From a virus, in the IMG/VR virus record IMGVR_UViG_3300027994_000002, positions 1 to 64,000 of that record: a stretch of DNA of 64,000 bases; one strand, written 5' to 3'. Below the pieces are notes generated by a model. That model saw nothing but the letters and a program-made list of their open reading frames with translations. It was not told the DNA's origin and searched no databases. Position 1 is the stretch's first letter; the number at the start of each line of letters is the position of its first letter. Both the position numbers and the translations under genes were made by a program. This document shows positions 1 through 64,000 of the stretch, piece by piece.

Positions 1-2
1 CA

Positions 3-1229
3 GAATCCGAAGAAGAGATTTCAGCGGCAGAAGCCGAATGGGATAAGCTGCGTGATGCCGAGCTCGAAAACGAGATGGAGGAAATCACGCCCAAGGACAT
101 TGACTTTGTACCTCCGCAAATTGGCGAAGGGGCCTTTTTGAAGCAACCGGATTCTGACTTGGTTCATGAGATTGAAGATAATCAAGAGGAAGAGGAAGCC
201 GAAGAACAAGAAGTCCTCGCTCGATCTCCAGAGCCAACCGCAAAAGAACTCCAGCTTTTGGAAGAGCTTGCCGAGCTCCGCAAAGCCAATCGCGACCTAC
301 GCGAGAGGTACAACGTTGCCTCCAACAAAGACGGCGTGGAGATGGCCCTCGCGACGGTATCCGTGGAGCGGACGGAAAAAGAATGCGCCCTAATTAAACT
401 GGAAGATGCCTGCCGCCAAATCAAGAAGCTGAAAAGCCAGCCTTCCGCCAAGCTTCCTGACTGGCTGGGCCGAGATGTTCGGGTGGCCTTCCCGTGTTAC
501 AAAACAACAAATCCAGCCACTGCCATGGCTCTTGTGGCCCTCGCCCTCGACTTCGGCAAGGAGCGCATCGGCTTTCTTCCTGGCTTAGGGGATGCCCGCA
601 TTGCCAACAGCCGCAACCGCCTTGCGGCGCAATTCCTGGAAACAGGGGCTAAGTGGTGCCTATGGCTGGATGACGATATGATCCCAACCGTGGGTCGCCC
701 GCAATTCACCCGAGACTTCATTGGCGCGACGCCAGAAGAAGTGCCTGACAAGGTGCTCGGCGTGCACGTTCTCGACCGCCTCATGGCCGCTGGGAAGCAT
801 TTGGTGGGAGCCACGTACTTTGGTCGCCGGAAGTATTCCCCGGCCATGTTCAAGGAAGGCATTGACAACCCCATTGCCTACGAAAAGGCCAAGAAGCTCA
901 CAGGAGAAGTGATCCCTTGCGAATGGGTTGCGACGGGCTGCATGCTCGTCCACCGGGACGTCTTTATTGGCATTCAAAACAGGCACCCTGAGCTCGCGCC
1001 TAATGACAAGCGCAAGAACTGGGATTTCTTCCAAGAAGGCGAAGGAGAAACGGGCGGCGAGGACGTCATGTTCTGTCGTCGCGCCAAGGCCGCAGGCTAT
1101 CAGCCCTACGTGGACACCGGTTGCCTCTGCCTACATGTAGGAGCTCAGGTGTTTGGGAATTGGAACACGACCAACCCGCTTATCCGGCCTATCGGAGCAA
1201 CGCCCATGGAAACCAATTGGTGGAAATGA
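3..1229 (+). CDS. GT-A-type glycosyltransferase with N-terminal acidic coiled-coil; 5' end probably outside window
   Basis: Frame is open from nt 3 (first ATG at 75). Contains the DxD-like motif WCLWLDDDMIP and the C-terminal GGEDVMFCRRAKAAGY...HVG pattern typical of GT2/GT-A enzymes. Confidence 0.6.
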   Translation, partial: ESEEEISAAEAEWDKLRDAELENEMEEITPKDIDFVPPQIGEGAFLKQPDSDLVHEIEDNQEEEEAEEQEVLARSPEPTAKELQLLEELAELRKANRDLRERYNVASNKDGVEMALATVSVERTEKECALIKLEDACRQIKKLKSQPSAKLPDWLGRDVRVAFPCYKTTNPATAMALVALALDFGKERIGFLPGLGDARIANSRNRLAAQFLETGAKWCLWLDDDMIPTVGRPQFTRDFIGATPEEVPDKVLGVHVLDRLMAAGKHLVGATYFGRRKYSPAMFKEGIDNPIAYEKAKKLTGEVIPCEWVATGCMLVHRDVFIGIQNRHPELAPNDKRKNWDFFQEGEGETGGEDVMFCRRAKAAGYQPYVDTGCLCLHVGAQVFGNWNTTNPLIRPIGATPMETNWWK

Positions 1230-1483
1230 ACAAGCTTTCCGAACGGTCCCGTTTCATTGAACTTCTTCTCAAAGAAGAGCTGGAGCCCAGGAGCATGGAT
1301 TGGATCGTCAAGAAAGTCTCCACGCATTTCCTCGGCGAGTACAAGCGCAACGGTCAAATCGATTTTCACCGCCAGATCTGGAATAGCGTTTACTCCATGA
1401 CCGCAACGCCGATGAAGCGGCCTAAGCTCATTAAAACACTCAGCCCAGACGGCCTCGCGCTGTTTTCTTACAACCGAAATTAA
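1226..1483 (+). CDS. hypothetical protein (85 aa)
   Basis: In-frame ATG forms an ATGA overlap with the upstream stop. Chosen as an internal start of the 1121..1483 ORF. Confidence 0.45.
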   Translation: MNKLSERSRFIELLLKEELEPRSMDWIVKKVSTHFLGEYKRNGQIDFHRQIWNSVYSMTATPMKRPKLIKTLSPDGLALFSYNRN

Positions 1484-1803
1484 TGCACACCTTCGAGCCC
1501 AAAGACCCCATTGAAGTCATCACGCCACACGGCCCCGGCGTTGTCGTCTATGTGACGGTGTACGGCCCTCATGCTAACGACCTCTGGTGTGTTGCAACCA
1601 AAGCCGACGGCCAACTCCGTCACTATCAGACCATCCAGCTCCGCCTTGCTGAGAGCGGAGTTCTGGAGATGAATGAAAAGCTAGCCGCTGAGCCTGTCTT
1701 TACAGCCGGACAAACAATGGCAATTGCTGAAAGCCAGCGCGCAGGGCACAACTCCAACGTTCCGCAGTGGTTTAGGGATTATGCCGCAAAAGGAAGAGAT
1801 TAA
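1483..1803 (+). CDS. hypothetical protein (106 aa)
   Basis: ORF with a TAATG stop-start overlap to the previous gene. Confidence 0.5.
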   Translation: MHTFEPKDPIEVITPHGPGVVVYVTVYGPHANDLWCVATKADGQLRHYQTIQLRLAESGVLEMNEKLAAEPVFTAGQTMAIAESQRAGHNSNVPQWFRDYAAKGRD

Positions 1804-1804
1804 A

Positions 1805-2122
1805 ATGAAACGAACCAAAGGCAGCACGCGCCCGGAAGACCCAGCCCTCAGCGCACAAGCGGATACAGTCGCGGATTCCATTGCGAAAGCCTTCGATGCC
1901 TGGATTAAGCCCGAGCTCACGAAGATCATCGGCAAAGAGGCAACGGATAAGATCGGCGGCATGGACTTTGATTCGGTCCTCAAACTGAACTACCACATGC
2001 TCTATGTGGATCGCAGTCACATCCAACGAAAGAACGGCGCAACCTTCATTTTCAAGCTCATGCAGGGCATCCCCGGTAACGCCCGTCAAATCGCTAAGAT
2101 GGAGTACAAAATTTATCTATGA
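1805..2122 (+). CDS. hypothetical protein (105 aa)
   Basis: ATG lies 2 nt after the previous stop and is internal to the 1724..2122 ORF. N-terminus reads MKRTKGSTRPED. Confidence 0.45.
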   Translation: MKRTKGSTRPEDPALSAQADTVADSIAKAFDAWIKPELTKIIGKEATDKIGGMDFDSVLKLNYHMLYVDRSHIQRKNGATFIFKLMQGIPGNARQIAKMEYKIYL

Positions 2123-2562
2123 TTAACACAAACGAAAACACAGTCCTTATTATTGGCAAGGCGGCTTCTGGTAAATCCACTCTTGCCTCGAAACTCTATA
2201 AAGAGCATCCGGAATTCCTTCTCTTTCGCAGCGACGACTACATTCATCACGGCTATGAGCAAAGCCTGTACGCCCTCATGGATGACATCACCAAAAATAA
2301 AGGCAAGAAGATGATTATCGAGGGCGTTCAAGGCTACCGCTTGCTCCGCAAGGGCGTGGAGCTGGGGACTTTCACCCCTGATGTCATTTTCATTACAGAG
2401 GCTAGCTTTCAAGAGCGCTGCGCCCGCTACATGAACCGAGGTGAATCTGATAAAATCAAGAAACTTCCGGGTTTTGACAAAAATCTCGACACCGTTTATC
2501 GGGAATACCTCCAGAACCGAACCACGGAACCGCGTACTGTAGAAATTGAAACCGAATTATGA
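2119..2562 (+). CDS. P-loop NTPase / small-molecule or nucleic-acid kinase-like protein
   Basis: Walker A motif IIGKAASGKST near the N-terminus. The 147-aa size fits the adenylate/gluconate-kinase-like P-loop kinase class. ATGA overlap with the upstream gene. Confidence 0.6.
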   Translation: MINTNENTVLIIGKAASGKSTLASKLYKEHPEFLLFRSDDYIHHGYEQSLYALMDDITKNKGKKMIIEGVQGYRLLRKGVELGTFTPDVIFITEASFQERCARYMNRGESDKIKKLPGFDKNLDTVYREYLQNRTTEPRTVEIETEL

Positions 2563-2738
2563 TCAAACTTACTAACATCACCTCCGGGTCTCCGGAAGAA
2601 ATCTATATCTCAGTGGACAAAATCATCTCCGTTTATCCTCTAGAAGGCGGTTCAGGCGTATTTGTAGTAGGCGAAATTGTGTATGGCGTCAGCGAAACGC
2701 CCGAAGTTGTAGTTTCTTTTATCAACAGGACCCTATGA
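2559..2738 (+). CDS. small hypothetical protein (59 aa)
   Basis: Falls below the ORF-track cutoff. ATGA overlaps at both ends bridge the neighbouring genes exactly. Confidence 0.4.
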   Translation: MIKLTNITSGSPEEIYISVDKIISVYPLEGGSGVFVVGEIVYGVSETPEVVVSFINRTL

Positions 2739-3469
2739 ACAAAAAGCCTACAACTCTATTATTGATCCTGCCCTACTGGCGGGAAGATCAGAAGCAGGTC
2801 GAGAAAGTCGCCCGCCTTTGCTCCGACCTCTTGCCTGAATTTGCAGAGAATGCCGAGATCATGCTCGTAACTCGTTACGATGCACCTCCGCCCAGTACCA
2901 GCATCCAAATTGCCCTCCAGCAAAAGTTCAACAAGGTCCATGTGTGGAAGTGCAACCGTGTTGGCGACGGCTTCCCCGGGGGATGCAATGAAATGGCCTA
3001 CGGTATTTTCAACCATGTCCTCACCCAGCGGCACATGAACGCAGGCTTCAAGAATATCGACGTCCTGTTCCTCCTGGAGGGCGATTGCGTTTTAACCCGG
3101 CCAACCTGGCTGGAAGAACTTATCGCGGCCTGGGAGGATCGAGGGGACGGTAAGCACATCGTTGGTACGAAGCAAGACGCCATCCCCGACTGGTCCAATG
3201 ACCATATCAACGCCGTTGCCTTGTACGACCCGGAAATCACTCGTAAATTTCCCTTCCTTGTCGGCGGCCCGCTCCATGTCGGCTGGGACACCTACCACGG
3301 CCCCGCGCTCATCCCCTTCGCAACCGATTCCAAGCTCTTCAAGCTGGACTACAAGCGGCCTTCGATTACCAAGGAAGAACTTTTTGCAAAGGATTTTCCG
3401 TTGGTTTACCACGGTGTCAAGGACAACTCAGCACTTGAGGCCGTACGCAAGAAGTGGATTCTGAAATGA
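2735..3469 (+). CDS. putative glycosyltransferase-like protein
   Basis: N-terminal beta-strand LLLILPYW, a central LLEGDCVL acidic motif in the DxD position, and genomic context among sugar enzymes. No firm family motif. Confidence 0.4.
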   Translation: MNKKPTTLLLILPYWREDQKQVEKVARLCSDLLPEFAENAEIMLVTRYDAPPPSTSIQIALQQKFNKVHVWKCNRVGDGFPGGCNEMAYGIFNHVLTQRHMNAGFKNIDVLFLLEGDCVLTRPTWLEELIAAWEDRGDGKHIVGTKQDAIPDWSNDHINAVALYDPEITRKFPFLVGGPLHVGWDTYHGPALIPFATDSKLFKLDYKRPSITKEELFAKDFPLVYHGVKDNSALEAVRKKWILK

Positions 3470-4035
3470 ATAATCTGCTTAGGCCTTGTTTCTGCGTTTA
3501 CGCCCTGTGTGAGCCGAACTCAAGCAAGGTCCGCTATGTAGGCAAAACATCCAACCTTAAAGGCAGGTTCAAAAGGCACCTAGAAACAAAAGATGAAAGG
3601 AGCCACCTTTATAGGTGGGTGAAAAAGCTTCAGAAATCGGGAAAAAATCCAGAGATAAAGGTACTTCAGGAATGCTTTTCCGACGCAGCCGCTTACGAGG
3701 CGGAAATTTATTGGATTTCAGAATACCTGTCCAAAGGTGAAAAATTGTGCAATAAGACCAAAGGAGGGCTTGGTGCTGTTGCGCTTGGAAAAAGGCCCGG
3801 ATACTGGAATAGGGCGATTTCAAAATCGCGGAAAGGGGTTCCTTGGTCAAAGGAAAACAAGGAAATATTGAGGGATAGCCATATTCTATTGTCTCCAGAG
3901 CAAAGAGCTGAGATTAAAATCCTTAAGAAAACAAATTCCTTGTCTACTTTAGCCAAGATTTACGGAGTAAGTCCGGGAACAATCAATATCGCCGTTCACG
4001 ATTACTACTACCCCAACCGAAAGCAGGACAAATGA
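3466..4035 (+). CDS. GIY-YIG homing-endonuclease-like protein with C-terminal HTH
   Basis: Motifs CVYAL...VRYVGKTSNLKGRFKRH...YEAEIYWISEY match the GIY / YIG / R / E order. C-terminal LSTLAKIYGVSPGTINIAV looks like an HTH. The gene is visibly more AT-rich than its flanks. The start forms an ATGA overlap. Confidence 0.75.
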   Translation: MNNLLRPCFCVYALCEPNSSKVRYVGKTSNLKGRFKRHLETKDERSHLYRWVKKLQKSGKNPEIKVLQECFSDAAAYEAEIYWISEYLSKGEKLCNKTKGGLGAVALGKRPGYWNRAISKSRKGVPWSKENKEILRDSHILLSPEQRAEIKILKKTNSLSTLAKIYGVSPGTINIAVHDYYYPNRKQDK

Positions 4036-4775
4036 ATCCCGGCCTACTAGTTGCAGTCCATTGCTATCAAGGAGACAGGCATCAAGTTGAAATGCTGCTG
4101 CCGTATTTCTGTCACCACGAGGCACCCGTTGTCATTGTTTCCCCAGTTGATTCTCAGGTTCACTATATCGGTCCTCATCACACTAAATGCGCTGGACTAG
4201 TCCAGTATTTCGGCCAAAAATCTTGGGATAGGCAGTACGCCCAACTTAAATTACTACTGATTGACTACCCGGAAATAGAGTGGTTCCTGCTTAATGATGC
4301 AGATAGCTTTTGCCTCACGCCGAAGCTGCCGGATTACCTATTTGAAGACAAATACACTGTTTATTCAAATGAGGTGGAAGACTTCAGGAAGCCTGGGGGC
4401 AACACGTTTACTCCCCCCGGCATGGATTATTGGCCCCTAGACTACCACGCAGGCTTTGACCTCGTCGCCATGCAGCCCCCTTATTTCCTATCCAGGCAAG
4501 CACTCGAAAAAATTGTGGAAACCTGCGAGGGCATGGCCGCCTGCCCAACAACCCCATTTATTGATTGGTGGTGGATACCTGCTTGCAAGAAGGCGGGACT
4601 AAAACACCTTCCATTTAGAACCGGAGCTTCCTGTGAAACCGTCACGCCTAACGGGAAGGCCTGCATGCGCTCTGCGATCCTTACTTCGGGAGCCACCTTC
4701 ATCCATGCCGTCAAGGATCAAGAAGCCTTGAACGGTGTTTTGACGGCCCATTACGAAAGAACGACAAAACCATGA
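4032..4775 (+). CDS. putative glycosyltransferase-like protein (DxD motif)
   Basis: WFLLNDADSFCL is DxD-like, the N-terminal strand is LLVAVHCYQGD, and the context is sugar metabolism. The assignment is weak. Confidence 0.35.
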   Translation: MNPGLLVAVHCYQGDRHQVEMLLPYFCHHEAPVVIVSPVDSQVHYIGPHHTKCAGLVQYFGQKSWDRQYAQLKLLLIDYPEIEWFLLNDADSFCLTPKLPDYLFEDKYTVYSNEVEDFRKPGGNTFTPPGMDYWPLDYHAGFDLVAMQPPYFLSRQALEKIVETCEGMAACPTTPFIDWWWIPACKKAGLKHLPFRTGASCETVTPNGKACMRSAILTSGATFIHAVKDQEALNGVLTAHYERTTKP

Positions 4776-4897
4776 ACAAAATCGACTGGCTGGGAGTTTT
4801 CTTCGCTTGCCTTGGCGTTTCGGTTGTTACTCCGATCGCACTTTCCAGCCTCTACCTCTGCGTCCTGATTGTTATTGAAATCTGGAAATGCCTATGA
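4772..4897 (+). CDS. small hydrophobic membrane peptide (41 aa)
   Basis: Sequence MNKIDWLGVFFACLGVSVVTPIALSSLYLCVLIVIEIWKCL. ATGA overlaps at both ends. Confidence 0.4.
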   Translation: MNKIDWLGVFFACLGVSVVTPIALSSLYLCVLIVIEIWKCL

Positions 4898-5814
4898 AAA
4901 AAATGCTGATCACAGGCCACAAGGGCCTCCTTGGAAGTGCCTGCGTGCGGCATTTTAAGGGTAAATGCGAAATCATCACCGTTGCGGGAGATTTAAGGGA
5001 CCCCGGTGTTCCTCGACATTGCATGAAATGGAACAAGCCTGACATTGTCATCAATTGCGCGGCCAAAGTAGGCGGCGTGAAGGCCAATCGGGATCATCCC
5101 GTGGAGTTCATGCTTGATAACCTGCGCATCCAGTCCAATATGATGGAAAGCTCGCACGATTACGGCGTGGAGACCTTCATCCACATCGCCAGCTCCTGCA
5201 TGTTCCCAAAAGATGCCGCCCTACCGGTCCAAGAAAGCAGTCTTTTCACGGGCAAATTCGAGGATAGCGTGGAAAGCTACGCCCTGGCCAAAATCGCAGG
5301 CTGGAGGCTTGCCAAGGCCTATTTTGAGCAACACAAAGACCGCTTCTTGACCGTTGCGCCGTCCAACGTCTACGGCCTCAATGATTCTTACGGCGAGCAA
5401 GCTCACGTCATCCCGGCCCTCATGCGAAAGTACGCGGAAGCCTGTAAAGGCGGAGCTCCCTTTGAAGTCTGGGGCGTTGGCGATGCGGTTCGTGAGTTCA
5501 TCTTCGCGGACGACGTTGCTTCGGCGATTGAAGCCGTCATCAACAAGTGGAAAACGCCCGAAATTGTCAGCATCGGAACCGGCATCGGCACCAGCATCCG
5601 CGACCTTGTCCTCACGATGATCGAGGTTGCGCCCTTGGAGCTCAAGCCTGCCCCTCACATTGTTTGGAACGCCTCGCAGCCCACGGGCATCCCTAGGAAG
5701 GTTTTCGATGTGTCTAAAATCAAGAGCCTAGGATGGGAGCCTCAAACAACCCTGGAAGACGGCCTACGCCTGACCTGGCGGGACTTCCTCAAAGGAAAGC
5801 CGAGGGGCACGTGA
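4894..5814 (+). CDS. fcl: GDP-L-fucose synthase (GDP-4-keto-6-deoxy-D-mannose 3,5-epimerase/4-reductase)
   Basis: Motifs ITGHKGLLGSA (Rossmann), NCAAKVGGVKANRDHPVEFMLDNLRIQSN, SSCMFPK, and YALAKIAG (YxxxK), with a length near 306 aa. These are classic Fcl/WcaG SDR features. Confidence 0.85.
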   Translation: MKKMLITGHKGLLGSACVRHFKGKCEIITVAGDLRDPGVPRHCMKWNKPDIVINCAAKVGGVKANRDHPVEFMLDNLRIQSNMMESSHDYGVETFIHIASSCMFPKDAALPVQESSLFTGKFEDSVESYALAKIAGWRLAKAYFEQHKDRFLTVAPSNVYGLNDSYGEQAHVIPALMRKYAEACKGGAPFEVWGVGDAVREFIFADDVASAIEAVINKWKTPEIVSIGTGIGTSIRDLVLTMIEVAPLELKPAPHIVWNASQPTGIPRKVFDVSKIKSLGWEPQTTLEDGLRLTWRDFLKGKPRGT

Positions 5815-6113
5815 ACAGAGATACGCCCTACACCGCCAATCAATGCGCGGATTTCCTTAGTAAAGACAGGAATCGAATTTTAGGCCTAATCCAAAAGGAG
5901 GTCGCAAATCCTGCCTGCGGAAATTTCAAGCCAGTCCGGTACGAATTTGAAGTTGGTTCAACCGTAGGTGAATTTAAGAAAGACTACATTGAAGCCACGG
6001 AATACCTGAAAATCCTATGCGCACACCTTCGATTTAGGCCAAAAGAAGCAACCGTTCTTTGCCTCTACGACTTCAGCGCGCTTAAAACTAAAATCAGGTA
6101 TGAACTGAAATGA
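5811..6113 (+). CDS. hypothetical protein whose N-terminus resembles the N-terminus of the putative capsid protein
   Basis: GTGA overlap start. YTANQCADFLSKDRNRILGLIQKEVA aligns with ITPAQVSDFANKDSNRLIGKIAEVLA in the 6972 gene. Confidence 0.45.
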   Translation: MNRDTPYTANQCADFLSKDRNRILGLIQKEVANPACGNFKPVRYEFEVGSTVGEFKKDYIEATEYLKILCAHLRFRPKEATVLCLYDFSALKTKIRYELK

Positions 6114-6304
6114 ATATCGAGGACTACGACATCGTTCAAGAGGCCGACGAGGAAAAGCTCAAAGAATCCGTTAAACGCATGATGAAAGAAGGATGGGAGC
6201 CTATCGGCGGCGTATCCGTGAATCAATACAAATACATCGGCGAATACGATTATCAAAACCACTACCGAACGGCCTATTGCCAGGCCATGATCAAAACAAA
6301 ATGA
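6110..6304 (+). CDS. small protein, DUF1737-like
   Basis: YDIVQEADEEKLKESVKRMMKEGWEPIGGVSV matches my recollection of the DUF1737 pattern (..L...V......GW.P.GG). ATGA overlap. Confidence 0.45.
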   Translation: MNIEDYDIVQEADEEKLKESVKRMMKEGWEPIGGVSVNQYKYIGEYDYQNHYRTAYCQAMIKTK

Positions 6305-6441
6305 GCGATAAACTCCAGCGATGCCTAGAAGCCGCCGGAGTCTTCATTATCCTCGCCTATTGGGAAGCCCCCAAGCCTTACCTAGCCCTAGTGATCGCCG
6401 TCCATGTAATACGGGAAGCGATTTTTGATTCGAGGAAATGA
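6301..6441 (+). CDS. small membrane protein (46 aa)
   Basis: ATGA overlaps at both ends. Hydrophobic core AAGVFIILAYWEAPKPYLALVIAVHVI. Confidence 0.4.
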   Translation: MSDKLQRCLEAAGVFIILAYWEAPKPYLALVIAVHVIREAIFDSRK

Positions 6442-6743
6442 AATCTAAAAGACAAATTGCCTACAGCGAATATCTTAAAAGCAATCACTGGCAAACTTTC
6501 AGGACGATAGCCCTGATATCCCACGGCTACAAGTGCGCTCATTGCGGCTCCACGAGCAAGCTTCAAGTTCATCACACGCGATACCGATCCTCATGGGAGG
6601 ATGTTCGGGTAGAGGACGTGCAGGTCTTGTGCCGGAAATGCCATAAAATGGAGCATGGAATTTTTAAGGGAAAAGGGCGTAAGAAAAGAAGGAGCACAAT
6701 GAAACGAATCAGGGCCTTAGAAAAGAGTTTTGGAATAAAATAA
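6438..6743 (+). CDS. HNH endonuclease
   Basis: YKCAHCGSTSKLQVHHTRY...VLCRKCHKMEH gives the CxxC...HH...CxxCH HNH/zinc architecture. Confidence 0.75.
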   Translation: MKSKRQIAYSEYLKSNHWQTFRTIALISHGYKCAHCGSTSKLQVHHTRYRSSWEDVRVEDVQVLCRKCHKMEHGIFKGKGRKKRRSTMKRIRALEKSFGIK

Positions 6744-6745
6744 AG

Positions 6746-6774
6746 CTTGCACGCAAATAAAGGATGAGCGATAA
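6746..6774 (+). promoter_or_regulatory. candidate sigma70-like promoter ahead of the capsid/late block
   Basis: TTGCAC-17 nt-GATAAG, preceded by an A/T-rich stretch. It loosely resembles the recurrent TTGCTT/TAGAGT cassette. Weak. Confidence 0.25.
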
Positions 6775-6945
6775 GTACCTCAATCCATAATATCGTTTCA
6801 CTCGCCGCTATATCGACGGCCTCCTTCTTGCAAGCAGAAGTAAAAGCAGGCATCGGGCTTAAGTTAGTAGTTCCGTTGAGCCGGGAACAAACATCAGTCA
6901 ACCGTTTGTTTTAACCCGGCCTCGTTGCGCCTAAGAACCGCACGG

Positions 6946-6962
6946 GCCTTTCCAAGAAAGGC
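6946..6962 (+). promoter_or_regulatory. 7-bp hairpin overlapping the probable SD of the capsid gene
   Basis: GCCTTTC-caa-GAAAGGC. The 3' arm contains AAAGG about 10 nt upstream of ATG 6972. Confidence 0.25.
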
Positions 6963-6971
6963 ACCACCTAT

Positions 6972-8180
6972 ATGGCGGACTGCATTACCCCGGCGCAAGT
7001 CAGTGACTTCGCCAATAAAGATTCCAATCGTCTCATCGGCAAAATCGCCGAAGTCCTGGCCCGTAAGTCCCCCTACATGGACGTCATGGATGGCGGCACC
7101 CTACCCAACGTGAGTGACGTCGTTCGCTCAGTTGTTCAGGAACGCGCTGTTGTCGGCACCTCCCTCGCCAATCCGACCTTCCAGCCGGACATCGAAATGT
7201 GCGCAGGCCCAGTCAGTCAGGATAACGTCGGCAGCACGGAATACAGCTTCCAGCTGGAATCCATGCGCGGTCAAGGCCCCCGTGTTTGCGTCAAGCAATC
7301 CCGCACGGCCTTTAAGGGCTCCTATCTTCAGGCGCAGCAGAGCCTCGAAAAGGCCATCCTGCAGATCATGAACTCGGATAACCGGGCTCAGCTCCTGTAC
7401 CGTTCCGGCGTCAAGTTTAACGTGAACACCAACTACGGGTTCAGCACGGATCTGACGGGCGACATGCAGCAGATCAACACCTTGTTCCTCAACGTCCTCC
7501 CTAACGCGCCGCTGAGCTTCAAGATCGTGAAGCTGTTGAGCCAGTTCCTCGTGAACGAGATGCTCGCCGATCCTTATACCACCAACGGCATGGGCGAGAT
7601 GTTCAAGTTCATCGGTTCCATGGACATCATCGAACGCTTCCGCGACGAGCTCGACATCAAGGCCGACATTCGCGCCCTGACGACGGGTCAGTACAAGCTG
7701 GGCGAAAAGTCCATCGCGGGCTACCAGTTCGAGGGCCCTTACCGGGGTATTGGGTTTGGAGTCGACAGCCAGCCGCTGCGCTTCAACACGATCACCGGAG
7801 GTATTCCTAACTTCATTGAGCCTGAGATCGGCGTTGTAACCACTCGAGGCGTCGCCGCCCGCCGCAACCCCGCCTGGGTTCAGGCCTTGTACGAGGTCGC
7901 GTTCCTGTCCGCCCCTGGGGCCTTCAAGCGGCTTGTGCCGGAACAGTATACCGGCGAAGGCACGTTCAAGTTCAACCCGCAGCTTGCCATGGGCGAACTC
8001 AAGTGGCACTACGTTCTGGATAATGATTGCAATCGCTTCGGTGATTTCGGTCAGCACATTTACCAGATCAGCCGAGCCATTCAGCCCGTGCGTCCGCAGA
8101 ACGTGATTCCCATCATCTACGCCCGCTGCCCGTACGACCTCGCTACGACCTCTTGCGGTTCTAGCTCCATCGGCCTGTAA
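6972..8180 (+). CDS. putative major capsid protein
   Basis: A 402-aa ORF that opens the structural block. It has long intergenic regions on both sides and a strong hairpin right after the stop, and fibre genes follow. The call rests on size and position only. Confidence 0.55.
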   Translation: MADCITPAQVSDFANKDSNRLIGKIAEVLARKSPYMDVMDGGTLPNVSDVVRSVVQERAVVGTSLANPTFQPDIEMCAGPVSQDNVGSTEYSFQLESMRGQGPRVCVKQSRTAFKGSYLQAQQSLEKAILQIMNSDNRAQLLYRSGVKFNVNTNYGFSTDLTGDMQQINTLFLNVLPNAPLSFKIVKLLSQFLVNEMLADPYTTNGMGEMFKFIGSMDIIERFRDELDIKADIRALTTGQYKLGEKSIAGYQFEGPYRGIGFGVDSQPLRFNTITGGIPNFIEPEIGVVTTRGVAARRNPAWVQALYEVAFLSAPGAFKRLVPEQYTGEGTFKFNPQLAMGELKWHYVLDNDCNRFGDFGQHIYQISRAIQPVRPQNVIPIIYARCPYDLATTSCGSSSIGL

Positions 8181-8196
8181 TCCATTAGGCTAATAC

Positions 8197-8228
8197 ATTG
8201 CGCCTTTTCAGAAATGGAAGGGCGCAAT
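8197..8228 (+). terminator. strong stem-loop after the capsid gene (terminator or mRNA-stabilising hairpin)
   Basis: ATTGCGCCTTT-loop-AAGGGCGCAAT forms about 11 bp including one G-U pair. No clear U-tract follows. Confidence 0.45.
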
Positions 8229-8251
8229 AATTAGCTCAAGGATTTAAAACT

Positions 8252-10366
8252 ATGCCCGATTATCCCCTATCTCAGTTGGCAGGCGCGGACAATATCATGC
8301 TCCGGCGGATTCTTTTCGCGCTCATGAACAACGGCGCGGCAGGGCTTGCGCCCGAGCAAAGCAGCAACACGCTCCTGAGGCAGATTCTTTACGCCATTCA
8401 AAACCAACAGGGCGGAGGCGGAGGCGGGGGCGCGATAACTCTTTCAGGAGATGTTTCGGGATCTTCTAGCGCCAATACCGTAGACAAGATCGCAGGCGTA
8501 ACTCCGGCTACTGGAGTCCCTGCCGCCCTAGGAATCGCGCCGAATACAGCGGGCGGATTCCTTACGGTCAACAGCAACGGCTATTCCAGCCCAAGCGTCT
8601 CGCAGCCTAATTCCAATTTTCTGCTACTAGGCTTTAACGGGGCGTTCTTGAGTGGATACGAGCGATTTCAACTGGTTGCTTCTGGCAATGGAACCAGCTG
8701 GAAAGAGATTCGTGGTTGGGAGAAGTACAATCCAACCGTTCCTCCAGATAGCGCGGGCTATACCTGCGGCGTTCGCGACCCCGCCATCATTCATTTCCCC
8801 AATGGAACCTACCTCGTAGGCCACACCATTTCCCGCAACAACACCGTTGGCTCTTCCGGCGCAGGCTCCACGAGTGGCTACATTGGATTCGCCAAGGCAC
8901 AAAGCCTTTCCGCTCCCTTGACGTTTGTTGCCAATATCGACACAAGCAGCGCAATTGCCCCCAAGTTTCTCTACACATTGGACGGCCGCCTCTATGCGGA
9001 TTGCTACGGCTATCTGATCGAGAACACCTCGCGTACAGGCGGCTATCCTGACGGCGTGACGTGGACGGCGCGAGCCATTATCACGTGGGTCGATGGAACC
9101 GTGATGAACACGAGTGACCAGTGTCAGATCCAGACCGCCGCCAATTCTTTTGGCGTGTTTTATTGGAGGAATGGGGCGGGATTTGTGTACCGCATTGGCA
9201 CGAGCAGTTCGGTTGGCTCGGGCTATACCGATCAAGGCATCATTACCAATTGGCCCACAGCAGAAGGCGTGTCCGTTAGCCAAGATACGACGACAGGCAT
9301 CTGGTACGCCTATTTTCAGGCCCGATCAGGCACCTACAACGGCAAGACCGTTGTCTCCACGAGCTCGACGCCGCTTGTCGCGGCTTCCTGGACAGCCCCA
9401 GTTCCACTCGATAACGTCACCGTTTCACCTGCGACCATGGGGTCTAATCCTGTGGCAAGTTTTGACAATGCAGGCTCGCTTATTAGCTCCAACGCCTCTG
9501 TCATGCTGGATGTACTCAACGCCACACAGCAACAGGAATACGCCTATTGGAGTGGGCCTGATTCTCCTCCTCGGCTGACCTATAACACTTCCCAGAATTA
9601 CAGTTCCATCAACGTGGTTTACCCGACGGGTGAAGGCACGGTAGCGATCAATAATGGCGTTGTGACAGGAACGGGGACGCGATTCCAGAAGCGGTTCCAG
9701 GTTGGATCCCTCCTCATCACGGCATCTCGTACAGGCATTGTCCGGGCCGTTGCCTCAGATACCTCTATGACGTTGCTCAGCAGCAGCAATTACACTGTTG
9801 CGGCGGGAGCGGCCTACACTTACGCACCGCCCTTGACTCAGGTCAGCACCTACAACGGCAATACGGTGGTTGGTTTTGATGATGCAATCACGGGTTATGT
9901 GTGGAGGAACGGCGTTGCTCTATTCAATGTAAGCGGCGCGGGGTTCATGCCGCTTATCACGACCGATTCTTCCGGAAATCTTATTTTACAAAACATCTCC
10001 GTTGGAGGCGGTGGCAGCTACGTCTACGGCAGGTTCCTGACGAGCGGCGGCAACTTCGAGATCATTACAGGAAATCTTGCTGTCGCAACAGCAGGCAAGG
10101 GCCTTCAGATCAAAGAAGGAACGAACGCCCGCCAAGGCGTTGGAACCCTTGTTGCTGGAACCCTCACTGTGGCCAACACCAGCGTTACCGCAAGCAGCCG
10201 CGTCATCGTCTGGCGAATGGGGAAAAATGCTTCTTCGGCCATTGGGGCCCTGGATACAACAATCAGCGCGGGGGTTGGATTTACAGTTACCTCCTTGACC
10301 AACCTCGCCGCAACCGCAACAGGAGATGTCAGTAGCTTTGGTTATCTTATCACAGAAGGAATCTAA
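8252..10366 (+). CDS. tail fibre / spike-like virion protein (704 aa)
   Basis: A duplicated N-terminal motif ([12 protein letters not shown] / [12 protein letters not shown]), a G7 linker, and [21 protein letters not shown], which is fibre-like. The central region contains VRDPAII, reminiscent of beta-propeller glycosidases. Confidence 0.55.
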
Positions 10367-10367
10367 C

Positions 10368-11237
<870 letters not shown>

Positions 11238-11245
11238 GGTAAAAG

Positions 11246-11722
11246 ATGTCCTCAGATCCACGAGGGGAGCTCATGAGGAAGTCCCAGCATTTGGGGCTTT
11301 CTCCGGCAACGGCGGAAAACGCCACGCCTATTCAGGCCGAGATCATTCTCATGCTGCATAAGCAGAACATCCGGCTGGACGAGGTGTTTACGGCGGCCCA
11401 AAAGGCCAGCGCAGCAGCGGAGTCCGCTAAAATGGAGACCTTCGGCATCAAGGAACAGTTTGTTCAGCTCAACGGGAAGACCTCCAAGACCATCGAGCGC
11501 GTGGCGAGCCTGGAGTTCAAGGAACAAGAGGCCGTCAAGGCTGAGGCTGACCGTAAAATCTACGAGGAAGGCCTGCGGGAAGGCAAATGGATCATTTCCA
11601 AGGAAAAACGCCTGATTGTGATTGCTATGGGTAAATTCCTGCTCTGGCTCTTTGCTTTTATTGGAACCTTTTTAACGGCCTGGCCCGCCTTTAGTGCGGT
11701 CTATCACTTTCTGCGTCATTGA
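11246..11722 (+). CDS. coiled-coil protein with C-terminal transmembrane anchor (lysis-cassette associated)
   Basis: The C-terminus VIAMGKFLLWLFAFIGTFLTAWPAFSAVY is hydrophobic. The gene sits directly upstream of a holin-like gene. Confidence 0.45.
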   Translation: MSSDPRGELMRKSQHLGLSPATAENATPIQAEIILMLHKQNIRLDEVFTAAQKASAAAESAKMETFGIKEQFVQLNGKTSKTIERVASLEFKEQEAVKAEADRKIYEEGLREGKWIISKEKRLIVIAMGKFLLWLFAFIGTFLTAWPAFSAVYHFLRH

Positions 11723-12006
11723 AAAAATCCGACATTACTCTCATCGAAAAATGGCTCTACGGCCTTGTTGCAGCCTCCATTTCTGCTGGAGCGAGCACAG
11801 CGGCGGGCGTCGCGGCTTCTTTTGTGACAGGCAAGCCTTTTGATTGGGGGCAGGTTGGCACGGGCTCCCTTGTTTCTGCCTTCATCGCGGCCATGTTTTA
11901 CCTGAGGCAATCCCCCCTTCCAGGCTACCCAAAGCAAGGAACAACCTCCATCCAAATACCCGCCAGCGCCCTTAACCCCAAAGGAGATAAGAATGAAGGC
12001 ATTTAA
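11719..12006 (+). CDS. holin-like small membrane protein (two TM segments)
   Basis: TTG start in a TTGA overlap. TM segments LYGLVAASISAGASTAAGVAASFV and GSLVSAFIAAMFYL. Positioned before the lipoprotein and lysin genes. Confidence 0.45.
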   Translation: MKKSDITLIEKWLYGLVAASISAGASTAAGVAASFVTGKPFDWGQVGTGSLVSAFIAAMFYLRQSPLPGYPKQGTTSIQIPASALNPKGDKNEGI

Positions 12007-12415
12007 GCTCCTCCTCGTCCTCCCAGTTGCGTTTTTATTGCCGGGGTGTGCGCTGGCCCCAGTTTTAATCTCAGGCATACCTAGCCTCATTGGCGCGATC
12101 GAGCCTATCATCCAGAGAGCGCAAGACAAAGCCGCCGCCAAAGCCAAAGCGCAAACCGCTCTCAACCTCCTCCAGGATGTCAATAACGGTCAGTTCCCAA
12201 GCGAACTTGAAATCAATCTTGCGCTTGCCAATGCCGGAAAGCGTTGCCTCCATGACGGGGAATACGTTCAGATTCGCGATGCTCTCACGCCTGCCTTTCA
12301 ACAACTTGTTCTCGATGCGCAAGCGCGGCCCGGAGGCTACGAAATGGTGAAGAGGCGCGTGAGTGACGCCATTGTTGCAACCCAAAAGGAAATTGCCTAT
12401 GAAACTGCTCGTTGA
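11993..12415 (+). CDS. lipoprotein (spanin-like or exclusion-type)
   Basis: Signal peptide plus lipobox MKAFKLLLVLPVAFLLPG-C. An AAGGAG SD lies upstream. Confidence 0.65.
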   Translation: MKAFKLLLVLPVAFLLPGCALAPVLISGIPSLIGAIEPIIQRAQDKAAAKAKAQTALNLLQDVNNGQFPSELEINLALANAGKRCLHDGEYVQIRDALTPAFQQLVLDAQARPGGYEMVKRRVSDAIVATQKEIAYETAR

Positions 12416-12881
12416 TTTTAATGGATTCAAAGTCTGGGATTACCAAAACGGCCTCTATTCGTTCGCGGCCCCTTTCATGGTGGATACCGACGGTTCAGGC
12501 CCCAGTCACGGCGACAAGTATCATCAAAATGAAACCTCCCTGCGTTACAATGGGAAGCCCCTGAATGCAGACGAGGATCTTTATTTTGTGTTGCCGCCTA
12601 AAGTCATTCGCTCTGTTGGGCCTATTGTCTTGGGCTGCCAGGGCCTTGTCGTCAGGCTCGATACGGGAGTGATTTCCCGTGCTGTTGTCGGCGACGTCAG
12701 CAATGATGCCCCCACTCGCAAGCTCGGGGAGGGCTCTTACGCGCTCGCCAAATTTCTCGGCGTGAATCCCGACCCGAACACGGGAGGAGACAGCAAGGCG
12801 CAGTATAAATTCGTCTTTGAACCGGGCCAAGCGGCTCGCGTTGGAACCAAGTTGTATCAGCTCCAGAAATTTGGAGCTTAA
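12399..12881 (+). CDS. putative endolysin, GH75 (chitosanase)-like fold
   Basis: MVDTDGSG...YFVLPP...AVVGDVSNDAPTRKLGEGSYALAKFLG follows the DxDG / vvGD..p..iGE.S..lA pattern I recall for Glyco_hydro_75. An AAGGA SD lies before ATG 12399. Confidence 0.5.
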   Translation: MKLLVDFNGFKVWDYQNGLYSFAAPFMVDTDGSGPSHGDKYHQNETSLRYNGKPLNADEDLYFVLPPKVIRSVGPIVLGCQGLVVRLDTGVISRAVVGDVSNDAPTRKLGEGSYALAKFLGVNPDPNTGGDSKAQYKFVFEPGQAARVGTKLYQLQKFGA

Positions 12882-12920
12882 GCCTTGCTCTTTGAGGCCT
12901 AGAAGCGTAAACCTACTTCC

Positions 12921-13340
12921 ATGAGTTGCTATAACGGATGTCAATGCGGCTGCAACACGGGGTGCGTATCCAACACGCCCTACTGCGCTCCGATCTTGCC
13001 GCAGCAAGAATCCGTCGCCTCTCAATTGGAAAACCTTTCCACGAAGCTGTTTGGCCCCTTCACGAGAACCATCCAGAACGGGCGCGGTATTTGGACAGGC
13101 CTTTGCAGCATCACCTCAGCAATTCCTGGATTCGCCCGTTCCGATAACGAGGGGTTTATTTGCTACATCCTCCGCTACCTCACGACCAACCCCAACGCAA
13201 TGACGGGCATCGGGCCTCCGGAAGGTGTCGTGACGGCCAGTCCCGGAGCCCTTTACGTGAACACCAACGGCGGAGCCAACGCGACCCTCTACGTCAAGGA
13301 ATCTGGCGTCGCGACCAATACGGGCTGGGCAGCCAAGTAA
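12921..13340 (+). CDS. hypothetical virion-associated protein with Cys-rich N-terminus
   Basis: N-terminus MSCYNGCQCGCNTGC. C-terminus ALYVNTNGGANATLYVKESGVATNTGWAAK is a fibre/decoration-like ending. Confidence 0.45.
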   Translation: MSCYNGCQCGCNTGCVSNTPYCAPILPQQESVASQLENLSTKLFGPFTRTIQNGRGIWTGLCSITSAIPGFARSDNEGFICYILRYLTTNPNAMTGIGPPEGVVTASPGALYVNTNGGANATLYVKESGVATNTGWAAK

Positions 13341-13351
13341 AGATCAATTTT

Positions 13352-13708
13352 ATGCCTGAAACAATCAAGCTCGGTAAGATGGAGCGGGACTACTCCTGCA
13401 TGCACGAGGGTAAGCCAAAAGACGATGAGCCCCTCGTCGAACGGTTTCCAACCGTCTACATCAACCATGAAGACCTTCCGGATCTCAAGCCGGGCCAAGA
13501 GGTGACTTTTAAGGGCGTTGTTGCCTCTTTTACGGATCGTAAAGTTAGATCTAAAGAAGACGGCAAAACAGAAGTCGAAGTTTCCCGCCAATGTGAAATC
13601 GACATTCTGGAAATGACGCCCGGCGAAAAGAAGGCCGTAAAAGAACCCGAAGCAACCGATGAAGATGAAGTGGAAAAGGGGCTCGATGAGGCCTCGGAAA
13701 AGGAATAA
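13352..13708 (+). CDS. hypothetical protein with acidic C-terminus (118 aa)
   Basis: Internal ATG of the 13160..13708 ORF, lying just after the previous stop. Could be a scaffold or decoration protein; no motif found. Confidence 0.45.
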   Translation: MPETIKLGKMERDYSCMHEGKPKDDEPLVERFPTVYINHEDLPDLKPGQEVTFKGVVASFTDRKVRSKEDGKTEVEVSRQCEIDILEMTPGEKKAVKEPEATDEDEVEKGLDEASEKE

Positions 13709-13710
13709 TT

Positions 13711-13992
13711 ATGGAACCCTCACAACTCGCCCCCGCTGAAGCCAACGCCGCCGAAAAAGCGCCGATGGATCAAATGCAAGTCCCCGGCCAAGTCGAATTC
13801 GACATTCACGTGAAAGCAGCCCCGGATGAACTGGCTCAAGCTGCCGCCCTCCTCCGTGAGGCAGGCCTGGAAGACATCGCGCTCGCTTTTGAAGGAGCCG
13901 TTAATCCGCCCGAAGGCGAAGAGGCCCTCAACGCTTCCACAAACGAGCTGACGAATGAAATTGAAGCCATGGGAGCCAAGCGCGAGTTTTAA
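13711..13992 (+). CDS. acidic hypothetical protein (93 aa)
   Basis: ORF beginning 2 nt after the previous stop. Confidence 0.45.
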   Translation: MEPSQLAPAEANAAEKAPMDQMQVPGQVEFDIHVKAAPDELAQAAALLREAGLEDIALAFEGAVNPPEGEEALNASTNELTNEIEAMGAKREF

Positions 13993-14051
13993 CCAACCCT
14001 ACAAGGAGTCTTATCTACGTCGATTCCATTTATGAGAAGACCCGCGTCATT

Positions 14052-17000
14052 TTGGGTCGCTCCCCTCAGAAGCTCATTTTTGAGCGCCTGACAGAGGCCA
14101 TCCAGCTTCTTGCCAACAAGGGCTCTTGGGATCCGTTGATCGGATTTGCGGATATTTGCGGGGGCGAAACCGACGTTCGCACATTTTCGCTTCCGGATGA
14201 TGTCGAAACCCCGCTTGCAATCAACATTTGCGGGCAGCCTGCCTACATGCGATCGAAGTGGAGCGAGTTTCACCTTAACGGCCTCGGAAGCAACCGTGAG
14301 ACCACATGGACGTGGGACGACCAAGGCCCGCAGCCTGTCATACAGGACATCATCCGCCCCAGCACGCTATTGGCCCTGGCGGACCTAAAGAATGATTTAG
14401 GCACCCGCATAAGGGTTTTTGGCCACGACGTGGCTGGGAGGCGCATGCGGGAGCAAAACGCGGACGGAAGCTGGCAAGACGGCTTCATCATCCAGCCGAG
14501 CCTTATCACGGATTTCCCTTCGCAGGCTGTCACTGAAAACACGACGCGTCTTTTTGTACGCAACTTTTCCGCCATTCCAGTCACGACCCTTGTTTCCACG
14601 GATGAGCACGGCTTCCGCACGGGTGTTGCGGTCGTTTTGACCGTAACCGTCGGTACATTGCCGTCGCCTTTGATCAATGGCGCAACCTACTACGTTCGCG
14701 TCATCAATGAAAACACCGTCAGCCTCCATTACTTTGCCGCTGAAGCTCTTTCTGGAGTCAACCCGATTGAAATGACGGGCGTTAGTGGTTCGACTGTTAT
14801 TCAGCTCCAAGACAGGCGGCAGGTTCAGGTTCAAACCAAATTCACTTCCGATGACCCGCTTGGATTTTTGGAAGGTTCTTCCGTGACTTTTACAGGCACA
14901 ACGCTACCCGAGCCAATCGTAGGCCCCGAGATATTCTACATCCACCTTTTGGATGATAGAAATTTTACAATCCACGCCACGCAGGCCGAGGCCCTCAGTG
15001 CCTCAAACCCTTTGTTTGTGACGACGCCCGGAAGCAACGATGTCATGGCAAATGCCAGCCAGCCCGTGACGCCCTACACCAAACTGGTTTTCAGCGTCCC
15101 GCACCGCTTCATCCAGAATGACGTTGTGACGGTTTCCAATGCCTCCGGTAATCTGCCAAATCCCCTGCTTCCGGCGACGAATTACTACGTGCGTTACCTG
15201 AACGAGCTTGAGATCACTCTTCACGCCAGTCTATCCGATGCTGCCTCCGGCAATAATCCAATCATCCTGACGGATAATGGGACCGGAACAAGCTCGGTCG
15301 TAAAGCTGATTCCAGCAACGGCCAATGTTGGGAGCTCGAATAACATCAACGCCCCAAACAGCAACCTCCAGCCAGGGGATTTTGTCCAATTCGCCAGCTC
15401 CGGAAACCTCCCCAACCCCTTGCTTTCCAGCCAGATTTACGTGGTCGTCGCGCCTGTCAGCGGCAATACTTTTACGATCGCTCAGCCGCCCGCTATTTCC
15501 ATCGCCACTCTTGCAAAGGGCAGGGCCAATAACACGGCCATCATCGTCACCGCCGTGGATCACGGCCTCGTTACTGGAAACGTCGTCAACATTGCGGGCC
15601 TCGGTGGATCGGGGTACAACCTCAATCAGGTCACGATTACAGTCCTGGCCTCGAATGCCTTTAGCTACAACTCCACGGGTGGAAATGACGCCGCAATCGC
15701 CTCCCTTTCCCGCTCCAGATCCAGCGGTATTGCGACAATCGAGACTGCCGCGCCTCACGGCTTCACAACAGGCGACTTTATCAATGTTCAGGGCTTTGGC
15801 GGGGCCAGCTACAACCAGCCTTGGGTGGAAGTTAACGTGGAATCCACTACGGCCTTTTGGTACAACAACCCCGGCGTGAATGACTTCGGATTTGCAACCA
15901 CGTTCCGCGCTAGGGGTCCCGACGCGGGCCTACCGCCCAACATTGCCCAAATTACCACAATCGCGCCTCATGGCCTGTCGACAGGGCAATACGTCAATAT
16001 TCAAAACATGACGGATGTCACATACAACAACCCCTGGGCGCAAGTGACGGTTGTCGACCCAACGAATTTCACTTACGCGGCCCCCGGAGGAACCGTTGCC
16101 TCCACAGCCGACACGCAGGGTTATGTTGCCATTCCCCAGTCGGACAGCGGAGGGCTACTCACCCTTCCGTTGAGTGACGGCGCGGGGATTGTTAGCGGCA
16201 ACCTCATCAACATCACAGATACCGGCAACGGCGTCTTGAATGCCGTCATTTCCCGTGCCTTTACGATCGGTTTTTACGACGACTGGTTCTTGGATGCTTC
16301 GCAACTCGATACGGGGGCTTCTTTTAAGATCAATTCCACAGGAAGCCTGCCCGGAACCGAACCTTCCCTCAGTCCGTCGGGCACCTACTACATCCGAAAA
16401 GAGGACGACTTTACGGCCAAGTTTTTTGTTTCAGAAGCAAAAGCAGAGGATTCGGTGGTTCGACTTTCTGCCTCCCGCTCCCGCTCCTCCAATGTCGCCC
16501 AAATCGTGACCCAAGGCAACCATGGGTTTGCGAACGGCGATCGCGTGGAAATATCCTCCATGTCCGACGATAGCTACAACCCGACGCCTTATTCCAGTGT
16601 TGCGGTGACGGTCGTTAACGCCACGACTTTCACCTACCTGAATACCGGGCCGGACGAAGGCTCAACCGTAGACACGGCAGGGCAAATCATTTTCAGCCCC
16701 ATCAATATCTTGTCCCTCGGAGCCGGAGAAACTGACTTGATTCTTAGTAGGCTCGTCGCTGCAACGGTTTTATCCAATCTTCTTGAGGTTTCATCTTCAG
16801 CCTACATCACTCCGGGAACGATTTATCAATTCACGACCTCAGGAACGCTCCCTTCTCCGTTGGTGCTGGCAACGGACTACAAAATCAGCGTTATCAACGG
16901 CCTCTTGCAAATTTCAGACACTTCGGATGCCGTGATTATCTTGACGGATATTGGCTCGGGCGAGCACTACATCCAGCGCCAATTCGATTTCACGGTGGAC

Positions 17001-17765
17001 ATCCCGCAGGGCGTGCGGTGCTTGGCGAACGAATACAACAACGGGGACGCCGTCATTGTCAACCCGGAAGGCATGGACAATACGGCCGTCGCTCCGGAGC
17101 CGCTCGTTAATGGAACGACTTATTTCTTACGAAGAATCGACGATGAAACCGTTGCGATTTACGACACCAAAGAAGCGGCCTTGGATTTGGAATCCACAAG
17201 CGGCCTGATTGTCGTTACCTCTGCCGGAACAGGCCAAAGCATCTTTCTTCAAATTCTTCCCGCTTTTCAGATTCAGCGCGTGGATCGCGTGTTGCTCATC
17301 AACGGCAAAACGGCCTCACAAGCCGAGCTGCCAGAAGAAACTCCCATTGGCTCGCAACCCCCGCCTCTTCGCAATGGCTATATCGATTTGTACGCTTGGG
17401 ATTACGGCCGGAAGTGCAATCTGACGCTCCTTGGGCACTATTCCCCTCAAGAGACCGAACCCTATTACCGCCGCATCAAAATTGCCCTTCATTCCACGTG
17501 GATTCGCATGCGCTACCGTCGCAAGACTTTCCGAATCACGAGCCTCAATGACTACATCCCCTTGACCTCCGAAATGGCACTCCTCTACATGGTGCGCTCG
17601 CAGGAATTGTTCCGGACGAATTTCATGGATGAAGGAGCCAAATACGAGGCCCTCGCGGTTCAGTACCTGCAAGAAGAGAATGACATCCGCCAAGGCCCCG
17701 CAACCTACCAAATTCAATTTCAAGACGATGGCGTTTTCAACAGCAAATCCTTCTGGATGACTTAA
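14052..17765 (+). CDS. large repeat-containing virion (tail/baseplate-like) protein, at least 1237 aa
   Basis: Long ORF with two families of internal repeats. The TTG at 14052 is the first canonical start. The frame is open from 13965 and an AAGGAG SD at 14003-14008 precedes an in-frame ATC at 14013, so the true start is uncertain. Confidence 0.6.
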   Translation: MGRSPQKLIFERLTEAIQLLANKGSWDPLIGFADICGGETDVRTFSLPDDVETPLAINICGQPAYMRSKWSEFHLNGLGSNRETTWTWDDQGPQPVIQDIIRPSTLLALADLKNDLGTRIRVFGHDVAGRRMREQNADGSWQDGFIIQPSLITDFPSQAVTENTTRLFVRNFSAIPVTTLVSTDEHGFRTGVAVVLTVTVGTLPSPLINGATYYVRVINENTVSLHYFAAEALSGVNPIEMTGVSGSTVIQLQDRRQVQVQTKFTSDDPLGFLEGSSVTFTGTTLPEPIVGPEIFYIHLLDDRNFTIHATQAEALSASNPLFVTTPGSNDVMANASQPVTPYTKLVFSVPHRFIQNDVVTVSNASGNLPNPLLPATNYYVRYLNELEITLHASLSDAASGNNPIILTDNGTGTSSVVKLIPATANVGSSNNINAPNSNLQPGDFVQFASSGNLPNPLLSSQIYVVVAPVSGNTFTIAQPPAISIATLAKGRANNTAIIVTAVDHGLVTGNVVNIAGLGGSGYNLNQVTITVLASNAFSYNSTGGNDAAIASLSRSRSSGIATIETAAPHGFTTGDFINVQGFGGASYNQPWVEVNVESTTAFWYNNPGVNDFGFATTFRARGPDAGLPPNIAQITTIAPHGLSTGQYVNIQNMTDVTYNNPWAQVTVVDPTNFTYAAPGGTVASTADTQGYVAIPQSDSGGLLTLPLSDGAGIVSGNLINITDTGNGVLNAVISRAFTIGFYDDWFLDASQLDTGASFKINSTGSLPGTEPSLSPSGTYYIRKEDDFTAKFFVSEAKAEDSVVRLSASRSRSSNVAQIVTQGNHGFANGDRVEISSMSDDSYNPTPYSSVAVTVVNATTFTYLNTGPDEGSTVDTAGQIIFSPINILSLGAGETDLILSRLVAATVLSNLLEVSSSAYITPGTIYQFTTSGTLPSPLVLATDYKISVINGLLQISDTSDAVIILTDIGSGEHYIQRQFDFTVDIPQGVRCLANEYNNGDAVIVNPEGMDNTAVAPEPLVNGTTYFLRRIDDETVAIYDTKEAALDLESTSGLIVVTSAGTGQSIFLQILPAFQIQRVDRVLLINGKTASQAELPEETPIGSQPPPLRNGYIDLYAWDYGRKCNLTLLGHYSPQETEPYYRRIKIALHSTWIRMRYRRKTFRITSLNDYIPLTSEMALLYMVRSQELFRTNFMDEGAKYEALAVQYLQEENDIRQGPATYQIQFQDDGVFNSKSFWMT
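15527..16650 (+). repeat. four copies of an approximately 55-aa protein repeat (A.I.T...HG..TGD.V.I......YN....V.V....F.Y...G)
   Basis: Copies lie at about 15527-15685, 15708-15875, 15935-16090 and 16471-16650. Two begin with SRSRSS. About seven further copies of a second repeat (LP.PL...YYVR...A.SG.NPI.LTD.GTG) span roughly 14650-17220. Confidence 0.6.
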
Positions 17766-19673
17766 ATGAGAAGCCAAAGCGTCACTAAAGGGCAACTTGA
17801 AAAGGGTAATTCGGGCTGGTTTGGCGGCGTCAACACCAACCGCAACCCCTGGATACTGGATGATTCCCAATATGCCTACGGCGTGAATACCGTTAACCGG
17901 GGCGGCATCGTCCAGTGCAGGCCCGGCTACAAGCTTGCGCTCACGCTTCCGCCGGGAAACCTCCAGGGGTTCGCCATCATGAATGTCAACAAACTGGATC
18001 GCAACGGCAATCCATTCATGAACGGCGATCAGTTCATTGTGTTCGCTGTTTCAGGTCTCGTTTACGCAGCCCCCTTCCCCCTGGTTCAGCCGGCACAAAT
18101 CACGGATTGGACGCAATTCCAGCTTCCAAACATTCGATTCACGGCAAACGCCAAACGGGTTTATTTTTGTGTGGCCCAAAAATCACTTTCCACGGTCGGC
18201 GGAGACCTCCGCCTCAATACAACTTACAACGTTCTCGTGATGCAGGACGGCATTCGCCCCTCGGCCTATTGGGACGGCCAATTCAACCTGCATTTGAATG
18301 AGGCGGGGCCGGATTATCAAACGCCAACCGGAACATGGATGGTCTACAGCGGCAATCGCCTTTGGGTGGCGCGAGATAATGTCCTGCTGCCCGGGGATTT
18401 ACTGGACCCCCTCACATTCAAGGAGCGCACCGTTGGATCCACGAGTGGTGACTTTTACCTGCCGGATACAATAACGGGATTGGCGAATACCGTTGGAGCC
18501 TCTTTTCAGTCTCAGCTTCTCGCTTTTACACAAGATCAGACTTTTGCCTTTTCTTCCTACATTACCGATCGAGAAACGTGGAGCTCGACGCCTAATTTTC
18601 AAACCATCTTGTACCCCTCCCTCGGGTGCGTTGCGGGCCTTTCCATTATCAGTCACGCGGGCCTTTTGTGGTGGTACTCCAAGGGCGGCCTCGTTAATTT
18701 CAACTCCGCGACAACATCCTACCTGACGAGCCGTATCAAGTATCAAGACAATGAAATGGTGGCCTGGACATCCGAGATGTACGAGGACAAGTCCGGCATT
18801 TGCTCCTGTTCGTTTGGAAGCTATCTCTGCATTTCCATTCCCTGCAAGGACATCTACAATTCCAAAACCATGGTGATGGATTACTCCATCGCGGACGAAC
18901 TCAACTCCATTGCCCCTCAGGCTTGGCAAGGTGTTTGGACGGGCATTCGACCCGTTAACTGGATTACCGCCCTCATCGAATCCACGGGGCAGTTTCTTTG
19001 TTTTGCCGCCAGCGTGGATTATCAGGCTCTCGGTGGATCCAATAATCACATCTGGGTTGCTTTTCAGGACGACCGCACGGACTCTTTTGAGTACCTCGAC
19101 GAAAGCAACGCAACGCTTATTTCTAGGAATCCAATCTATTGCTCCATGGAGACCAAGCTCATGGGAGATGGCCTCGACCTCAAACAATTCAAGTATGCTT
19201 ACGTCAACCTCATGGAGCTTTCCGGGGCCGTCAATTTCAAGATTTCCTATCGCGGCACGCGAGGCACCTACAAAACGCTCGTCAATAAACAGATTGTTGC
19301 CATCACTGAATCTTGGCAGACAACAAACACAGAAATCCAGGCCAAACTAGAAGACGGCGTCATTCTTGTGCCGCAAACCCGTCGCCTTGTGACAGCGGTG
19401 GCCGAATCAGATAACAAGGAGCTGGATAAATCGGTGGAGGCCCCCTACGACGAAAGCATCGACCGTTGCTTCAGCCTCTACTTTCAATGGTGTGGGCGGG
19501 CGGCGGTGGAGTCGTGCCTGATTGTCATGGAGCCCTTTACAGAGACTGCCACCGGAGAGGTCAATGAAAGCGAAAAGACAATGAACATTGTGACTCAAGA
19601 CGGCGAATCTCGAGCCTACAATGCCGGACAATTAAGAACAACAGTCAACACGCCGGACGAAAATGCCCTTTAA
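17766..19673 (+). CDS. hypothetical virion protein (635 aa)
   Basis: ATG directly follows the previous stop. The call rests on size and position in the structural block. Confidence 0.5.
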   Translation: MRSQSVTKGQLEKGNSGWFGGVNTNRNPWILDDSQYAYGVNTVNRGGIVQCRPGYKLALTLPPGNLQGFAIMNVNKLDRNGNPFMNGDQFIVFAVSGLVYAAPFPLVQPAQITDWTQFQLPNIRFTANAKRVYFCVAQKSLSTVGGDLRLNTTYNVLVMQDGIRPSAYWDGQFNLHLNEAGPDYQTPTGTWMVYSGNRLWVARDNVLLPGDLLDPLTFKERTVGSTSGDFYLPDTITGLANTVGASFQSQLLAFTQDQTFAFSSYITDRETWSSTPNFQTILYPSLGCVAGLSIISHAGLLWWYSKGGLVNFNSATTSYLTSRIKYQDNEMVAWTSEMYEDKSGICSCSFGSYLCISIPCKDIYNSKTMVMDYSIADELNSIAPQAWQGVWTGIRPVNWITALIESTGQFLCFAASVDYQALGGSNNHIWVAFQDDRTDSFEYLDESNATLISRNPIYCSMETKLMGDGLDLKQFKYAYVNLMELSGAVNFKISYRGTRGTYKTLVNKQIVAITESWQTTNTEIQAKLEDGVILVPQTRRLVTAVAESDNKELDKSVEAPYDESIDRCFSLYFQWCGRAAVESCLIVMEPFTETATGEVNESEKTMNIVTQDGESRAYNAGQLRTTVNTPDENAL

Positions 19674-20637
19674 TTTCAAGAACCTTCTTTTCAATCGGCC
19701 TTTTACGCCGAGGTTCCGGGATGTCTATTACTCCAGCATCCCGCCTATTTACCCGGCCGACAATACACCTAAAAAGTGCATCACTTGCCTGCCTTGCGCA
19801 ACAGACATCTACCCGCCCGTCGGCGTTCTTAATACAGGAGACCCCGGCTACGGCCCCGGCATTTACTTTGGGAATACGCCGCAAACCTTTACGGCCACTT
19901 GCCCTGAAGGTCTTGGAACTCCCGTGACAGTAGATGTTGCTGCGGACATTTTTTTTGCCCTCACAGTGGATGCCGCCAATCAAATCGCCCTGCAATACGC
20001 GACCGATAAAGCCCGCTCGCAACTTGTGTGCGCTGTTCCTGTTTTCAATTATTGTGGATCCCAAGAATGGCCGCAAGAATCCTCCGGGGTACCTTATTCT
20101 AATTCCGGCAACAACACGACTGGATTCATTAAACACGACGGGCCCGACACCTTGACGAGCAATGGCGTTGTTCTCAGTACGGGCGGCATCCCGTTTAGCG
20201 CGGACACTTTCTACACGATCCCAGTAGTTGTTACGGGTGATTTTACGGCAACATTCGAGATTTACCCGAATGGTTCTTTTGTGCCAATGGATTTTTATTG
20301 GGCCATATTGGACGTCGCGCTTCTTCGGGGAGCCAACATCGGCTACCAAGGAAACGTCTTCGGAGGACAAAAAGATTCTGTTTTTGGCACTTCCTGCGAT
20401 TATATTGCGGGCCTCGGTGGCATGATTCAAATCGCTATTGACGGACCCCAGGTCAACGATTTGGCCTGGAATACTTTTACGCTCAAGCGCGTCGGCACTT
20501 CCATGACAACCTACATCAATGGAGTCCAGGGGTTGACTTACGATTTTCAGGTCCTTTTTGGGTGCAGGCTTGGCTTTACCTGGGCCACTTCTTCTATGGT
20601 TTTACGTCTGCGCAACATCAGTGTGACCCAGCCATGA
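19663..20637 (+). CDS. hypothetical virion protein with LamG/concanavalin-like C-terminus
   Basis: The C-terminus WNTFTLKRVGTSMTTYINGVQG is typical of jelly-roll lectin-like domains. Overlaps the upstream gene by 11 nt. Confidence 0.5.
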   Translation: MPFNFKNLLFNRPFTPRFRDVYYSSIPPIYPADNTPKKCITCLPCATDIYPPVGVLNTGDPGYGPGIYFGNTPQTFTATCPEGLGTPVTVDVAADIFFALTVDAANQIALQYATDKARSQLVCAVPVFNYCGSQEWPQESSGVPYSNSGNNTTGFIKHDGPDTLTSNGVVLSTGGIPFSADTFYTIPVVVTGDFTATFEIYPNGSFVPMDFYWAILDVALLRGANIGYQGNVFGGQKDSVFGTSCDYIAGLGGMIQIAIDGPQVNDLAWNTFTLKRVGTSMTTYINGVQGLTYDFQVLFGCRLGFTWATSSMVLRLRNISVTQP

Positions 20638-21011
20638 AAATACCGATCATAACGTTCGAGGATTGCGACACGCCTGAGAAATTTGAGAAACTTAAGGCCT
20701 TCGCCCTCAACTTCGACCCGCCTCACGAGTTGCGTGAAACCAAACATCGCATTGTCATCGCCAAGAGGGACGGCATTTGGATTGGTTACGCGGAAGTGAT
20801 TACAACCCCCATCGTGTGCTCGGCCTGGTCCAAGGATGCCTGTAAGCCTCAGGACATTTGGGGTGCTATGATGGCCCTTGCGGGGTGGTCGCGCATGCAG
20901 CACGGGGAGGGCTACGTGATGGTTCCCTTGAACACCAAAACCTTCCCCGAGCACATCATGTCCAAGCTTGGTTTTTATCGAACAAATAGCGAGCTTTACA
21001 AAACCCTTTAA
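20634..21011 (+). CDS. small protein, possibly GNAT-like acetyltransferase
   Basis: ATGA overlap. Only the loose C-terminal motif ..MSKLGFYRT.. supports a GNAT call. Confidence 0.35.
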   Translation: MKIPIITFEDCDTPEKFEKLKAFALNFDPPHELRETKHRIVIAKRDGIWIGYAEVITTPIVCSAWSKDACKPQDIWGAMMALAGWSRMQHGEGYVMVPLNTKTFPEHIMSKLGFYRTNSELYKTL

Positions 21012-21031
21012 AAGGAACAGGATACCGCCCA

Positions 21032-21769
21032 ATGACACCGACCCCCGCCGCCTCTGCCGCCGTCCAGTATGCGCCAGCGCAAGCGGCGATTCAGAGCAAT
21101 TACAATTCCGCGCAGGCCCTCAACGCGCAAACGCCGCCGAAAACTTATGAGCCCGATCTGAATGAGCTCAACGATACCGCCGCCCTCCTTTCCCGCGCTC
21201 AAGTTCTCCAAAACAATCAGGCTCTAGCCTTGCGTTCTCCCGCCGCGTTTCAGGGCCAAGAACGTGCCATCGCCTCCTTAACAGGCGGGATAGAGGGTGA
21301 TGATCAATTTCTTCGCAATGCGGCCCTTCGCTCTGGACTCATTGGAGCCGCCAACCAAGGAACCGCCGGAATGGCGGGCGGTATTAGCCCGACCTCCGCC
21401 GGGGGCGTGACGGCAGAAAAGATTTACGGCAGTAAGCTCCTCGATTACCGCAACGCAAGAGACCAACAAGCATTGGGGGTCGCTCAGGCCTTACAACCCG
21501 ACGCCGCCCTTTCGCCTGCTTCTGGAATCGGATTGCAAGTTCAATCCCAACAGCAGGGCATCCAAAACCAAAACGATTGGCAGGCCTACCTCGCCAACTC
21601 CCGCCTTGGAAGCGTCAGTAATCTTCAGGGCCTGACGCAACAGGCTATGGGCCTGACGCAGGCCAACAACAACGCCAATGCCGCCGCTTCCAATGCCTCC
21701 AAGGGCCAACTTGCGGGGGCTGGCGCCTCTCTGGCTGCCGCTGGCATCGGAGCTGCCGTTATTCTTTAA
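21032..21769 (+). CDS. Q/A/N-rich low-complexity protein with Gly/Ala hydrophobic C-terminus (internal virion protein-like)
   Basis: Composition, and the C-terminal GAGASLAAAGIGAAVIL. Confidence 0.5.
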   Translation: MTPTPAASAAVQYAPAQAAIQSNYNSAQALNAQTPPKTYEPDLNELNDTAALLSRAQVLQNNQALALRSPAAFQGQERAIASLTGGIEGDDQFLRNAALRSGLIGAANQGTAGMAGGISPTSAGGVTAEKIYGSKLLDYRNARDQQALGVAQALQPDAALSPASGIGLQVQSQQQGIQNQNDWQAYLANSRLGSVSNLQGLTQQAMGLTQANNNANAAASNASKGQLAGAGASLAAAGIGAAVIL

Positions 21770-22587
21770 TGGACGCTCTCGCCAATGACCCCGTTCTGCA
21801 AGGCAAGATCAACTCGGCCGCACGAGTGATTGAAAAGTGCCTAGAGGTCTACAGAAAGCCCGCAATCCTATGCTCTTTTGGCAAGGATTCGCTTTTAATG
21901 CTCTACATGATTCGGAATTATTGTAGCGTGGATTTGCCTGTCGTTTTTTTCAAGCAACCGCACTTTGCCCGCAAGTTTGCCTTCGGGGATAAAATGGCCG
22001 CCGAACTTGAATTGGAGGTTCATTCCAATATCCCTCCCTTCGGCATCAGCTTGACCAGCAAAAACGGCAAGTCAGAATTGGTTCATCATTTTAGCCTGGG
22101 CAAGCAAACGCTAATGATGCCATTAGGCGTTCAGAGCATCGAAAGCAAAGCAAAGTGGCTGTGCGCGACGGAATCGTTGCTCTCAGGTCCATTTGGGACG
22201 TTTGGCTGGCCCTGGGACGTTGCTTTCTGCGGGCATAAAAGCTCCGACGTTGACCCCCTTCAGGGGCAGGTCCCGCTTTCCGTTGACATTCATCAAATTG
22301 AGGGCTCCTGCCACCTCGCCTACCCGCTGAGGCATTTTACAGATCAGGATGTCTGGCGGCTGACCAAAGCCTGGGATATTCCCGTCAATCGCTTGCGGTA
22401 CGGGAACGCGGATCAGCCTCAAGACGATACGGAGAATTATTTCAACGAAGACTATTTTCCTTATTGCATGAAATGTTGCGATCCCAATCAACCCGATTTT
22501 GTGACTTGCCCTAAAACGGGATTGGAGGTAACAAATATCCATCGCTCCATTCCTCAAATTGACCCCAAAAAAGCCTACTGCTCATGA
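21769..22587 (+). CDS. PAPS-reductase / PP-loop ATP-pyrophosphatase family protein
   Basis: PAILCSFGKDSLLMLYMI matches the SGGKDS PP-loop context of the PAPS_reduct family. A Cys-rich C-terminus is present (CMKCCD...CP). Confidence 0.7.
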   Translation: MDALANDPVLQGKINSAARVIEKCLEVYRKPAILCSFGKDSLLMLYMIRNYCSVDLPVVFFKQPHFARKFAFGDKMAAELELEVHSNIPPFGISLTSKNGKSELVHHFSLGKQTLMMPLGVQSIESKAKWLCATESLLSGPFGTFGWPWDVAFCGHKSSDVDPLQGQVPLSVDIHQIEGSCHLAYPLRHFTDQDVWRLTKAWDIPVNRLRYGNADQPQDDTENYFNEDYFPYCMKCCDPNQPDFVTCPKTGLEVTNIHRSIPQIDPKKAYCS

Positions 22588-23006
22588 ACCCAAAAGCACC
22601 CGATAATCGCGTTGACCTTGGCGCCCAGGCCCGGCAGGCCGAGCAGCAAAGAATTCAGCAGCAGCAGATGTGGCAAGCCGAACAAGAAGCCACGCGACAG
22701 GCGCAAATGGCCCAAGAACAGCAAGCCGCCGCCTCTGCTCTTCAATCCCAACAGCAGGCGACCGCGCAACAGGCGCAATTCGACGCCATCAACGCCGGGC
22801 AAGGTTCCGCAGCCAATGCAACAGGCGGGGCCTCCGGCATTAAGGCCGCAAACACCGCCTTGACCAATTCTGCGGGAATGAGCCCGGAGCAAATCAAGCT
22901 TCAGGCCGCCGGAATTGCCTCCGACCCTAATTCCATTCAGAACCTCGCGGCCCGCAAATCCCAAGGCGGACTCTTGAGCTCCAGTAACGTCAAGCTCGGT
23001 GGATAA
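22584..23006 (+). CDS. Q-rich coiled-coil protein ending in VKLGG (paralog A)
   Basis: MNPKAPDN...QQRIQQQQMWQAEQE...SSSNVKLGG-stop. ATGA overlap. Confidence 0.5.
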   Translation: MNPKAPDNRVDLGAQARQAEQQRIQQQQMWQAEQEATRQAQMAQEQQAAASALQSQQQATAQQAQFDAINAGQGSAANATGGASGIKAANTALTNSAGMSPEQIKLQAAGIASDPNSIQNLAARKSQGGLLSSSNVKLGG

Positions 23007-23033
23007 TGCAGCAAACGCCTATTTCCCAAAGCC

Positions 23034-23447
23034 ATGAATCCAGGAACACCTAAAGACAATTCCGGTCAGCTATACGCCCAGCAGGCCGCTCAACAGCAAG
23101 CCCTCCAGCAACAGCAATGGGTTCAAGAGCAACAGGCGGCTCGTGCCAACGAACAGGCCCAACTTGCTCAAAAGGCTCAAGAGCAAGCCGCCTTGGAAGC
23201 TTCCAATAAACTCGCGGAGCAAAAGGAAGCTCAGGAAAAACTTATCCAGCAACAGCAGCAGGCGGCGGCCACCGCAGCGACTCCTTACCTGAATTCAGGA
23301 ACAGCAACCGGCCTGAAGGCCATTAACGCCGCCCCAAACCTCGTTGGGGAGGCTCCAGTTGGAGGCTTGCCCGGTTTCAATGCCGTCGCCAATAAAGCCA
23401 AACAAGGCAACTCACTCGCCGCAACCAGTGTCAAGCTCGGAGGCTAA
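23034..23447 (+). CDS. Q-rich coiled-coil protein ending in VKLGG (paralog B)
   Basis: MNPGTPKDN...QQQALQQQQWVQEQQ...ATSVKLGG-stop. Same ends and composition as the 22584 gene. Confidence 0.5.
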   Translation: MNPGTPKDNSGQLYAQQAAQQQALQQQQWVQEQQAARANEQAQLAQKAQEQAALEASNKLAEQKEAQEKLIQQQQQAAATAATPYLNSGTATGLKAINAAPNLVGEAPVGGLPGFNAVANKAKQGNSLAATSVKLGG

Positions 23448-24950
23448 ATGGAAGTCCAAATCCAAAATCTTTCCAGGCCTTCCAATGGAATTCCCGCGAT
23501 TCTTCCGTTGGCCTATCTTGCGCCCGGGCAAATCGGGGGCCCTGATAGCGGCGTGGAGGCTTTTGGCGCGGGCATCAAAGAAGGCCAAGCTGTCGTTGCT
23601 CCACTTGCGGAAATGGGCAACTATTTGACGCAGTATTCTTCTCCAGAATCCGAAGCAAAAAGGAAAGCGGCGATTGCGCAGGCGGGCCTAGTGGAAACAA
23701 CCGCCGGACAGGAAAACGAGGCCGCAAAAGCCACCCCAGACTTGCCTTTGGCGCAACGCCAATTCCAAGGGGAGCAAATTGCCTCCGGCCGCACCCTGCT
23801 CCCGGCTCAGACCAATTTGGCGCTGGCTCGCATGGATTCTGAGGGCCGCATTCTTCCCGCGCAAACCGACTTAACCCTGGCAAAGATTGGCTCGGAAGCG
23901 CAATTACTGCCCGGGCAAACCGAGGCCAGTGCGGCGGCCAATAGAGCCGCTTTACTCAACGCCAACAACGTTCTCAGCACGACGCCCTCTTACGCGCCAA
24001 ATATGACGCAGGATGAAATCATGCGCAATGAGGCCGCGAAGAAAGGGGCCTTAAGCCAAGCGGGATTCCAGAGGGAAGTTGCCATTGCCTCCAATCCATT
24101 CCTCGCCTCCGATGGCATCACGGCACCGGAGGGCAAGTACGTTTCTAATGGGAAACTTTTGGAAGACACCGTGACTCAGCGGAACGTGCAGGGAGAAGAC
24201 GGGAAAATTTACATCCAGAACGTTTGGTCTCACTCCGGCAAGCCTGTCAGCTACCTGCAAGATCAACTTTCTGGAACCAACGCAACAATCGAAGCCGCAA
24301 ACGAGAGGCAGGGAAGAGGTATTGCCGCTCGCTCGCCGACGTACGGGGCCGAGGGGGCGCAAGTCACGCTCACGCCCGCTGAATCCACACAAACCAACAA
24401 GGCCATTCAAAATTTCAAAGGCCGAGGCGACGTTCAGGCGGTAGTCAAGATTACTCCTTTGGTGGATCGGGCGTTGTCTCAAATCAATGCTTCCAGGGAC
24501 GCCAAAACAGGTCTCGTTTCCGTGGACGCCATGCTTTCTGCCGCCCGCGCTTTCCGAGGCCAGGTCACAGATTCCGAAATGAAACAATTGAGCAATGCTG
24601 GAGGCTTGCAGCAAAACCTCTATCAGCTTTTCCATATTCTGGACGGTAAGAAATTTGACGAAAGAACAATGTCTGACCTGACGGCCTCTTTGTTGGCCGT
24701 GCGCAAAGAAGGCGATGAGTTTCTCAATAACCGCATCTTGCCCGATTTCAAGAAATCCCTGCCATTGAATGCTCGGCCTATTGCCGACGATCTTTTTGGT
24801 CAAGTGGCCTATCGCGACGCTTCTCACGGCGAGCAGGCAGCGCAACCCGGAGAGCCGCCGATCATCGCGGATAAAACCGCTTACGACGCGCTTCCCAAAG
24901 GAACTCCCTATCGGGCTTCCGACGGCCAACTCTACATCAAGGGTCAATAA
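23448..24950 (+). CDS. hypothetical internal/ejection-type protein (500 aa)
   Basis: Three tandem 18-aa repeats (LLPAQTNLALARMDSEGR / ILPAQTDLTLAKIGSEAQ / LLPGQTEASAAANRA) at about 23800-23940. Stop-start overlaps on both sides. Confidence 0.5.
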   Translation: MEVQIQNLSRPSNGIPAILPLAYLAPGQIGGPDSGVEAFGAGIKEGQAVVAPLAEMGNYLTQYSSPESEAKRKAAIAQAGLVETTAGQENEAAKATPDLPLAQRQFQGEQIASGRTLLPAQTNLALARMDSEGRILPAQTDLTLAKIGSEAQLLPGQTEASAAANRAALLNANNVLSTTPSYAPNMTQDEIMRNEAAKKGALSQAGFQREVAIASNPFLASDGITAPEGKYVSNGKLLEDTVTQRNVQGEDGKIYIQNVWSHSGKPVSYLQDQLSGTNATIEAANERQGRGIAARSPTYGAEGAQVTLTPAESTQTNKAIQNFKGRGDVQAVVKITPLVDRALSQINASRDAKTGLVSVDAMLSAARAFRGQVTDSEMKQLSNAGGLQQNLYQLFHILDGKKFDERTMSDLTASLLAVRKEGDEFLNNRILPDFKKSLPLNARPIADDLFGQVAYRDASHGEQAAQPGEPPIIADKTAYDALPKGTPYRASDGQLYIKGQ

Positions 24951-27900
24951 TGCCATCTCCTTTTGGCGACACCCCCATCTCCTCTCCAGGCGCAAGCCCT
25001 TTCGGCGATACGCCGCACGCGCCAGAGCAGCCAAAAGCTTCTCCTTTTGGAGACACGCCAACGGCACCCGATTCCCGCGAAATCAAAATCGCTCAAGCTG
25101 CAAACGACCCCACTTTTGATCCCGTTCAGGTTTATGCCTCGGTGGATCCCATGTCCGTGAGCCAGCAGCTCAACAATCCATCCCAAGACCCCGAAGAGCC
25201 TGTCTTCAAACAAGCAGCGGAAGAGTTCAATCGCATGATGGAAGTGAGGCAATTTGCCGCCGATGTCTTGAAGCATAAACTGGCCATGAAGGAAGCCAAT
25301 GCGCCCAAGACTTTACTGGGGAAGGTTGGAGAAAATGCGGCCTACGCGGGCGATGTTGCCCTCAATCTAGTGCCCCATAAAACTCCTGAAGGGGAATGGA
25401 GCTCAGGAGGTCTGCTCCACGGCGCAGAAGCGGTTGTCGACATGGTCGCGGCGGCTCCTGGGGCCGCAATCAATACGGTCGTTCAAGGCGCGGGCGACCT
25501 TGGCCTTATCGATAAAAATTCCCCCGCCTACCAAACCGCCGCCCTCAAGAATTACGCCTCAGGGGAAGGCGTTGCCAATTCCCTTTACAACCCCATCACA
25601 GGCCGAGCCGCAGGAAACATTCGGGCCGTCGGACAAGAGCTCGGCGATTGGCTTTCCGGAGGGCCTAAAACGGACGCCGAAATTCATCGCTATCTGGAAT
25701 CTCGAGTTGCCAACCTCCAAAGCCGAGCCAAAACAGAAGAGGCGATGACAGGAGCCTTGAAAGAAGTCGTTGGAGCGCCGGAGGATAGCCAACTCACAGA
25801 TGAATCGAGGGCCATTAAGGAATTTGCCCAAACCAATGCCGAGTTCGCCGTCGATCCCATGAACGTTGCCTTCCTTGGAGCCGGGAGAGCGATGACGGGA
25901 ATCGCTCGTGCCGCAACGCCTGCCATTCGGGCTGCCGCCGTTTCCCCTGTTGTTATTCAGGCCAAAAACCTCGCCGCACAAGCCGCTTCCAAGGGCGTTC
26001 AGGGATTCGGCAAAAGCATTAATACGGTCGGGAATATTGGCGCAAGTTCATTGGGCCAAGCCGCAACCAACATCGCTTTTGGCGCGCTCGCCGGTAAAGA
26101 GCTGGGCTCCGAGCTGGCGGGAGCTGCCGCTGGAGCAATCCTAGGAACCAAGGGGCACGGTATTGCGGGCCCCCTCTGGAATTCGGTCTCTCGAGCCGGG
26201 GGCGCGTTGGAAGGGCGCGGGGCCGAGCTTGCCCCTGATTTCATTGGCCCTGTTCGGCCACCGGGAACACCGGGGGCGTTGTCCAAAATCGCGGGCAACC
26301 CTCTGGCTAAAAATGCCCTCGCTGGAGCTATCTTCTCCCTGCCCTTCCTCGCCATTGCGCCTAATGCGGAAGAAGCTGCCAATACGCTTGGTATTGGGGC
26401 GGCCTTTGGAGTCCTCGGCGGCCTTTCTTCCAAGAATTACAATTACGGCCTGCGTCAGATGGGGCAGAAATACTTTGCGGAACTTGCTCCGGAAAGGTAC
26501 GGGATGCCAGCCGAAGTCAACGGAACTCCAGTCGATCTGGATGCCCTTCACGAACGGGCCATTAAGCAACTCACGCCCCAGCAGCAACTAGCCCTGCAGT
26601 CCATGCGCGGCTTTCTTCCTGGGGCTCAAATTTACGCCCTCAGCCCTCACGACCTAGGGCAAGTCGCTACGCAGGCCGGGCTACCGACGGCCTCCGGTAT
26701 TTACGATGCCCCTCAGATCACGACGCAGCTCAACATTGGGGGCAAGCCCCAAACCGTCATCCTGCTTAATGCCGGCCTCGCGGCCTTGAATCATGAAAGC
26801 GGGCATTTCATTTGGGATAACCTCACCCCCGAGCAGCAAGGTAAGCTCACCAATCAGGTTGCCCAAGTGGACCCCAAAATTCTTCAAGACGCCTATCTGA
26901 AGTACACGCTCGCCCACGCCAAGGCCTTTAATTTTCAAACCGCGCTGCCTAAAAACGCCCTGGCGATTGACGCCTCCGGAAATCCCGTGATAGATCCAAG
27001 CCTGAAGCCGGAGGAAAAAGCCGCCGTTCAGCAGGCGTTGGATTACTGGAATAGCCATCCTGATGGTCTTGTCAAAGAGTACATCGCAGAGAATTTCAAC
27101 GATCTTGCCAATCGCAAGGGCGGCGAAAAAGAATCCCTCGCCGGACATACGGGCAACAAAAGCCTCGCGCAAGAATTTGAGGACGCCTTCAACTCGGTGA
27201 AACAAAGACTCGGAGGCAAAGGCCGCGAATCTGCCCTTGGATTCCAGGTGGATACTAAACTGCAAGATCAAATGCGGGCTGTTTTGAAAGACCTTGCCGC
27301 ACAGCGCAAGCGGGAAGGCATTATAACTCCAAGCCAACCTCCCCCAAGTGCCCCAGGAGCTCCGATTCCGCCCGTAAGCTCCATTGCCCCGCCTCCAGCA
27401 GCAGGAGCGCCTATAGCGGCCCCAACGGCCTCCGCCTCCACGGCCGAACAAACCCGTGTTCAGGGCAATTTTGATGATGCCGCCAAAGCCGGAAAGACTC
27501 TCAAGCTTAACAAGGCGCAAATTCAACAGGGCCTTGAGTCTGCCAAGAGGGATGGCCTCACGGAAACGGAAGATATCGTCAAGCGGATGGTGAATCCCGG
27601 CTATTATCCCGACGGATCCAACATTCTCCCGGGCGGGCAAGTAGAGTCGGCCCTACCATTGGCCAATATCGAGGGCGCAATCGAGCAGGGTAAAGCGAAT
27701 GCCGCCGCTCTTTCTTCTCAGGCGCAAGGCAGGGATCCTAATTTTGACCCCAACGTTAACGAGGTGATCAAACCCCTAGCCAACGAAACCCTCGGCGCAA
27801 CGCCTGATCAAATCGAGGCCCTCAAAGCCAAAGGCTACACACAGGCCCAAATTGATGCCATGCAGCCAAGAGAGATCGAGGCCATTTTAGGCGGTCAACT

Positions 27901-30900
27901 GGGTAACATTCGCGTTCAGTCGGGACAGGGCCTCAAGGCTTCCATTGATCCCTTTGCTCGAACGGGAATCCCCTCCAAAGTCCCGCCGCTGAGCGCCTCG
28001 GGAGGGCTGCCTATTGTTGGCCTGCGGCAAGTGCGAGATCGCATTGTGGATGCCGAAGGCAATATCTCTCAAGGGCCTGTCAAAAAAACCCTTTCCGGTC
28101 GCGCTATCAATATCAATGATCCCGCCGAGGTGAAGCTCGCAAACGATGCCGCAAGGGATTCCGGCAATCCAGATCAATTTGAGAATAACCTGAATGCCGT
28201 CCAGGACGCCATTGCCTCCGGAAGAGAAATCAACTTTGCCTATCGATCCAGCAAATCCGAGGTGGAGGGCTCCCCAACGAATAAAGAGCGCGACGAGGCA
28301 CAAGAATTGTCCGATCTTGGGTTATCCCTACGTGAGGCGGTTCAAAAAACCTTCACGCCAACCAATTTTGAAGTTGATCCAGCAAAACTGGAGCCTGTGT
28401 TCAGTGAAGCAAGTGCTCAAAATGCCATGGCGCGGGCCGCTGAAAAATGGCCAAATCGTCGCGCCAACTGGAACCTATCCGCCTTCCGGGACCTCAGCGA
28501 ATTCAATGCCGCCGCAATGGAAGTCGCCAGGGCCAGCGAGGAAGGACGCCCGATTCAGGGCCTGAACGCCAAACAGATTGGGGCCGTTCGTGACCTTCTA
28601 GAAAAAGAAAACAAGGTTCGCTTCCTCATCAAAGGCTATTCTCAGGACAAGGTCATTGCCAACGCAAAAAACCTTTCCGAGGCAATCGAAGCTTCTGGCC
28701 TGAATTCAGATCCACAAGTCGCTCGCGCCCAGGCCTACCTGAAAAGCGGCGAATGGGTTCAAGATTTAAAAGACCGAAACGAAAACATGGCCCACGGCTA
28801 TCGCGGAGACGGCCAGCCCTTTTTGGATTCTCGGGGGATCGATCAATCTGAAGCTCGTCGCGGATCCGAAGGGGCTCCTACACCTAAAATCATCCCCGAC
28901 GAGCGCATTCAAGTTCTGAACGTCCTGGAAGGAGGAACCAGCGGCAAGTACTGGCCTGAGGCTAGAGAGAATGCGGCGACCGCCGGAAGAGATCCTGTTA
29001 CCGGAAAACCAGCCCAATCCACCAACCCGCTTCAGGCCAAACTGGAAAGCCTGGGCAAAAACCTCTTCCTCGACCGCGCAGGTCGTCGCATTGAAGGCCT
29101 CGGGGACATTGTATCCCCTGCCAGTGAAACGCTCCGCCTGGACCGCGTCGAGGACGCCAGCGGGCAGGCTCCAGTTGAGCTACCGCCCTCCAATTACGCT
29201 CAGCGAGCGGCAGGCTTCATGCCAGAGGCCAACGAGCCTAATAGGCTTGTCAATGAATCCGATTTCACCCATACTAACCAACATGCCAAAGCCCTTAGCA
29301 ACCTTGGATTCACCGCAAGAGAAGAAACTAACCGTTCAGGAAATGTTCGGTCAGGCGGCAGAAACAGCGATGGAGGAGGGCAAGAAATTGACCCATACAC
29401 AGGCACTCGCCCAGTTGCGCCGGAACAGTGGCTACAAAGCTACGTCGACCACCTCTCGTCCGAAGCGGGCAATGGTTCCTACTCAGGCGAAGGCAATCAA
29501 TCCCTCCTCACTCACGCCGAAAACAGCGGGTCCCTTGTCCCGCCTGTAAAAGTCGAAAGATTACAGTCTTTCCCTGGAGGATCCGGCGTTGAACATGATG
29601 TCTACTTCCCGCCGACAGCCAAAGGCCAAACCCAGAAAGTTTACAAGATTACAAAACCGGGAGCCCACGGTTTTAGCGGAGATGAAATTAGCTATGTCAA
29701 GTATATCGATAACCTGAACAAACTGACGGGCGGCAAGCTGGGGGGCGAAATCTTGGGCGTCGCTGAGCAAAGCAAAGTGGAAGACCCTTGGGTCGTGGAC
29801 GATTATCTAGAAGAAGGTGTTTGGCCTGGAATCGTAACCAAATGGAATTACATTCCAGGTAAGGTCCCTGGGCCTCTTTTTGAATCCAAGCTCAAGAACA
29901 CCTACGGCTTCGAGAAGACAGGCCTGAATGAATGGACGCACAAAGACACAGGAGTCGTCTTGAAAGACGCCCATAAGTCCAATTTCATCGAGAACAGTAA
30001 GGGCAAGCTAATTCCCATTGATGTCCATGTCGAAGGCGACGTAACTAAGCCAATGTTTATGCCCGCGGCTGAAGGTTTTGAAAATAAAAGTTCATTGAGG
30101 GAAAGATATACACCGGGAGAACCCGTTAGGCATCGCATTTCAGGCTGGCACGCAACGCTTGCGGAACCGGATGAAATTATTTCCATTCTTAAAAATGGAT
30201 TAATTCCAGGCAAGCGAGAAGCCCCGCAAGGCTGGCCCGGGGAATACAGCGGAAAAGGGATTTATATTCACCAAAGATTTCCTGGCCATGAACTTGAAAA
30301 CGGCTTAGCAGATGGAATTCCTTCAACGGCATTAATTGAACTCAAAGACAATAGGCGATGGAATGAATTGGTTCCAGACGAAGAGGTTGGCGATCCAGGG
30401 GAACTCGCCGCAAGCATAAGGGATGGAACACCAATAGCTGTAGGGGGGGGCTTTGACGCTGGATCTATCAAAAATATATGGCTTCCAGATGTTCCTGCAT
30501 CTCACGAAATCGCAAAAGAAATCGAGAAAATCGCAGAAGAACAAAAGATCATCGTGCCTCCTATTATTTTTGAAAAAAAGGCCAGCTTTATGCCTGAAAC
30601 CGAAAATGGGTTCGATGATTCTATCGATATTCGTAAATCGTACGGAGGAATACTACTCGGGAATGGAAAGTACTATTCCGCAGCAATTGGAGAGCAAGGC
30701 CATGGGAAAGCCTACGATGAAATATTTAAAGAATACGGATTTCCAGCTAAAGACTTTAATGTGTTTGATGAAATCAACGCCGTTAGAATCGTGGATTCAA
30801 AGGGGCGTAATACAATTTACGCGGAATCCTTGAGCAAAAAACCAATATCCAGAGACCAAAAAGAATGGTTGCTAAATCAAGCGATGACGCACGGAAGGAA

Positions 30901-32455
30901 ACTCGTTTTTGATAGCGGAAGTAATTCCAGAGAAATCTATGACCCCAAAAAAGCTGAATTCATGCCCGAAAGCGAACCCATTGAAGGAGAACAAAGGCCT
31001 CTCGCCAATGCAGGCTTCGGGCGCGAAAATGAACTCCATGAAGAAAATCAACCAGCAAATCCCCTCAATTCCGCCGAAGCGTCGCCCGGAAACAATCCGG
31101 ACAGGCAGGCCCTTTCTGCCCGAGAACTTTCAACCCGCTCCAAAGCGCACTACCGGCAATTCATCCGTCAATACGAGCCCGAAGCCCGCCCTTTCATCGG
31201 CCAATTTCTAAAGTCTACTCAAGAGGAATTGCATTCTCTTTCGCCTGAAGATAGGCGGGCGGCCTACGAAGATCTCGTTAATAAGAAACTGCAAGGCAAA
31301 GGCCCAGAAGCAATGGAAATCGCCCAAGGTGAGCTGGGCTACGTGTTGCCAAGCGAAGGAGAAAACGCCAGCGGCCCCTTCGGCCTCACAGTAGAAGAGG
31401 AAGCCCCTTTCTTTGAGGCCGTTGGGATCAATCGCATGGAGGAGAGTGACCTGCCGGAAGCCAATCCCTCCCACCCGTTCATTGATCTCACAGGCGAATC
31501 TTTGAAAGATTTTGAGCTTACTCCCGCCCAATCGGAGCTTGTTGTTCACCCGGTCAAGACAATTCTCAATAAGCTAACGGAAGCGAAGGCTTCCAGCGAG
31601 CTCCCCGAGACGCTTTCCGCCGCCGAGCTCGGCGTTACAACGACTAATATCGAATCGGAGCACCTCGACGCCTTTGACGCGCATTTTGGGAAGAACCAAT
31701 GGGTACTCAAGCCGTTTGATGTGGATAAATCCCTTCAAGGCCAAGGCATTTATTTGCCTGAGAATCTAAGGCGTCTTGTTGCAGGTGAAAAAGCCTCCTA
31801 TAACAGAGGCTATTCCGAACAAGGCTCTGGTAGCGTGGAATTGGCAAAAGAGCACATGCAAGCTGATATCGCCTCCCACGGCATCGAGAATTACATGGTT
31901 CAAAAAAGGCTCGACTTGGACGGGGAAACCCCGGAAAGCATTGCCGCCGGAGAAACGATTCTTCCAGGTGAAATGCGCGTGCATGTCTGGTGCGACATGA
32001 AAGGCGAACCACACGTGATCCCCTACGCGACCTTTGACAAACGGCTCGCCGACAAAAACAATCACACGGCCTTCGGTTACTCCACCAAGGCGACCAAAGC
32101 CGCTGAAAAAGCGGCCTACAAGGCCATCAAAGCCCTGCCTTTAGAAGATCGCATCGGTTCTTTCTTTGGCCCTGATATCGTCCGCCTCAAGGACGGTAGT
32201 TACAAGCCTGTCGAGCTCAACCCGACCTACGTTCGAGGCCAACACGAACCCCTTCCTGGAGAAGAAGAAAGCACGGGGTCAGCCTCCGGCTATGCGGGCT
32301 ACCCAACAGCCATGGCGGCAATCATCGCCTTTCAGCGCGGCGAGCTTCCTTTCCACGCCCAGTTTGCCCTCGAGCAATTGGAGGCAACCCTGCCTAAAAA
32401 GCAATGGCCCCAAGCGACCGAAGAGGAAATGGCCCTCTCCGGCGCTCAGTTTTAA
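24950..32455 (+). CDS. giant multi-domain 'polyvalent' protein (2501 aa): HExxH peptidase + kinase-like + PARP/ART-like + ATP-grasp-like modules
   Basis: Uninterrupted 7.5-kb ORF with a TAATG overlap to the upstream gene. Domain motifs are listed as separate entries. Confidence 0.8.
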   Translation: MPSPFGDTPISSPGASPFGDTPHAPEQPKASPFGDTPTAPDSREIKIAQAANDPTFDPVQVYASVDPMSVSQQLNNPSQDPEEPVFKQAAEEFNRMMEVRQFAADVLKHKLAMKEANAPKTLLGKVGENAAYAGDVALNLVPHKTPEGEWSSGGLLHGAEAVVDMVAAAPGAAINTVVQGAGDLGLIDKNSPAYQTAALKNYASGEGVANSLYNPITGRAAGNIRAVGQELGDWLSGGPKTDAEIHRYLESRVANLQSRAKTEEAMTGALKEVVGAPEDSQLTDESRAIKEFAQTNAEFAVDPMNVAFLGAGRAMTGIARAATPAIRAAAVSPVVIQAKNLAAQAASKGVQGFGKSINTVGNIGASSLGQAATNIAFGALAGKELGSELAGAAAGAILGTKGHGIAGPLWNSVSRAGGALEGRGAELAPDFIGPVRPPGTPGALSKIAGNPLAKNALAGAIFSLPFLAIAPNAEEAANTLGIGAAFGVLGGLSSKNYNYGLRQMGQKYFAELAPERYGMPAEVNGTPVDLDALHERAIKQLTPQQQLALQSMRGFLPGAQIYALSPHDLGQVATQAGLPTASGIYDAPQITTQLNIGGKPQTVILLNAGLAALNHESGHFIWDNLTPEQQGKLTNQVAQVDPKILQDAYLKYTLAHAKAFNFQTALPKNALAIDASGNPVIDPSLKPEEKAAVQQALDYWNSHPDGLVKEYIAENFNDLANRKGGEKESLAGHTGNKSLAQEFEDAFNSVKQRLGGKGRESALGFQVDTKLQDQMRAVLKDLAAQRKREGIITPSQPPPSAPGAPIPPVSSIAPPPAAGAPIAAPTASASTAEQTRVQGNFDDAAKAGKTLKLNKAQIQQGLESAKRDGLTETEDIVKRMVNPGYYPDGSNILPGGQVESALPLANIEGAIEQGKANAAALSSQAQGRDPNFDPNVNEVIKPLANETLGATPDQIEALKAKGYTQAQIDAMQPREIEAILGGQLGNIRVQSGQGLKASIDPFARTGIPSKVPPLSASGGLPIVGLRQVRDRIVDAEGNISQGPVKKTLSGRAININDPAEVKLANDAARDSGNPDQFENNLNAVQDAIASGREINFAYRSSKSEVEGSPTNKERDEAQELSDLGLSLREAVQKTFTPTNFEVDPAKLEPVFSEASAQNAMARAAEKWPNRRANWNLSAFRDLSEFNAAAMEVARASEEGRPIQGLNAKQIGAVRDLLEKENKVRFLIKGYSQDKVIANAKNLSEAIEASGLNSDPQVARAQAYLKSGEWVQDLKDRNENMAHGYRGDGQPFLDSRGIDQSEARRGSEGAPTPKIIPDERIQVLNVLEGGTSGKYWPEARENAATAGRDPVTGKPAQSTNPLQAKLESLGKNLFLDRAGRRIEGLGDIVSPASETLRLDRVEDASGQAPVELPPSNYAQRAAGFMPEANEPNRLVNESDFTHTNQHAKALSNLGFTAREETNRSGNVRSGGRNSDGGGQEIDPYTGTRPVAPEQWLQSYVDHLSSEAGNGSYSGEGNQSLLTHAENSGSLVPPVKVERLQSFPGGSGVEHDVYFPPTAKGQTQKVYKITKPGAHGFSGDEISYVKYIDNLNKLTGGKLGGEILGVAEQSKVEDPWVVDDYLEEGVWPGIVTKWNYIPGKVPGPLFESKLKNTYGFEKTGLNEWTHKDTGVVLKDAHKSNFIENSKGKLIPIDVHVEGDVTKPMFMPAAEGFENKSSLRERYTPGEPVRHRISGWHATLAEPDEIISILKNGLIPGKREAPQGWPGEYSGKGIYIHQRFPGHELENGLADGIPSTALIELKDNRRWNELVPDEEVGDPGELAASIRDGTPIAVGGGFDAGSIKNIWLPDVPASHEIAKEIEKIAEEQKIIVPPIIFEKKASFMPETENGFDDSIDIRKSYGGILLGNGKYYSAAIGEQGHGKAYDEIFKEYGFPAKDFNVFDEINAVRIVDSKGRNTIYAESLSKKPISRDQKEWLLNQAMTHGRKLVFDSGSNSREIYDPKKAEFMPESEPIEGEQRPLANAGFGRENELHEENQPANPLNSAEASPGNNPDRQALSARELSTRSKAHYRQFIRQYEPEARPFIGQFLKSTQEELHSLSPEDRRAAYEDLVNKKLQGKGPEAMEIAQGELGYVLPSEGENASGPFGLTVEEEAPFFEAVGINRMEESDLPEANPSHPFIDLTGESLKDFELTPAQSELVVHPVKTILNKLTEAKASSELPETLSAAELGVTTTNIESEHLDAFDAHFGKNQWVLKPFDVDKSLQGQGIYLPENLRRLVAGEKASYNRGYSEQGSGSVELAKEHMQADIASHGIENYMVQKRLDLDGETPESIAAGETILPGEMRVHVWCDMKGEPHVIPYATFDKRLADKNNHTAFGYSTKATKAAEKAAYKAIKALPLEDRIGSFFGPDIVRLKDGSYKPVELNPTYVRGQHEPLPGEEESTGSASGYAGYPTAMAAIIAFQRGELPFHAQFALEQLEATLPKKQWPQATEEEMALSGAQF
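26792..26806 (+). other. HExxH zinc-peptidase motif inside the giant ORF (codons 615-619)
   Basis: Codons cat gaa agc ggg cat encode HESGH, in the context LNAGLAALNHESGHFIWDNL. Confidence 0.5.
29552..30040 (+). other. protein-kinase-like module inside the giant ORF
   Basis: FPGGSGVEHDVY (Gly-loop-like), KVYKITK (Lys), VLKDAHKSNFI (catalytic-loop-like D..N) and LIPIDVHV (DFG position). Confidence 0.5.
30128..30400 (+). other. PARP/ADP-ribosyltransferase-like (H-Y-E) module inside the giant ORF
   Basis: SGWHAT..IISILKNGLIPGKREAPQGWPGEYSGKGIYIHQRF...ALIELK parallels the PARP pattern hGS..IL..GL......G..fGKGIYFA...E. Candidate catalytic residues are H1734, Y1772 and E1797. The Y-E spacing is shorter than in PARP1. 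Confidence 0.45.
31697..32230 (+). other. ATP-grasp-like module at the C-terminus of the giant ORF
   Basis: QWVLKPFDVDKSLQGQGIY, YMVQKRLDL, GEMRVHVWCDMKGEPHVI, and FFGPDIVRLKDGSYKPVELNP follow the order of ATP-grasp motifs. Confidence 0.55.
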
Positions 32456-32652
32456 TGGAACTTCTTGGTCGCCCAAAAGGCATTGAATCCATTTTCAACG
32501 CCGTCTTCAAAAAGCGTGAACTCCATCGAAAACATCTCGTACTCATTCACGACCCGACCGCCGCTTTTGGCGGATTCCCAGCCCTGAAGTTGTCCCTTGC
32601 GGAACACAGCAAGTTCTTCCCTGGCGAGGCGAGTGAGGTCGAGTGTCTTCAT
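32452..32652 (-). CDS. small minus-strand protein (66 aa), possible regulator
   Basis: The ATG lies 6 nt downstream of the -10 of a minus-strand copy of the recurrent promoter cassette. The stop codon overlaps the stop of the giant + strand gene. Confidence 0.5.
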   Translation of the reverse strand: MKTLDLTRLAREELAVFRKGQLQGWESAKSGGRVVNEYEMFSMEFTLFEDGVENGFNAFWATKKFH

Positions 32653-32658
32653 GAGAGG

Positions 32659-32697
32659 AACATACGCTACTGAGAACAAAGTGCAACAAAAAACTTT
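32659..32697 (-). promoter_or_regulatory. recurrent promoter cassette, minus-strand copy
   Basis: Minus strand reads AAAGTTTTTTG-TTGCAC-16 nt-TATGTT-6 nt-ATG. Confidence 0.55.
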
Positions 32698-32704
32698 GAG
32701 CGCA

Positions 32705-32741
32705 CTTTTTTATTGCTCAAATAATCAAGGGCAGGCATAAA
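32705..32741 (+). promoter_or_regulatory. partial promoter cassette facing the replication module
   Basis: CTTTTTTA-TTGCTC-17 nt-CATAAA, back-to-back with the minus-strand copy. The palindrome TTGAGC-N13-GCTCAA (32696-32720) overlaps the -35. Confidence 0.35.
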
Positions 32742-32896
32742 GGTTGGCGTTAGAGCGGTGTGGAAGCCGCAAGCAAAATGAATAACATTCAATTCACGCC
32801 TAATCGTCGTCAAGGGAAAGGGATTTTTACTCGGCCGTTGCCCTGTATTGCGCCCGCTTCCACCCCTATGGGGGCGATTAGGCATGAGGTGAAATC

Positions 32897-33316
32897 ATGT
32901 CATCCTATTCAGAAAAATTAAGGCACCCTTTATGGCAGAGGAAAAGATTAGAAGTTTTAAATAGGGATAACTTCCGATGCATTAATTGCGGAGAGCGCGA
33001 GAAAACCCTAAACGTACATCATTCCTATTACGTAAAAGGTAGGGAAGTTTGGGATTATCCGATGTTTTCCCTTTCAACGCTTTGCGAAAATTGCCATTCA
33101 CAAATAGGCCAAGAAGAAAGAATTGATGGCTCAAAAATGAATGAATGGGAAATTGCCTTCGATCGCATTTGCAAAGGTGATTTGAGTGTAACCGCAGATT
33201 ATGTATGGGACTTGTCTATGGAACTGTGCATGTACTCTGAGCGAAATGGAATACCAATGGAATGCCTTCTAAGCAAGTTGGTGGTGGAAATATCCAGAGA
33301 CAGAACTCGCAAATGA
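32897..33316 (+). CDS. HNH endonuclease-like protein
   Basis: FRCINCGEREKTLNVHHSYY...LCENCHSQI, the same architecture as the 6438 gene. A GAGGTG SD lies upstream. Confidence 0.65.
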   Translation: MSSYSEKLRHPLWQRKRLEVLNRDNFRCINCGEREKTLNVHHSYYVKGREVWDYPMFSLSTLCENCHSQIGQEERIDGSKMNEWEIAFDRICKGDLSVTADYVWDLSMELCMYSERNGIPMECLLSKLVVEISRDRTRK

Positions 33317-34017
33317 AGCGTTTTACTGAAACCACCAAGTGGGACGACCCTTGGTTTCAAGACCTGAATCCCGCACATAAGTTATTTTGGATTTACCTCT
33401 GCGATAATTGTGATAACACGGGTGTTTGGAAAGTCAACTGGAGATTGGCCAATTTCCAAATAGGGGTTGATTTAAAAAAGGAAGAATTATTGCCTATTTT
33501 TGGCAAAAGAATCCATGTTCTTGACGAAGAAAGGTGGCTCATTGTTTCCTTTATTTGCTTCCAATATGGGGAGCTTTCAGAGGAATGCAGGCCGCACAAG
33601 CCGATACTCGCTTTGATAAAGAAGCACAATTTACAAAGGGTATTAATAGGGTATTCAAAGGGTATCAATACCCTTGAGGAAAAGGACAAAGAAAAAGACA
33701 AGATTAAGAAGGGGGAGTTCGAGGGGGTTAACCCATTTGCACCTTTGGAAGAAAAATCCAAAAAGAAAGCCGCGTCTGAGCAGGAGGCCGTGGAATTCTG
33801 TAGGGATATAGGACTCAAGCCGGATGATGGAAGTTGGTTCTGGGATAAATGCGAGGGTTCTGGATGGAAGAACGCAGGTAAGCCGATAGTTGACTGGAAA
33901 GCTGTGGTGAGGTCCTGGCAAAGAATAGCCATCTTCCCCTCACAAAAGAATCAGAATCAAGGTTTCCAAAAACCAAAACAACAAAGCCTGCCCATGGGAA
34001 TACCGGAACCAATATGA
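33313..34017 (+). CDS. putative replication initiator / helicase-loader-type protein
   Basis: ATGA overlap. Lies immediately upstream of DnaB. The Trp-rich N-terminus TKWDDPWFQDL..KLFWIYLCDNCDNTGVW is common in phage replisome organisers. The call is positional. Confidence 0.45.
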   Translation: MKRFTETTKWDDPWFQDLNPAHKLFWIYLCDNCDNTGVWKVNWRLANFQIGVDLKKEELLPIFGKRIHVLDEERWLIVSFICFQYGELSEECRPHKPILALIKKHNLQRVLIGYSKGINTLEEKDKEKDKIKKGEFEGVNPFAPLEEKSKKKAASEQEAVEFCRDIGLKPDDGSWFWDKCEGSGWKNAGKPIVDWKAVVRSWQRIAIFPSQKNQNQGFQKPKQQSLPMGIPEPI

Positions 34018-35309
34018 AAAAAACAGAAGTTCACTACAGTGAAGAAGCAGAGAAGGCCGTTCTAGGCTGCATGCTTGTTCATCCAAAGAAATCCCTGCCA
34101 AAATTCGACGAGGCCCTGAAGTTCTCAGACTTCTTTGTTCCCGCGCATCGAATCTTGGCGGAAATCATTTGCTACATTGATTCCTGCGGTCATGAGGTGG
34201 ACGTGCTGACAGTCCATCAAGAACTATGCGATCGCAAGTTGGATTCCAAGGTCGGTAGTCCAGGAATCCTAGCAGACCTCATGAGCGGCTACGTCAGCCA
34301 TGAAACCATGGAATCCTACATCCGCATTGTGGTGAAGAAGTCCAAATACCGCGCCTTAATGGAAATGGCAGAAGGGATTAGGTCCAAACTAGAGGAAGGA
34401 GAGGACATTGAAACCGTGCTTAGCGGCGTTCAAGCCTTAGTGGACAATGCGTCTACCGTCAAGGAGGGTCGAATTTACTCCGGGAAGGCACCCTGGGACG
34501 CTCTTTATGCCTACATTGATAGTTGCCCCTTAGAACGGCAAAAAACATGGCTTAAAACGGGTTTTATGCAATTGGACGCCTGCGTCAATTCTCTGAGGCC
34601 GGGAAGAAGTTACGTGATCGCAGCAAGGCCCGGCATTGGAAAGACCGCGTTGGCCTTGAACATCATGCGCAATCTCCTGATTGAAAAAAAGCCGTGCGGC
34701 ATGGTTAGCCTGGAAATGTCGGAGTCCGAGGTCAGGCAGCGGATGCTCGCAAATCACGCTTCCATCGATACGAGAAAAATCGAAAACGGCCTGGATGCCG
34801 ATGGTAAACTTAAGGCCAATCTCGTCAGAAGCGAAGTCGAAGCTTGGCCCCTGCATGTCTTGGAGCAATCTAGCATGAACATCGCCGACTTGCGTCTCCG
34901 CGTCCGACAGCTAGCCCACCTCGGATGCAAGGTGATTTTTGTGGACTATCTTCAGCTCCTAAGCTCAGAGGACCCCAGGGCGAGCAAGAAAAAGCACGAG
35001 GAATTAGGCGAGATCACACGCCTAACCAAGGTCATGGCAAGAACTTTCAATATTCCGATTGTGATGTTGGTTCAGCTTGCTCGCATGGATAAAGACTCGG
35101 AGCCTGACCTTGAAAATCTTGCGGGATCAGACTCCATTGGAAGAGACGCCGATTGCGTGATCATCATGTATAAGGAAGGCGAGGCTCCCGACAATCGCCG
35201 CGTTCCTATAACTTGGAAAATTGCCAAAAATAGGCAAGGGCCTAGAGGCAAAATACCAACAAACTTTGACGGACCACTTGTGCGATTTACCGAAAAGGGA
35301 ATCGAATAG
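34014..35309 (+). CDS. dnaB: replicative DNA helicase, DnaB family
   Basis: N-terminal AEKAVLGCML, Walker A ARPGIGKTALALN, Walker B VIFVDYLQLL, and arginine-finger region LARMDKDSEPDLENLAGSDSIGRDAD. Confidence 0.85.
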   Translation: MKKTEVHYSEEAEKAVLGCMLVHPKKSLPKFDEALKFSDFFVPAHRILAEIICYIDSCGHEVDVLTVHQELCDRKLDSKVGSPGILADLMSGYVSHETMESYIRIVVKKSKYRALMEMAEGIRSKLEEGEDIETVLSGVQALVDNASTVKEGRIYSGKAPWDALYAYIDSCPLERQKTWLKTGFMQLDACVNSLRPGRSYVIAARPGIGKTALALNIMRNLLIEKKPCGMVSLEMSESEVRQRMLANHASIDTRKIENGLDADGKLKANLVRSEVEAWPLHVLEQSSMNIADLRLRVRQLAHLGCKVIFVDYLQLLSSEDPRASKKKHEELGEITRLTKVMARTFNIPIVMLVQLARMDKDSEPDLENLAGSDSIGRDADCVIIMYKEGEAPDNRRVPITWKIAKNRQGPRGKIPTNFDGPLVRFTEKGIE

Positions 35310-35392
35310 GCGCGACGGAGCAACCGACCAGATTCTTATCACCTTCGACCCAAAAACAACTAAATTCACTGACCAATAAACAAAATAAACAT

Positions 35393-35737
35393 ATGAAAAA
35401 AGAACGAACTTATAATGGGAAGACGCTGGAGGAGTTGGAAAATCTATTCAACGAGGCGTGTGTTCTGTCGATGGAAGATGATCCAGTCGATGAACAATTA
35501 GCGGGCATCAAAGCCGTCGCCGAGGTCGTCGCGCCGGGGTGGATTAAGGTGAGTGATAGGTTGCCCGATCAAGGTAAAAAAGTGTGGGTATACCACCCAG
35601 AAATTGGTTCATTTGAAGCGGAGCTTTATCTCACTAAAAAAGGCAAGTTTGAGTGCTGGCAAGGGTCTGATGGAACCTACGGCAACACAATTACCCACTG
35701 GCAGCCTCTCCCCTCTGAGCCCGAGGTGGAGGGGTGA
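35393..35737 (+). CDS. DUF551-like protein
   Basis: WIKVSDRLPDQGKKVWVY...ITHWQPLPSEPE is the characteristic DUF551 pattern. Confidence 0.5.
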   Translation: MKKERTYNGKTLEELENLFNEACVLSMEDDPVDEQLAGIKAVAEVVAPGWIKVSDRLPDQGKKVWVYHPEIGSFEAELYLTKKGKFECWQGSDGTYGNTITHWQPLPSEPEVEG

Positions 35738-35862
35738 AGAGATTAATTCGCAGGTGGATCGATGCCCATGAAAAGAAATGGGCTATGACCACAGAATGTG
35801 CCTGCTACGAAATTAGCAGGATGTTGGACGTGCAAGAAATGATGAGGAAATACAGACAATGA
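35734..35862 (+). CDS. small hypothetical protein (42 aa)
   Basis: GTGA overlap upstream and ATGA overlap downstream fill the gap exactly. Confidence 0.35.
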   Translation: MKRLIRRWIDAHEKKWAMTTECACYEISRMLDVQEMMRKYRQ

Positions 35863-36335
35863 ACAAAATAACCGAAAAGCATAGGGAAGTAGCTGAAAAG
35901 CTATTTATGGCAAATTACGTGGATGGGGCAAACGGGCCAACTGAAAATCCAGATAGTGAAGAGGCGATGGCTCAAATCCTAGCCGACGCGTTTCCTGAGC
36001 CAATAACGGTATCTATGGAGGACTACGAACTGAGCAAATTGCCGAAACTAGATCACAAAGGGAATGTTACCTATCTACCTACAAGCCTTGATCCGAAAGA
36101 GCGGATTAGGGAGCTGGAGAAGAATCTGGAAGAATCAAAACTAGGATACTTGAGACTAGAACAATTGTATTTCGACAAGCTGGATCAATCTAGCCGCATT
36201 AGCGAGTTGGAGACCAAGATTAAGGAGAAGGATAGATTGATGAAGCGATTCCAAAAAGTCGCGTTTCAGCACAGATTCGATAAAAAGGTGGGAAGATTGC
36301 TAACGCAATACGAAGCGCAGAAAGGGAAGGCCTAA
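35859..36335 (+). CDS. hypothetical coiled-coil protein (158 aa)
   Basis: The stop overlaps the stop of the convergent terminase gene. Confidence 0.45.
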   Translation: MNKITEKHREVAEKLFMANYVDGANGPTENPDSEEAMAQILADAFPEPITVSMEDYELSKLPKLDHKGNVTYLPTSLDPKERIRELEKNLEESKLGYLRLEQLYFDKLDQSSRISELETKIKEKDRLMKRFQKVAFQHRFDKKVGRLLTQYEAQKGKA

Positions 36336-38182
36336 TCAAAGCTCATGTATTGAATAGGTCCCACAATATCCTCTACAGGCTCCTGTTGGCGTTGGCTCGC
36401 GCCTGCTATCAGGACCGCCTCGAAGCCTTGCCTCATCCGCACGAGATGAACCAAAAGAGTCAAGCTATCAATCTCATCGGGCGATCGGTTTCCCCTTGCC
36501 TTATACTCCTTCTTTCCCTCCACTCGAACCTTGCTGGGGTGAGGTTTAAACCGCCTCGTGCACATCTGTTCCGTGAGTAAGGCGGTATCCATGCTGGGGC
36601 TGATTTTGAGGTAATCAAACTCTAGGAAATTACGGGCTGCAAAGAAAAGTTCTGTGACAATGCCGTCGTATAGATCACAGGCCTTTTGAGAGCTATCCGC
36701 GAACAGCTTGAGCTCTGTTGCGGCGGCTCCAAAGTGGATGCCTGCAACTTCGGATCCCAGGCCTTCTGGAGGTTCTGATCGGAGCATGTCGTGCAGCCCG
36801 GTTCCATTGCCTGTCCGGTCGCAAATCATCCAGACGCCTTTAATGGACAGGTTTCGGCAATGCATCTTCACCTGATGTGCCATCCACGGCGTTTGAGTCA
36901 TCTTTCCTTCGGGGTCATTCTTCAGCAGAGCAAATTGGCTCTCTGCCTGTAAGGCGTACTTTGGCTTATCGAAAAAGATGTTCTGGCCCCGTAAATTGTA
37001 GCCCGTCGCCATCCCAAAACGGCCGATGGTCATCGGGGCTTTATCGTCCCCTTCAAAGGCCGAATCCAGAGAAGCCAAGTAAGTGACGGGGCCTGTAAAA
37101 TTCAGCCGAGCAATGGCTTTTTCCATGAAATCACGAGGCACGACATTGATGGACAGGCCCTTGGCGGGAAACCAACCTCTTGCCATAGTGAAATATTCGG
37201 GCGATGTATCGCCCTGCAAAAGGTAGCGTTTATAGCCATCCCATGAGATCAGGCCTGGGAAAATAAGCTTTTGTTGGATGACGTTTTGGCACCGCGCTCC
37301 ATCGAGCCTAACGACCGACCATCCCCACTTGGATTTCCATTGAACCGAGTGCTCAATATCCACCGAAGCCCAGCCGTTTTCTGGCTCACACCGCTTTGCA
37401 AATTTGGAATCAATATCTCGTGGATTTGCCGCTGCCGCCACCTTCACGTGCTCCACGTCATCAATCGTGATGAGCATGTTATCGACGTCCTCCCAAATAC
37501 CTCCCGGCACCTCCTCGGCTTCATCGATACAGGCTCGCACGCGGGACATGACTCCAAACTTCGGGTGGGGAGTTTTACGGGGTACGGGGTGAAAACCCTG
37601 GAGCCTACCGGAGCCATCTTCGCCTTGAGGAATCGCCACAAGGTGGATGCCCTGTTTTTCGTCATTGGAGGCCTGAATGGATGTGCCTTTGGCAATCCCC
37701 GGAAGAGGAATCGAAGACTGCCGGTGCAAATTCTTGATATGCGCAAACGCATTCCGCATGGCATGCTCCAAAGTCAAGGAAACAACCTTGACACAGGTCC
37801 ATAAAGGGTCCTCAATCCAGTCGAGGAGAAAGAAGGCCGCAAACCCGTACGATTTCCCGAGAGAACCACCCCCTTGAACCAAAAGCGTGGCCGTGAGCCT
37901 AATCTCGCTCCAAATTAATTGGACGCTCTCCGGTTCGGCGTTGAACAGGTTACTGCCCCAAAGAATATGGGCCACATCCTTGTGCATGCCCTTGCCGATC
38001 ATGTAGGGGATCAGGGTTTTGTGATAATCAATCCCGCCGCCGTAGCCGATCAAATAGGCCAACCCCTGACCTTTTTCCACCTTGATCTCATGGACGCTAA
38101 ACTGATCAATCAGAACCTGTGCGCAGGCGTCATAATCTTTCTCATGCGCCAGCTGGCTCGCCAATTCAACGTATTCTTTCAC
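36332..38182 (-). CDS. terL: terminase large subunit
   Basis: Walker A QGGGSLGKSYG, Walker B RACIDEAEEV, a C-terminal RNase-H-like nuclease region (WMICDRTGNGTGLHD), and a length of 616 aa. Confidence 0.75.
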   Translation of the reverse strand: MKEYVELASQLAHEKDYDACAQVLIDQFSVHEIKVEKGQGLAYLIGYGGGIDYHKTLIPYMIGKGMHKDVAHILWGSNLFNAEPESVQLIWSEIRLTATLLVQGGGSLGKSYGFAAFFLLDWIEDPLWTCVKVVSLTLEHAMRNAFAHIKNLHRQSSIPLPGIAKGTSIQASNDEKQGIHLVAIPQGEDGSGRLQGFHPVPRKTPHPKFGVMSRVRACIDEAEEVPGGIWEDVDNMLITIDDVEHVKVAAAANPRDIDSKFAKRCEPENGWASVDIEHSVQWKSKWGWSVVRLDGARCQNVIQQKLIFPGLISWDGYKRYLLQGDTSPEYFTMARGWFPAKGLSINVVPRDFMEKAIARLNFTGPVTYLASLDSAFEGDDKAPMTIGRFGMATGYNLRGQNIFFDKPKYALQAESQFALLKNDPEGKMTQTPWMAHQVKMHCRNLSIKGVWMICDRTGNGTGLHDMLRSEPPEGLGSEVAGIHFGAAATELKLFADSSQKACDLYDGIVTELFFAARNFLEFDYLKISPSMDTALLTEQMCTRRFKPHPSKVRVEGKKEYKARGNRSPDEIDSLTLLVHLVRMRQGFEAVLIAGASQRQQEPVEDIVGPIQYMSFD

Positions 38183-38763
38183 ACTTCAAGAGCCTTGAAT
38201 TGAATCTCACTAATTGGCTTCATGCCGCCTGCAATCACCTTCTGACCCACAATCGTCTTGTAGGCATCCAGGAGAAACTTACCGGCTCCGCCCTTATCTA
38301 ACATCGCCTGAACAACGGCCATGTCCTTTTTAAGCGCGGGGTCATTCAAGTCTTCCACGCTCTGGATGTTCTCAATCCGCTTAATCTTGCCCACAAGGCG
38401 CATGACGCAATGCTCAATATCGCTCTTGGTTTGCAGGACAATCCGCTCCTGCCGATCGCTCTGATGCTCTTGAAGAAAAAGATCATAGGCCGCAACCCGC
38501 TTGGGCCATTGCCAATTCATGGAGGCATGTCGGATAGCTGAATGGGATTCTTTGACCTGACTCTCGGGAATGTTTTGCGCAATCGCCGAAGCCTTAATTG
38601 CCGACCGCTCATCCCAGGCAATGTCTCGATAAATCAAGAAGAGTTGGTAATCCCTATCACTCTCTTCCGGCTGCTGCCTATAAATAGGTTCCACAAGCGG
38701 AATGCGTTCTTTGTTGTCGCGATACTCTTTGGTATGGACAATGGGGTCGGTTTTACGAGGCAT
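38179..38763 (-). CDS. terS: putative terminase small subunit
   Basis: Lies directly upstream of terL with a 4-nt overlap, 194 aa. The call is positional only. Confidence 0.45.
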   Translation of the reverse strand: MPRKTDPIVHTKEYRDNKERIPLVEPIYRQQPEESDRDYQLFLIYRDIAWDERSAIKASAIAQNIPESQVKESHSAIRHASMNWQWPKRVAAYDLFLQEHQSDRQERIVLQTKSDIEHCVMRLVGKIKRIENIQSVEDLNDPALKKDMAVVQAMLDKGGAGKFLLDAYKTIVGQKVIAGGMKPISEIQFKALEV

Positions 38764-38771
38764 TAAAAAGA

Positions 38772-38800
38772 CTTATAAAAGCAAACCAACATAATTGCAA
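38772..38800 (-). promoter_or_regulatory. minus-strand promoter for the terminase operon
   Basis: Minus strand reads TTGCAA-17 nt-TATAAG-8 nt-ATG, about 25 bp from the divergent + strand cassette. Confidence 0.45.
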
Positions 38801-38813
38801 GCAACCACTCTTT

Positions 38814-38853
38814 AAAAGTTTTTTATTGCTTTTTAACTAGAATTCGATAGAGT
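38814..38853 (+). promoter_or_regulatory. recurrent promoter cassette
   Basis: AAAAGTTTTTTA-TTGCTT-16 nt-TAGAGT, with ATG 38860 six nt after the -10. Confidence 0.65.
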
Positions 38854-38859
38854 AGTGAA

Positions 38860-39108
38860 ATGAAAAGGAAAACATCCGAAGAAATCCTTGCCATATTTAA
38901 GGAGTTCAAAAAGAAGTGCTTTGATCACGGGAAATTTTTAGACCCGGGAGATGAGTGGACTTGGGATGCAATGGCCGCTGGTTTTATGCTTGCGAAAGGC
39001 GTTCCTCTTCGACAAGCTAAAGATTTTGCTTGGTTTTACTATCAATTTTGTGAAGCACTAGAAAAGAGTGACGAGCACGCGCTAATCGAAATAAGGACTT
39101 TATTTTGA
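38860..39108 (+). CDS. hypothetical protein (82 aa)
   Basis: First ORF after the promoter cassette, in leaderless geometry. Confidence 0.5.
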   Translation: MKRKTSEEILAIFKEFKKKCFDHGKFLDPGDEWTWDAMAAGFMLAKGVPLRQAKDFAWFYYQFCEALEKSDEHALIEIRTLF

Positions 39109-39115
39109 ACTTGAA

Positions 39116-39295
39116 ATGAAAATAACATGTTCAAGCCAACGAATGGAATACGCGAAGCTTGCGGATGTGCTCTACGAGGCTGTAGATGATTGTCGATTTA
39201 ATATCGACCAAAAGGGATCGCGACCAAGGGAAATAGAGGAAGGCATGCAGAAAGCCTTGAAGGCCTATGAGGAAATGAAAAACAACAAGACCTAA
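39116..39295 (+). CDS. small hypothetical protein (59 aa)
   Basis: Below the ORF-track cutoff. Fills the gap, and its stop is the first base of the next cassette. Confidence 0.4.
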   Translation: MKITCSSQRMEYAKLADVLYEAVDDCRFNIDQKGSRPREIEEGMQKALKAYEEMKNNKT

Positions 39296-39333
39296 AGTTT
39301 TTTATTGCTATTTTTGTAAATAAACGCCATGCT
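39294..39333 (+). promoter_or_regulatory. promoter cassette copy with divergent -10
   Basis: AAAGTTTTTTA-TTGCTA is conserved. No TAGAGT follows at 16-17 nt; the alternatives are CATGCT or an extended TGTAAATAA. Confidence 0.35.
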
Positions 39334-39342
39334 CCAATTCTC

Positions 39343-39807
39343 ATGCAACACCTTCAATCTGACGTCCAACATTTCATGGAACTTGCCCAGCAAGAAACAC
39401 CCAAATATCCCTTCATTCCAACGCCGGAGGTTCGTAAACTCCGGGCAAAGTTGATTCTCGAAGAAGCCCTCGAACAATGCCAAGCGCTCGGCGTCGAGAT
39501 TACAACGACAGCCATCGGCGCTGCCCTTAAGCTGGATGAAGCAGGACTCCAATTTCACCCCGTCAACCAGCCTGATATCACCCTTATTGCAGATGGAATC
39601 TGCGACCAACTTTACGTTTCCATTGGAACCGGCGTGGCCTTCGGCCTCGATCTAGCACCAATCTGGAAACTCGTGCATGAAGCCAACCTGGCCAAGTTCG
39701 GGCCCGGCTCCTATCGCCGCGACGACGGCAAGCAGATGAAGCCTCCAGGATGGGTTGCGCCGGATGAAGCCATTCGCCTCGAAATTCAATCGCAGGTTCA
39801 CGCCTAA
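39343..39807 (+). CDS. mazG: MazG-like nucleoside triphosphate pyrophosphohydrolase
   Basis: RKLRAKLILEEALEQCQALGV and ADGICDQLYVSIGTGVAFGLDL..IWKLVHEANLAKF follow the EExxE / D..y / h.sN..K pattern of all-alpha NTP-PPases. Confidence 0.6.
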   Translation: MQHLQSDVQHFMELAQQETPKYPFIPTPEVRKLRAKLILEEALEQCQALGVEITTTAIGAALKLDEAGLQFHPVNQPDITLIADGICDQLYVSIGTGVAFGLDLAPIWKLVHEANLAKFGPGSYRRDDGKQMKPPGWVAPDEAIRLEIQSQVHA

Positions 39808-39811
39808 AACT

Positions 39812-40588
39812 ATGTCCAAATCACCTGAAAATGGAGCCGCCTTAAAAGGCGCAGCTCACGAACTCAACCCCCGCAAAATCACGCCTCAGCAACTCAAGGC
39901 TATCGAGGACTCCCACAAGGCCTATGGCGACCTATCCGGCGTAATCTTCAACCGCCGCACGCGTAAGCAACTGGGAGGCCACCAGCGCGTTAAAATCATC
40001 GAAGAAGGCGCGGAGGTGCAATGCAAATACTTCCCGCAAAAAGACGCCCAAGGCACCGTCGGAATCGGCTACGTCATTTCCAAGAACATCGGCCGCATTC
40101 CCTATAGAGAAGTCGATTGGCCGGTCGAAAAAGAGCATGCCGCAATGATCGCCGCCAACAGCCACGGCGGGGAATGGGATGATAACCTGCTCCGCAAAAA
40201 CCTAATCCTCATATCGGAAGGAGAAGGCGAAAACGAGGTGGACGCCGGAACCCTGGGCCTGCAAGACGAATTCATGGAAAAGCTGATGCGCGGGGCCGAC
40301 TTGGAGCTCAACGTGCAAGAGCAGGAAGCGAAGGGGCTTATCGAGCCTTTGACAATATCGGAGGTGAAGAACTTGCCTAGCCAAACGAGCATGTTGCAGC
40401 TCTTCTACACAATCCAGACGCGGCCTCCAATCGTACAAGGCCTGAAGGAGTTGCAGGTGCTTTTAGGCACGGCAAACATCAGCGATACGGTTGAAAATCT
40501 GTATCGCTTCTGCCTCAAAAACAAAGAGGCCCTCCAAGACTGGAAAGAGCTTGACAAAAAGCCTAAAGAGGATAAGATCGGCCTATGA
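39812..40588 (+). CDS. ParB/sulfiredoxin-like N-terminal domain protein
   Basis: SGVIFNRRTRKQLGGHQRVKIIEEG resembles the ParB-N 'dG.hR' box. The internal ATG follows the mazG stop. Confidence 0.5.
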   Translation: MSKSPENGAALKGAAHELNPRKITPQQLKAIEDSHKAYGDLSGVIFNRRTRKQLGGHQRVKIIEEGAEVQCKYFPQKDAQGTVGIGYVISKNIGRIPYREVDWPVEKEHAAMIAANSHGGEWDDNLLRKNLILISEGEGENEVDAGTLGLQDEFMEKLMRGADLELNVQEQEAKGLIEPLTISEVKNLPSQTSMLQLFYTIQTRPPIVQGLKELQVLLGTANISDTVENLYRFCLKNKEALQDWKELDKKPKEDKIGL

Positions 40589-41481
40589 AGATCATCCACC
40601 TAACCGAACAAATGCCGGACGAGGATGTCGAACGCCTTGGCGGAACCATGCTGGAATCATCAGCCTACGATATTGTCATCACGGAAGACTGCGATGTCTT
40701 CAAGCCTGAAGGCACGCCGCTCCTCAAGTTCCGCAAAGGTGTGATCCCTGCTGAAATGTGCCTCAAGACCTTTCCGATTTGGGAGGAGGCCGCAACGCCA
40801 ACCGACAACCGAGGCATGGCCGCCGGTGGAGTTCGGGAAGCCAGGCTCAAAAAAGACGGCACGAAGGAAAAACGCACGCGCACCAAGCAAGTGAACAGTG
40901 GCATTATTGGTTTCATGGACGGAAACCCAGCCATTCCCTATTGTAGGCTCACGGCCTTTAATGCAGCGAATATGGATAAATTCCAAGAGTGTATGCCAAT
41001 GATAACGCTCGTGGACAAATTGTTCTCGGAAATCATGCCCGATAGGCATAAGGCGCAAATGGAATATCACTCCAGGACATCTAATGATTTCAAAATCCCT
41101 GGGACGTCCTTTACCACCTTAACCGTCAACAAGAACTTTAGGACGGCGATCCATACCGATAAAGGGGATTTAAAGCAAGGATTCGGAGTCATGGCAGCCC
41201 TATGGAAAGGTAAGCACAAGGGCAGCGTTCTTTGCTTCCCTAAATTCAGGGTCGCCGTGGACATGCAAACAACCGACCTCCTTTGCGCAGATGTCCATGA
41301 ATTCCATGGAAATTCTGCGACCATCGGAATTCCAGGAACCTGGACTCGCATCAGTCTTGTGTTCTACTTCCGCGAAGCTATAGCTTCTTGCGGCACGGCA
41401 GAACAAGAGAGACTCAAAGCCATCACTCGAACTGAAGCGGCCTACGCTCGGCAAGACGCACAAAAAGAACTGCCTCTATGA
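40585..41481 (+). CDS. TET/JBP-family 2OG-Fe(II) nucleic-acid base dioxygenase
   Basis: HxD in TAIHTDKGD (nt 41152-41160), a distal His in DVHEFHGNS, and TRISLVFYFRE (nt 41347-41370), which closely matches the R.SLVFYQH strand of TET enzymes. ATGA overlap. Confidence 0.75.
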   Translation: MKIIHLTEQMPDEDVERLGGTMLESSAYDIVITEDCDVFKPEGTPLLKFRKGVIPAEMCLKTFPIWEEAATPTDNRGMAAGGVREARLKKDGTKEKRTRTKQVNSGIIGFMDGNPAIPYCRLTAFNAANMDKFQECMPMITLVDKLFSEIMPDRHKAQMEYHSRTSNDFKIPGTSFTTLTVNKNFRTAIHTDKGDLKQGFGVMAALWKGKHKGSVLCFPKFRVAVDMQTTDLLCADVHEFHGNSATIGIPGTWTRISLVFYFREAIASCGTAEQERLKAITRTEAAYARQDAQKELPL

Positions 41482-42314
41482 GCTACGAAATCATTATTCC
41501 AAGCCACCGCAGGCCGCAGGCTTTGCTGAAGACGCTTTGCCAATTGCCGAACGAAACCGAAATAACCATTGTCTTCAGCGACCAAGAAGACCTAGATGAA
41601 TTTTACAAATTTTCTCCAGAATTATGGATCAAGCATTCTTGTGTTGTTAGTGGATGCAAGAGCCTGAAAGAGAAATTCGAGTTCATTCACAACATGCCAA
41701 AAATAGGCAATAAAGTGGTCATTGTAGAAGATGACATCGAAGCCTTCCTTGTCAACGTTCAAGGCAAGCTTGTGAGCATGAGCCCAGAGCGCGTAGGTCA
41801 AATGTTCGAGGAAGGATTTGAGGCCGCACGCCTATCCGGCTCCAAAATCTGGGGGATTGCCCCCGTTGCCAATCACTACTTTATGGAATGCTCAGTGGAG
41901 CCAAAACGCCAGAAGACTAGCAAGCTTAAGCTCTGTATTGGCTACTGCTGGGGCTACATCGAAGAGAAGGACGAGCGCATGGTCCCCCGAACCAGCAACC
42001 GGGCCGACGTCGAGCGCTCCCTCCGCTTCTACGTGCGCGATGGCGGCGTGGCCCGGATGGATTGTTACGCCGTCAAAACAAATCCCCGCACAAACCAAGG
42101 AGGGCTCCAATCGGAATTCACCTTGGATCAGCGCATTCAGGCCAACAAAGAGAGCGTGGTCTACCTGCTCAAAAACTTCCCTCGCCTGGTCGAAATCAAC
42201 ACCAAAAGAGACCGTGCAGGCGGCTACGAAGAACTCACCTTGGCAAAGATTTTCGACGACAGGCCTAATCGTCTCAACCTCCTTAAGCTCCTTGGATCAA
42301 AATTATGGGATTAA
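41478..42314 (+). CDS. GT-A-like glycosyltransferase (TET/JBP-associated type)
   Basis: MSYEIIIPSHRRPQ (N-terminal GT-A strand) and VVIVEDDIEAF (DxD). Translationally coupled to the dioxygenase gene. Confidence 0.5.
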   Translation: MSYEIIIPSHRRPQALLKTLCQLPNETEITIVFSDQEDLDEFYKFSPELWIKHSCVVSGCKSLKEKFEFIHNMPKIGNKVVIVEDDIEAFLVNVQGKLVSMSPERVGQMFEEGFEAARLSGSKIWGIAPVANHYFMECSVEPKRQKTSKLKLCIGYCWGYIEEKDERMVPRTSNRADVERSLRFYVRDGGVARMDCYAVKTNPRTNQGGLQSEFTLDQRIQANKESVVYLLKNFPRLVEINTKRDRAGGYEELTLAKIFDDRPNRLNLLKLLGSKLWD

Positions 42315-43024
42315 TTGCTAACGGTCACTCCGGTGACCTCGTCCTCAACATCGGCTCGCACTTCCTCAAGTTCGGCAAGCGCAATGCCGAACAGTACGCC
42401 AAGATGGTGGATAAAGTTCCATTGCCCTACAGGTATCCAAAGGTAGGCCTGTGGAAAGGCGTCCTATCCATCGAGAACCTAACGCGAGCCCCCTACAGTG
42501 CACGGCCCCTCCATGAAAAAGCCGTCTTCGATGTCACGAAGCTGATTGCCTACATGGATCCTTTGATGAAGAAACAATTCGACGCCAATCCGGCCTGGAT
42601 GAAAAAGCTGGAAACCATGCCAAAAGCAATCAGGGCCTATTTTGTTGGAAATATGCTCTGCCGAGAAGACCTTGAATTGCCGATGGGCTACTGCCATGGC
42701 GACTTCACCCTCGAAAACCTCTTCTACGGCAACGGTATTATTTGGGCGATTGACCCCATTAAGGGCTATATCGAATCCCCGGTAATGGACTACATCAAGA
42801 TCCGGCAGGACCTTGTTTACGGCTGGGATGCGCATCGCGGCTACGGCCTACCTCAGGCTTGGCTGGATGTCCACATGGCCCTCTCACAATTCTACAAGCC
42901 TAAGACCCTCCTCAAGCTGGACGCTATGAACATCGCACGCATTTATCCTTACGGAAACAAGCGAACCAAAGATTGGTGCTGGAAAGCTCTCCATCAAGTC
43001 TCTCGAGCCTGGAACAAACTATGA
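42305..43024 (+). CDS. APH/choline-kinase-fold kinase
   Basis: YCHGDFTLENLFYGNGIIWAIDP matches the HGD...N...IDw Brenner motif region of aminoglycoside/choline kinases. Confidence 0.65.
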   Translation: MGLIANGHSGDLVLNIGSHFLKFGKRNAEQYAKMVDKVPLPYRYPKVGLWKGVLSIENLTRAPYSARPLHEKAVFDVTKLIAYMDPLMKKQFDANPAWMKKLETMPKAIRAYFVGNMLCREDLELPMGYCHGDFTLENLFYGNGIIWAIDPIKGYIESPVMDYIKIRQDLVYGWDAHRGYGLPQAWLDVHMALSQFYKPKTLLKLDAMNIARIYPYGNKRTKDWCWKALHQVSRAWNKL

Positions 43025-43656
43025 GCGCCCTTATTCTCCCCTGCGCCGGACAAAGCTCTCGTCACGAAGGTCTACCCAAATGGCTTAAAATGCATCCAGA
43101 CGGAACCATTATGGTGAGGGTTGCGGCAAAAGGATTTACCGGAAGGCCCATAATGGTTGTTCTACAGGAACACCTTGAGCGCATTGGGTTTCATCCAGTG
43201 AATGGTTTTGAAGCCATTGTTATACATAAAAGCGAATCTCAAGTAGACACGGTTCGGCAAGCGATTCAAAAAGCGGACATCAAAGGCCCAATTATCATAA
43301 AAGATTGTGACAATTACTTTGAGCCTCAAGCTCCGATGGTAGGGAACTGCGTCGCCTACGATGTCGATTTGAACCCCGGATGCGCTCGGAGCTATCTCAC
43401 CATTTTTGGGGGCGAAGTTGGTTTCATCGCCGAAAAGAACCCCATCAGCAACCTTTTTTGCGCGGGAGCCTACGGCTTTGAATCGGCGGAAGAATTCATG
43501 GAATTCAGCCAAGGCAAGCAGTATATTTCGCAAGTGATTTCATGCCTGTTGCTCAAAGGTAGGCGGTTCCAGCCGATCCCAATCAAGAACTACGAAGACT
43601 ACGGCACGCAGGAGGCCTGGGATGCCTTTTTAAGAGGTAAAGAGCATCCCGTATAA
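43021..43656 (+). CDS. sugar-/alcohol-phosphate nucleotidyltransferase (LicC/IspD/GlmU-N-like)
   Basis: MSALILPCAGQSSRHEGLPKWL is the canonical N-terminal (I/L)PxAGxxxR...PK signature. ATGA overlap. Confidence 0.65.
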   Translation: MSALILPCAGQSSRHEGLPKWLKMHPDGTIMVRVAAKGFTGRPIMVVLQEHLERIGFHPVNGFEAIVIHKSESQVDTVRQAIQKADIKGPIIIKDCDNYFEPQAPMVGNCVAYDVDLNPGCARSYLTIFGGEVGFIAEKNPISNLFCAGAYGFESAEEFMEFSQGKQYISQVISCLLLKGRRFQPIPIKNYEDYGTQEAWDAFLRGKEHPV

Positions 43657-43692
43657 AGTTTTTATTGCTTTTTAATCAGAAAGCGATATAGT
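43655..43692 (+). promoter_or_regulatory. recurrent promoter cassette
   Basis: AAAGTTTTTA-TTGCTT-16 nt-TATAGT, with ATG 43699 six nt after the -10. Confidence 0.65.
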
Positions 43693-43698
43693 GAGGAA

Positions 43699-44991
43699 AT
43701 GGAACAAGAAATCAAGCAAATCCTCCTCCAGCTCCTTTCTGACGGCAAACTCGAACTAACTCTTAACGATAATTCCATACGGGACGGCATCCGCCGCTGC
43801 CGCTCGGATGTACGGGATCAGATCGATTACGCCATGCAGAATGGCGGCTTCCCCAAAGACCGCGTCCAGAAAATGATGGACGATCAAGTGGGCGGCTACA
43901 AGGAAGAACTCAAAAACAGGCTTGACCGCATCGTCCAAGAAAAGCAGGTGCTCAAGATGGCCTTGCAAGTGAACGAGGGGCCTGTTATCCAGACAGGCCT
44001 CCAGCACAAGCAATTCGCCGAGCTCCTTGCTATCTGCCAAGCAGGCCTGAATGCCTACCTCGTCGGGCCTGCGGGCTCCGGCAAGACAACCGCCGCTGAG
44101 CAAGTCGCCAAGGCCCTCGGCCTGTCCTTTTACTTCACGGGCGCAATCACATCCGAGTTCAAACTCACCGGCTTTATCGATGCCCAAGGCCGCGTGGTTT
44201 GCCCTGCTTTTCGTCGAGCCTACGAGCACGGGGGGGTCTTCCTCTTCGATGAAATCGACGCCTCCATGCCGCAGGCGGTTCTGGCTTTTAACGCCGCAAT
44301 CGCCAACGGAATGATGGATTTTCCAGACAAGACCGTGCCGAAGCACAAGAATTTCTACTGCATCGCCGCAGCCAACACCTTTGGCAATGGTGCGGATCGG
44401 GTTTACGTGGGCCGCAATCAAATGGACGGCGCAACAATCGACCGCTTTGCCTTCCTGGATTGGGGTTATGACGAGGCCCTGGAAAAGGTTCTGACCGATC
44501 ACAACGAATGGGTCACCTACGTCCAGAACGTCCGTCGAGCCGTCGCGGAGCACAAGATCCGGCACGTTGTATCCCCTCGTGCCTCCATGAGCGGCTCGAG
44601 GCTCCTCAAGAACAAAATGGACCGCAAGCAGGTCGAGGACATCACGCTCTGGAAGGGCTTGGATCAAGAAACCATCAAGAAGATCAAGGCCTCGGTCGCG
44701 CAATATCAACCGAAGCCCAAACCTGTTTTGGAACCGGAATTCCGTGGATACGATGAAGGATACGAAAAAGAATATACGATGATCCAAGGGATTAAACATT
44801 TTCGACTCCCTGCCGGAACAAAAGTAAAGAAAGGAGATTGCTTTATTCAGGGTGATCCAATACCGGATTTTTGCGTTCGGGAAGGAACTAAAACAACCAG
44901 TATTGATAATGTCTACCGCTCCGCTGAGACTGAATACGAGAAGCAGAATCGAATCGATTTAGCGATAAAAAAAACCACCTTCGACTTCTAA
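43699..44991 (+). CDS. AAA+ ATPase, MoxR/CobS (AAA_5) type
   Basis: Walker A LVGPAGSGKTTAA, Walker B GGVFLFDEIDA, and sensor region IAAANT...DGATIDRF. Confidence 0.75.
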   Translation: MEQEIKQILLQLLSDGKLELTLNDNSIRDGIRRCRSDVRDQIDYAMQNGGFPKDRVQKMMDDQVGGYKEELKNRLDRIVQEKQVLKMALQVNEGPVIQTGLQHKQFAELLAICQAGLNAYLVGPAGSGKTTAAEQVAKALGLSFYFTGAITSEFKLTGFIDAQGRVVCPAFRRAYEHGGVFLFDEIDASMPQAVLAFNAAIANGMMDFPDKTVPKHKNFYCIAAANTFGNGADRVYVGRNQMDGATIDRFAFLDWGYDEALEKVLTDHNEWVTYVQNVRRAVAEHKIRHVVSPRASMSGSRLLKNKMDRKQVEDITLWKGLDQETIKKIKASVAQYQPKPKPVLEPEFRGYDEGYEKEYTMIQGIKHFRLPAGTKVKKGDCFIQGDPIPDFCVREGTKTTSIDNVYRSAETEYEKQNRIDLAIKKTTFDF

Positions 44992-45028
44992 AGTTTTTTG
45001 TTTCTTTTTAACTGCAATCCTATAGAGT
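44990..45028 (+). promoter_or_regulatory. recurrent promoter cassette
   Basis: AAAGTTTTTTG-TTTCTT-16 nt-TAGAGT, with ATG 45036 seven nt after the -10. Confidence 0.6.
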
Positions 45029-45035
45029 TTCTTTT

Positions 45036-45932
45036 ATGGCTAAACTTAGTTTTATTGAAGAGCGCATTGCCCACATTAAATCCAATCATCCAGACGCCCT
45101 GTTTCCTCCAGTGGAAGCAGAACAATACAAAAACGCAGGCGCAATCACCTATCGCATGAACAAAGATGAGTTCTTGCAATACGCGGAAAAGGATCGCCTA
45201 AAGAAAGGCGTTTCTGTTCGGTATAACCCAAAGGGTACCAATGGGGATTTTGTACTTCCGACATTTGAGGAGGCCATGCAGAAGGCTCGCAATGGCTGGG
45301 CGGAAAAGACGGAAGCCTGCCATAAAATGGCTTCCAGAATAGATGATCGCATCCGTAAGATGACACCCAAAAAAGTCGTTTATTATGATGTGTTTGGAGG
45401 TCAGCCTGATGTTGGGCGTTACCTATCGGGGGATCCAGAAAACATGCTGCACCGCCAAGACTCCGACTCACAAGCGCAAGCTTCTAATCGCATTGTCAAA
45501 GTCGTCCTTGATGTCAACCGCAATGCCTTCGGATATAACGCCGCTTTAGCAGAGGCCCGAGGAGCAATCGCAATGGCCGCCGTGGACGCAATCGAGCAAT
45601 CCGGTAAAAGGGCCGAAATTCACATCTCCTCTGGCTTCCGGGGAGGCGGCAAGGCCGTGGAGTTTGCCGTCCAACTCAAGCGCTCCCAAGACCCACTCGA
45701 CCTGGACATGCTGGCCTTTTTTTGCTGTTGCGCTGATGTCGAAACGCGGTTCATGTTTCAGTGCGCTCATAACATTGGGTTCGATATGAATTATGGCGGC
45801 ATCGAGGCCAGCGATCAAGGCGACCTTTACATTGGCTACATGCCAGAGGAGGCGACAAGCAACCCCGAGGGGTGCATTGAAAAAACCATCCAACTCCTCA
45901 ATCAAGTCGGCCTGCAACTCGAAGATAACTGA
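45036..45932 (+). CDS. hypothetical protein, probable partner of the AAA+ ATPase
   Basis: 298-aa ORF following the MoxR/CobS-like ATPase. In such pairs the partner is often vWA/CobT-like. No motif confirmed. Confidence 0.5.
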   Translation: MAKLSFIEERIAHIKSNHPDALFPPVEAEQYKNAGAITYRMNKDEFLQYAEKDRLKKGVSVRYNPKGTNGDFVLPTFEEAMQKARNGWAEKTEACHKMASRIDDRIRKMTPKKVVYYDVFGGQPDVGRYLSGDPENMLHRQDSDSQAQASNRIVKVVLDVNRNAFGYNAALAEARGAIAMAAVDAIEQSGKRAEIHISSGFRGGGKAVEFAVQLKRSQDPLDLDMLAFFCCCADVETRFMFQCAHNIGFDMNYGGIEASDQGDLYIGYMPEEATSNPEGCIEKTIQLLNQVGLQLEDN

Positions 45933-45971
45933 AAGTTTTTTATTGCATTTTAATTCCAAACCGAATAGAGT
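45932..45971 (+). promoter_or_regulatory. recurrent promoter cassette
   Basis: AAAGTTTTTTA-TTGCAT-17 nt-TAGAGT. Here a 33-nt G-poor leader precedes ATG 46005. Confidence 0.6.
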
Positions 45972-46004
45972 ATCACTTCAATCAGTAACACCCAAACAAA
46001 CACT

Positions 46005-46589
46005 ATGAGCAAAAAGAACAAAGATCCATTCGCCGCAACGCCTGAAACCCCGGAGGCGGATACCCCCGAGGAAACCACCATTACTGCAACCATCGCCTCG
46101 CCTAAAAAGTGGGACGGTGCCTCTGTCTACAAGGAATGCAAGGAGCAGGACGTCTTCCCTTCCTTTGAATCCGGCAACTTCATCGGCTATATCCACGCCC
46201 CGACAGGCAAGGTCGTCTCAACCTCCATGCCGACCATGAGCGCGGTGCTCTACGAGTCCTACAAGAAGGCCGAGTCGGAAGCCGTCGAAAAGGCCAAAAA
46301 GAAGGCGGAGGCGGCAAAGCCCAAGCCTGAAAAGGCCCCCAAAGCTCCCAAGGAGCCCAAGGCAGCGAAAGAACCCAAGGAAGGCCGGGGCCGTAAGCCT
46401 GCCTTCGACAAGGACGCCAAGATCACCGTGGTTTCCGAAAAGAACCCTCGTCGCCCCGGCTGCCCCGGTCACGCCTCATTCGAGGTCTACAAGAACGGCA
46501 TGACAGTCGCGGAATACCTCGACACGCCGCAAGGCGAAACCTGCCACCTCCGCTGGGACGTGGACCACGGCTTCATCACGCTGGCCTAA
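46005..46589 (+). CDS. Lys/Pro/Ala-rich AT-hook protein with conserved C-terminal domain (paralog of 57919)
   Basis: KKKAEAAKPKPEKAPKAPKEPKAAKEPKEGRGRKPA (AT-hook GRGRKP), followed by NPRRPGCPGHASFEVYKNGMTVAEYL...CHLRWDVDHGFITLA. Confidence 0.55.
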   Translation: MSKKNKDPFAATPETPEADTPEETTITATIASPKKWDGASVYKECKEQDVFPSFESGNFIGYIHAPTGKVVSTSMPTMSAVLYESYKKAESEAVEKAKKKAEAAKPKPEKAPKAPKEPKAAKEPKEGRGRKPAFDKDAKITVVSEKNPRRPGCPGHASFEVYKNGMTVAEYLDTPQGETCHLRWDVDHGFITLA

Positions 46590-46595
46590 CAACCC

Positions 46596-46625
46596 GATCG
46601 CCAAGGTTCCACCCCTCAGGCGATC
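46596..46625 (+). terminator. 7-bp GC-rich hairpin after the AT-hook gene
   Basis: GATCGCC-16 nt-GGCGATC, with no U-tract. Confidence 0.3.
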
Positions 46626-46640
46626 CAACTTTCCAATCTA

Positions 46641-46832
46641 ATGCCCCGCCAGCCTACAATAAAAGAACTGATCGAAATCTTAACCATCGAACAACTCGAA
46701 GAAGTTGAGTGCGGGGTTGAGGATCACATTGCCAATAAAACTCGGCCAAATTCTCTTGAAGAAGGGCGTTGGGTCGACATTCTTAATCAAATTCGGTTCA
46801 AAATAGAAATGGGGCGAGACGATAATGAGTAA
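46641..46832 (+). CDS. hypothetical protein (63 aa)
   Basis: ORF with a G-free upstream leader. Confidence 0.45.
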   Translation: MPRQPTIKELIEILTIEQLEEVECGVEDHIANKTRPNSLEEGRWVDILNQIRFKIEMGRDDNE

Positions 46833-47229
46833 CGAACTAAACTTCGATGTCGATCAGCAGACCGACCTGCGTTCCCTGCTAAACACGCTCCGCGCCTACT
46901 ACAAAGAGGTTTATCCATCGTTGTTCATGGATTCGGAGGTGTTGGTTGGCTCCAACTTGGCCTCTATTGTGATCCACTTAGGCGACGAGCCTAAAACGCC
47001 CAAAGAGGTGGACGCACAATCTCAGCGCAAGGAGCAAATCAAGACTGCGCTATCCGACTTCTACCGCCAGCTGGTTCATGTTGGGTCACCTCTCATCCAG
47101 GCAATCGAAGTCGATGAATCTATCATCGCCGCTCAATACCAACTCATTCCAAATGACCCCATTGGAGCCGAGCGCACCCTAGCTAAGGTCATTCAACGCT
47201 GCAAAGCCAAATATGCACAACAACCCTGA
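46825..47229 (+). CDS. hypothetical protein (134 aa)
   Basis: ORF with an 8-nt overlap to the upstream gene. Confidence 0.45.
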   Translation: MSNELNFDVDQQTDLRSLLNTLRAYYKEVYPSLFMDSEVLVGSNLASIVIHLGDEPKTPKEVDAQSQRKEQIKTALSDFYRQLVHVGSPLIQAIEVDESIIAAQYQLIPNDPIGAERTLAKVIQRCKAKYAQQP

Positions 47230-47452
47230 GTTCCTCACTTTCAACGAGGCCTACGCCTACCTCAAGGAAGAAAAAGGCCACTTCGCCCTCACGCCCTGGA
47301 GCATGAGGAAAGAGCTCAAAAACTTCCCCGAGAGATACGGGGCAGTCCGGCGCAACCCGCTCGCCAAGCGAGGCCGGGGAGGTCGCTTCTTTTTCACTAA
47401 AGCCGCCCTCGATAAGTACACGAGCCTGGAAGAAACTTTCGTCCGCAAATAA
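47213..47452 (+). CDS. small DNA-binding protein, excisionase/MerR-like HTH candidate
   Basis: LTFNEAYAYLKEEKG...RRNPLAKRGRGGRFFFTKAALDKY resembles the Xis/AlpA 'helix-turn-helix_17' layout. Confidence 0.4.
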   Translation: MHNNPEFLTFNEAYAYLKEEKGHFALTPWSMRKELKNFPERYGAVRRNPLAKRGRGGRFFFTKAALDKYTSLEETFVRK

Positions 47453-47470
47453 ACTCACTCATCAATACTC

Positions 47471-48424
47471 ATGTCAAATCCTAAAATCAATTCGGACATC
47501 ATCGCAATCATGCGGGACATTAAGGCCATCGGCAAAGACCGCAAGAACACCGGACAGGGCTACAACTTTCGCGGCATCGATGATGTCATGAACGAAGTTC
47601 ACCCTTCATTTGCAGAGCACGGCGTATTCATTACCACGACTGTTCTGGATCAGGTCCGTGAAGAGCGCCTAACGAAAGGCGGCTCCAACATGATCTACTC
47701 CGTGCTCAAGGTCAAGTTCACCTTCCATGCTGAAGACGGCTCCAATGTCTCGTGCGAGATGATTGGCGAGGGCTCCGATACAGGCGATAAGGCAAGCAAC
47801 AAGGCCCTTTCTGTTGCCCTCAAATACGCAATCCTGCAGATGCTCATGATCCCCACCGTGGATGCGAAGGACCCAGAAATTGACAGTCATGAAATTCTCC
47901 CAAAGCGCGAAGCGTTGCCGGGCTCAAAAGCCGCCGCGCCTAAGCTCGAAAAGAAGCCCTGGGGTGCAACCGTCTGGCATATTCCAAACGTCTGCAACGA
48001 AGGCAAGACCTACGACTACAAGGGTCATACGCTCGCGGAAATCCATCTCAATGACCCCTCGGGCTTTGCGTTCTGGACCAAGACTTACAAGCCCCTCAAA
48101 AACACGGCCGATCAAGCCCTGCGCGAGGCCTTGAATGAGGCTCGAGAAGAGCTTGCCCGCAAAGAGGCGGAAGCCCCCGAGGAAGCAAGTCAATCCGCGC
48201 CATCTGATCTGCCGGAGAATGCCGTGCGGTCGGAAATGCTGGCCGAACTACAACATCTCTGCGCTAAGAATCATGTGATGCCCGGTTTCATTGTGAAGAA
48301 AGCCATTGAATTCAAGCGCACGCCTCCGGAAACGAAGACCGTTTCCGAATTCACGGACGAACTTCTCCGCTCCACGATCTCCAACTTCGCCTGGTTCGTC
48401 ACCGCGAGCAAGGCGGGAGAATAG
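47471..48424 (+). CDS. erf: ERF-family single-strand annealing protein
   Basis: GQGYNFRGIDDVMNEVHPSFAEHGVFITT...YSVLKVKFTF...DKASNKALSVALKYAILQM are hallmark ERF motifs. Confidence 0.75.
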   Translation: MSNPKINSDIIAIMRDIKAIGKDRKNTGQGYNFRGIDDVMNEVHPSFAEHGVFITTTVLDQVREERLTKGGSNMIYSVLKVKFTFHAEDGSNVSCEMIGEGSDTGDKASNKALSVALKYAILQMLMIPTVDAKDPEIDSHEILPKREALPGSKAAAPKLEKKPWGATVWHIPNVCNEGKTYDYKGHTLAEIHLNDPSGFAFWTKTYKPLKNTADQALREALNEAREELARKEAEAPEEASQSAPSDLPENAVRSEMLAELQHLCAKNHVMPGFIVKKAIEFKRTPPETKTVSEFTDELLRSTISNFAWFVTASKAGE

Positions 48425-48425
48425 C

Positions 48426-49013
48426 ATGCAACTCCTCGCCCTGCGCAAAGACCCCTTCTCGCCTAAGCAAGAGGGGGCTATCGTCAGCCTAACCGAGCAT
48501 GCGGTTTCCAGAAAAAAAGATGTACTGGCAATGTCGCAGGGCATTACGGAAATCGCAACGGAAGAGCAAATGGAGGCCTGCAACCCTGTCCTCCGATCCA
48601 TTAAAGGTGCGCTCAAAGAATGTGAGGATTCCAGAAAAGAGCTAAAAGAGCCTGTCTTGGAGATCTGTAAAAAAATCGACAAGGCGGCGAAAGATTACAT
48701 CGAGCCCCTGCTTAAAGAAGAGGCTCGCCTTAAGGGACTAACCGCTGGATTCATTCAATCCCAGCAGGTCGCTCAAATTCAGGATGTTCGCGAGAGCGGG
48801 GAAACAGAAATCGTCGCAACGGGCGGCTCGGGAATTTCAGCGGTGGAGGTATGGGATTTCACGGTGGAGGACGAGAAGCAAGCCTACCTTGCAAGCCCCG
48901 GTCTATTTGAGCTCGTGCCTAAGAAATCTGCCATCATTGCCGCCGGAAAAGCAGGCTTCCCAACCCCCTTCATCAAGGTCTTTAAGACAACGGGCGTGAG
49001 GGTCAAGGCGTGA
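48426..49013 (+). CDS. hypothetical protein (195 aa), recombination-module associated
   Basis: ATG lies 2 nt after the erf stop and is internal to the 48306..49013 ORF. Confidence 0.45.
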   Translation: MQLLALRKDPFSPKQEGAIVSLTEHAVSRKKDVLAMSQGITEIATEEQMEACNPVLRSIKGALKECEDSRKELKEPVLEICKKIDKAAKDYIEPLLKEEARLKGLTAGFIQSQQVAQIQDVRESGETEIVATGGSGISAVEVWDFTVEDEKQAYLASPGLFELVPKKSAIIAAGKAGFPTPFIKVFKTTGVRVKA

Positions 49014-49735
49014 TTCAGCCGCCTCTAGTAGATGAGAGACTTGGGTTGCCAAGCGCGTCTGGCATGCCGCGCCTACTGGGAACCAAAGAGGAGCCCGGTT
49101 GCCTCGGCTCCTTCTTATTTGAGAAACGCTTGAAGGACCCCAGCAAGAAAACCGCCGCCAACCGGGGAACAAAGATTCATGCGGTGATGCACGGCATGGT
49201 TCCGTTCGATAGCCTATCGCACTCGGATAAAATCTGTGCTGAACGCCTTGCTTTTGAGGAAGCTCGACTGGTAGAGGAATTTGGGATGGAAGGGGCAACG
49301 CAAATCAAAGAGGAACGCCTCTGGTTGGAAGAAGATGGAACAAAGATATTCTCCGGGCAGCCCGATGTTATTCACCTTAATCCATCCAAGGCCCTTATCG
49401 TTAATTTCAAGACGGGATTTTATGAGCCTGAGCCCATCCAAGAAAACGCTCAAATGCTCGCGGAGGCCGTGCTAACAAGCAATGAATACATGATGCCGCA
49501 GGAATTAACGGTGGCCTTAATTCATCCGAATGTTACTGTTGCGGGGAAAATATCTCAAACCCACACCTATCAAAGCGAATACTTGATTTATGAAGCGTGG
49601 CCCAAACTTTCTAGCGTCGCGCAGGCGGCCATGAAGCCTGATGCGCCCCGTAACCCTTCGCGTTCCGCCTGCAATTTTTGCCTCGGTAAAAAAACAAAGA
49701 CCTGTCCAGAATGGCTGGAATGGTCTAACTCCTAA
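49010..49735 (+). CDS. Cas4/RecB-like PD-(D/E)XK exonuclease with 4-Cys cluster
   Basis: GTGA overlap start. Motifs: GTKIH; GQPDVIHL..ALIVNFKTG (Asn where D/E is expected); QMLAEA; one N-terminal Cys plus C-terminal CNFCLGKKTKTC. Confidence 0.6.
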   Translation: MIQPPLVDERLGLPSASGMPRLLGTKEEPGCLGSFLFEKRLKDPSKKTAANRGTKIHAVMHGMVPFDSLSHSDKICAERLAFEEARLVEEFGMEGATQIKEERLWLEEDGTKIFSGQPDVIHLNPSKALIVNFKTGFYEPEPIQENAQMLAEAVLTSNEYMMPQELTVALIHPNVTVAGKISQTHTYQSEYLIYEAWPKLSSVAQAAMKPDAPRNPSRSACNFCLGKKTKTCPEWLEWSNS

Positions 49736-49755
49736 CTCACTACCTATACTCACTA

Positions 49756-50145
49756 ATGAACTCACAAGAAGTCGATCAAAAACTGGACGAGATTGCTTTG
49801 TTGCAGGCCGTCTGGAAGAACCAAAAGCTCCTCACCTGCTGCCTCTTGATTGCTGAAAAGGCCTGCGAGAAAACCCTGTTCTGGCCAGATGAAATAACCT
49901 TCGATTTTCTACTAACCGATGAAGACCGCAATGTCATCGGTTCTGCGTGGAGGCTATGCGCAAAGACCCTAGGTTTCGTTGAGAAAACAGGCTCTTTCCG
50001 CCGAAGCAAAGCCAAGGATTCCAACGGACGTACCATCTTCTCCTACAGGCTGACCGAGCGCAATATCGCCATGGCCCTCCTGCGTCGCTACGACCTGGAA
50101 AAGTACAAGGCCCTCGCGCACCCGCAGCTTAACCTCCAATTCTGA
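49756..50145 (+). CDS. hypothetical protein (129 aa)
   Basis: ORF preceded by the G-free leader TAACTCACTACCTATACTCACTA. Confidence 0.45.
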   Translation: MNSQEVDQKLDEIALLQAVWKNQKLLTCCLLIAEKACEKTLFWPDEITFDFLLTDEDRNVIGSAWRLCAKTLGFVEKTGSFRRSKAKDSNGRTIFSYRLTERNIAMALLRRYDLEKYKALAHPQLNLQF

Positions 50146-50660
50146 TGCCTAAGCCGAAGAAACCACTCAAGCCGTTTAAGTCAGCGCTATGGAATGAAGA
50201 AAAGCGGCGCTGGGAAGGCAGGCCGTACAAACCAGTCAAGGGAGGCGCCCTAGATGGAATGAAGCCGCGTGAATATATCGGAGAATCAAATTGGGTTCCT
50301 GTGCCTCAAAACGGGAATTGCTCGAGTAAGTTTGGGCAATTAGTAACAAGAATCCATAGGCCTAAGAAAAAGAAGGCCCTCACGGCAGTTCAAAAGCGTA
50401 AGATCATCTACGAAAAACTCAAGCCTGTCTGGAGGTCTCAACCTACCAATCATTATTGCTCCGCTCACTGCAAAGGACATAACCTCTTCACGCCAGCCGA
50501 AAACTACCCCCACCACAAAAAAGGCCGTGTCGGCGACCTGCTAAACGATGTAAGATACTGGATGCCGATTTGCTATAACTGCCATCGATGGATCCATGAT
50601 CATGTCGATGCCTCTTATCAACTCGGATGGCTCATCAAATCCGGCAGCACAACTCACTAA
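50145..50660 (+). CDS. HNH endonuclease-like protein
   Basis: YCSAHCKGHN...HHKKGRVGDLLNDVRYWMPICYNCHRWIHDH. Confidence 0.6.
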   Translation: MPKPKKPLKPFKSALWNEEKRRWEGRPYKPVKGGALDGMKPREYIGESNWVPVPQNGNCSSKFGQLVTRIHRPKKKKALTAVQKRKIIYEKLKPVWRSQPTNHYCSAHCKGHNLFTPAENYPHHKKGRVGDLLNDVRYWMPICYNCHRWIHDHVDASYQLGWLIKSGSTTH

Positions 50661-50682
50661 CAAAACAAACTCAATACTCACT

Positions 50683-51006
50683 ATGGCAAAACCAGTCTAC
50701 AACAATGACAACAGCGGCGTCGTCTTCATCAACGTCGAAAAACAAGAGGAGCTCGCCAAACGCGACGCCGGGCAAGCCTACAATGAAAAGGCCGAAAAAT
50801 GGCCTGATCGCAAAGGCAGCGGCAACTTGAATGGCGAGGAATTCTGGATCTCCGGATGGGTCAAAGAATCCAGTCGCGACGGCTCCAAATTCATGAGCCT
50901 AGCCTTCAAGCCCAAAGAAGCACGGGAAACGCCTCGATCCAAGCCCGAGTATCGCAGCGAGCCGAATAAAACCAAAATCCCAGAAGATGACGAAATTCCT
51001 TTTTGA
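50683..51006 (+). CDS. hypothetical protein (107 aa), DUF736-like pattern
   Basis: GNLNGEEFWISGWVKESSRDGSKFMSLAFKPKE resembles the G..i..W.k....G..yLsl.l layout. The internal ATG follows a G-free leader. Confidence 0.45.
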   Translation: MAKPVYNNDNSGVVFINVEKQEELAKRDAGQAYNEKAEKWPDRKGSGNLNGEEFWISGWVKESSRDGSKFMSLAFKPKEARETPRSKPEYRSEPNKTKIPEDDEIPF

Positions 51007-51012
51007 GGAACC

Positions 51013-51501
51013 ATGAGCGATCTTGCCGCCTTTTTGAGGAAGGGTTTTACAATCGGCCCCAACGGCGATTTAAACCCTCCTGCGCCTAAAAGGGCGGCAA
51101 CCTTACCCAAAGCAAAAGAAAATGCGCCTCAGGAGCCCCTGGGAGCGCAAAAAGGCATTCCAAGCAAGCTGGTGTTGCCGTATCCACCCAGCGCGAACCG
51201 TTATTGGCGCAACTTCCGAGGTCGCACGGTTTTGTCAGAGGAAGCAAGGGCCTACAAATCCCTTATCCAAGATAAGGTTGGGGAACAGCCTATGTTGAAA
51301 GGCCCGCTCGTCATCGCGCTCCTCATGTACAGGCCCCAGAAATCAGGCGACCTGGATAATCGCATCAAGGTCGCGATCGATTCCCTGCAAGGCGTTTTAT
51401 TCGAGGATGACAAGCAAATAGTGGAGATCCACGCCTACCGAAGGGACGACAAAAACAACCCCCGCGTCGAGGTGGAAATCAGGCCAACAGAAGATTGTTA
51501 A
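51013..51501 (+). CDS. rusA: RusA-family Holliday junction resolvase
   Basis: LVLPYPPSANRYWRNFRGR...ARAYK...GDLDNRIKVAIDSLQGVLFEDDKQI matches the catalytic Asp region of RusA. Confidence 0.8.
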   Translation: MSDLAAFLRKGFTIGPNGDLNPPAPKRAATLPKAKENAPQEPLGAQKGIPSKLVLPYPPSANRYWRNFRGRTVLSEEARAYKSLIQDKVGEQPMLKGPLVIALLMYRPQKSGDLDNRIKVAIDSLQGVLFEDDKQIVEIHAYRRDDKNNPRVEVEIRPTEDC

Positions 51502-51538
51502 AGTTTTTTATTGCTTTTTAACTGGAATCCATTAGAGT
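51500..51538 (+). promoter_or_regulatory. recurrent promoter cassette
   Basis: AAAGTTTTTTA-TTGCTT-16 nt-TAGAGT, with ATG 51545 six nt after the -10. Confidence 0.65.
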
Positions 51539-51544
51539 GATGAC

Positions 51545-51850
51545 ATGCAAACGGTACTCACTCCAAAAGCAAAACACACCAACGGGTACTCCTACCCACT
51601 TTACGCTATTCTTTGGGATAGCTGCATTCAAGGCAAGAAGTACGAATCGATTGACGGGCATCCACCCAAGCCCTTCAAATCCAAAACAGAAGCCCAAAAG
51701 TACGTCGATCGCCAGATCAAAGGGCCAATGCCTGCGCATTTTACTCGCCCCACGACGCATGAGATTGTCGAGCACCCCTACAACAACGCCAGTGAAAAAA
51801 TCAAGGCCGAATATCTCGCCTGGCTCAACGCCGACCACTCCAGCAAATGA
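51545..51850 (+). CDS. hypothetical protein (101 aa)
   Basis: Preferred over the overlapping 51537 frame because of its protein-like composition and leaderless geometry. Confidence 0.45.
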   Translation: MQTVLTPKAKHTNGYSYPLYAILWDSCIQGKKYESIDGHPPKPFKSKTEAQKYVDRQIKGPMPAHFTRPTTHEIVEHPYNNASEKIKAEYLAWLNADHSSK

Positions 51851-52176
51851 ACACGCCTAAAAAGCCCTTTACCTTGTTGGATCCATTGTTCATCACGCAT
51901 ACCGCCAGCATCATGGTCGATACCATGGAAGGGGGAGATCCATCGCACGAACATGAATGGCAGGAAGGCGACTACAGCCACGAGCTGGCGGAAGTTTTCA
52001 TGGACATCCACCTCAAGTCCGATATCAAGACTCACGAGGACAGCCCGGAATATGACCTCAGCTCCCCTTACGTCGTCGTCGGCAAGGGCCGCAAGGTGCC
52101 TGCCTATCTTACGCCTCTGGAGCTCGATAAGCTGGAGCAGGCCGCATTCTACCTCGTCACGCCAAATCTCAAATGA
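51847..52176 (+). CDS. hypothetical acidic protein (109 aa)
   Basis: ATGA overlap. Confidence 0.45.
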   Translation: MNTPKKPFTLLDPLFITHTASIMVDTMEGGDPSHEHEWQEGDYSHELAEVFMDIHLKSDIKTHEDSPEYDLSSPYVVVGKGRKVPAYLTPLELDKLEQAAFYLVTPNLK

Positions 52177-52247
52177 ACAACAACGAACGCTGGGCTTTCT
52201 GCCTCTTGCTTGCAATCTTCAACGCCTTCCTTTACCTCAACTCCTAA
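52173..52247 (+). CDS. possible 24-aa hydrophobic peptide
   Basis: ATGA overlap with the upstream stop. Sequence MNNNERWAFCLLLAIFNAFLYLNS. Very short, so speculative. Confidence 0.25.
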   Translation: MNNNERWAFCLLLAIFNAFLYLNS

Positions 52248-52251
52248 ATCC

Positions 52252-52752
52252 ATGAAAACCCTCCACCCCATCCGCTACACGCTCGGCAACCCCGTCCACG
52301 ATTTTATCCAGCGCAGGCCTGAAATCAAAGAGGAATACGAGCGCACGGCCCTCGAAATCCTCAAGCCTGAAAAAGTTGTCGGGCTCGTGATCCCGGAAAA
52401 CGAAACCTTCAACCAGCCTATTCCCGAGCTTGGCAAAGATTACATCCTCACTTCCGTCATCGACTACAATCAGGGCATCATCTATCACGAGCCTAATAGC
52501 TTTGATGAGGGTCTGGAAGAAGCCGTCGCTGAGCGCGTCATGAGTAACATTCAAAAACACGTGGAAACCAAGCCCGAAGCTCTTCAAGTCGTATTCGCCT
52601 GGAAAGGCCGCGTGTACGAGGGGGCTGCTCAAAACGCCCGACTCGTGCAGATGACGGCGATGTTGACCGGGCAAACCGTCGAGCAAATCCACCAAGCCGC
52701 CGACAAGGAAATGCCTAAAATGATGCGAGCCGCGATGGCGCATCACAACTAG
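52252..52752 (+). CDS. hypothetical protein (166 aa)
   Basis: Internal ATG of the 52210..52752 ORF, following a G-free leader. Confidence 0.45.
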   Translation: MKTLHPIRYTLGNPVHDFIQRRPEIKEEYERTALEILKPEKVVGLVIPENETFNQPIPELGKDYILTSVIDYNQGIIYHEPNSFDEGLEEAVAERVMSNIQKHVETKPEALQVVFAWKGRVYEGAAQNARLVQMTAMLTGQTVEQIHQAADKEMPKMMRAAMAHHN

Positions 52753-52753
52753 T

Positions 52754-53035
52754 ATGCCTATCCTAGAAGAAATCGAGGCCCTGCTCAGGGAATACAAGCA
52801 AAGCTCGCCCTTTGACATTCCTGCGCCGAATCGCCTGGAAATCCCCAAGCATCGCCTAGAGGAATTTGCTGATGCCCTGCAAACCGAGATCGAGCCCAAA
52901 GAAATCCAGAGGAAGCCTAAGAAAGAAGCCTCCAGTTACGATACCCTGATCTACAAAGGCATGCATGTCCAGATAAGCGAAGGGAAGCATTGCAAAATCC
53001 AACTCTGGAATATCTTTATTGAACCTACTCAATAA
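52754..53035 (+). CDS. hypothetical protein (93 aa)
   Basis: ORF starting 2 nt after the previous stop. Confidence 0.45.
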   Translation: MPILEEIEALLREYKQSSPFDIPAPNRLEIPKHRLEEFADALQTEIEPKEIQRKPKKEASSYDTLIYKGMHVQISEGKHCKIQLWNIFIEPTQ

Positions 53036-53071
53036 GTTTTTTGTTGCTTTTTAATCAGAATCAAGTAGAGT
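53034..53071 (+). promoter_or_regulatory. recurrent promoter cassette
   Basis: AAGTTTTTTG-TTGCTT-16 nt-TAGAGT, with ATG 53078 six nt after the -10. Confidence 0.65.
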
Positions 53072-53077
53072 AATCAA

Positions 53078-53551
53078 ATGAGCACTGAAAATAAATTCAC
53101 GCCGGGCCCTTGGAGATGGGAGATAAATCTTAAAGCAAATGAGATGCATTTGTCGGGAGGAGTTCCAAAGCATGACCTGTACATTTTAGGATTCAAGCGA
53201 TGGGGAATGTCTGGCGCGAGAGCGACTGTGCGCGAAGAAGATGGGAACATGGTTGATGTTGATTCTTTGGCGTCTCTTATTCCAGATCGCGAACATCATG
53301 CCGCATGGCTTCAAACTGCACATCATCCTGATTTGGATCTAATAGCAGCCGCTCCCGATCTTCTCGCGGCTTTGGAGATTGCCAAGAAAGAACTCGAAGA
53401 TTTGTGGAGTTTTTACGGCAAGGGCCTTGAAGTTCAGAACTGGCATCTAAACGGTGACATGATACCTTTAGATACGTTCTTTGAGGACAATAATTCAAAT
53501 GCCACAGAGGTTATCGACAAAGCCATCGCCAAAGCGAAAGGGGAGTTGTGA
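53078..53551 (+). CDS. hypothetical protein (157 aa)
   Basis: First ORF after the cassette. N-terminus reads FTPGPWRWE. Confidence 0.5.
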   Translation: MSTENKFTPGPWRWEINLKANEMHLSGGVPKHDLYILGFKRWGMSGARATVREEDGNMVDVDSLASLIPDREHHAAWLQTAHHPDLDLIAAAPDLLAALEIAKKELEDLWSFYGKGLEVQNWHLNGDMIPLDTFFEDNNSNATEVIDKAIAKAKGEL

Positions 53552-53745
53552 AGTGCCCAGATTGTCTAGAGGGCGAATTGACATGCTATTCTTCATTTGC
53601 CTACTTGGTTCCATCGATGATTCAAGTTCGCGTTTCGTGCCCTGACTGTAAAAGCGTATGGAGGGGCTATTTTAATTTCCCGGAGAGGTTTGATAAAGAT
53701 GAACCTATTTCAGTGGAATCAGGGGAATCAAGGGAGAGATCATGA
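53548..53745 (+). CDS. small zinc-ribbon protein
   Basis: GTGA overlap start. CPDC...CPDC pairs. Confidence 0.45.
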   Translation: MKCPDCLEGELTCYSSFAYLVPSMIQVRVSCPDCKSVWRGYFNFPERFDKDEPISVESGESRERS

Positions 53746-53951
53746 TAATTTGCGAATCCTGCGACTCACAACTAATAAATAATTGTCCGAAATGCGGTGC
53801 CCCTCAATGCTGTCCTAAGTGCTGTGAAGAACAATGCGGCGACTGCCTAGGCCAAGGAATAACGGGATTTTACTACATGACAATGGATGGCCCACAAGAC
53901 TCGTTCGACACATGCAAGACATGCGACGGAACAGGAAAAAAATCCAAATGA
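53742..53951 (+). CDS. Cys-rich protein with DnaJ-type CxxCxGxG zinc-finger motifs
   Basis: CGDCLGQG and CKTCDGTG, plus further CxxC pairs. ATGA overlap. Confidence 0.5.
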   Translation: MIICESCDSQLINNCPKCGAPQCCPKCCEEQCGDCLGQGITGFYYMTMDGPQDSFDTCKTCDGTGKKSK

Positions 53952-54052
53952 CCTTCTATCAAATCAACCTCTTGTTAGCCTACTCGAAAGCCGTTAATGG
54001 CGGTTTTACGGGATTGGCTGAATCGTTTCTTACTCTGTTTAAACAATCATGA
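53948..54052 (+). CDS. possible 34-aa peptide
   Basis: ATGA overlaps at both ends. Confidence 0.3.
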   Translation: MTFYQINLLLAYSKAVNGGFTGLAESFLTLFKQS

Positions 54053-54429
54053 AAATGTTACCTTTTGATATCAACCTCGCAAAAGCTGGACATCCAATTT
54101 GCACTCGCAATGGAGCCACGGCGAAATTTATCGCGCACATTCCCGAATGCGGGCCACTGCATCGATTGTTGGCGCACGTTGAAGGCCATACCTACGTCAA
54201 CGACTATTGCGAAAACGGTCAATTAGTTGAGTGTTCGATTGATGGCGACGACCTCTTCCTCATCGCGCCTAAGCCTCGTGAGCTTTGGGTTAACTTATAC
54301 GATGATGGTACATACGGGAGTTGGTTTAAATCTAAACACGAAGCTGACGAATATAACAAGGATGCATTTGTCAAACGCATCGCCTGCCTATCCTTCGTTG
54401 AAGGCCAGGGTTTGGAGGAAGGCAAATGA
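54049..54429 (+). CDS. hypothetical protein (126 aa)
   Basis: ORF with an ATGA overlap. Confidence 0.5.
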   Translation: MKMLPFDINLAKAGHPICTRNGATAKFIAHIPECGPLHRLLAHVEGHTYVNDYCENGQLVECSIDGDDLFLIAPKPRELWVNLYDDGTYGSWFKSKHEADEYNKDAFVKRIACLSFVEGQGLEEGK

Positions 54430-54623
54430 ACAACGAAATTCCATGTATGATTGTAAGCTTCCTTCTGGGATTACTGTTCGGTGCGATTTTATTTACTACA
54501 ATATCCATTGGCAGAGTTGTTGAATTGCGCCAAGAAGCCGTCAAACACAACGCAGCCTATTGGGAAGTAGGCAACACAGGCAACACGACATTCAAATGGA
54601 ATGACGAGAAAGGAAGCAAATGA
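54426..54623 (+). CDS. small membrane protein (65 aa)
   Basis: N-terminal TM segment CMIVSFLLGLLFGAILFTTISIG. Confidence 0.45.
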   Translation: MNNEIPCMIVSFLLGLLFGAILFTTISIGRVVELRQEAVKHNAAYWEVGNTGNTTFKWNDEKGSK

Positions 54624-55015
54624 GTGAGGCTTTGATTTGGAACGAAGCAGGCGATTTAATGGCTTTTCAAAATGGATTTTGGTACTCCATCCCATCTGGA
54701 AGTGCGCCCTTTGGAACCTTTATTAGCTGGGGAAACGACCGCATGACCTGCTTAGACGGAGGCATGAGAAAGCTGGAGGAGGCTAAGGCAATTGCGCAAG
54801 AGCACGCCGACGCAATCACCTCCGCCCTCGACAAAGAGCGGGAGAAACTGAAGGTGGCTGTGGATGCGTTGCGTCCTTTTTCGTATTTAGGAGGCGATTT
54901 TGACGCCCTGGCTTATCACGATTTAGAGGATGATGTGATCGTGTTTGAAAGCATAACCGCAGGAGAGATGCGAGCGGCACGAGAAGCCATCAAACAAATC
55001 GAGGAGGGAGTATGA
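54620..55015 (+). CDS. hypothetical protein (131 aa)
   Basis: ORF with an ATGA overlap. Confidence 0.45.
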   Translation: MSEALIWNEAGDLMAFQNGFWYSIPSGSAPFGTFISWGNDRMTCLDGGMRKLEEAKAIAQEHADAITSALDKEREKLKVAVDALRPFSYLGGDFDALAYHDLEDDVIVFESITAGEMRAAREAIKQIEEGV

Positions 55016-55692
55016 GCGAACATCAAATCAAAACATGCAATTGCGGGGAGCCTACATGTCCCATTTGCGAATGGGGTGCGTCCATCTGCTCTGTATGCGG
55101 AAAGGCGGAGGTCGAACTATCGGAGCCATGCGTGGTACCAACCCCACCTGAAAGCACGGAGGTTTGTGAGAGATGCGAGGGGACGGGGCAATTCCATCTA
55201 AATGATGAACCGGGAGATCGTACCTATGCCCGCAAATGCCCCACCTGCAAAGGCACCGGAAAACCAATTTCAAAGGAGGTGAAGCCCAATGGACAACGAG
55301 AAATCGTTTCCAATGAAACGCCGGGAAGTTCCATCCCTCCCGGCAATCCCCCCTTGCCTCCTGTCTATGTTTCTGATTGCTGCGGTGCTCCATGGAAGCC
55401 GGATGATGTTTGTTCTATCTGCGGCTCCCAGGCTATGTTTGAGGAAAAAACTCCCGGCAAGTCTTTGGAGGAGGTTTACCGCGCTGAAGTCGAAGCTTGT
55501 AGGGAACACGGAATGCTGAATGGTCATCTAACAGCCCTTCAAGCCGTAGCCGACTACGCTGTTCAAGATCACTTGTACAAAGCGATTGAAGGGGAGAACG
55601 AAATCGCTCTCCTCAAAGCAACCATTGAACAACGGGATGCAGAGATCAAAGCTCTAAATCGGGCATTGGATAAACTTCTGGAGAACCAATGA
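55012..55692 (+). CDS. Cys-rich protein with DnaJ-type CxxCxGxG motifs and C-terminal coiled-coil
   Basis: CERCEGTG and CPTCKGTG, plus CNCGEPTCPIC and CSVC. Confidence 0.5.
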   Translation: MSEHQIKTCNCGEPTCPICEWGASICSVCGKAEVELSEPCVVPTPPESTEVCERCEGTGQFHLNDEPGDRTYARKCPTCKGTGKPISKEVKPNGQREIVSNETPGSSIPPGNPPLPPVYVSDCCGAPWKPDDVCSICGSQAMFEEKTPGKSLEEVYRAEVEACREHGMLNGHLTALQAVADYAVQDHLYKAIEGENEIALLKATIEQRDAEIKALNRALDKLLENQ

Positions 55693-55714
55693 TCACGCAA
55701 AAATAGCCCAAGAT

Positions 55715-55882
55715 ATGCGGTATGAGATTAAGGCTTTAATCAAAAGAAATAATGATCTTTTCAATAAGGATTCACCTAGCTGCGAGCAGTTAGTCCAATG
55801 GCACGAGGAGTACGATAGAAACGCCGTTCGCATCAACCAGCTTCGGTATGAGTTGAAGAAGTGGGAGAAAGAAAACATATGA
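55715..55882 (+). CDS. small hypothetical protein (55 aa)
   Basis: Below the ORF-track cutoff. ATGA overlap with the next gene. Confidence 0.35.
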   Translation: MRYEIKALIKRNNDLFNKDSPSCEQLVQWHEEYDRNAVRINQLRYELKKWEKENI

Positions 55883-56250
55883 TCAGAACAATCAAGGGAA
55901 TCAGATGCCGGAGCCTGAAAATAGGCGAGAAGGTCGAAAAAGGTGACGTCTTTAATGACGGACAGGCAATCCAGCCTGTCGCCTTTGGGGTGCACGAAGA
56001 GCATGCGCCCTCCAGTTACTTATGCGCGTGGCGTAAAATCGAGCCTAGAGCGAAGCTGGGAGCAAATAAGAAGAAGAGCGAAGAGCATAAGCTGGAGCCG
56101 TTTAATGCCTGGGTGTTCGTGGAAACAGGCCCCCGGGCCGTCCTGATCACTTTATCTCCTTCGCGGCGCGGGGCGCAAAAGAAAGGTGCCGACCTATCCT
56201 TACGGGGCAACGCAATCCAAGTGCGGGTGGCGCCTATTGAGAAAACGTAA
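55879..56250 (+). CDS. hypothetical protein (123 aa)
   Basis: Internal ATG of the 55861..56250 ORF, coupled to the upstream small ORF. Confidence 0.4.
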   Translation: MIRTIKGIRCRSLKIGEKVEKGDVFNDGQAIQPVAFGVHEEHAPSSYLCAWRKIEPRAKLGANKKKSEEHKLEPFNAWVFVETGPRAVLITLSPSRRGAQKKGADLSLRGNAIQVRVAPIEKT

Positions 56251-56251
56251 C

Positions 56252-56386
56252 ATGATTCAACAATACCCCGGATACATCAAGATCTCCAAACCTTCCCAAA
56301 TCTTGCGTAGGCTCGCCTACTTTGCGGCAGGATTCCTTATCGGGGCACTGCCTCAGATCATTGTCTATTTTAACTCCACGGATTAA
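56252..56386 (+). CDS. small membrane protein (44 aa)
   Basis: ATG lies 2 nt after the previous stop. Hydrophobic core LAYFAAGFLIGALPQIIVYF. Confidence 0.35.
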   Translation: MIQQYPGYIKISKPSQILRRLAYFAAGFLIGALPQIIVYFNSTD

Positions 56387-56445
56387 TACCTCAAAACAAG
56401 TAAGAAGTACTCCGGCCTATAATAAGTCACTTGGCGCAATCAGCT

Positions 56446-56468
56446 TGTAAAAAGCAATAAATAACTTT
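56446..56468 (-). promoter_or_regulatory. inverted partial copy of the promoter cassette (UP/-35 part only)
   Basis: Reverse complement reads AAAGTTATTTA-TTGCTT-TTTACA. No TAGAGT-like -10 lies at 16-17 nt on the minus strand. Confidence 0.3.
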
Positions 56469-56482
56469 ACCCTCTCATCATT

Positions 56483-57079
56483 ATGCAAATTGAAACGAGT
56501 ATTATACTTCCTGGAGGGTGGCATTATAAGGACAAAGCAGGTTATCGAATCCCTTTAAGAGGTGAGTTACCAGGAGCTAAAGAAGTGATAGCAGCTATCA
56601 TGCAGCACCGCCTGGAAAACAACATCGAAGTCGGTGATCCTCAGGCTGATCTGGAGAATTACGTGTGTACGAACTTCCCTCAGTGGTGCCGAAGAGGAGC
56701 AACACAACCTCCGATCAACATCAATCCCGTTCAAGGGCGTAACGTCGATGTCGTGATCACTTGGGCGAATGCCTTATATACGACGGTAGGCAGGCTTCAA
56801 CTTGTACCTCAACGAGAAGCCGAAGCCCGGGCCCAAGTGTGCGAAGCCTGTCCTGCGCAAATGATGTGGGAGAATGATTGCCCGCCGTGCGTGACCAGTG
56901 CTCAACGCCTATTGAGTATCCTGAGGCAAGGGAGAGATACGCAACCCGGCCTAAGCTCCACGCTTCACGGTTGCGCCTTATACAAGTGGGATAACCGCAC
57001 GGCCTGTCATGTGGACAAGGTGCATTTGAATACGCAGGAGGTAGGAGCACCGCCACCGTGCTGGGCTAGAAAGCTCTAG
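56483..57079 (+). CDS. hypothetical Cys-rich protein (198 aa)
   Basis: ORF containing CEACP...CPPC...GC...C. No family recognised. Confidence 0.5.
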   Translation: MQIETSIILPGGWHYKDKAGYRIPLRGELPGAKEVIAAIMQHRLENNIEVGDPQADLENYVCTNFPQWCRRGATQPPININPVQGRNVDVVITWANALYTTVGRLQLVPQREAEARAQVCEACPAQMMWENDCPPCVTSAQRLLSILRQGRDTQPGLSSTLHGCALYKWDNRTACHVDKVHLNTQEVGAPPPCWARKL

Positions 57080-57277
57080 TGACGCTTGTCTGACGGAGGA
57101 CAAAGCGGCTTAAACAAAGGAGGTCAACAAGCGTATGGCCTCAGTCATGACCTATCTACTGCATTTGTAACATATTATTTTAAAAACAGGCCGTTTTTTG
57201 GCCGTTTTACCTCGAAAAGAAAAAGCTTTACATTTTCGACAAGAAAAACCGGAAATTTAGTTGCACATAAAACTATC

Positions 57278-57634
57278 ATGCCAAATCCGATTCGCTTAAT
57301 CGTCTGCGGTGGACGCGATTTCCTTGATTGGCATGTCGTATGGATGCGCCTGGATCAGGTTCATTCCAAGCGAGGTATCAGTCAAATCATCGCCGGAGGC
57401 TGCTCGGGAGCAGATGCCTTTGCAACCGATTGGGCAAGAAAGAATGATGTGCCAATCAGGGAGTACTACGCGGCCTGGGAAAAGCACGGGAAAGCCGCCG
57501 GGCCTATCCGCAACCAGCAAATGATAGACGACGGCAAGCCTGATGGCCTCATTGCCTTTCCGGGAGGCCGAGGCACAAACGACATGGTGCTGCGCGCTCA
57601 AGTCGCAGGCCTAACCGTATGGGATTTAAGATGA
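57278..57634 (+). CDS. SLOG-superfamily protein, DUF2493 / YspA-like
   Basis: LIVCGGRDF...IIAGGCSGADAFATDWARKN...AAWEKHGKAAGPIRNQQMI...IAFPGGRGTNDMV is the typical DUF2493 motif order. Confidence 0.7.
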   Translation: MPNPIRLIVCGGRDFLDWHVVWMRLDQVHSKRGISQIIAGGCSGADAFATDWARKNDVPIREYYAAWEKHGKAAGPIRNQQMIDDGKPDGLIAFPGGRGTNDMVLRAQVAGLTVWDLR

Positions 57635-57819
57635 AACGCTACCTCGACCAAACGCCCCACATTAAAGCCGCTCGCATCGCCAAGACACTTAGACAAGTCG
57701 GCGACAGGGATTATGTGCCTGATCATGTGATCCAACACTGCATCAAGCCTTACCCCGGCGTGCGCAATGGCCAGCTCGTAAAATGGGTGGATAACAAGAT
57801 CCCAGAAGACCCTTCCTAA
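57631..57819 (+). CDS. hypothetical protein (62 aa)
   Basis: ATGA overlap start, internal to the 57619 ORF. Confidence 0.4.
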   Translation: MKRYLDQTPHIKAARIAKTLRQVGDRDYVPDHVIQHCIKPYPGVRNGQLVKWVDNKIPEDPS

Positions 57820-57827
57820 AATAGTTG

Positions 57828-57866
57828 AAAGTTTTTTATTGCTTTTTTTGTGGAGGATGATAGAGT
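57828..57866 (+). promoter_or_regulatory. recurrent promoter cassette
   Basis: AAAGTTTTTTA-TTGCTT-16 nt-TAGAGT. A 52-nt G-poor leader precedes ATG 57919. Confidence 0.6.
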
Positions 57867-57918
57867 GATGAACGTAACGCAAGTCCACTTTTCAAAACAA
57901 ACTCACTAACCTACTCTT

Positions 57919-58350
57919 ATGAACGACCTCTCCACTTGGACCGCCAACAACACCGTCAACGAACTCCTCACCAAAGCCTCCACTCGTAAGGCCAAGCTCA
58001 TCACCCCTTCCAAGCACCGCAAGGTGAAGGCCTCCGTCAAGCCTGTCGAAAAGGCCCGCAAGCCGCTGACCCGCGCCGCCTTGAAGGCGGTAGCCAAGGT
58101 TGCTCCCGTCGCGCCTCAGCCCAAGCCTGCGACTGAAATCAAGCGCAAGGGCCGCCCCTGCCTGTTCGACCTCAACAAGGTCATTACGGTGCTCGCCGTC
58201 GGCAATCCCCGCAAGGCGGGCGGCGTGGGTCATGCGGCCTTCGCACTCTACAAGGCCGGGATGACGGTGGCCCAGTACCTTTCCAAAGACGGCGGGGAAG
58301 CCTGTCACCTGCGCTGGGATGTGAAGCACGGGTTTATCTCTATCGCCTAA
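57919..58350 (+). CDS. basic AT-hook-like protein with conserved C-terminal domain (paralog of 46005)
   Basis: KRKGRPC, followed by NPRKAGGVGHAAFALYKAGMTVAQYL...CHLRWDVKHGFISIA. Confidence 0.55.
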   Translation: MNDLSTWTANNTVNELLTKASTRKAKLITPSKHRKVKASVKPVEKARKPLTRAALKAVAKVAPVAPQPKPATEIKRKGRPCLFDLNKVITVLAVGNPRKAGGVGHAAFALYKAGMTVAQYLSKDGGEACHLRWDVKHGFISIA

Positions 58351-58354
58351 TCCA

Positions 58355-58510
58355 ATGGAAACTCTCATTCAAGAAAAAGGTAAGGCGGTCCAGTATTATA
58401 ACTGGGCCGAGGCATACGGGCTCGACCATCAATTTAAAGCTGCAAAAGAAAGGCTCCGCAAGGCAGGCGAAGCAATAGAAGCCTACAAGAAAGCTAATCC
58501 AGTAACTTAG
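58355..58510 (+). CDS. possible small protein (51 aa)
   Basis: ATG lies 4 nt after the previous stop. Below the ORF-track cutoff. Confidence 0.3.
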   Translation: METLIQEKGKAVQYYNWAEAYGLDHQFKAAKERLRKAGEAIEAYKKANPVT

Positions 58511-58542
58511 GTTGATACCCTGCTAGCCTACCCTTAACCGCC

Positions 58543-58797
58543 ATGTTCTTCGATTTCCCTCCACCCGCATTCCTGCCTCCCCCTCCGGCGATTGTTATAG
58601 TCGTAGGCATGATTCAGCCTGCGCCTACTCCCGTGGAGGGAATCCCAATCGTCGTACGAGCCAGCAAAGACCTGGATGATCTCGCTTATGGCGATTGGAT
58701 GAAGCCTTTGGCCTATTGGCCCGCCCCGTTCGAGTGCATTGACCTCATCCCTCGAAGGAACGGTCGTCCCACTCAGGAGGCAAATCAGTACGGTTAG
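58543..58797 (+). CDS. hypothetical Pro-rich protein (84 aa)
   Basis: Preferred over the antisense 58534..58830 ORF, which has only a TTG start. It also has a G-free leader like neighbouring + strand genes. Confidence 0.35.
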   Translation: MFFDFPPPAFLPPPPAIVIVVGMIQPAPTPVEGIPIVVRASKDLDDLAYGDWMKPLAYWPAPFECIDLIPRRNGRPTQEANQYG

Positions 58798-58865
58798 CTC
58801 GACAGGCGGGAGGCCTGACTCACAGTTCAAATGACATCAGATAGATTAGAATCGTTAGTTTGATA

Positions 58866-58938
58866 CACTGCCAGTCCAGTTAGAGGGATTTCCCTTAAAT
58901 CAAATCCTCTGCAGGGGAAATGATCTCGGGCTGGCAGT
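58866..58938. other. approximately 72-nt structured element (closed by an 11-bp helix, with an internal 9-bp hairpin)
   Basis: ACTGCCAGTCC (58867-58877) pairs with GGGCTGGCAGT (58928-58938). Inner stem AGAGG(G)ATTT / AAATCCTCT (58882-58910). Lies in a 166-nt gap, 25 nt before ATG 58964. Confidence 0.3.
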
Positions 58939-58963
58939 AATCAACCTCAACCAAAGGAACAAG

Positions 58964-59218
58964 ATGAATCAATTGAATTCCGTATCCGAAACCAGTGGGC
59001 GCATCCTCAAAATCCTCAAGCCGTGTCTCGATTACTGGCTGGATGAACAGACCCTCTACCTCACGCTCAATCTCTCCCGGCCCCAAGTCACGCGTGCCCG
59101 GCTGGAGGAATCGCTGCGCGAGTTGCGGGACAAGGCCTATCTCGATTTCCGGGTCGATCCCCTGTCTCGGTTGAATGAAATGCGAATCAATAAGGCTTAT
59201 CGCGCCGCTTTTCTCTAA
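58964..59218 (+). CDS. hypothetical protein (84 aa), winged-helix-like
   Basis: ORF with an AAGGA SD 5 nt upstream. Confidence 0.45.
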   Translation: MNQLNSVSETSGRILKILKPCLDYWLDEQTLYLTLNLSRPQVTRARLEESLRELRDKAYLDFRVDPLSRLNEMRINKAYRAAFL

Positions 59219-59222
59219 ACCT

Positions 59223-59489
59223 ATGGCAACCCTCTACACAACCGACGGCAAACAACACGAAGTCAAGCCCAGAAACGGAACCGACTTCCAACTCGACGAG
59301 CTCTACAAACTCATCGGCTGCGAAGTGATTGAAGTGGTGGCCGTGGAAGGCGACAGGCTCCTCATCATTGACGAGGAAGGGAAGTTGAAAGCCCGGCCGA
59401 TGAACACACAGGCAACCATCCTTGCGGACTTGTGCGGCGACTACATCGTCGGCAATGCCTTGTTGGTTAACGGCGAGGAGTTCTTGTGA
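59223..59489 (+). CDS. DUF3846-like protein
   Basis: DGKQHEVKPRNGTDFQLDELYKLIGCEVIEVVAV..LLIIDEEGKLKARPMNTQAT matches my recollection of the DUF3846 pattern. Confidence 0.6.
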   Translation: MATLYTTDGKQHEVKPRNGTDFQLDELYKLIGCEVIEVVAVEGDRLLIIDEEGKLKARPMNTQATILADLCGDYIVGNALLVNGEEFL

Positions 59490-59785
59490 ACCAGCAATCT
59501 ATTGGCAGGAAAGCGGCGATTGCGCTTGCGGAGAGCAAATGGTGGGAAGGAAAATCTAACCGGGATATCGCAGAGTTTCAGTTCCTCACGCGAGAGCTTT
59601 GCATGCCCTTCGGTGTGTTCCATGAGGCCCTAGAGAAGACGCTTGGGAGGCCTGTCTTCACGCACGAATTGGGCGATAACGCAAAAGGCATTGAAGGCGA
59701 GCTATTCGACGGCAAGCCTGCGCCTTCCTTCCAGGAAATCCTCGAACTGATTCCGGGGGATAAGCGTATCGTGATCCAGGTGTAA
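59486..59785 (+). CDS. hypothetical protein (99 aa)
   Basis: GTGA overlap start. Confidence 0.45.
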   Translation: MNQQSIGRKAAIALAESKWWEGKSNRDIAEFQFLTRELCMPFGVFHEALEKTLGRPVFTHELGDNAKGIEGELFDGKPAPSFQEILELIPGDKRIVIQV

Positions 59786-59821
59786 GTTTTTTGTTGCTAT
59801 TTAACTACACCCTGATAGAGT
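59784..59821 (+). promoter_or_regulatory. recurrent promoter cassette
   Basis: AAGTTTTTTG-TTGCTA-16 nt-TAGAGT, with ATG 59828 six nt after the -10. Confidence 0.65.
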
Positions 59822-59827
59822 ACTCTC

Positions 59828-59941
59828 ATGATCCCACTCATTCCAACGCCGATTCCACCGTGCTACTTCAAAGAACGCATCGCCAAGCAACCGCCCCTCA
59901 AAGAGCGGGTGAAGAGCGGAAAGAGGTTGGAGGCCCAATGA
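59828..59941 (+). CDS. small protein (37 aa), first gene after the cassette
   Basis: Leaderless geometry identical to the other cassettes. ATGA overlap with the next gene. Confidence 0.4.
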   Translation: MIPLIPTPIPPCYFKERIAKQPPLKERVKSGKRLEAQ

Positions 59942-60270
59942 CCGAAACAATCCCCTTCGAGATCCTCGGTCACTTCGAGGAGATCATCGACCAAGAGACG
60001 GGAAAGTGCTATGGGACGAGGCCTGTCGCTTATCATCATTCAGGCGGTACGCACGAAGAATGGATGGAACGCATGTGCAAATGCCTCCCAGATCCCCCAG
60101 CCTACGGATACGCAGGTCGAACAGAAGTAGCGTTTAAGCGCGGTCAAATCATCCAGATCGACAAAGCCCGCAAAGGCATGCAACCCTACAAATTCAAAGC
60201 CGACGCCAAATGCTGGATCATCACGCATCCCATTTGCGGGCGGATGAAGAAGGAGATTCATGGAAAATAA
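59938..60270 (+). CDS. hypothetical protein (110 aa)
   Basis: Internal ATG of the 59791..60270 ORF, coupled to the upstream small ORF. Confidence 0.45.
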   Translation: MTETIPFEILGHFEEIIDQETGKCYGTRPVAYHHSGGTHEEWMERMCKCLPDPPAYGYAGRTEVAFKRGQIIQIDKARKGMQPYKFKADAKCWIITHPICGRMKKEIHGK

Positions 60271-60358
60271 GTATTCTTTCGTCGCAAAACACTGGAAAGC
60301 TTTGTGGGTCGCTTGGGTCGTTGTTTGGTCCATTTTCTGCATCTGGATAAGCCTATGA
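60260..60358 (+). CDS. possible 32-aa Trp-rich membrane peptide
   Basis: An AAGGAG SD lies 4 nt upstream. Sequence MENKYSFVAKHWKALWVAWVVVWSIFCIWISL. ATGA overlap with the next gene. Confidence 0.3.
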   Translation: MENKYSFVAKHWKALWVAWVVVWSIFCIWISL

Positions 60359-60858
60359 GCATCCGGTTCCATCACGACGGCTTATGCCCCGTTAAGAAAT
60401 CCTTCGCGGCTCAATCCATTGAGTGGATCGTAGGCGACCTTGGCTTGAAGAGGGACGTCACGTTTTGGTTGGACGGCCGAACCAACGGAATGAAAGCCGA
60501 CGGAACGCGCATGCCGGAGGACCAAAGAATCCACAAAGACCCAGGAGTTAATTGGGAGGATCACGACGGAACGGCCTGGGAAAACGGAATCATCTATATA
60601 CTAATAGAACCAGATCATGGGTTTCCCTATATTTGGTCCGTCAACCCAGCGTGTGGAGAAGGCTACGTCAATCATACAACGCTCATCGAAAACGCCGAAG
60701 AACTCTTTATCTACCTCGCTGCCCATGAACTCCGCCACCTCTGGCAATGGGAAAACAAGCGAGCCACCTCAACCCTCCTGCGCCTGATGAAGATGACAGA
60801 TGAGACCGATGCCGATCTCTATGCCATTCGCATGCTCAGTGCCTATAAATCCCAATGA
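60355..60858 (+). CDS. putative zinc metallopeptidase (HExxH)
   Basis: IYLAAHELRHLWQW is an HExxH motif in SprT/ImmA-like helix context, with a downstream acidic stretch ETDADLYA. Confidence 0.5.
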   Translation: MSIRFHHDGLCPVKKSFAAQSIEWIVGDLGLKRDVTFWLDGRTNGMKADGTRMPEDQRIHKDPGVNWEDHDGTAWENGIIYILIEPDHGFPYIWSVNPACGEGYVNHTTLIENAEELFIYLAAHELRHLWQWENKRATSTLLRLMKMTDETDADLYAIRMLSAYKSQ

Positions 60859-61145
60859 ACCAAGAACACATAGAGTCACTTGAAGAACTCGGAAACCACC
60901 CCTGGCCTGAAAACGAAGAGGACATGCCACCGCAAGATGAAGAAGGCGATGCCTGGAGGTTGCTTTGCGCCAATGGATATAAAGACATCGGCGGCATGAT
61001 ATGCCACGATGATCCAAATCACATCGAAACTCCAGAGGAATGTAAGGCCATCAACTATCTATGTAGTGAATGGGATTACGGTTTTCTTCCTTATGGAGAA
61101 ACTCTTGAAGAAAACAGAAAACGGTTATTCCCAAATGAAACCTAA
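60855..61145 (+). CDS. hypothetical acidic protein (96 aa)
   Basis: ATGA overlap. Confidence 0.45.
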   Translation: MNQEHIESLEELGNHPWPENEEDMPPQDEEGDAWRLLCANGYKDIGGMICHDDPNHIETPEECKAINYLCSEWDYGFLPYGETLEENRKRLFPNET

Positions 61146-61299
61146 GCGCACTTGCAAAGTGTGTTCCGCTGGACTTCCGGCGAGCCATCGAACAAACCCA
61201 AAGACAGTTACGTGTTCCGATGAATGCACGCGAGCTAATAAAAACGGCATCACTCGAGAAGAGCAAATCAAGCGCGACATGGAAAGCGTTGGTTGGTAA
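61135..61299 (+). CDS. small zinc-ribbon protein (54 aa)
   Basis: CKVC...CSDEC. Internal ATG of the 61009..61299 ORF. Confidence 0.4.
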   Translation: MKPKRTCKVCSAGLPASHRTNPKTVTCSDECTRANKNGITREEQIKRDMESVGW

Positions 61300-61303
61300 A
61301 ATT

Positions 61304-61492
61304 ATGAAACCTAAACACCTCATCCTCTTTCACGCCATCTTCTGCTTGGCTTGCCTCACTCTGATCGCGAGCCTACCCAAAAGCAGCCTGCAACCACGAC
61401 TACCGCAACTCGCCTCTATTAGGCTCACGATTCCATTCCCAGGCGACTTTACTTACCCCGGCCTTCGGGCCTATGAAATGGAGAAGAAATGA
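61304..61492 (+). CDS. small protein with N-terminal signal/TM segment (62 aa)
   Basis: N-terminus MKPKHLILFHAIFCLACLTLIASLP. Confidence 0.4.
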   Translation: MKPKHLILFHAIFCLACLTLIASLPKSSLQPRLPQLASIRLTIPFPGDFTYPGLRAYEMEKK

Positions 61493-61878
61493 GCGCGATG
61501 AATGAGGGGCTGGTTTGGGATTTGGATGGCGGCGATTGGTATTCGCGAGCCAATGGCTTTCGATACAATGTATCCAAGATTTACGAGGGCGATCCCGAAA
61601 ATCCTCACGAAAACGAAATCTGGCGGTACGTGATCCAGCCTGAATTCTCTGGGCTTTATCACTACTTCAATGAAGGTGGAAGTGATTTCATCTGCAAGGA
61701 AATTTGCCAGAGCCATCACGACACCGTGGAACTGGCCATCTCAAAGCATCGACAAGACGCGGAGAGGTTGGCTAATGTGCTTGAGCGCATCGACCGATCG
61801 TTTGCAAGAGTTCAAAGCGTGGCAATGGAACTGGAAATTGAAGAAGCCCTAGCCGCGCACAAGGAGGTGGCTAAGTGA
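61489..61878 (+). CDS. hypothetical protein (129 aa)
   Basis: ATGA overlap. Confidence 0.45.
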   Translation: MSAMNEGLVWDLDGGDWYSRANGFRYNVSKIYEGDPENPHENEIWRYVIQPEFSGLYHYFNEGGSDFICKEICQSHHDTVELAISKHRQDAERLANVLERIDRSFARVQSVAMELEIEEALAAHKEVAK

Positions 61879-61988
61879 ACTGGACTCCCGACAATATCAA
61901 CAACCTGATAGGGGTTTGCTGCGTCGTATCTCTTTCCATTATTGGAGGAACAGTCTTCCTGATTTACACATGGATGACGAAGAAATGA
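61875..61988 (+). CDS. small membrane peptide (37 aa)
   Basis: An AAGGAGG SD lies 7 nt upstream of a GTG in a GTGA overlap. TM segment LIGVCCVVSLSIIGGTVFLIY. Confidence 0.35.
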   Translation: MNWTPDNINNLIGVCCVVSLSIIGGTVFLIYTWMTKK

Positions 61989-62104
61989 AAACAAAACGTA
62001 TCATCCCTCAGCCCAAGAATGACTGGAAGCTCGACTTCAAGCCTGTCGAGAAGCGACCCTTTCCAACAACCGGAATGCGGATCAAGAAGGAGGAAGAGAA
62101 GTGA
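61985..62104 (+). CDS. possible basic peptide (39 aa)
   Basis: ATGA overlap upstream and GTGA overlap downstream. Confidence 0.3.
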   Translation: MKTKRIIPQPKNDWKLDFKPVEKRPFPTTGMRIKKEEEK

Positions 62105-62259
62105 CACGCTATTGTCCTCATTGCAACGCCGACCTACGTGGCGAGCCTATTCCTCAAGAATTGATCGACAAAGGTCATTACAACGCGGAAGACCCTTTCT
62201 ATTACCGAACCATCGGCATTTACTCCCAGGGCCGAGATCGAACCGTTGCCTGGCAATGA
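62101..62259 (+). CDS. possible small protein (52 aa) with CPHC motif
   Basis: Coupled at both ends by 4-nt overlaps. Confidence 0.3.
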   Translation: MTRYCPHCNADLRGEPIPQELIDKGHYNAEDPFYYRTIGIYSQGRDRTVAWQ

Positions 62260-62582
62260 CCCGATTGCGGCCATCAATGGGGCCGCGAATACAAGCCTTC
62301 CGCTGGATTTTACCGAACAACGCAATGAAGCTGCGCCACCTCCTCTACGCCTTCCGAGCCCTTTGCCGCAAGGCTTACCGGCTAGCCCTAAGAAAGCCGC
62401 TCCTGGTCAATCCCTGGGAGCAATCTGGGCGACTCAGTAAGTGCTCGCAATGCCCGCACTTTCACCGAGGTCGAGCAATAAATCCAATGGAAGATCGCTG
62501 CGGTATTTGCGGCTGCTTCCTTTCCCTGAAAACCATGTTCGTTGATGAAGTGTGTCCGGATAAAGAAAACCCCCAGTGGTAG
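62256..62582 (+). CDS. Cys-rich small protein (108 aa or shorter)
   Basis: CSQCPHF...CGICGC...CP. The start could instead be the MKL at 62325. Confidence 0.4.
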   Translation: MTRLRPSMGPRIQAFRWILPNNAMKLRHLLYAFRALCRKAYRLALRKPLLVNPWEQSGRLSKCSQCPHFHRGRAINPMEDRCGICGCFLSLKTMFVDEVCPDKENPQW

Positions 62583-62660
62583 CACAAGAGGCTTGCAAGT
62601 TCTGCGAGGGTAGCGCATAAGGGGTCTTTAAAGTCCAACCCTCCAACAGAAAGAACTTCC

Positions 62661-63059
62661 ATGTCCCAAATCGTCGCCCCCGTCCCCGCCGCTCCGCAGC
62701 TTTATGTCGCCCACCAAGTCCGCTTTATTGACGGTGCTCAGAACGGCCAAATCCATATGGTGGATGGCTCCATCCGCGTCTATGGCGTGACCACCGGCTC
62801 GCCCGCTATCACCTTTGTTCCAACCGCCGCCGGCAACGTGGTTCCGGGTGTTTCCGATTGGATTCTGGAACCCCGCTCCGCCCCGTTCGCCGCATCAGGG
62901 ACCAATCCCGGTAATCAGTCGCTCGCCCGACAGTTTGCGCTCGGCTCGGCCTATCCCGCGGGCGTCGGCCCGTTTGTTGTGCTGACGAATGCTCAGTACC
63001 TCGCGGCCTACAACAGCAATTACGCGGCCGGAACGCCTTCGCAGGGACTCGTTCCCTAA
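62661..63059 (+). CDS. hypothetical protein (132 aa), possibly structural
   Basis: ORF following a 78-nt gap. Ala/Gly/Pro-rich. Confidence 0.45.
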   Translation: MSQIVAPVPAAPQLYVAHQVRFIDGAQNGQIHMVDGSIRVYGVTTGSPAITFVPTAAGNVVPGVSDWILEPRSAPFAASGTNPGNQSLARQFALGSAYPAGVGPFVVLTNAQYLAAYNSNYAAGTPSQGLVP

Positions 63060-63060
63060 G

Positions 63061-63270
63061 GTGAACAGGCATCTCGTTAAACAGATTGCACAACCTCCGC
63101 ACGCTCAGTCGGCGGGGGTTGCTGCTCCTGTTGTTCCCTCCGTCAAGATCAATGCGTTGCCCAACACCAAGCATTGGCTCAATCAGAAAACCGCTAGTCA
63201 AGTCAAGCCGCATCGCTCGTTTCCAAAGCGAGGCCTACCCAATCACAAGCTGAAGCCTGGAGCAATTTAA
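63061..63270 (+). CDS. possible small basic protein (69 aa)
   Basis: GTG lies 1 nt after the previous stop. Lys/Pro/His-rich. Confidence 0.3.
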   Translation: MNRHLVKQIAQPPHAQSAGVAAPVVPSVKINALPNTKHWLNQKTASQVKPHRSFPKRGLPNHKLKPGAI

Positions 63271-64000
63271 ATGGCCGAAACCGCCTATCCAAACGACGCA
63301 GGCCCAATCGTCGACCCAAACACGTTAGAGTTCCGGCGGGCCATCACGTCGGTGGAAATGGGCTATTCGGTGATTAGTCGCTTGAAGCAAGACAGTTGGT
63401 ATCGCAATGAAAAACAGGCCGCGATCATGCGGAAGTACAACGACGAGCCGCCGTATCAGCAAAACAAACTGGACGCAGCCAATCAGGGGTGGCGCAGGAA
63501 CGCTTCCACGGGATTTCTATCCTCGATGATCAAGAGGATTCTACCCTCTTACAATCAGGTCGTCGATAAGGCCCAATACCTGACAGCCTCCCGCTTTCCA
63601 ACCAGCGACGTCCAGATTCCCGACGTTCAACAAAAGCAAACCGATTTCCAATTGGAGGTCACGAAAACCATTCGCTCGTGGAGCGGTTGGCAGGCCTTCA
63701 AATCCCAGGTCATTCTCGAAAACCTGCTCTTTGGCTTCTCTGGCGCGGGGTGGACGGATGAGATTACCTGGGAGCCCCGTTTTCTTCGGCAGGATGAAGC
63801 CTATTTTCCAGACGGCTGCGGCCAGGAAGCCAAGAAGGTCCCCTTGTGGTGCTTGGATCAGGCCTTCCAGATCCACGAGATGGCCGAATATCTGATCAAT
63901 CCCGAAGCTAGTGCGGCGGCAGGCTGGGACATCGACAACATTGTCATCGCGATCAATGATTCCAAGCCGGAGAATCGCCTGAGCGGCACCAACCCGGACG
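63271..64000 (+). CDS. large protein, 3' end outside window; possibly the portal protein
   Basis: ATG 63271 immediately follows the previous stop. I translated the frame by hand to nt 64000 and found no stop. The ORF track does not list it because it does not terminate in the window. The portal call is only positional. Confidence 0.55.
   Translation, partial: MAETAYPNDAGPIVDPNTLEFRRAITSVEMGYSVISRLKQDSWYRNEKQAAIMRKYNDEPPYQQNKLDAANQGWRRNASTGFLSSMIKRILPSYNQVVDKAQYLTASRFPTSDVQIPDVQQKQTDFQLEVTKTIRSWSGWQAFKSQVILENLLFGFSGAGWTDEITWEPRFLRQDEAYFPDGCGQEAKKVPLWCLDQAFQIHEMAEYLINPEASAAAGWDIDNIVIAINDSKPENRLSGTNPD

Follow-up and report, generated by a model that had tools for sequence, protein, structure and literature searches.

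The window analysed here, a 64-kb stretch of the circularly permuted, 68.7-kb genome of an uncultured phage, contains about a dozen copies of a ~45-bp cassette that occupies the entire gap (42-44 bp) between the stop codon of one gene and the ATG of the next. Judging from their sequence, geometry and conservation, these cassettes are probably (at a probability of roughly 0.7) strong promoters of the sigma-70/sigma-A family, from which transcription would start at the AUG or 1-4 nt before it. As the cassette fills the whole stop-to-ATG gap, most operon-first genes probably produce mRNAs without a leader. The region that the cassettes would drive carries genes for replication, recombination and DNA modification, and it is from this gene content that we infer early and middle timing.

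Identification and structure of the cassettes

A repeat search of the window ranked the cassette family first, with 8 copies of 52 nt. Using AAGTTTTTTRTTGCTTTTTAA as a query, we found 10 matches with at most 3 mismatches in the 64-kb window, versus 0.00 in dinucleotide shuffles. These matches were located on the plus strand at 38816, 39295, 43655, 44991, 45933, 51501, 53034, 57829 and 59784, and on the minus strand at 56447-56467. An 11th copy, with 5 mismatches, was present at 32696 on the minus strand. Copies were confined to 32.6-59.8 kb, and the AAGTTTTTTRTTGCTTTTTAA search found none in the 1-32.6 kb and 60-64 kb parts of the window. The coordinates given for the cassette copies in a preliminary description of this DNA were all confirmed on recheck. 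Its literal consensus, however, taken with a fixed N10/N11 spacer, matched a single site because spacer length varies.

A cassette is composed, in order, of the preceding stop codon (TAA or TGA, merged into AAAG), a T6 tract, TTGCTT, a spacer of 16-17 bp beginning with TTTAAY, the hexamer TAGAGT and, 6-7 nt further on, the ATG. TTGCTT would act as the -35 element and TAGAGT as the -10 element, while the A3G-T6 tract, at about -46 to -37, would lie at the position of an UP element. Eight copies have 16 nt between TTGCTT and the -10, and two have 17 nt, in agreement with the 16-17 nt first reported for intact copies. At 7 of the 8 window sites, the stop codon of the preceding co-directional gene was found 3-6 nt before the T tract, and each intact copy was oriented with its downstream gene.

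Cassette sites in the window

In the divergent control region, the minus-strand cassette (32650-32697) comprises AAAGTTTTTTG, TTGCAC (32686-32681), a 16-nt spacer, TATGTT (32664-32659), CCTCTC, and ATG 32652, which opens a 66-aa ORF. Back to back with it, a degenerate plus-strand copy (32705-32741) exhibits CTTTTTTA, TTGCTC (32713-32718), a 17-nt spacer and CATAAA (32736-32741). Without a T at position 6, this is a weak partial copy; it would give rise to a transcript with a leader, and the HNH gene downstream, at 32897, has a canonical Shine-Dalgarno sequence, GAGGTGA.

Ahead of the small and large terminase genes, a minus-strand site (38761-38800) combines TTGCAA (38800-38795), 17 nt, TATAAG (38777-38772), 8 nt and ATG 38763. 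This site, initially described as a related promoter at 38772-38800, is better regarded as a separate promoter-like site than as a cassette copy; at the equivalent TerS sites of the related phages L042-L045, a -10-like hexamer was present 6-8 nt ahead of the ATG. The plus-strand cassette at 38814-38862 has a perfect core, with TTGCTT (38826-38831), 16 nt, TAGAGT (38848-38853), 6 nt and ATG 38860 (82 aa). The next one (39293-39345, plus strand), whose 5' end includes a TAA (39293-39295), had also been considered degenerate (at 39294), yet it fits the full geometry: TTGCTA (39305-39310), 17 nt, CATGCT (39328-39333), 9 nt and ATG 39343. The latter opens the gene of a MazG-like pyrophosphohydrolase (154 aa), and a syntenic cassette was observed at L002:6504.

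All remaining intact copies are on the plus strand. The cassette at 43654-43701 starts from the stop codon TAA 43654-43656 and continues with TTGCTT (43665-43670), 16 nt, TATAGT (43687-43692), GAGGAA and ATG 43699, the start of a CobS-like AAA ATPase (430 aa); orthologous copies were found at L041:4029, L002:9678 and L040:9685. At 44989-45038, a cassette beginning with TAA 44989-44991 shows TTTCTT (45001-45006), 16 nt, TAGAGT (45023-45028), 7 nt and ATG 45036, which opens the gene of a DUF7192 protein (298 aa). The cassette that follows the RusA gene (51499-51547, from TAA 51499-51501) has TTGCTT (51511-51516), 16 nt, TAGAGT (51533-51538), GATGAC and ATG 51545 (101 aa), and that at 53033-53080 (from TAA 53033-53035) has TTGCTT (53044-53049), 16 nt, TAGAGT (53066-53071), AATCAA and ATG 53078, the start of a 157-aa Phage_P22_Y8K6 protein. 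The last one (59783-59941, from TAA 59783-59785) consists of TTGCTA (59794-59799), 16 nt, TAGAGT (59816-59821), ACTCTC and ATG 59828. This ATG opens an ORF of only 37 codons. The overlap of the ORF's TGA with ATG 59938, where the next gene starts, nevertheless makes this ORF plausible; GGAGG is located 5 nt upstream of ATG 59938.

Two cassettes precede paralogous genes with predicted leaders. At 45930-46007 (from TGA 45930-45932), TTGCAT (45943-45948), 17 nt and TAGAGT (45966-45971) are separated from ATG 46005 (194 aa) by a G-poor, 33-nt gap without a Shine-Dalgarno sequence, corresponding to a predicted 5' UTR of ~27 nt. At 57828-57921, TTGCTT (57839-57844), 16 nt and TAGAGT (57861-57866) are followed by a 52-nt gap before ATG 57919 (143 aa), with a predicted 5' UTR of ~46 nt. 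Finally, the minus-strand match at 56447-56467, previously listed as an inverted fragment at 56446, is indeed an inverted copy, limited to the upstream half (variant AAAGTTATTTATTGCTTTTTA) and with neither a usable -10 nor an ATG on its own strand; on the plus strand it lies within TTGTAA-17-TACCCT-9-ATG 56483.

Conservation in related phages and the promoter reading

The core TTTTTTRTTGCTTTTT was retained in five diverged relatives, in which TerL or the AAA ATPase shows 58-72% identity. Copies of it were observed in L002, L010, L040, L041, L043 and L044, where identity is no more than 58-72% for proteins and 66-74% for coding DNA. The hexamer nAnnnT was found 16-18 bp after TTGC (TTG to nAnnnT, 19-20 bp) at 26 of the 27 sites from six phages, versus 14% by chance (p ~2e-21), with the -10 picked as the best of three spacer lengths and the same freedom allowed in the null model. 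An ORF's ATG was located 6-10 nt past this hexamer at 21 of the 27 sites, versus 3.3% by chance (p ~2e-26); the 27 sites are not independent, since several are orthologous. The -10, TAGAGT in the window phage and (T/C)AnnnT in the relatives, varied as TATAGT, TATGTT, TATTTT, TATACT, CATAAT, CAAGCT and CACCTT. A2 and T6 were retained and GAG was lost, which fits a -10 element of the sigma-70 family and not a Shine-Dalgarno sequence or ribosome binding site. Moreover, copies at 32696(-), L043 1874(-), L044 2178(-) and L002 248(-) occupy divergent intergenic regions where read-through from a co-directional gene further upstream is impossible, so transcription must start there. The sigma-70-like geometry, the A2/T6 pattern and these divergent copies all support the promoter function first proposed.

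The match to the E. coli consensus was mediocre (7 of 12 hexamer positions), and a generic sigma-70 promoter scan reported no cassette. In addition, the invariant block extends over 16-21 bp, much longer than a -35 hexamer, so that something besides the host sigma may take part in its recognition. We considered promoters that are not read by the host primary sigma alone but with a phage factor recognizing TTTTTTRTTGCTTTTT, either a divergent phage sigma or an activator or sigma-appropriation system such as MotA/AsiA of T4; in that case, the cassettes would constitute a middle regulon timed by the phage. Besides the poor sigma-70 score, this is suggested by the block being far better conserved than the -10, which in the relatives is reduced to nAnnnT next to an exact block, and by details that are uniform within a genome and differ between genomes. 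Better conservation of an upstream box than of the -10 is typical of activator-dependent promoters, among them the T4 middle promoters, and ATTGCTTTT is similar to the MotA box of T4, (a/t)(a/t)(a/t)TGCTT(t/c)A. However, TTGC lies 16-17 bp from the -10, the ordinary -35 register, whereas a MotA box would be 1-2 bp closer to the -10; T4 middle transcripts also have leaders, unlike most of those predicted here. A tandem half-copy, TTTTTTRTT(G), was observed at three promoters, exactly 10 bp upstream in L002 (258/248 and 9668/9678) and 19 bp upstream in L040 (4734/4753), but half-copies one helical turn apart would equally fit two alpha-CTD subsites of an UP element. Among ~50 window proteins, most of them ORFans, no MotA or AsiA homologue and no Pfam match to a sigma factor, MotA or a helix-turn-helix protein was detected. 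Furthermore, the divergent copies at 32659-32741 look like the first to fire, before any phage protein exists. Overall, we consider a phage factor unlikely, while still the most serious alternative to recognition by the host sigma. Copies were more alike within than between genomes (48% versus 38%; permutation p = 0.0005), for which either gene conversion or a phage-specific reader could account.

Predicted leaderless starts and translation

The ATGs at 38860, 43699, 51545, 53078, 59828 and 32652(-) lie 6 nt past the -10; for the ATG at 45036 the distance is 7 nt, for that at 38763(-) 8 nt and for that at 39343 9 nt. The eight ATGs for which 6-8 nt had been proposed thus comprise six at 6 nt, one at 7 nt and one at 8 nt. 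With the ATG 6-9 nt past the -10, we expect RNA polymerase to initiate at the AUG's first base or 1-3 nt earlier; where the spacing is 8-10 nt, a leader of 1-4 nt is expected rather than none.

No other start codon precedes the cassette ATGs within their ORFs, and an independent gene caller also chose them. The N-terminus of the AAA ATPase aligned with those of its orthologues within ±3 residues, the DUF7192 protein and its orthologue were of equal length, and non-homologous genes had the same ATG position after their cassettes. These checks confirm that the ATGs are genuine starts, and the proposal of leaderless first genes withstood them as well as the test of ATG proximity. The accepted in silico mark of a leaderless gene is a TANNNT ~10 bp upstream of the start codon (PMC3160421), and in Deinococcus this signal was experimentally shown to be the -10 element (PMC12340547).

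Genome-wide, a Shine-Dalgarno-like 4-mer was present in 32% of genes, versus 18% for the background, which corresponds to weak use, and the sequence ahead of starts was A-rich and G-poor; the host, too, seems to make little use of Shine-Dalgarno sequences. In each unit, the mRNA from which the first gene is translated would have no leader, or nearly none, and no Shine-Dalgarno sequence, and downstream genes would be translated through stop-start overlaps or from short A-rich, G-poor leaders. Units are not separated by terminators; successive cassettes would therefore give nested transcripts, and read-through mRNAs carrying the cassette must exist. Read-through would also place these ATGs in the interior of an mRNA, and their initiation may thus not be exclusively leaderless.

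Such mRNAs also raise the question of a role in RNA, with the cassette as a U/A-rich translation-initiation region between cistrons (an S1 landing pad or standby site) and the fixed ATG distance reflecting ribosome placement instead of a transcription start. The scarcity of Shine-Dalgarno sequences, the start of the cassette exactly at the preceding stop codon and the position of the GAG of TAGAGT, 7 nt from the ATG, are in line with this. However, it is GAG that is dropped among variants, the 19-20 bp from TTG to the hexamer would be meaningless for a ribosome, the divergent copies have no upstream transcript to supply them, and five cassettes precede leaders of 16-52 nt, so the block need not adjoin the ATG. 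An RNA role in place of promoter function therefore seems improbable, even if the two are compatible.

Comparison with known systems

It is still less probable that the cassettes are operators for a phage repressor, silencing lytic genes in a lysogen like the stoperators of cluster A mycobacteriophages. The copies are dispersed, asymmetric, one-directional and located in short intergenic gaps, the gene set is lambdoid-like (Erf, RusA, DnaB and a weak Q-like match), and the stretch at 32.6-32.8 kb is a divergent control region. Nevertheless, no integrase or repressor was recognized in the window or the remaining 4.7 kb, the block is identical across phages whose proteins have diverged by 30-40%, although immunity specificities usually differ between such phages, and the fixed -10 and ATG downstream would be left unexplained; the cassettes could nonetheless be operators and promoters at once. 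Stoperators, to which a repressor binds, span 13 bp and have neither a -10 nor an ATG at a fixed distance, and the start-associated sequences (SAS) of mycobacteriophages, with their Shine-Dalgarno-like GGAG, are considered to function in translation. Both resemble the cassettes as repeated, asymmetric, co-oriented motifs in short gaps or a few bp before starts, but neither shares sequence similarity with them. Finally, a terminator-promoter composite, with the T tract as an intrinsic terminator tail, is scarcely credible: despite T6 runs directly after stop codons and a strong hairpin just upstream of one cassette (43620-43653, -15.2 kcal/mol), folding of the 42 nt ahead of the T tract is weaker on average than that of random segments of the window (-4.9 versus -7.0 kcal/mol; 29 sites), and a terminator scan found no plus-strand terminator at any cassette.

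As promoters, the cassettes resemble early coliphage promoters in having TTGCTT within a T/A-rich tract, a 16-17 bp spacer, a TAnnnT -10, and many copies driving pre-late genes. T5 PN25, a strong sigma-70 early promoter with an A/T-rich upstream element, has the same -35, TTGCTT. T5 and T7 early promoters differ by a near-consensus TATAAT and a transcribed leader with a Shine-Dalgarno sequence, whereas the cassettes combine TAGAGT or CAnnnT with an ATG within 6-9 nt and an upstream block that is nearly invariant over 16-21 bp.

Leaderless expression from a -10 adjoining the ORF is described in Deinococcus-Thermus and Actinobacteria (PMC3160421, PMC12340547). The cassettes share with these systems a TANNNT 6-9 nt upstream of the ATG, with no room for a ribosome binding site, and our prediction uses the same criterion. 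In Deinococcus, however, the -35 is often dispensable, whereas in the cassettes nothing is better conserved than the -35/UP block. Further leaderless cases are lambda cI, when transcribed from PRM, and, in Thermus phage phiYS40, the middle and late genes. Unlike genes of Actinobacteria and Deinococcus, the leadered genes of this phage mostly lack a Shine-Dalgarno sequence. There are hints of a host among the Verrucomicrobiota or Bacteroidota, in which Shine-Dalgarno use is rare; leaderless genes are not known to be common in either.

Gene gain, loss and exchange at cassettes

Between the AAA ATPase and DUF7192 genes, the window and L041 carry a cassette; L002, L040 and L042 do not, and there these genes overlap or directly adjoin. 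In L010, the orthologous cassette after RusA is followed by a first gene non-homologous to that of the window. These differences, together with the paralogy of the two cassette genes with predicted leaders, bear out the view of the region as promoter-plus-gene modules, and the repeated cassettes may serve as homology patches for gene gain, loss and swapping; the evidence for recombination comes from three junctions.

A similar organization is provided by the PeSLs (promoter-early stem-loops), mobile regulatory cassettes of T4-type phages (PMC2839356, PMC4122927). Both are short, conserved promoter cassettes between small ORFs of the plastic, non-structural part of the genome, with insertions, deletions and replacements between relatives and homogenisation within a genome. 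PeSLs, however, are terminator-promoter composites with a stem-loop and leadered genes, whereas the window cassettes have no stem-loop. Like PeSLs, the cassettes would also mark points of gene gain and loss, and they extend known phage biology rather than introduce a new principle.

A repeated cassette in the replication block

A search of the window with AAGTTTTTTRTTGCTTTTTAA, the upstream half of the consensus proposed in a preliminary description of this DNA, retrieved 10 copies at ≤3 mismatches, compared with 0.00 in shuffled sequences, and an eleventh copy with 5 mismatches was found at 32696 (-). This upstream block replaced the full literal consensus as the query; the literal form, with its fixed spacer (N11), matched a single site because spacer length varies. 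In an independent repeat search of the window, the cassette family, represented by 8 copies of 52 nt, came out at the top. Each copy was re-read, and all of the cassette coordinates reported previously were confirmed, as was the observation of a repeated cassette itself, with some sites now described more narrowly. The copy at 32705 (+) is partial and weak; the inverted fragment at 56447 (-) contains the upstream half of the cassette only; and the sequence at 38772-38800 (-) is promoter-like (TTGCAA-17-TATAAG-8-ATG) and represents a separate site rather than a cassette copy.

In the window copies, the -35 hexamer was TTGCTT or differed from it by one base, the spacer measured 16 nt in 8 copies and 17 nt in 2, and the -10 hexamer read TAGAGT (n = 7), TATAGT (n = 1), TATGTT (n = 1), or CATGCT (n = 1). 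The -10 and the ATG were separated by 6 nt at 38860, 43699, 51545, 53078, 59828, and 32652 (-), 7 nt at 45036, and 9 nt at 39343; for the cassettes at 45933 and 57829, the ATGs lay 33 and 52 nt downstream, respectively. As had been proposed, most cassettes start at the preceding stop codon: at 7 of the 8 window sites with a co-directional upstream gene, the stop lay 3-6 nt 5' of the T tract, so that the motif incorporates it (TAAAG or TGAAAG). In total, the intergenic distance was 42-44 nt.

The ATG at 59828 does open an ORF, although one of just 37 codons (59828-59941), which was missed by the public gene caller. Support for this ORF is circumstantial: what makes it credible is the overlap (ATGA) of its TGA with the ATG at 59938 of a 110-aa gene (59938-60270), which has GGAGG 5 nt upstream.

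All copies were confined to 32.6-59.8 kb. The phage genome, of 68,720 bp, assembles as a circle, of which the window covers 64 kb; the identical sequence was also found as ENA contig k141_1536959 (68,861 bp), and the 4,720 bp outside the window are contained in locus L047. The window has a GC content of ~52%, with no tRNA gene and no match to an Rfam family. A structural block occupies 1-32,455 on the plus strand and ends with an ORF of 2501 aa. The replication, recombination, and DNA-modification block (32.6-64 kb) encodes a DnaB helicase (34014), the small and large terminases (36332-38763, minus strand), a TET/JBP dioxygenase with a TAGT-like glycosyltransferase (40585-42314), a CobS-like AAA ATPase (43699), a DUF7192 protein (45036), Erf (47471), an exonuclease (48426-49735), and RusA (51013).

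Several other features were observed in these blocks. At 40585-42314, the TET/JBP 2OG-Fe dioxygenase adjoins the TET-associated glycosyltransferase-like gene, a pair that is also present in the related loci L040-L042, L044, and L045 and indicates a putative cytosine hypermodification module. In the structural block, collagen-like GXX triplet repeats (9- and 18-nt units) were found at 10689-10875 within a 178-aa ORF (10609-11145) that probably encodes a tail fibre, and a 704-aa ORF (8252-10366) carries a K1-lyase C-terminal domain and is tailspike-like. A hairpin (TTGCGCC-N16-GGCGCAA, 8190-8251) located 3' of a 402-aa ORF (6972-8180), probably the major capsid gene, may be a late-operon terminator or attenuator. 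A GDP-L-fucose synthase-like epimerase (4888-5814) was also found in this block, and is kept on phage-sized contigs of the clade, some of them binned as Terrimicrobiaceae.

Conservation of the cassette core in related phages

No close relative among cultured phages was found by megablast or tblastn. Terminase homologues numbered in the hundreds in metagenomes, on contigs of ~60-69 kb, so the clade is widespread and uncultured. Syntenic fragments of six related phages were gathered by motif scan and by look-ups of AAA ATPase and terminase homologues: L002 (one contig with L001 and L038; proteins 58-64% identical), L010 (a 2.9-kb RusA-region fragment), L040 and L041 (AAA ATPases 63% and 72% identical, respectively), and L043 and L044 (large terminase, TerL, 68% and 66% identical, respectively). 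Where alignable, the coding DNA of these relatives was just 66-74% identical to the window. The core TTTTTTRTTGCTTTTT was found at ≤2 mismatches in 29 places in the window and relative loci combined, and the near-invariant columns of the aligned cassette sites ran from A-3 to T+15. The genes behind the cassette ATGs were mostly unrelated to each other.

The motif scan of metagenome contigs gave 30 matches, of which 29 were single chance matches (26 in low-GC contigs) and only L010 was a relative; the scan of viral contigs gave one relative. A scan of genome contigs with the AAA ATPase retrieved distant homologues only (L003-L005, from bins assigned to Cloacibacterium, a proteobacterium, and Tenericutes), all without the motif. 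The core was absent from L039 and L046, and L042 carried a degenerate form only (TerL 40-55% identical across these three loci); there was no copy in the 4.8 kb of L045, despite a TerL that was 69% identical. The cassette is thus mostly limited to closer relatives.

Promoter-like geometry

Twenty-seven non-redundant cassette sites were parsed for the geometry of the -35, the -10, and the ATG. TTGC was present at 26 of them, with a spacer of 16-18 bp, which is the layout of the sigma-70 family. An nAnnnT hexamer was found 16-18 bp 3' of the TTGC hexamer at 26 of the 27 sites, compared with 14% of random positions given the same choice of three spacers (p ~2e-21), and an ATG opening an ORF of ≥35 codons lay 6-10 nt past the -10 at 21 of the 27 sites, compared with 3.3% by chance (p ~2e-26), both p-values overstating independence since the sites are partly orthologous. 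Even with orthologous sites included, these effects are not subtle.

The preliminary description had interpreted the cassettes as promoters of systematically leaderless genes, an interpretation that is supported as far as sequence reaches. We consider that the cassettes are strong sigma-A/sigma-70-type promoters with leaderless or near-leaderless starts, and give this reading a probability of about 0.7. Such promoters would serve pre-late genes. Most of the recognition would be provided by a UP-like A3G-T6 tract together with the TTGCTT -35 element, and a minimal -10 would be placed so that transcription starts at the AUG or just before it. Because there are no terminators between units, nested transcripts would extend across successive units, with internal genes translated via stop-start coupling or short A-rich leaders.

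Cassette ATGs and predicted leaderless starts

At the 21 sites with an ATG 6-10 nt past the -10-type signal, the interval leaves no space for a ribosome binding site. Transcription usually starts 7 nt after the -10 hexamer, so where the interval is 6 nt, the predicted start point falls on the A of the ATG, while a spacing of 7-10 nt would give a predicted leader of 1-4 nt. The motif TANNNT ~10 bp upstream of a start codon has been used as an in-silico criterion for leaderless genes (PMC3160421), and experiments in Deinococcus have shown that TANNNT acts as a -10 element rather than as a ribosome binding site (PMC12340547).

The evidence supports the cassette ATGs as the true start codons, that of the 59828 ORF on circumstantial grounds only. 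They are the first possible starts of their ORFs, and the gene caller used for the public contigs also selected them. The AAA ATPase begins with MEQEIKQILL, and its orthologues start within ±3 residues, including those without a preceding cassette; the DUF7192 protein has the length of its orthologue in L002. Two public gene calls, at L040:4760 and L043:1854, begin at a TTG within the cassette -35 region. By the family pattern, the true ATGs appear to lie 41-43 nt past the beginning of the T tract, at ~4796 in L040 and at 1833 in L043, and the cassette seems to have misled the annotation in both cases.

The terminase (TerS) promoters, which are not cassettes, share the -10-N6-8-ATG arrangement both in the window and in L042-L045, so the habit of placing a -10 next to the ATG reaches beyond the cassette. 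Only two cassette genes have long leaders, 46005-46589 (33 nt from -10 to ATG) and 57919-58350 (52 nt). The two are paralogous: they share 51% identity in the C-terminal 109 aa and have a middle region rich in Lys, Ala, and Pro. Leaders of 20-30 nt are also retained by the orthologues of these genes in L002 and L040; the presence of a leader seems gene-specific and conserved.

Translation signals and host

An SD-like 4-mer was found at 32% of 72 gene starts, versus a background of 18%. The sequence 5' of gene starts was A-rich and G-poor, with short intergenic leaders of the CTCACT/ACTC type (e.g., upstream of 47471, 49756, 57919, and 46005), and a few genes had a canonical Shine-Dalgarno sequence, such as the GAGGTGA 5' of 32897. 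This pattern points to a host in which Shine-Dalgarno sequences are rarely used. Named homologues were limited to AAA ATPases of Bacteroidota genomes, most of which were MAGs, and to a TerL and a GDP-fucose synthase (epimerase) from MAGs of Terrimicrobiaceae (Verrucomicrobiota). The 39-kb Terrimicrobiaceae TerL contig had no bacterial flank in the 21.7 kb examined and carried phage-like genes throughout, so its taxonomic assignment rests on binning. Both Bacteroidota and Verrucomicrobiota include lineages that rarely use Shine-Dalgarno sequences (PMC10783764).

Cassettes as modules and inverted half-copies

At the junction between the AAA ATPase and DUF7192 genes, both the window and L041 have a cassette, which is missing from L002, L040, and L042, where these genes overlap or directly adjoin one another. 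Downstream of the RusA cassette, L010 and the window have non-homologous first genes, and two cassette-plus-gene units of the window are paralogous (46005 and 57919). Identity over the spacer and the -10 was 48% among copies within a genome versus 38% between genomes (permutation p = 0.0005), indicating that copies within a genome are probably homogenised. In T4-type phages, PeSL cassettes are repeated early-promoter units located at points of gene gain, loss, or swap (PMC2839356, PMC4122927). The present cassettes resemble them in that a conserved unit flanks variable ORFs, with gains, losses, or swaps between relatives in this small sample; however, they have no stem-loop (terminator) component.

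Three inverted upstream half-copies were also observed, at 56447-56467 (-) in the window and at 12911-12926 (-) and 15786-15801 (-) in L047. All three share one T-to-A change (AAAGTTATTTRTTGCTT), which creates TAACTT or TAAATT on the plus strand. At L047 15775-15813 (+), the resulting arrangement is TTGCCT-17-TAACTT-6-ATG, 5' of a 492-aa gene with which the structural block begins and whose C-terminal part is the window ORF that ends at 1229. These half-copies may represent a second, possibly late, promoter class.

Alternative readings of the cassette

The cassettes could be read by a phage-encoded specificity factor. The hexamers TTGCTT and TAGAGT match TTGACA/TATAAT at 7 of 12 positions, and a generic promoter scan of the window listed no cassette; moreover, the invariant block extends well beyond the length of a -35 hexamer, a tandem half-copy is found one helical turn upstream of some promoters, and cassette details are uniform within a genome. 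These features are compatible with such a factor, but a scan of ~50 proteins gave no Pfam match to MotA, AsiA, or sigma, most early proteins being ORFans, and a phage sigma or regulator had no Pfam or PHROG support, the only trace being a weak 34-residue Q-like match (55012-55692). In T4, middle promoters have a MotA box centred at -30 and depend on the phage proteins MotA and AsiA; the cassette block resembles a MotA box, yet sits in the -35 register. In its most extensive form, this reading would make TTTTTTRTTGCTTTTT more than a -35/UP element, namely the site of a factor co-evolving with the cassettes in each genome and redirecting host RNA polymerase to ~12 promoters designed for initiation exactly at the AUG. 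Leaderless translation would be a deliberate takeover in an SD-poor host lineage (Verrucomicrobiota or Bacteroidota), and the cassettes, including the inverted TTATTT variant with its TAACTT -10 on the opposite strand, would be portable recombination modules and possibly a late-transcription switch. Taken jointly, these propositions seem improbable.

A translation signal acting at the RNA level is disfavoured by the pattern of variation. The -10 was nearly always TAGAGT in the window, and relatives carried TATAGT, TATACT, TATGAT, TATTTT, CATAAT, CAAGCT, CAGCCT, CACCTT, CACATT, or CAAACT, leaving A2 and T6 alone constant; these are the bases flipped out and captured by region 2 of sigma-70-family factors. 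Most variants lack the GAG of TAGAGT, a possible minimal Shine-Dalgarno sequence. TTG lies at a fixed 19-20 bp upstream of the -10 hexamer, a distance that is meaningless for a ribosome, and divergent intergenic copies (32696 (-) in the window, L043 1874 (-), L044 2178 (-), and L002 248 (-)) have no possible upstream co-directional transcript. Together, these observations favour a promoter over a translation signal.

Promoters for an N4-like or crAss-like virion or phage RNA polymerase were rejected, as no RNA polymerase family had a match anywhere in the window. The 2501-aa protein of the virion module (24950-32455) had no Pfam, PHROG, or PDB sequence match, its only similarity being 130 residues shared with phiRSL1 and a Listeria phage; it has no DxDxD, the catalytic motif of two-barrel RNA polymerases, and so is probably an ejection or tail protein.

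A terminator tail formed by the T tract was also rejected: the 42 nt 5' of the tract folded more weakly than random segments (mean -4.9 versus -7.0 kcal/mol), and no terminator was called at any cassette. With 7 matches, the cassettes also fall short of an E. coli-consensus promoter (≥9/12), a consensus that is E. coli-specific and may not be the host's. A Bacteroidota-type promoter (-33 TTTG, -7 TAnnTTTG) does not fit, the downstream TTTG being missing and position R being A at 12 of the 27 sites, nor do sigma-54 or sigma-28 patterns on inspection.

Implications

Phage families of sigma-70-type promoters, leaderless expression, and promoter cassettes acting as shuffling points are all known already, and the cassettes overturn no principle. 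If 5'-end mapping agrees with the near-leaderless promoter reading, they would constitute a clear clade-level case of leaderless mRNAs for most operon-first early genes, outside Actinobacteria and Deinococcus-Thermus, in which the promoter fills the entire 42-44 bp from the stop codon to the next ATG. For annotation of the clade, start codons would be expected 41-46 nt after the T tract, and gene calls that reach into the cassette, as at L040:4760 and L043:1854, would be wrong. The cassettes may also provide compact promoter parts for poorly tractable bacteria that rarely use Shine-Dalgarno sequences, and would offer a second, independent instance, after the T4-type phages, of promoter cassettes repeated at gene-shuffling sites.

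Follow-up and report, generated by a model that had tools for sequence, protein, structure and literature searches.

Base J of kinetoplastids is synthesized by the thymidine hydroxylases JBP1/2 and the glucosyltransferase JGT, and in the bacterial AmgK/MurU and LicA/LicC pairs an APH-fold kinase produces a phosphate ester, from which a nucleotidyltransferase of the GlmU/IspD fold makes an NDP- or CDP-activated donor. In phages, ParB-dependent thymine dioxygenases were described in 2025-26 (O'Toole et al., PNAS 2026, PMC13229309). These ParB-associated 5-methylpyrimidine dioxygenases (5mYOXs), exemplified by 5mYOX176/ParB176 of clade C1, act as T-dioxygenases, require ParB when the substrate is dsDNA, and have no neighbouring C5-methyltransferases (C5-MTs), which are present in only ~6% of the mined 5mYOX pathways. 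C5-MT/TET/GT clusters of phages sometimes include sugar-nucleotide enzymes (epimerases), and APH phosphotransferases and ParB have been noted nearby (Burke et al. 2021, PMC8256090; Pyle et al. 2024, bioRxiv 10.1101/2023.12.21.572611). Arabinosyl-5-hydroxycytosine phages include RB69, DLP3 and HY126, and in phages of the RB69/HY126 type the UDP-arabinose used to glycosylate DNA comes from AfhE (a nucleotidyltransferase with an APH-like kinase) and AfhF (a HAD phosphatase) (PMC13326640).

Here we describe six genes (A-F) of a phage that is known only from metagenomes and has a complete genome of 68,720 bp; the window is the whole 64,000-nt stretch of this record that was analysed. On balance, and with slightly more confidence than doubt, we read the locus from its sequence as a putative post-replicative thymine hypermodification module of the ~68.7-kb phage, with a phage-made sugar donor. 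All six ORFs reported by the first-pass annotation were confirmed on the + strand, and they lie between two copies of a promoter-like motif:

39294-39313, + strand: promoter-like 20-nt motif copy, 30 nt 5' of the MazG start
39343-39807, + strand: A, MazG-like, 154 aa
39812-40588, + strand: B, ParB-like, 258 aa from ATG (a TTG at 39755 gives a 277-aa ORF)
40585-41481, + strand: C, TET/JBP dioxygenase, 298 aa
41478-42314, + strand: D, putative TAGT-family glycosyltransferase, 278 aa
42305-43024, + strand: E, putative APH/choline-kinase-fold kinase, 239 aa
43021-43656, + strand: F, putative sugar-phosphate nucleotidyltransferase, 211 aa from ATG (alternative start: TTG at 42973)
43654-43673, + strand: next promoter-like motif copy, overlapping the last 3 nt of F (its stop codon) and 5' of an AAA ATPase gene

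Neighbouring genes overlap by 4 nt (B/C), 4 nt (C/D), 10 nt (D/E) and 4 nt (E/F), and the gap between A and B is 4 nt. The overlaps of 4-10 nt had been noticed previously, but the chain was said to link the last four genes, and it links five (B-F). The window contains the promoter-like motif 11 times, where 0.01 copies are expected; all of them are just 5' of genes, and two copies bracket exactly the six genes. The copy 5' of A, which has one core mismatch and no downstream TAGAGT element, is the probable 5' boundary of the unit, and the copy at the end of F the probable 3' boundary. Together, the gene overlaps and the flanking motifs indicate that A-F form one tightly packed transcription unit. 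That these are real genes rather than chance ORFs is supported by the identical gene calls in the source contig record, by the homologues found elsewhere for every protein, and by the related contig L085, which retains the order kinase, nucleotidyltransferase, AAA ATPase.

C is firmly assigned by sequence as a TET/JBP-family Fe(II)/2-oxoglutarate 5-methylpyrimidine dioxygenase, since its Pfam Tet_JBP score is above the cutoff (E 3.3e-26, 91.9 bits vs 34.9) and the catalytic residues are present. HTD (aa 190-192, nt 41152-41160), the distal His in HGN (aa 241-243, nt 41305-41313) and the Arg-x-Ser strand RISLVFYF (aa 255-262, nt 41347-41370), motifs on which the initial call had been based, were all located. 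H190, D192, H241 and R255 were invariant in the alignment with phage homologues, and C was 36-48% identical to 80 viral homologues. The profile searches proposed in the first-pass annotation thus keep the 298-aa protein inside the TET/JBP family.

The gene directly upstream, B, had been called ParB-like. Its own sequence had no Pfam match; it matched the ParB-like phrog_620 (E 2.6e-15) and carries GGHQR at aa 55-59. An iterated search from B recruited ParB-like ORFs directly upstream of TET in 59/82 related viral loci, 40 of the 43 members of its family matched ParB_N, and the family profile matched Noc/Spo0J/ParB structures (E 4e-12), which together with the PHROG match upholds the call. B is ~20% identical to other TET-linked ParBs, and we propose that it is a divergent ParB-like protein and putative activator of the adjacent dioxygenase C. 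The first gene, A, matched Pfam PRA-PH above the cutoff (E 6e-10) and the nucleotide pyrophosphohydrolase phrog_671 (E 1.2e-27), and is thus a predicted MazG/PRA-PH-type nucleoside triphosphate pyrophosphohydrolase. Its inclusion in the operon stood as far as co-location is concerned, and A is probably co-transcribed with B-F; it did not stand as conserved membership of the module, with a MazG homologue in only 2/83 TET loci. A is physically in the unit and only a candidate for membership of the pathway.

The base on which C acts had been posed as an open question and now leans clearly to thymine. The absence of a C5-MT from the window was confirmed, and the search was extended, as had been suggested, to the rest of the genome: neither a C5-MT (Pfam and motif search) nor a thymidylate-synthase (ThyA-like) homologue was detected in the complete 68,720-bp genome. 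Since C has a ParB partner and no C5-MT accompanies it (PMC13229309), its likely substrate, judged from synteny and methyltransferase absence, would be T (giving 5hmU) and not 5mC. Alternatively, a host or unrecognised phage methyltransferase could make 5mC, which C would oxidise to 5hmC for glycosylation by the TAGT enzyme, as in the characterised C5-MT/TET/GT clusters. The characterised clade A/B phage TETs act on 5mC and their partner GTs glycosylate 5hmC (PMC8256090; bioRxiv 10.1101/2023.12.21.572611), PMC13229309 reports in vitro activity of phage T-dioxygenases on 5mC as well, and several proteins of the genome, including 766-aa and 425-aa ORFs, have no recognisable family. However, the lack of a C5-MT in the complete genome, the ParB-adjacent architecture that marks the T-dioxygenase subclass, and the rarity of C5-MTs in the mined pathways argue against this cytosine route, which we regard as unlikely.

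The GT-A call for D held, in that D is a putative divergent member of the TAGT family (TET-associated, GT-A-like) of glycosyltransferases, an assignment that depends on family-level profiles. The sequence of D itself matched Pfam TAGT below the cutoff (E 0.0024) and the PHROG of a T-even DNA glucosyltransferase (phrog_842, beta-glucosyl-HMC-alpha-glucosyltransferase, E 3.7e-8), and 20 of the 22 members of its family matched PF20691 (best E 1.7e-25). R12, D85, D86, D177 and G208-G209 were invariant, with the EDD motif at nt 41727-41735; the AF2 model had a pLDDT of 39.8, too low for use. The TAGT family of D was found downstream of TET in 16/83 loci, among them those of two phages in culture, P12024L and Cr30. 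Most TAGT-linked TET loci were without ParB, and most ParB-linked TET loci were without TAGT, which weighs against the combined reading.

The assignments of E and F likewise depend on family-level profiles, from which E is a predicted APH/choline-kinase-fold small-molecule kinase and F a predicted sugar-phosphate nucleotidyltransferase. E alone gave only a Pfam APH match below threshold (E 0.14), and its family matched APH in 35/39 members (best E 6.4e-11) and Choline_kinase in 12/39, so that the APH-type call holds at the family level. GHSGD (aa 7-11), HGDFTLEN (aa 131-138) and IDP (aa 149-151) were present and the catalytic-loop residues conserved, and the family aligned with the kinase domain of RB69 gp52 (probability 93%, E 2.5e-7, hhalign). 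F had no Pfam match of its own and carries the previously quoted LPCAGQSSR (aa 6-14) and KDCDN (aa 94-98). Exhaustive searching turned up 566 relatives, most of them 340-360 aa long, and the nucleotidyltransferase call was upheld by their profile, which matched the NDP-sugar pyrophosphorylase 4evw in the PDB (E 1.3e-14), followed by IspD, RmlA and GlmU. NTP_transf_3 was matched by 18/56 members of the family and a HAD domain by 25/56; F is without the C-terminal HAD phosphatase domain carried by most relatives, and no HAD homologue was found in the source genome. With these, the fold or family calls for all six proteins were borne out by Pfam, PHROG and family profiles.

The two genes form a conserved cassette: the kinase was directly upstream of the nucleotidyltransferase in 72/80 viral loci, and in most cases a HAD phosphatase is fused on. 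Elsewhere, the cassette was mostly located in islands for general glycan biosynthesis that contain no TET, so its products are not intrinsically DNA-directed. The same trio of GT, kinase and nucleotidyltransferase was found with TET in L135 and with ParB in L084 and L106. Beside TAGT, L042 has a MobA-like nucleotidyltransferase with a probable HAD-kinase fusion (its HAD part only a weak match), and L200 a HIGH-motif cytidylyltransferase-like gene with a HAD-kinase fusion. The kinase/phosphatase/nucleotidyltransferase sets beside TAGT genes use three unrelated nucleotidyltransferase types, and those of L042 and L200 are probably functionally equivalent to E/F. Such sets fit the UDP-arabinose logic of AfhE/AfhF more closely than that of LicA/LicC.

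These gene contexts bear on two other readings. E/F, and perhaps D, could serve a non-DNA glycan, such as in virion-protein or cell-surface glycosylation, with 5hmU made by ParB-TET as the end point. The glycan islands, including those in giant-virus MAGs, the many ParB-TET loci without any GT, and a second sugar-related cluster of the source genome beside structural genes (SDR epimerase, 4888-5814) are consistent with this. It is nevertheless very unlikely given the translationally coupled overlaps from ParB through the nucleotidyltransferase, the TET-associated family of D, and the four or more arrangements (L135, L042/L048, L084/L106 and L200-type), independent of one another, in which TAGT, kinase and nucleotidyltransferase accompany a gene of the ParB and/or TET type.

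In the other reading, E/F would make no sugar donor: the kinase might act on DNA (on 5hmU, like the P-loop 5-HMUDK, or on an attached sugar), or the pair might build a CDP-alcohol-type donor as LicA/LicC do, leaving a phosphodiester-linked final group. Thymidine hypermodification is known to include a kinase step that activates 5hmU (PMC8256090), the kinase fold includes LicA-type enzymes and Choline_kinase matches occur in the family of E, the matches of the F profile include IspD- and LicC-like cytidylyltransferases, and the cytidylyltransferase of L200-type loci is TagD/HldE-like. However, the sole transferase in the unit is of the TAGT sugar-transferase family, and neither LicD nor a CDP-alcohol or amino-acid:DNA transferase accompanies it. 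The cassette is also mostly without a nearby DNA-modifying gene and among sugar-biosynthesis genes (NeuB, epimerases/dehydratases, aminotransferases, glycosyltransferases), and the frequent HAD fusion suits a bisphosphate to 1-phosphate route, all of which makes a non-sugar donor quite unlikely.

In the preferred reading of a thymine module with its own sugar donor, C, helped by its cognate B, would oxidise thymine in phage DNA to 5-hydroxymethyluracil, as its homology and synteny with the ParB-dependent T-dioxygenases already characterised suggest. D would then move a sugar from a nucleotide-sugar to the new hydroxyl, giving a base-J-like 5-(glycosyloxymethyl)uracil. Based on fold, the conserved gene pair and its recurrence beside TAGT, kinase E would add a phosphate to the anomeric position of a sugar or sugar-phosphate, and F would convert the sugar-1-phosphate to an NDP-sugar. 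The HAD phosphatase of most F relatives points to a sugar-1,X-bisphosphate intermediate, like that of the AfhE/AfhF or heptose pathways, and its absence from F suggests that the source phage starts from the free sugar or borrows a host phosphatase. The likely purpose of the modification would be to protect phage DNA from host nucleases, and a regulatory role is a further candidate.

Comparisons with known systems support the earlier proposal overall, in that base oxidation followed by transfer of a group from a dedicated-pathway donor, on the oxidise-then-glycosylate logic of JBP+JGT, fits the comparative evidence. As predicted for A-F, TET/JBP enzymes of base J synthesis convert T to 5hmU on DNA, and a GT-A-like transferase then O-glycosylates it. 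Unlike A-F, base J synthesis uses cellular UDP-glucose in a eukaryotic setting, and is not known to have a ParB partner or a dedicated donor pathway.

Clade C1 5mYOXs (PMC13229309) share with A-F the TET/JBP enzyme, the ParB-like gene directly upstream, the absence of a neighbouring C5-MT, and hypermodification genes downstream, with GT, APH and kinase domains among the typical neighbours. The ParB here is unusually divergent, and C is likened to 5mYOX176, 97 and 89 by synteny. C5-MT/TET/GT clusters (PMC8256090; bioRxiv 10.1101/2023.12.21.572611) also combine post-replicative TET oxidation with clustered GT-A or GT-B glycosylation. However, their starting base is 5mC, supplied by a methyltransferase in the cluster that has no counterpart in the source phage, and the kinase and nucleotidyltransferase donor pathway of A-F is not among their characterised parts.

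For E/F, the AfhE/AfhF system likewise has a phage-encoded APH-like kinase and nucleotidyltransferase supplying an NDP-sugar to DNA glycosyltransferases, with the HAD phosphatase in AfhF. The HAD domain of the F relatives aligned weakly with RB69 gp51, and homology between F and the AfhE nucleotidyltransferase domain was undetectable. RB69 has a fused kinase and nucleotidyltransferase as well as an arabinose-5-P isomerase, and a ThyA-like enzyme makes the base prior to replication, whereas A-F have separate genes, neither HAD nor isomerase, and a predicted post-replicative base activation.

AmgK/MurU and LicA/LicC share the two-enzyme logic with E/F; no specific sequence relationship to either pair was found, and the best structural relative of the F family is 4evw, an uncharacterised Vibrio enzyme. 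The donor logic taken from LicA/LicC in the first-pass annotation was retained, but LicA/LicC as the best analogue was not: AfhE/AfhF or AmgK/MurU would be better analogues because of the sugar transferase in the unit and the HAD phosphatase in the relatives. The novelty had been overrated, as ParB, GT-A transferases and APH kinases beside phage 5mYOX genes were already catalogued (PMC13229309; bioRxiv 10.1101/2023.12.21.572611), and every part of the A-F module belongs to a recently described kind.

The candidate hypermodification cluster was found to consist of six consecutive genes, and each ORF call matches the record for the source contig.

39343-39807, + strand: gene A, MazG-like
39812-40588 (from ATG), + strand: gene B, ParB-like
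40585-41481, + strand: gene C, TET/JBP dioxygenase
41478-42314, + strand: gene D, glycosyltransferase of the TET-associated (TAGT) family
42305-43024, + strand: gene E, kinase of the APH/choline-kinase fold
43021-43656 (from ATG), + strand: gene F, sugar-nucleotidyltransferase

Genes A and B are spaced by 4 nt, and the following genes overlap by 4 nt (B/C, the last 4 nt of B lying inside C), 4 nt (C/D), 10 nt (D/E) and 4 nt (E/F). The first-pass annotation had chained the last four genes by overlaps; this was right for C to F, but the overlaps already begin at B. The sequence motifs that it quoted are all present in the translations of the six ORFs. A nucleotide search of the GenBank phages with the gene cluster gave no match, and NCBIfam returned nothing useful for the cluster proteins.

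The window is a rotated copy (circular permutation) of the 68,861-bp MEGAHIT contig k141_1536959 (ENA). Since the coordinates can be reconciled only with an end overlap of 141 nt, the k-mer length of the assembler, the assembly is read as circular and complete, with 68,720 bp. Of these, the 4,720 bp beyond the window (viral locus L168:2547-7266) encode an RNA ligase, a 425-aa protein without a family, the start of a 492-aa ORF and part of a 766-aa protein whose start lies within the 3' end of the window.

The window has 11 copies of a 20-nt motif, AAAGTTTTTTATTGCTTTTT, where chance would give 0.01, and every copy lies directly upstream of a gene belonging to the early/replication half.

Copies of AAAGTTTTTTATTGCTTTTT: 32678 (-), 38815, 39294, 43654, 44990, 45932, 51500, 53033, 56449 (-), 57828, 59783

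When aligned, the copies resemble promoters, with TTGCTT, about 17 nt and TAGAGT, followed by ATG 5-7 nt beyond, which suggests that these sites may be phage-specific promoters driving leaderless mRNAs. In agreement with this reading, none of the six genes is preceded by a Shine-Dalgarno sequence. The copy at 39294 is 30 nt before the MazG gene and is missing the TAGAGT element, and the copy at 43654 overlaps gene F by its stop codon only; between these two copies the six genes make up exactly one inter-motif unit. We infer that they would be transcribed as a single unit bounded by the motif. The boundaries were taken from this phage-specific repeat, not from a generic scan for sigma-70 promoters and terminators, which gave background level only.

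Profile and motif searches agree with the families first proposed for all six proteins, for some of them through their relatives. The 298-aa dioxygenase scored 91.9 bits against Pfam Tet_JBP PF12851 (curated cutoff 34.9, E 3.3e-26), and the Fe(II) ligands H190-T-D192 and H241, together with the 2-oxoglutarate-binding R255, are invariant among its aligned phage homologues. Its predicted membership of the TET/JBP superfamily is firm. Viral homologues share 36-48% identity with it; a scan of viral contigs with the single sequence gave nothing, and the homologues appeared once an alignment was used as the query. Sequence searches of the PDB with C, E or F alone gave nothing significant.

The ParB-like protein has no Pfam match of its own, PF02195 included, and was provisionally assigned through phrog_620 (ParB-like; E 2.6e-15), the GGHQR motif and its family; the nucleotide-binding domain of ParB has a conserved motif of the GxxR type. 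An iterated local search seeded by it recruits the ORFs immediately 5' of TET genes in related loci; 40 of the 43 members of this family match ParB_N, and the family profile matches Noc/Spo0J/ParB structures at E 4e-12. A ParB-like ORF was found immediately upstream of TET in 59 of the 82 viral loci with relatives of the dioxygenase, and 5 further loci are cut off upstream. In the viral locus L009 (941-2650) a ParB-like gene immediately precedes a single 569-aa ORF, an apparent TET and TAGT fusion. The ParB-dependent T-dioxygenase subclass (PMC13229309) is described by a C-terminal extension past the last conserved Cys and by its place in clade C1 of the phylogeny. After that Cys the dioxygenase of the window has 29 residues, compared with about 20 in the homologue of Nonlabens phage P12024L, which is without a ParB.

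The GT-A-like transferase first proposed for gene D is best described as a divergent TAGT relative. Its own score against Pfam TAGT PF20691 is below the cutoff (18.3 bits against 27.5, E 0.0024), but the family gathered from related loci passes in 20 of 22 members (best E 1.7e-25), with D85-D86, an acidic DxD-like motif, invariant; phrog_842, a beta-glucosyl-HMC-alpha-glucosyltransferase, is matched at E 3.7e-8. Iyer et al. 2013 is said to be the paper that defined TAGT. In TAGT enzymes such a motif comes after strand 4 of a Rossmann-like GT-A core. Gene D is the immediate 3' neighbour of TET, and a TAGT gene is located downstream of TET in 16 of 83 loci, among them those of P12024L and Caulobacter phage Cr30. 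Word-indexed homologue searches with each of D, E and F recovered between 2 and 4 proteins, which made the alignment for structure prediction shallow. The AF2 model of D is unusable (pLDDT 39.8), an alternating strand/helix pattern being visible in it at low confidence. The TAGT family profile gave chance matches only in the PDB, and the surroundings of P0157 and P0158, the closest homologues of D, were uninformative.

For the kinase, the sequence itself reaches E 0.14 only against Pfam APH (PF01636), and the assignment comes from its family, in which 35 of 39 members match APH and 12 of 39 match Choline_kinase, and from its catalytic motifs: HGDFTLEN, of the HxDxxxxN type, and the metal-binding Asp of IDP, with HGDxxxxN and the downstream Asp kept in the family. 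The nucleotidyltransferase likewise lacks a Pfam match of its own. It carries LPCAGQSSR...PKW, an N-terminal loop of the (L/I)PxAGxGxR type with a following Lys, and its family profile matches the NDP-sugar pyrophosphorylase 4evw (E 1.3e-14), IspD (E 1.4e-3), RmlA and GlmU in the PDB. An exhaustive search recovered 566 relatives at 50% clustering. Most of these have 340-360 aa because of a C-terminal HAD phosphatase domain; protein F is without this domain, and no HAD homologue was found elsewhere in the genome, which suggests that the starting material is a free sugar or that a host phosphatase is used.

The MazG-like protein is a MazG/PRA-PH pyrophosphohydrolase (PF01503, 39.8 bits, cutoff 21.3; phrog_671, E 1.2e-27). 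Its inclusion in the operon holds in that the gene is co-located with B to F; however, a MazG homologue was found in only 2 of 83 TET loci. The genes for an AAA ATPase (43699-44991) and a DUF7192 protein (45036-45932) were considered as pathway members and rejected, being absent from all 83 TET loci and each preceded by its own AAAGTTTTTTATTGCTTTTT-type motif.

To which base the oxidation applies was assessed from the genome content and the ParB arrangement. Among the window ORFs of at least 70 aa that were compared with Pfam, a set without the two very large ORFs of the structural region, none matched a family of DNA methyltransferases, thymidylate synthases or hydroxymethylases, and the same families are absent from the precomputed annotations, which cover the whole contig and hence also its stretch beyond the window. 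C5-methyltransferase signatures were looked for by motif in all six frames of the 68,720 bp, and no ORF carries them, so that the absence noted in the first-pass annotation for the window extends to the complete genome. No ThyA-like ORF was detected in any related locus examined with jackhmmer from the RB69 ThyA-like protein, a search of low sensitivity. ParB-associated phage 5-methylpyrimidine dioxygenases (5mYOXs) convert thymine to 5hmU after replication, require the cognate ParB on double-stranded DNA and are without adjacent C5-methyltransferases, which occur in only ~6% of mined 5mYOX pathways (O'Toole et al., PMC13229309). The window shares with these systems a ParB-like gene at the 5mYOX gene and the lack of a neighbouring C5-methyltransferase, and on these two grounds we favour thymine as the predicted substrate. 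Of the initial proposal that 5mC (or T) is oxidised, it is thus the second part that is favoured. The cytosine route, in which host methylation would provide 5mC, is kept as a rival since the same enzymes act on 5mC as well in vitro (PMC13229309); we consider it unlikely.

Three cultured phages carry related arrangements. Pelagibacter phage HTVC112P (L001) has the same ParB-TET pair and an FkbM-type methyltransferase; P12024L (L002) has TET, TAGT and an annotated DNA methyltransferase; Cr30 (L003) has a MazG-like gene and TET, with TAGT 3 kb downstream. The GenBank annotation of these TET genes is 'SNF2 DNA repair protein' or 'hypothetical'.

Gene-context analysis of the kinase and nucleotidyltransferase genes showed that they form a widespread pair, here called the cassette. 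A relative of the kinase ends at the start of the nucleotidyltransferase homologue in 72 of the 80 viral loci holding such a homologue, and giant-virus MAGs (L091, L107 and L127) have the cassette too. Outside the window it is mostly located among NeuB, SDR epimerases/dehydratases, DegT aminotransferases, methyltransferases (FkbM), GT11/GT61 and WavE, and L088:5457-8714, from the series L088-L167, exemplifies such a viral glycan-biosynthesis island. As it is mostly beside sugar-biosynthesis genes, its general job appears to be the activation of a small molecule (sugar), not action on DNA. We therefore hold it improbable, somewhat more so than the cytosine route, that the kinase acts on DNA itself or that the donor is of the phosphodiester type. 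The latter would follow from the parallel with LicA/LicC drawn in the first-pass annotation: the two folds are indeed shared, but LicA/LicC predicts a phospho-alcohol donor, and the window is without a matching transferase.

The glycan neighbourhoods could also mean that the cassette serves a glycan attached to something other than DNA. Loci in which it, or a similar gene set, accompanies TAGT in several independent arrangements bear on this alternative.

L135: TET, two TAGT paralogues, kinase, nucleotidyltransferase without HAD
L084 and L106: ParB-like gene, TAGT, kinase, nucleotidyltransferase-HAD fusion and a radical-SAM-like gene
L042/L048: ParB, TET, TAGT, small MobA-like nucleotidyltransferase, apparent HAD-kinase fusion (the HAD part is a weak match)
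L200-type loci: ParB, HAD-kinase fusion, 144-aa protein with an FHAGH motif, TAGT, radical-SAM-like gene

The FHAGH motif is presumably that typical of TagD/HldE-type cytidylyltransferases. Three unrelated nucleotidyltransferase types are thus located beside the same glycosyltransferase family, each together with an APH-like kinase and in most cases a HAD phosphatase, as one would expect of a set whose role is to supply TAGT with its donor. A role confined to a glycan off the DNA is accordingly given the lowest probability among the alternatives.

The pathway that we prefer has three steps. The ParB-like protein would assist the oxidation of T to 5hmU by the dioxygenase, the TAGT enzyme would O-glycosylate 5hmU, and the kinase and nucleotidyltransferase would supply the NDP-sugar donor. 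Judged from sequence and gene context, this full chain of ParB-TET oxidation, TAGT glycosylation and dedicated donor supply seems to us somewhat better than an even prospect.

The radical-SAM-like family of these loci (L084:1111-2361; L106:9011-10258; L175-L254, e.g. L200:3926-8236) comprises highly conserved proteins of about 415 aa with CxxxCxxC and six more invariant Cys, and its match to Pfam Radical_SAM is weak. It has more than 220 viral relatives, with no match in the GenBank phages and no relative in the PDB. In 65 of 80 loci a ParB-like gene of the same strand precedes it by 1-4 kb, a TAGT gene ends at the start of the radical-SAM-like gene in 23 and a HAD-kinase fusion is present in 12, while TET was found in none of the 80. 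The gene holds the place in these phage modules that TET holds in the module of the window, and the family may be an alternative base activator that does not depend on oxygen, or may act in tailoring. A broader and doubtful proposal, which we think could hold but probably does not, is that genes D, E and F are a portable cassette for DNA glycosylation with its own sugar donor, fitting two alternative ParB-coupled activators, the oxygen-dependent TET here and the radical-SAM-like protein in L084, L106 and many of L175-L254. The product would be an undescribed 5hmU bearing a phage-made non-glucose sugar or sugar-phosphate, and the radical-SAM family would be an oxygen-independent substitute for TET.

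Several other genes of the genome were recorded. A second sugar-related cluster (75-5814) adjoins the structural genes and contains an SDR epimerase/dehydratase (4888-5814; Pfam Epimerase, E 3.9e-45), a GIY-YIG endonuclease gene (3454-4035) and three family-less proteins (75-1229, part of the 492-aa ORF and with LWLDDDM; 2735-3469; 4032-4775). The epimerase could act on a nucleotide-sugar destined for DNA, or serve virion glycosylation. The structural region holds two very large ORFs (24950-32455, 2,501 aa, and 14052-17765, 1,237 aa), the former unusually large for a 69-kb phage, and a weak match to a PAPS-reductase-like domain (21769-22587, E 1.1e-4) lies inside the structural block. A YAcAr/SLOG-family protein (57086-57634, E 8e-19) is encoded in the early region.

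If the preferred pathway is correct, the cluster would be a phage counterpart of base J, made wholly after replication with a self-activated sugar donor, and would add one more chemical species to the natural DNA bases. A function would be gained for a cassette with 566 relatives that is found also in marine phages and giant-virus MAGs, and a compact set of five genes would be available with which thymine in DNA could be tagged enzymatically without being methylated first. The comparison of related loci would further suggest that ParB-like proteins partner more than one class of DNA-modifying enzyme. Current understanding is not overturned by this; work published in 2021-2026 is extended.

Every component class has already been described. 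Phage TETs with clustered glycosyltransferases are known (PMC8256090), section 9 of bioRxiv 10.1101/2023.12.21.572611 concerns GT-A/GT-B DNA glycosyltransferases whose neighbours include ParB, epimerase and APH genes, and the legend of Fig. 9 in PMC13229309 names GT, APH and HAD among the domains co-occurring with ParB-dependent T-dioxygenases. In the literature consulted we found no description of a ParB-TET-TAGT pathway that acts after replication and makes its own NDP-sugar, nor of any function for the kinase - nucleotidyltransferase(-HAD) family. Donor synthesis for DNA glycosylation by a kinase, a HAD phosphatase and a nucleotidyltransferase is known from phages of the RB69/DLP3/HY126 type (PMC13326640). 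There AfhE combines a nucleotidyltransferase resembling MurU/LicC with a kinase that has an aminoglycoside phosphotransferase among its closest structures, and the HAD phosphatase is AfhF. Starting from arabinose-5-P, the two proteins make first the 1,5-bisphosphate, then the 1-phosphate and finally UDP-arabinose, the donor in DNA arabinosylation (PMC13326640). That pathway has the fused enzyme, a separate HAD and an arabinose-5-P isomerase, whereas in the window the two activities are separate genes and no HAD or isomerase was detected. In hhalign comparisons the kinase family matched RB69 gp52 with 93% probability, the HAD part of the nucleotidyltransferase relatives aligned weakly with RB69 gp51, and the nucleotidyltransferase family gave no significant match to RB69 gp53. 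The relation to AfhE/AfhF, as far as such alignments indicate, is one of shared logic with homology that is distant at most, a functional resemblance rather than membership of the same system.
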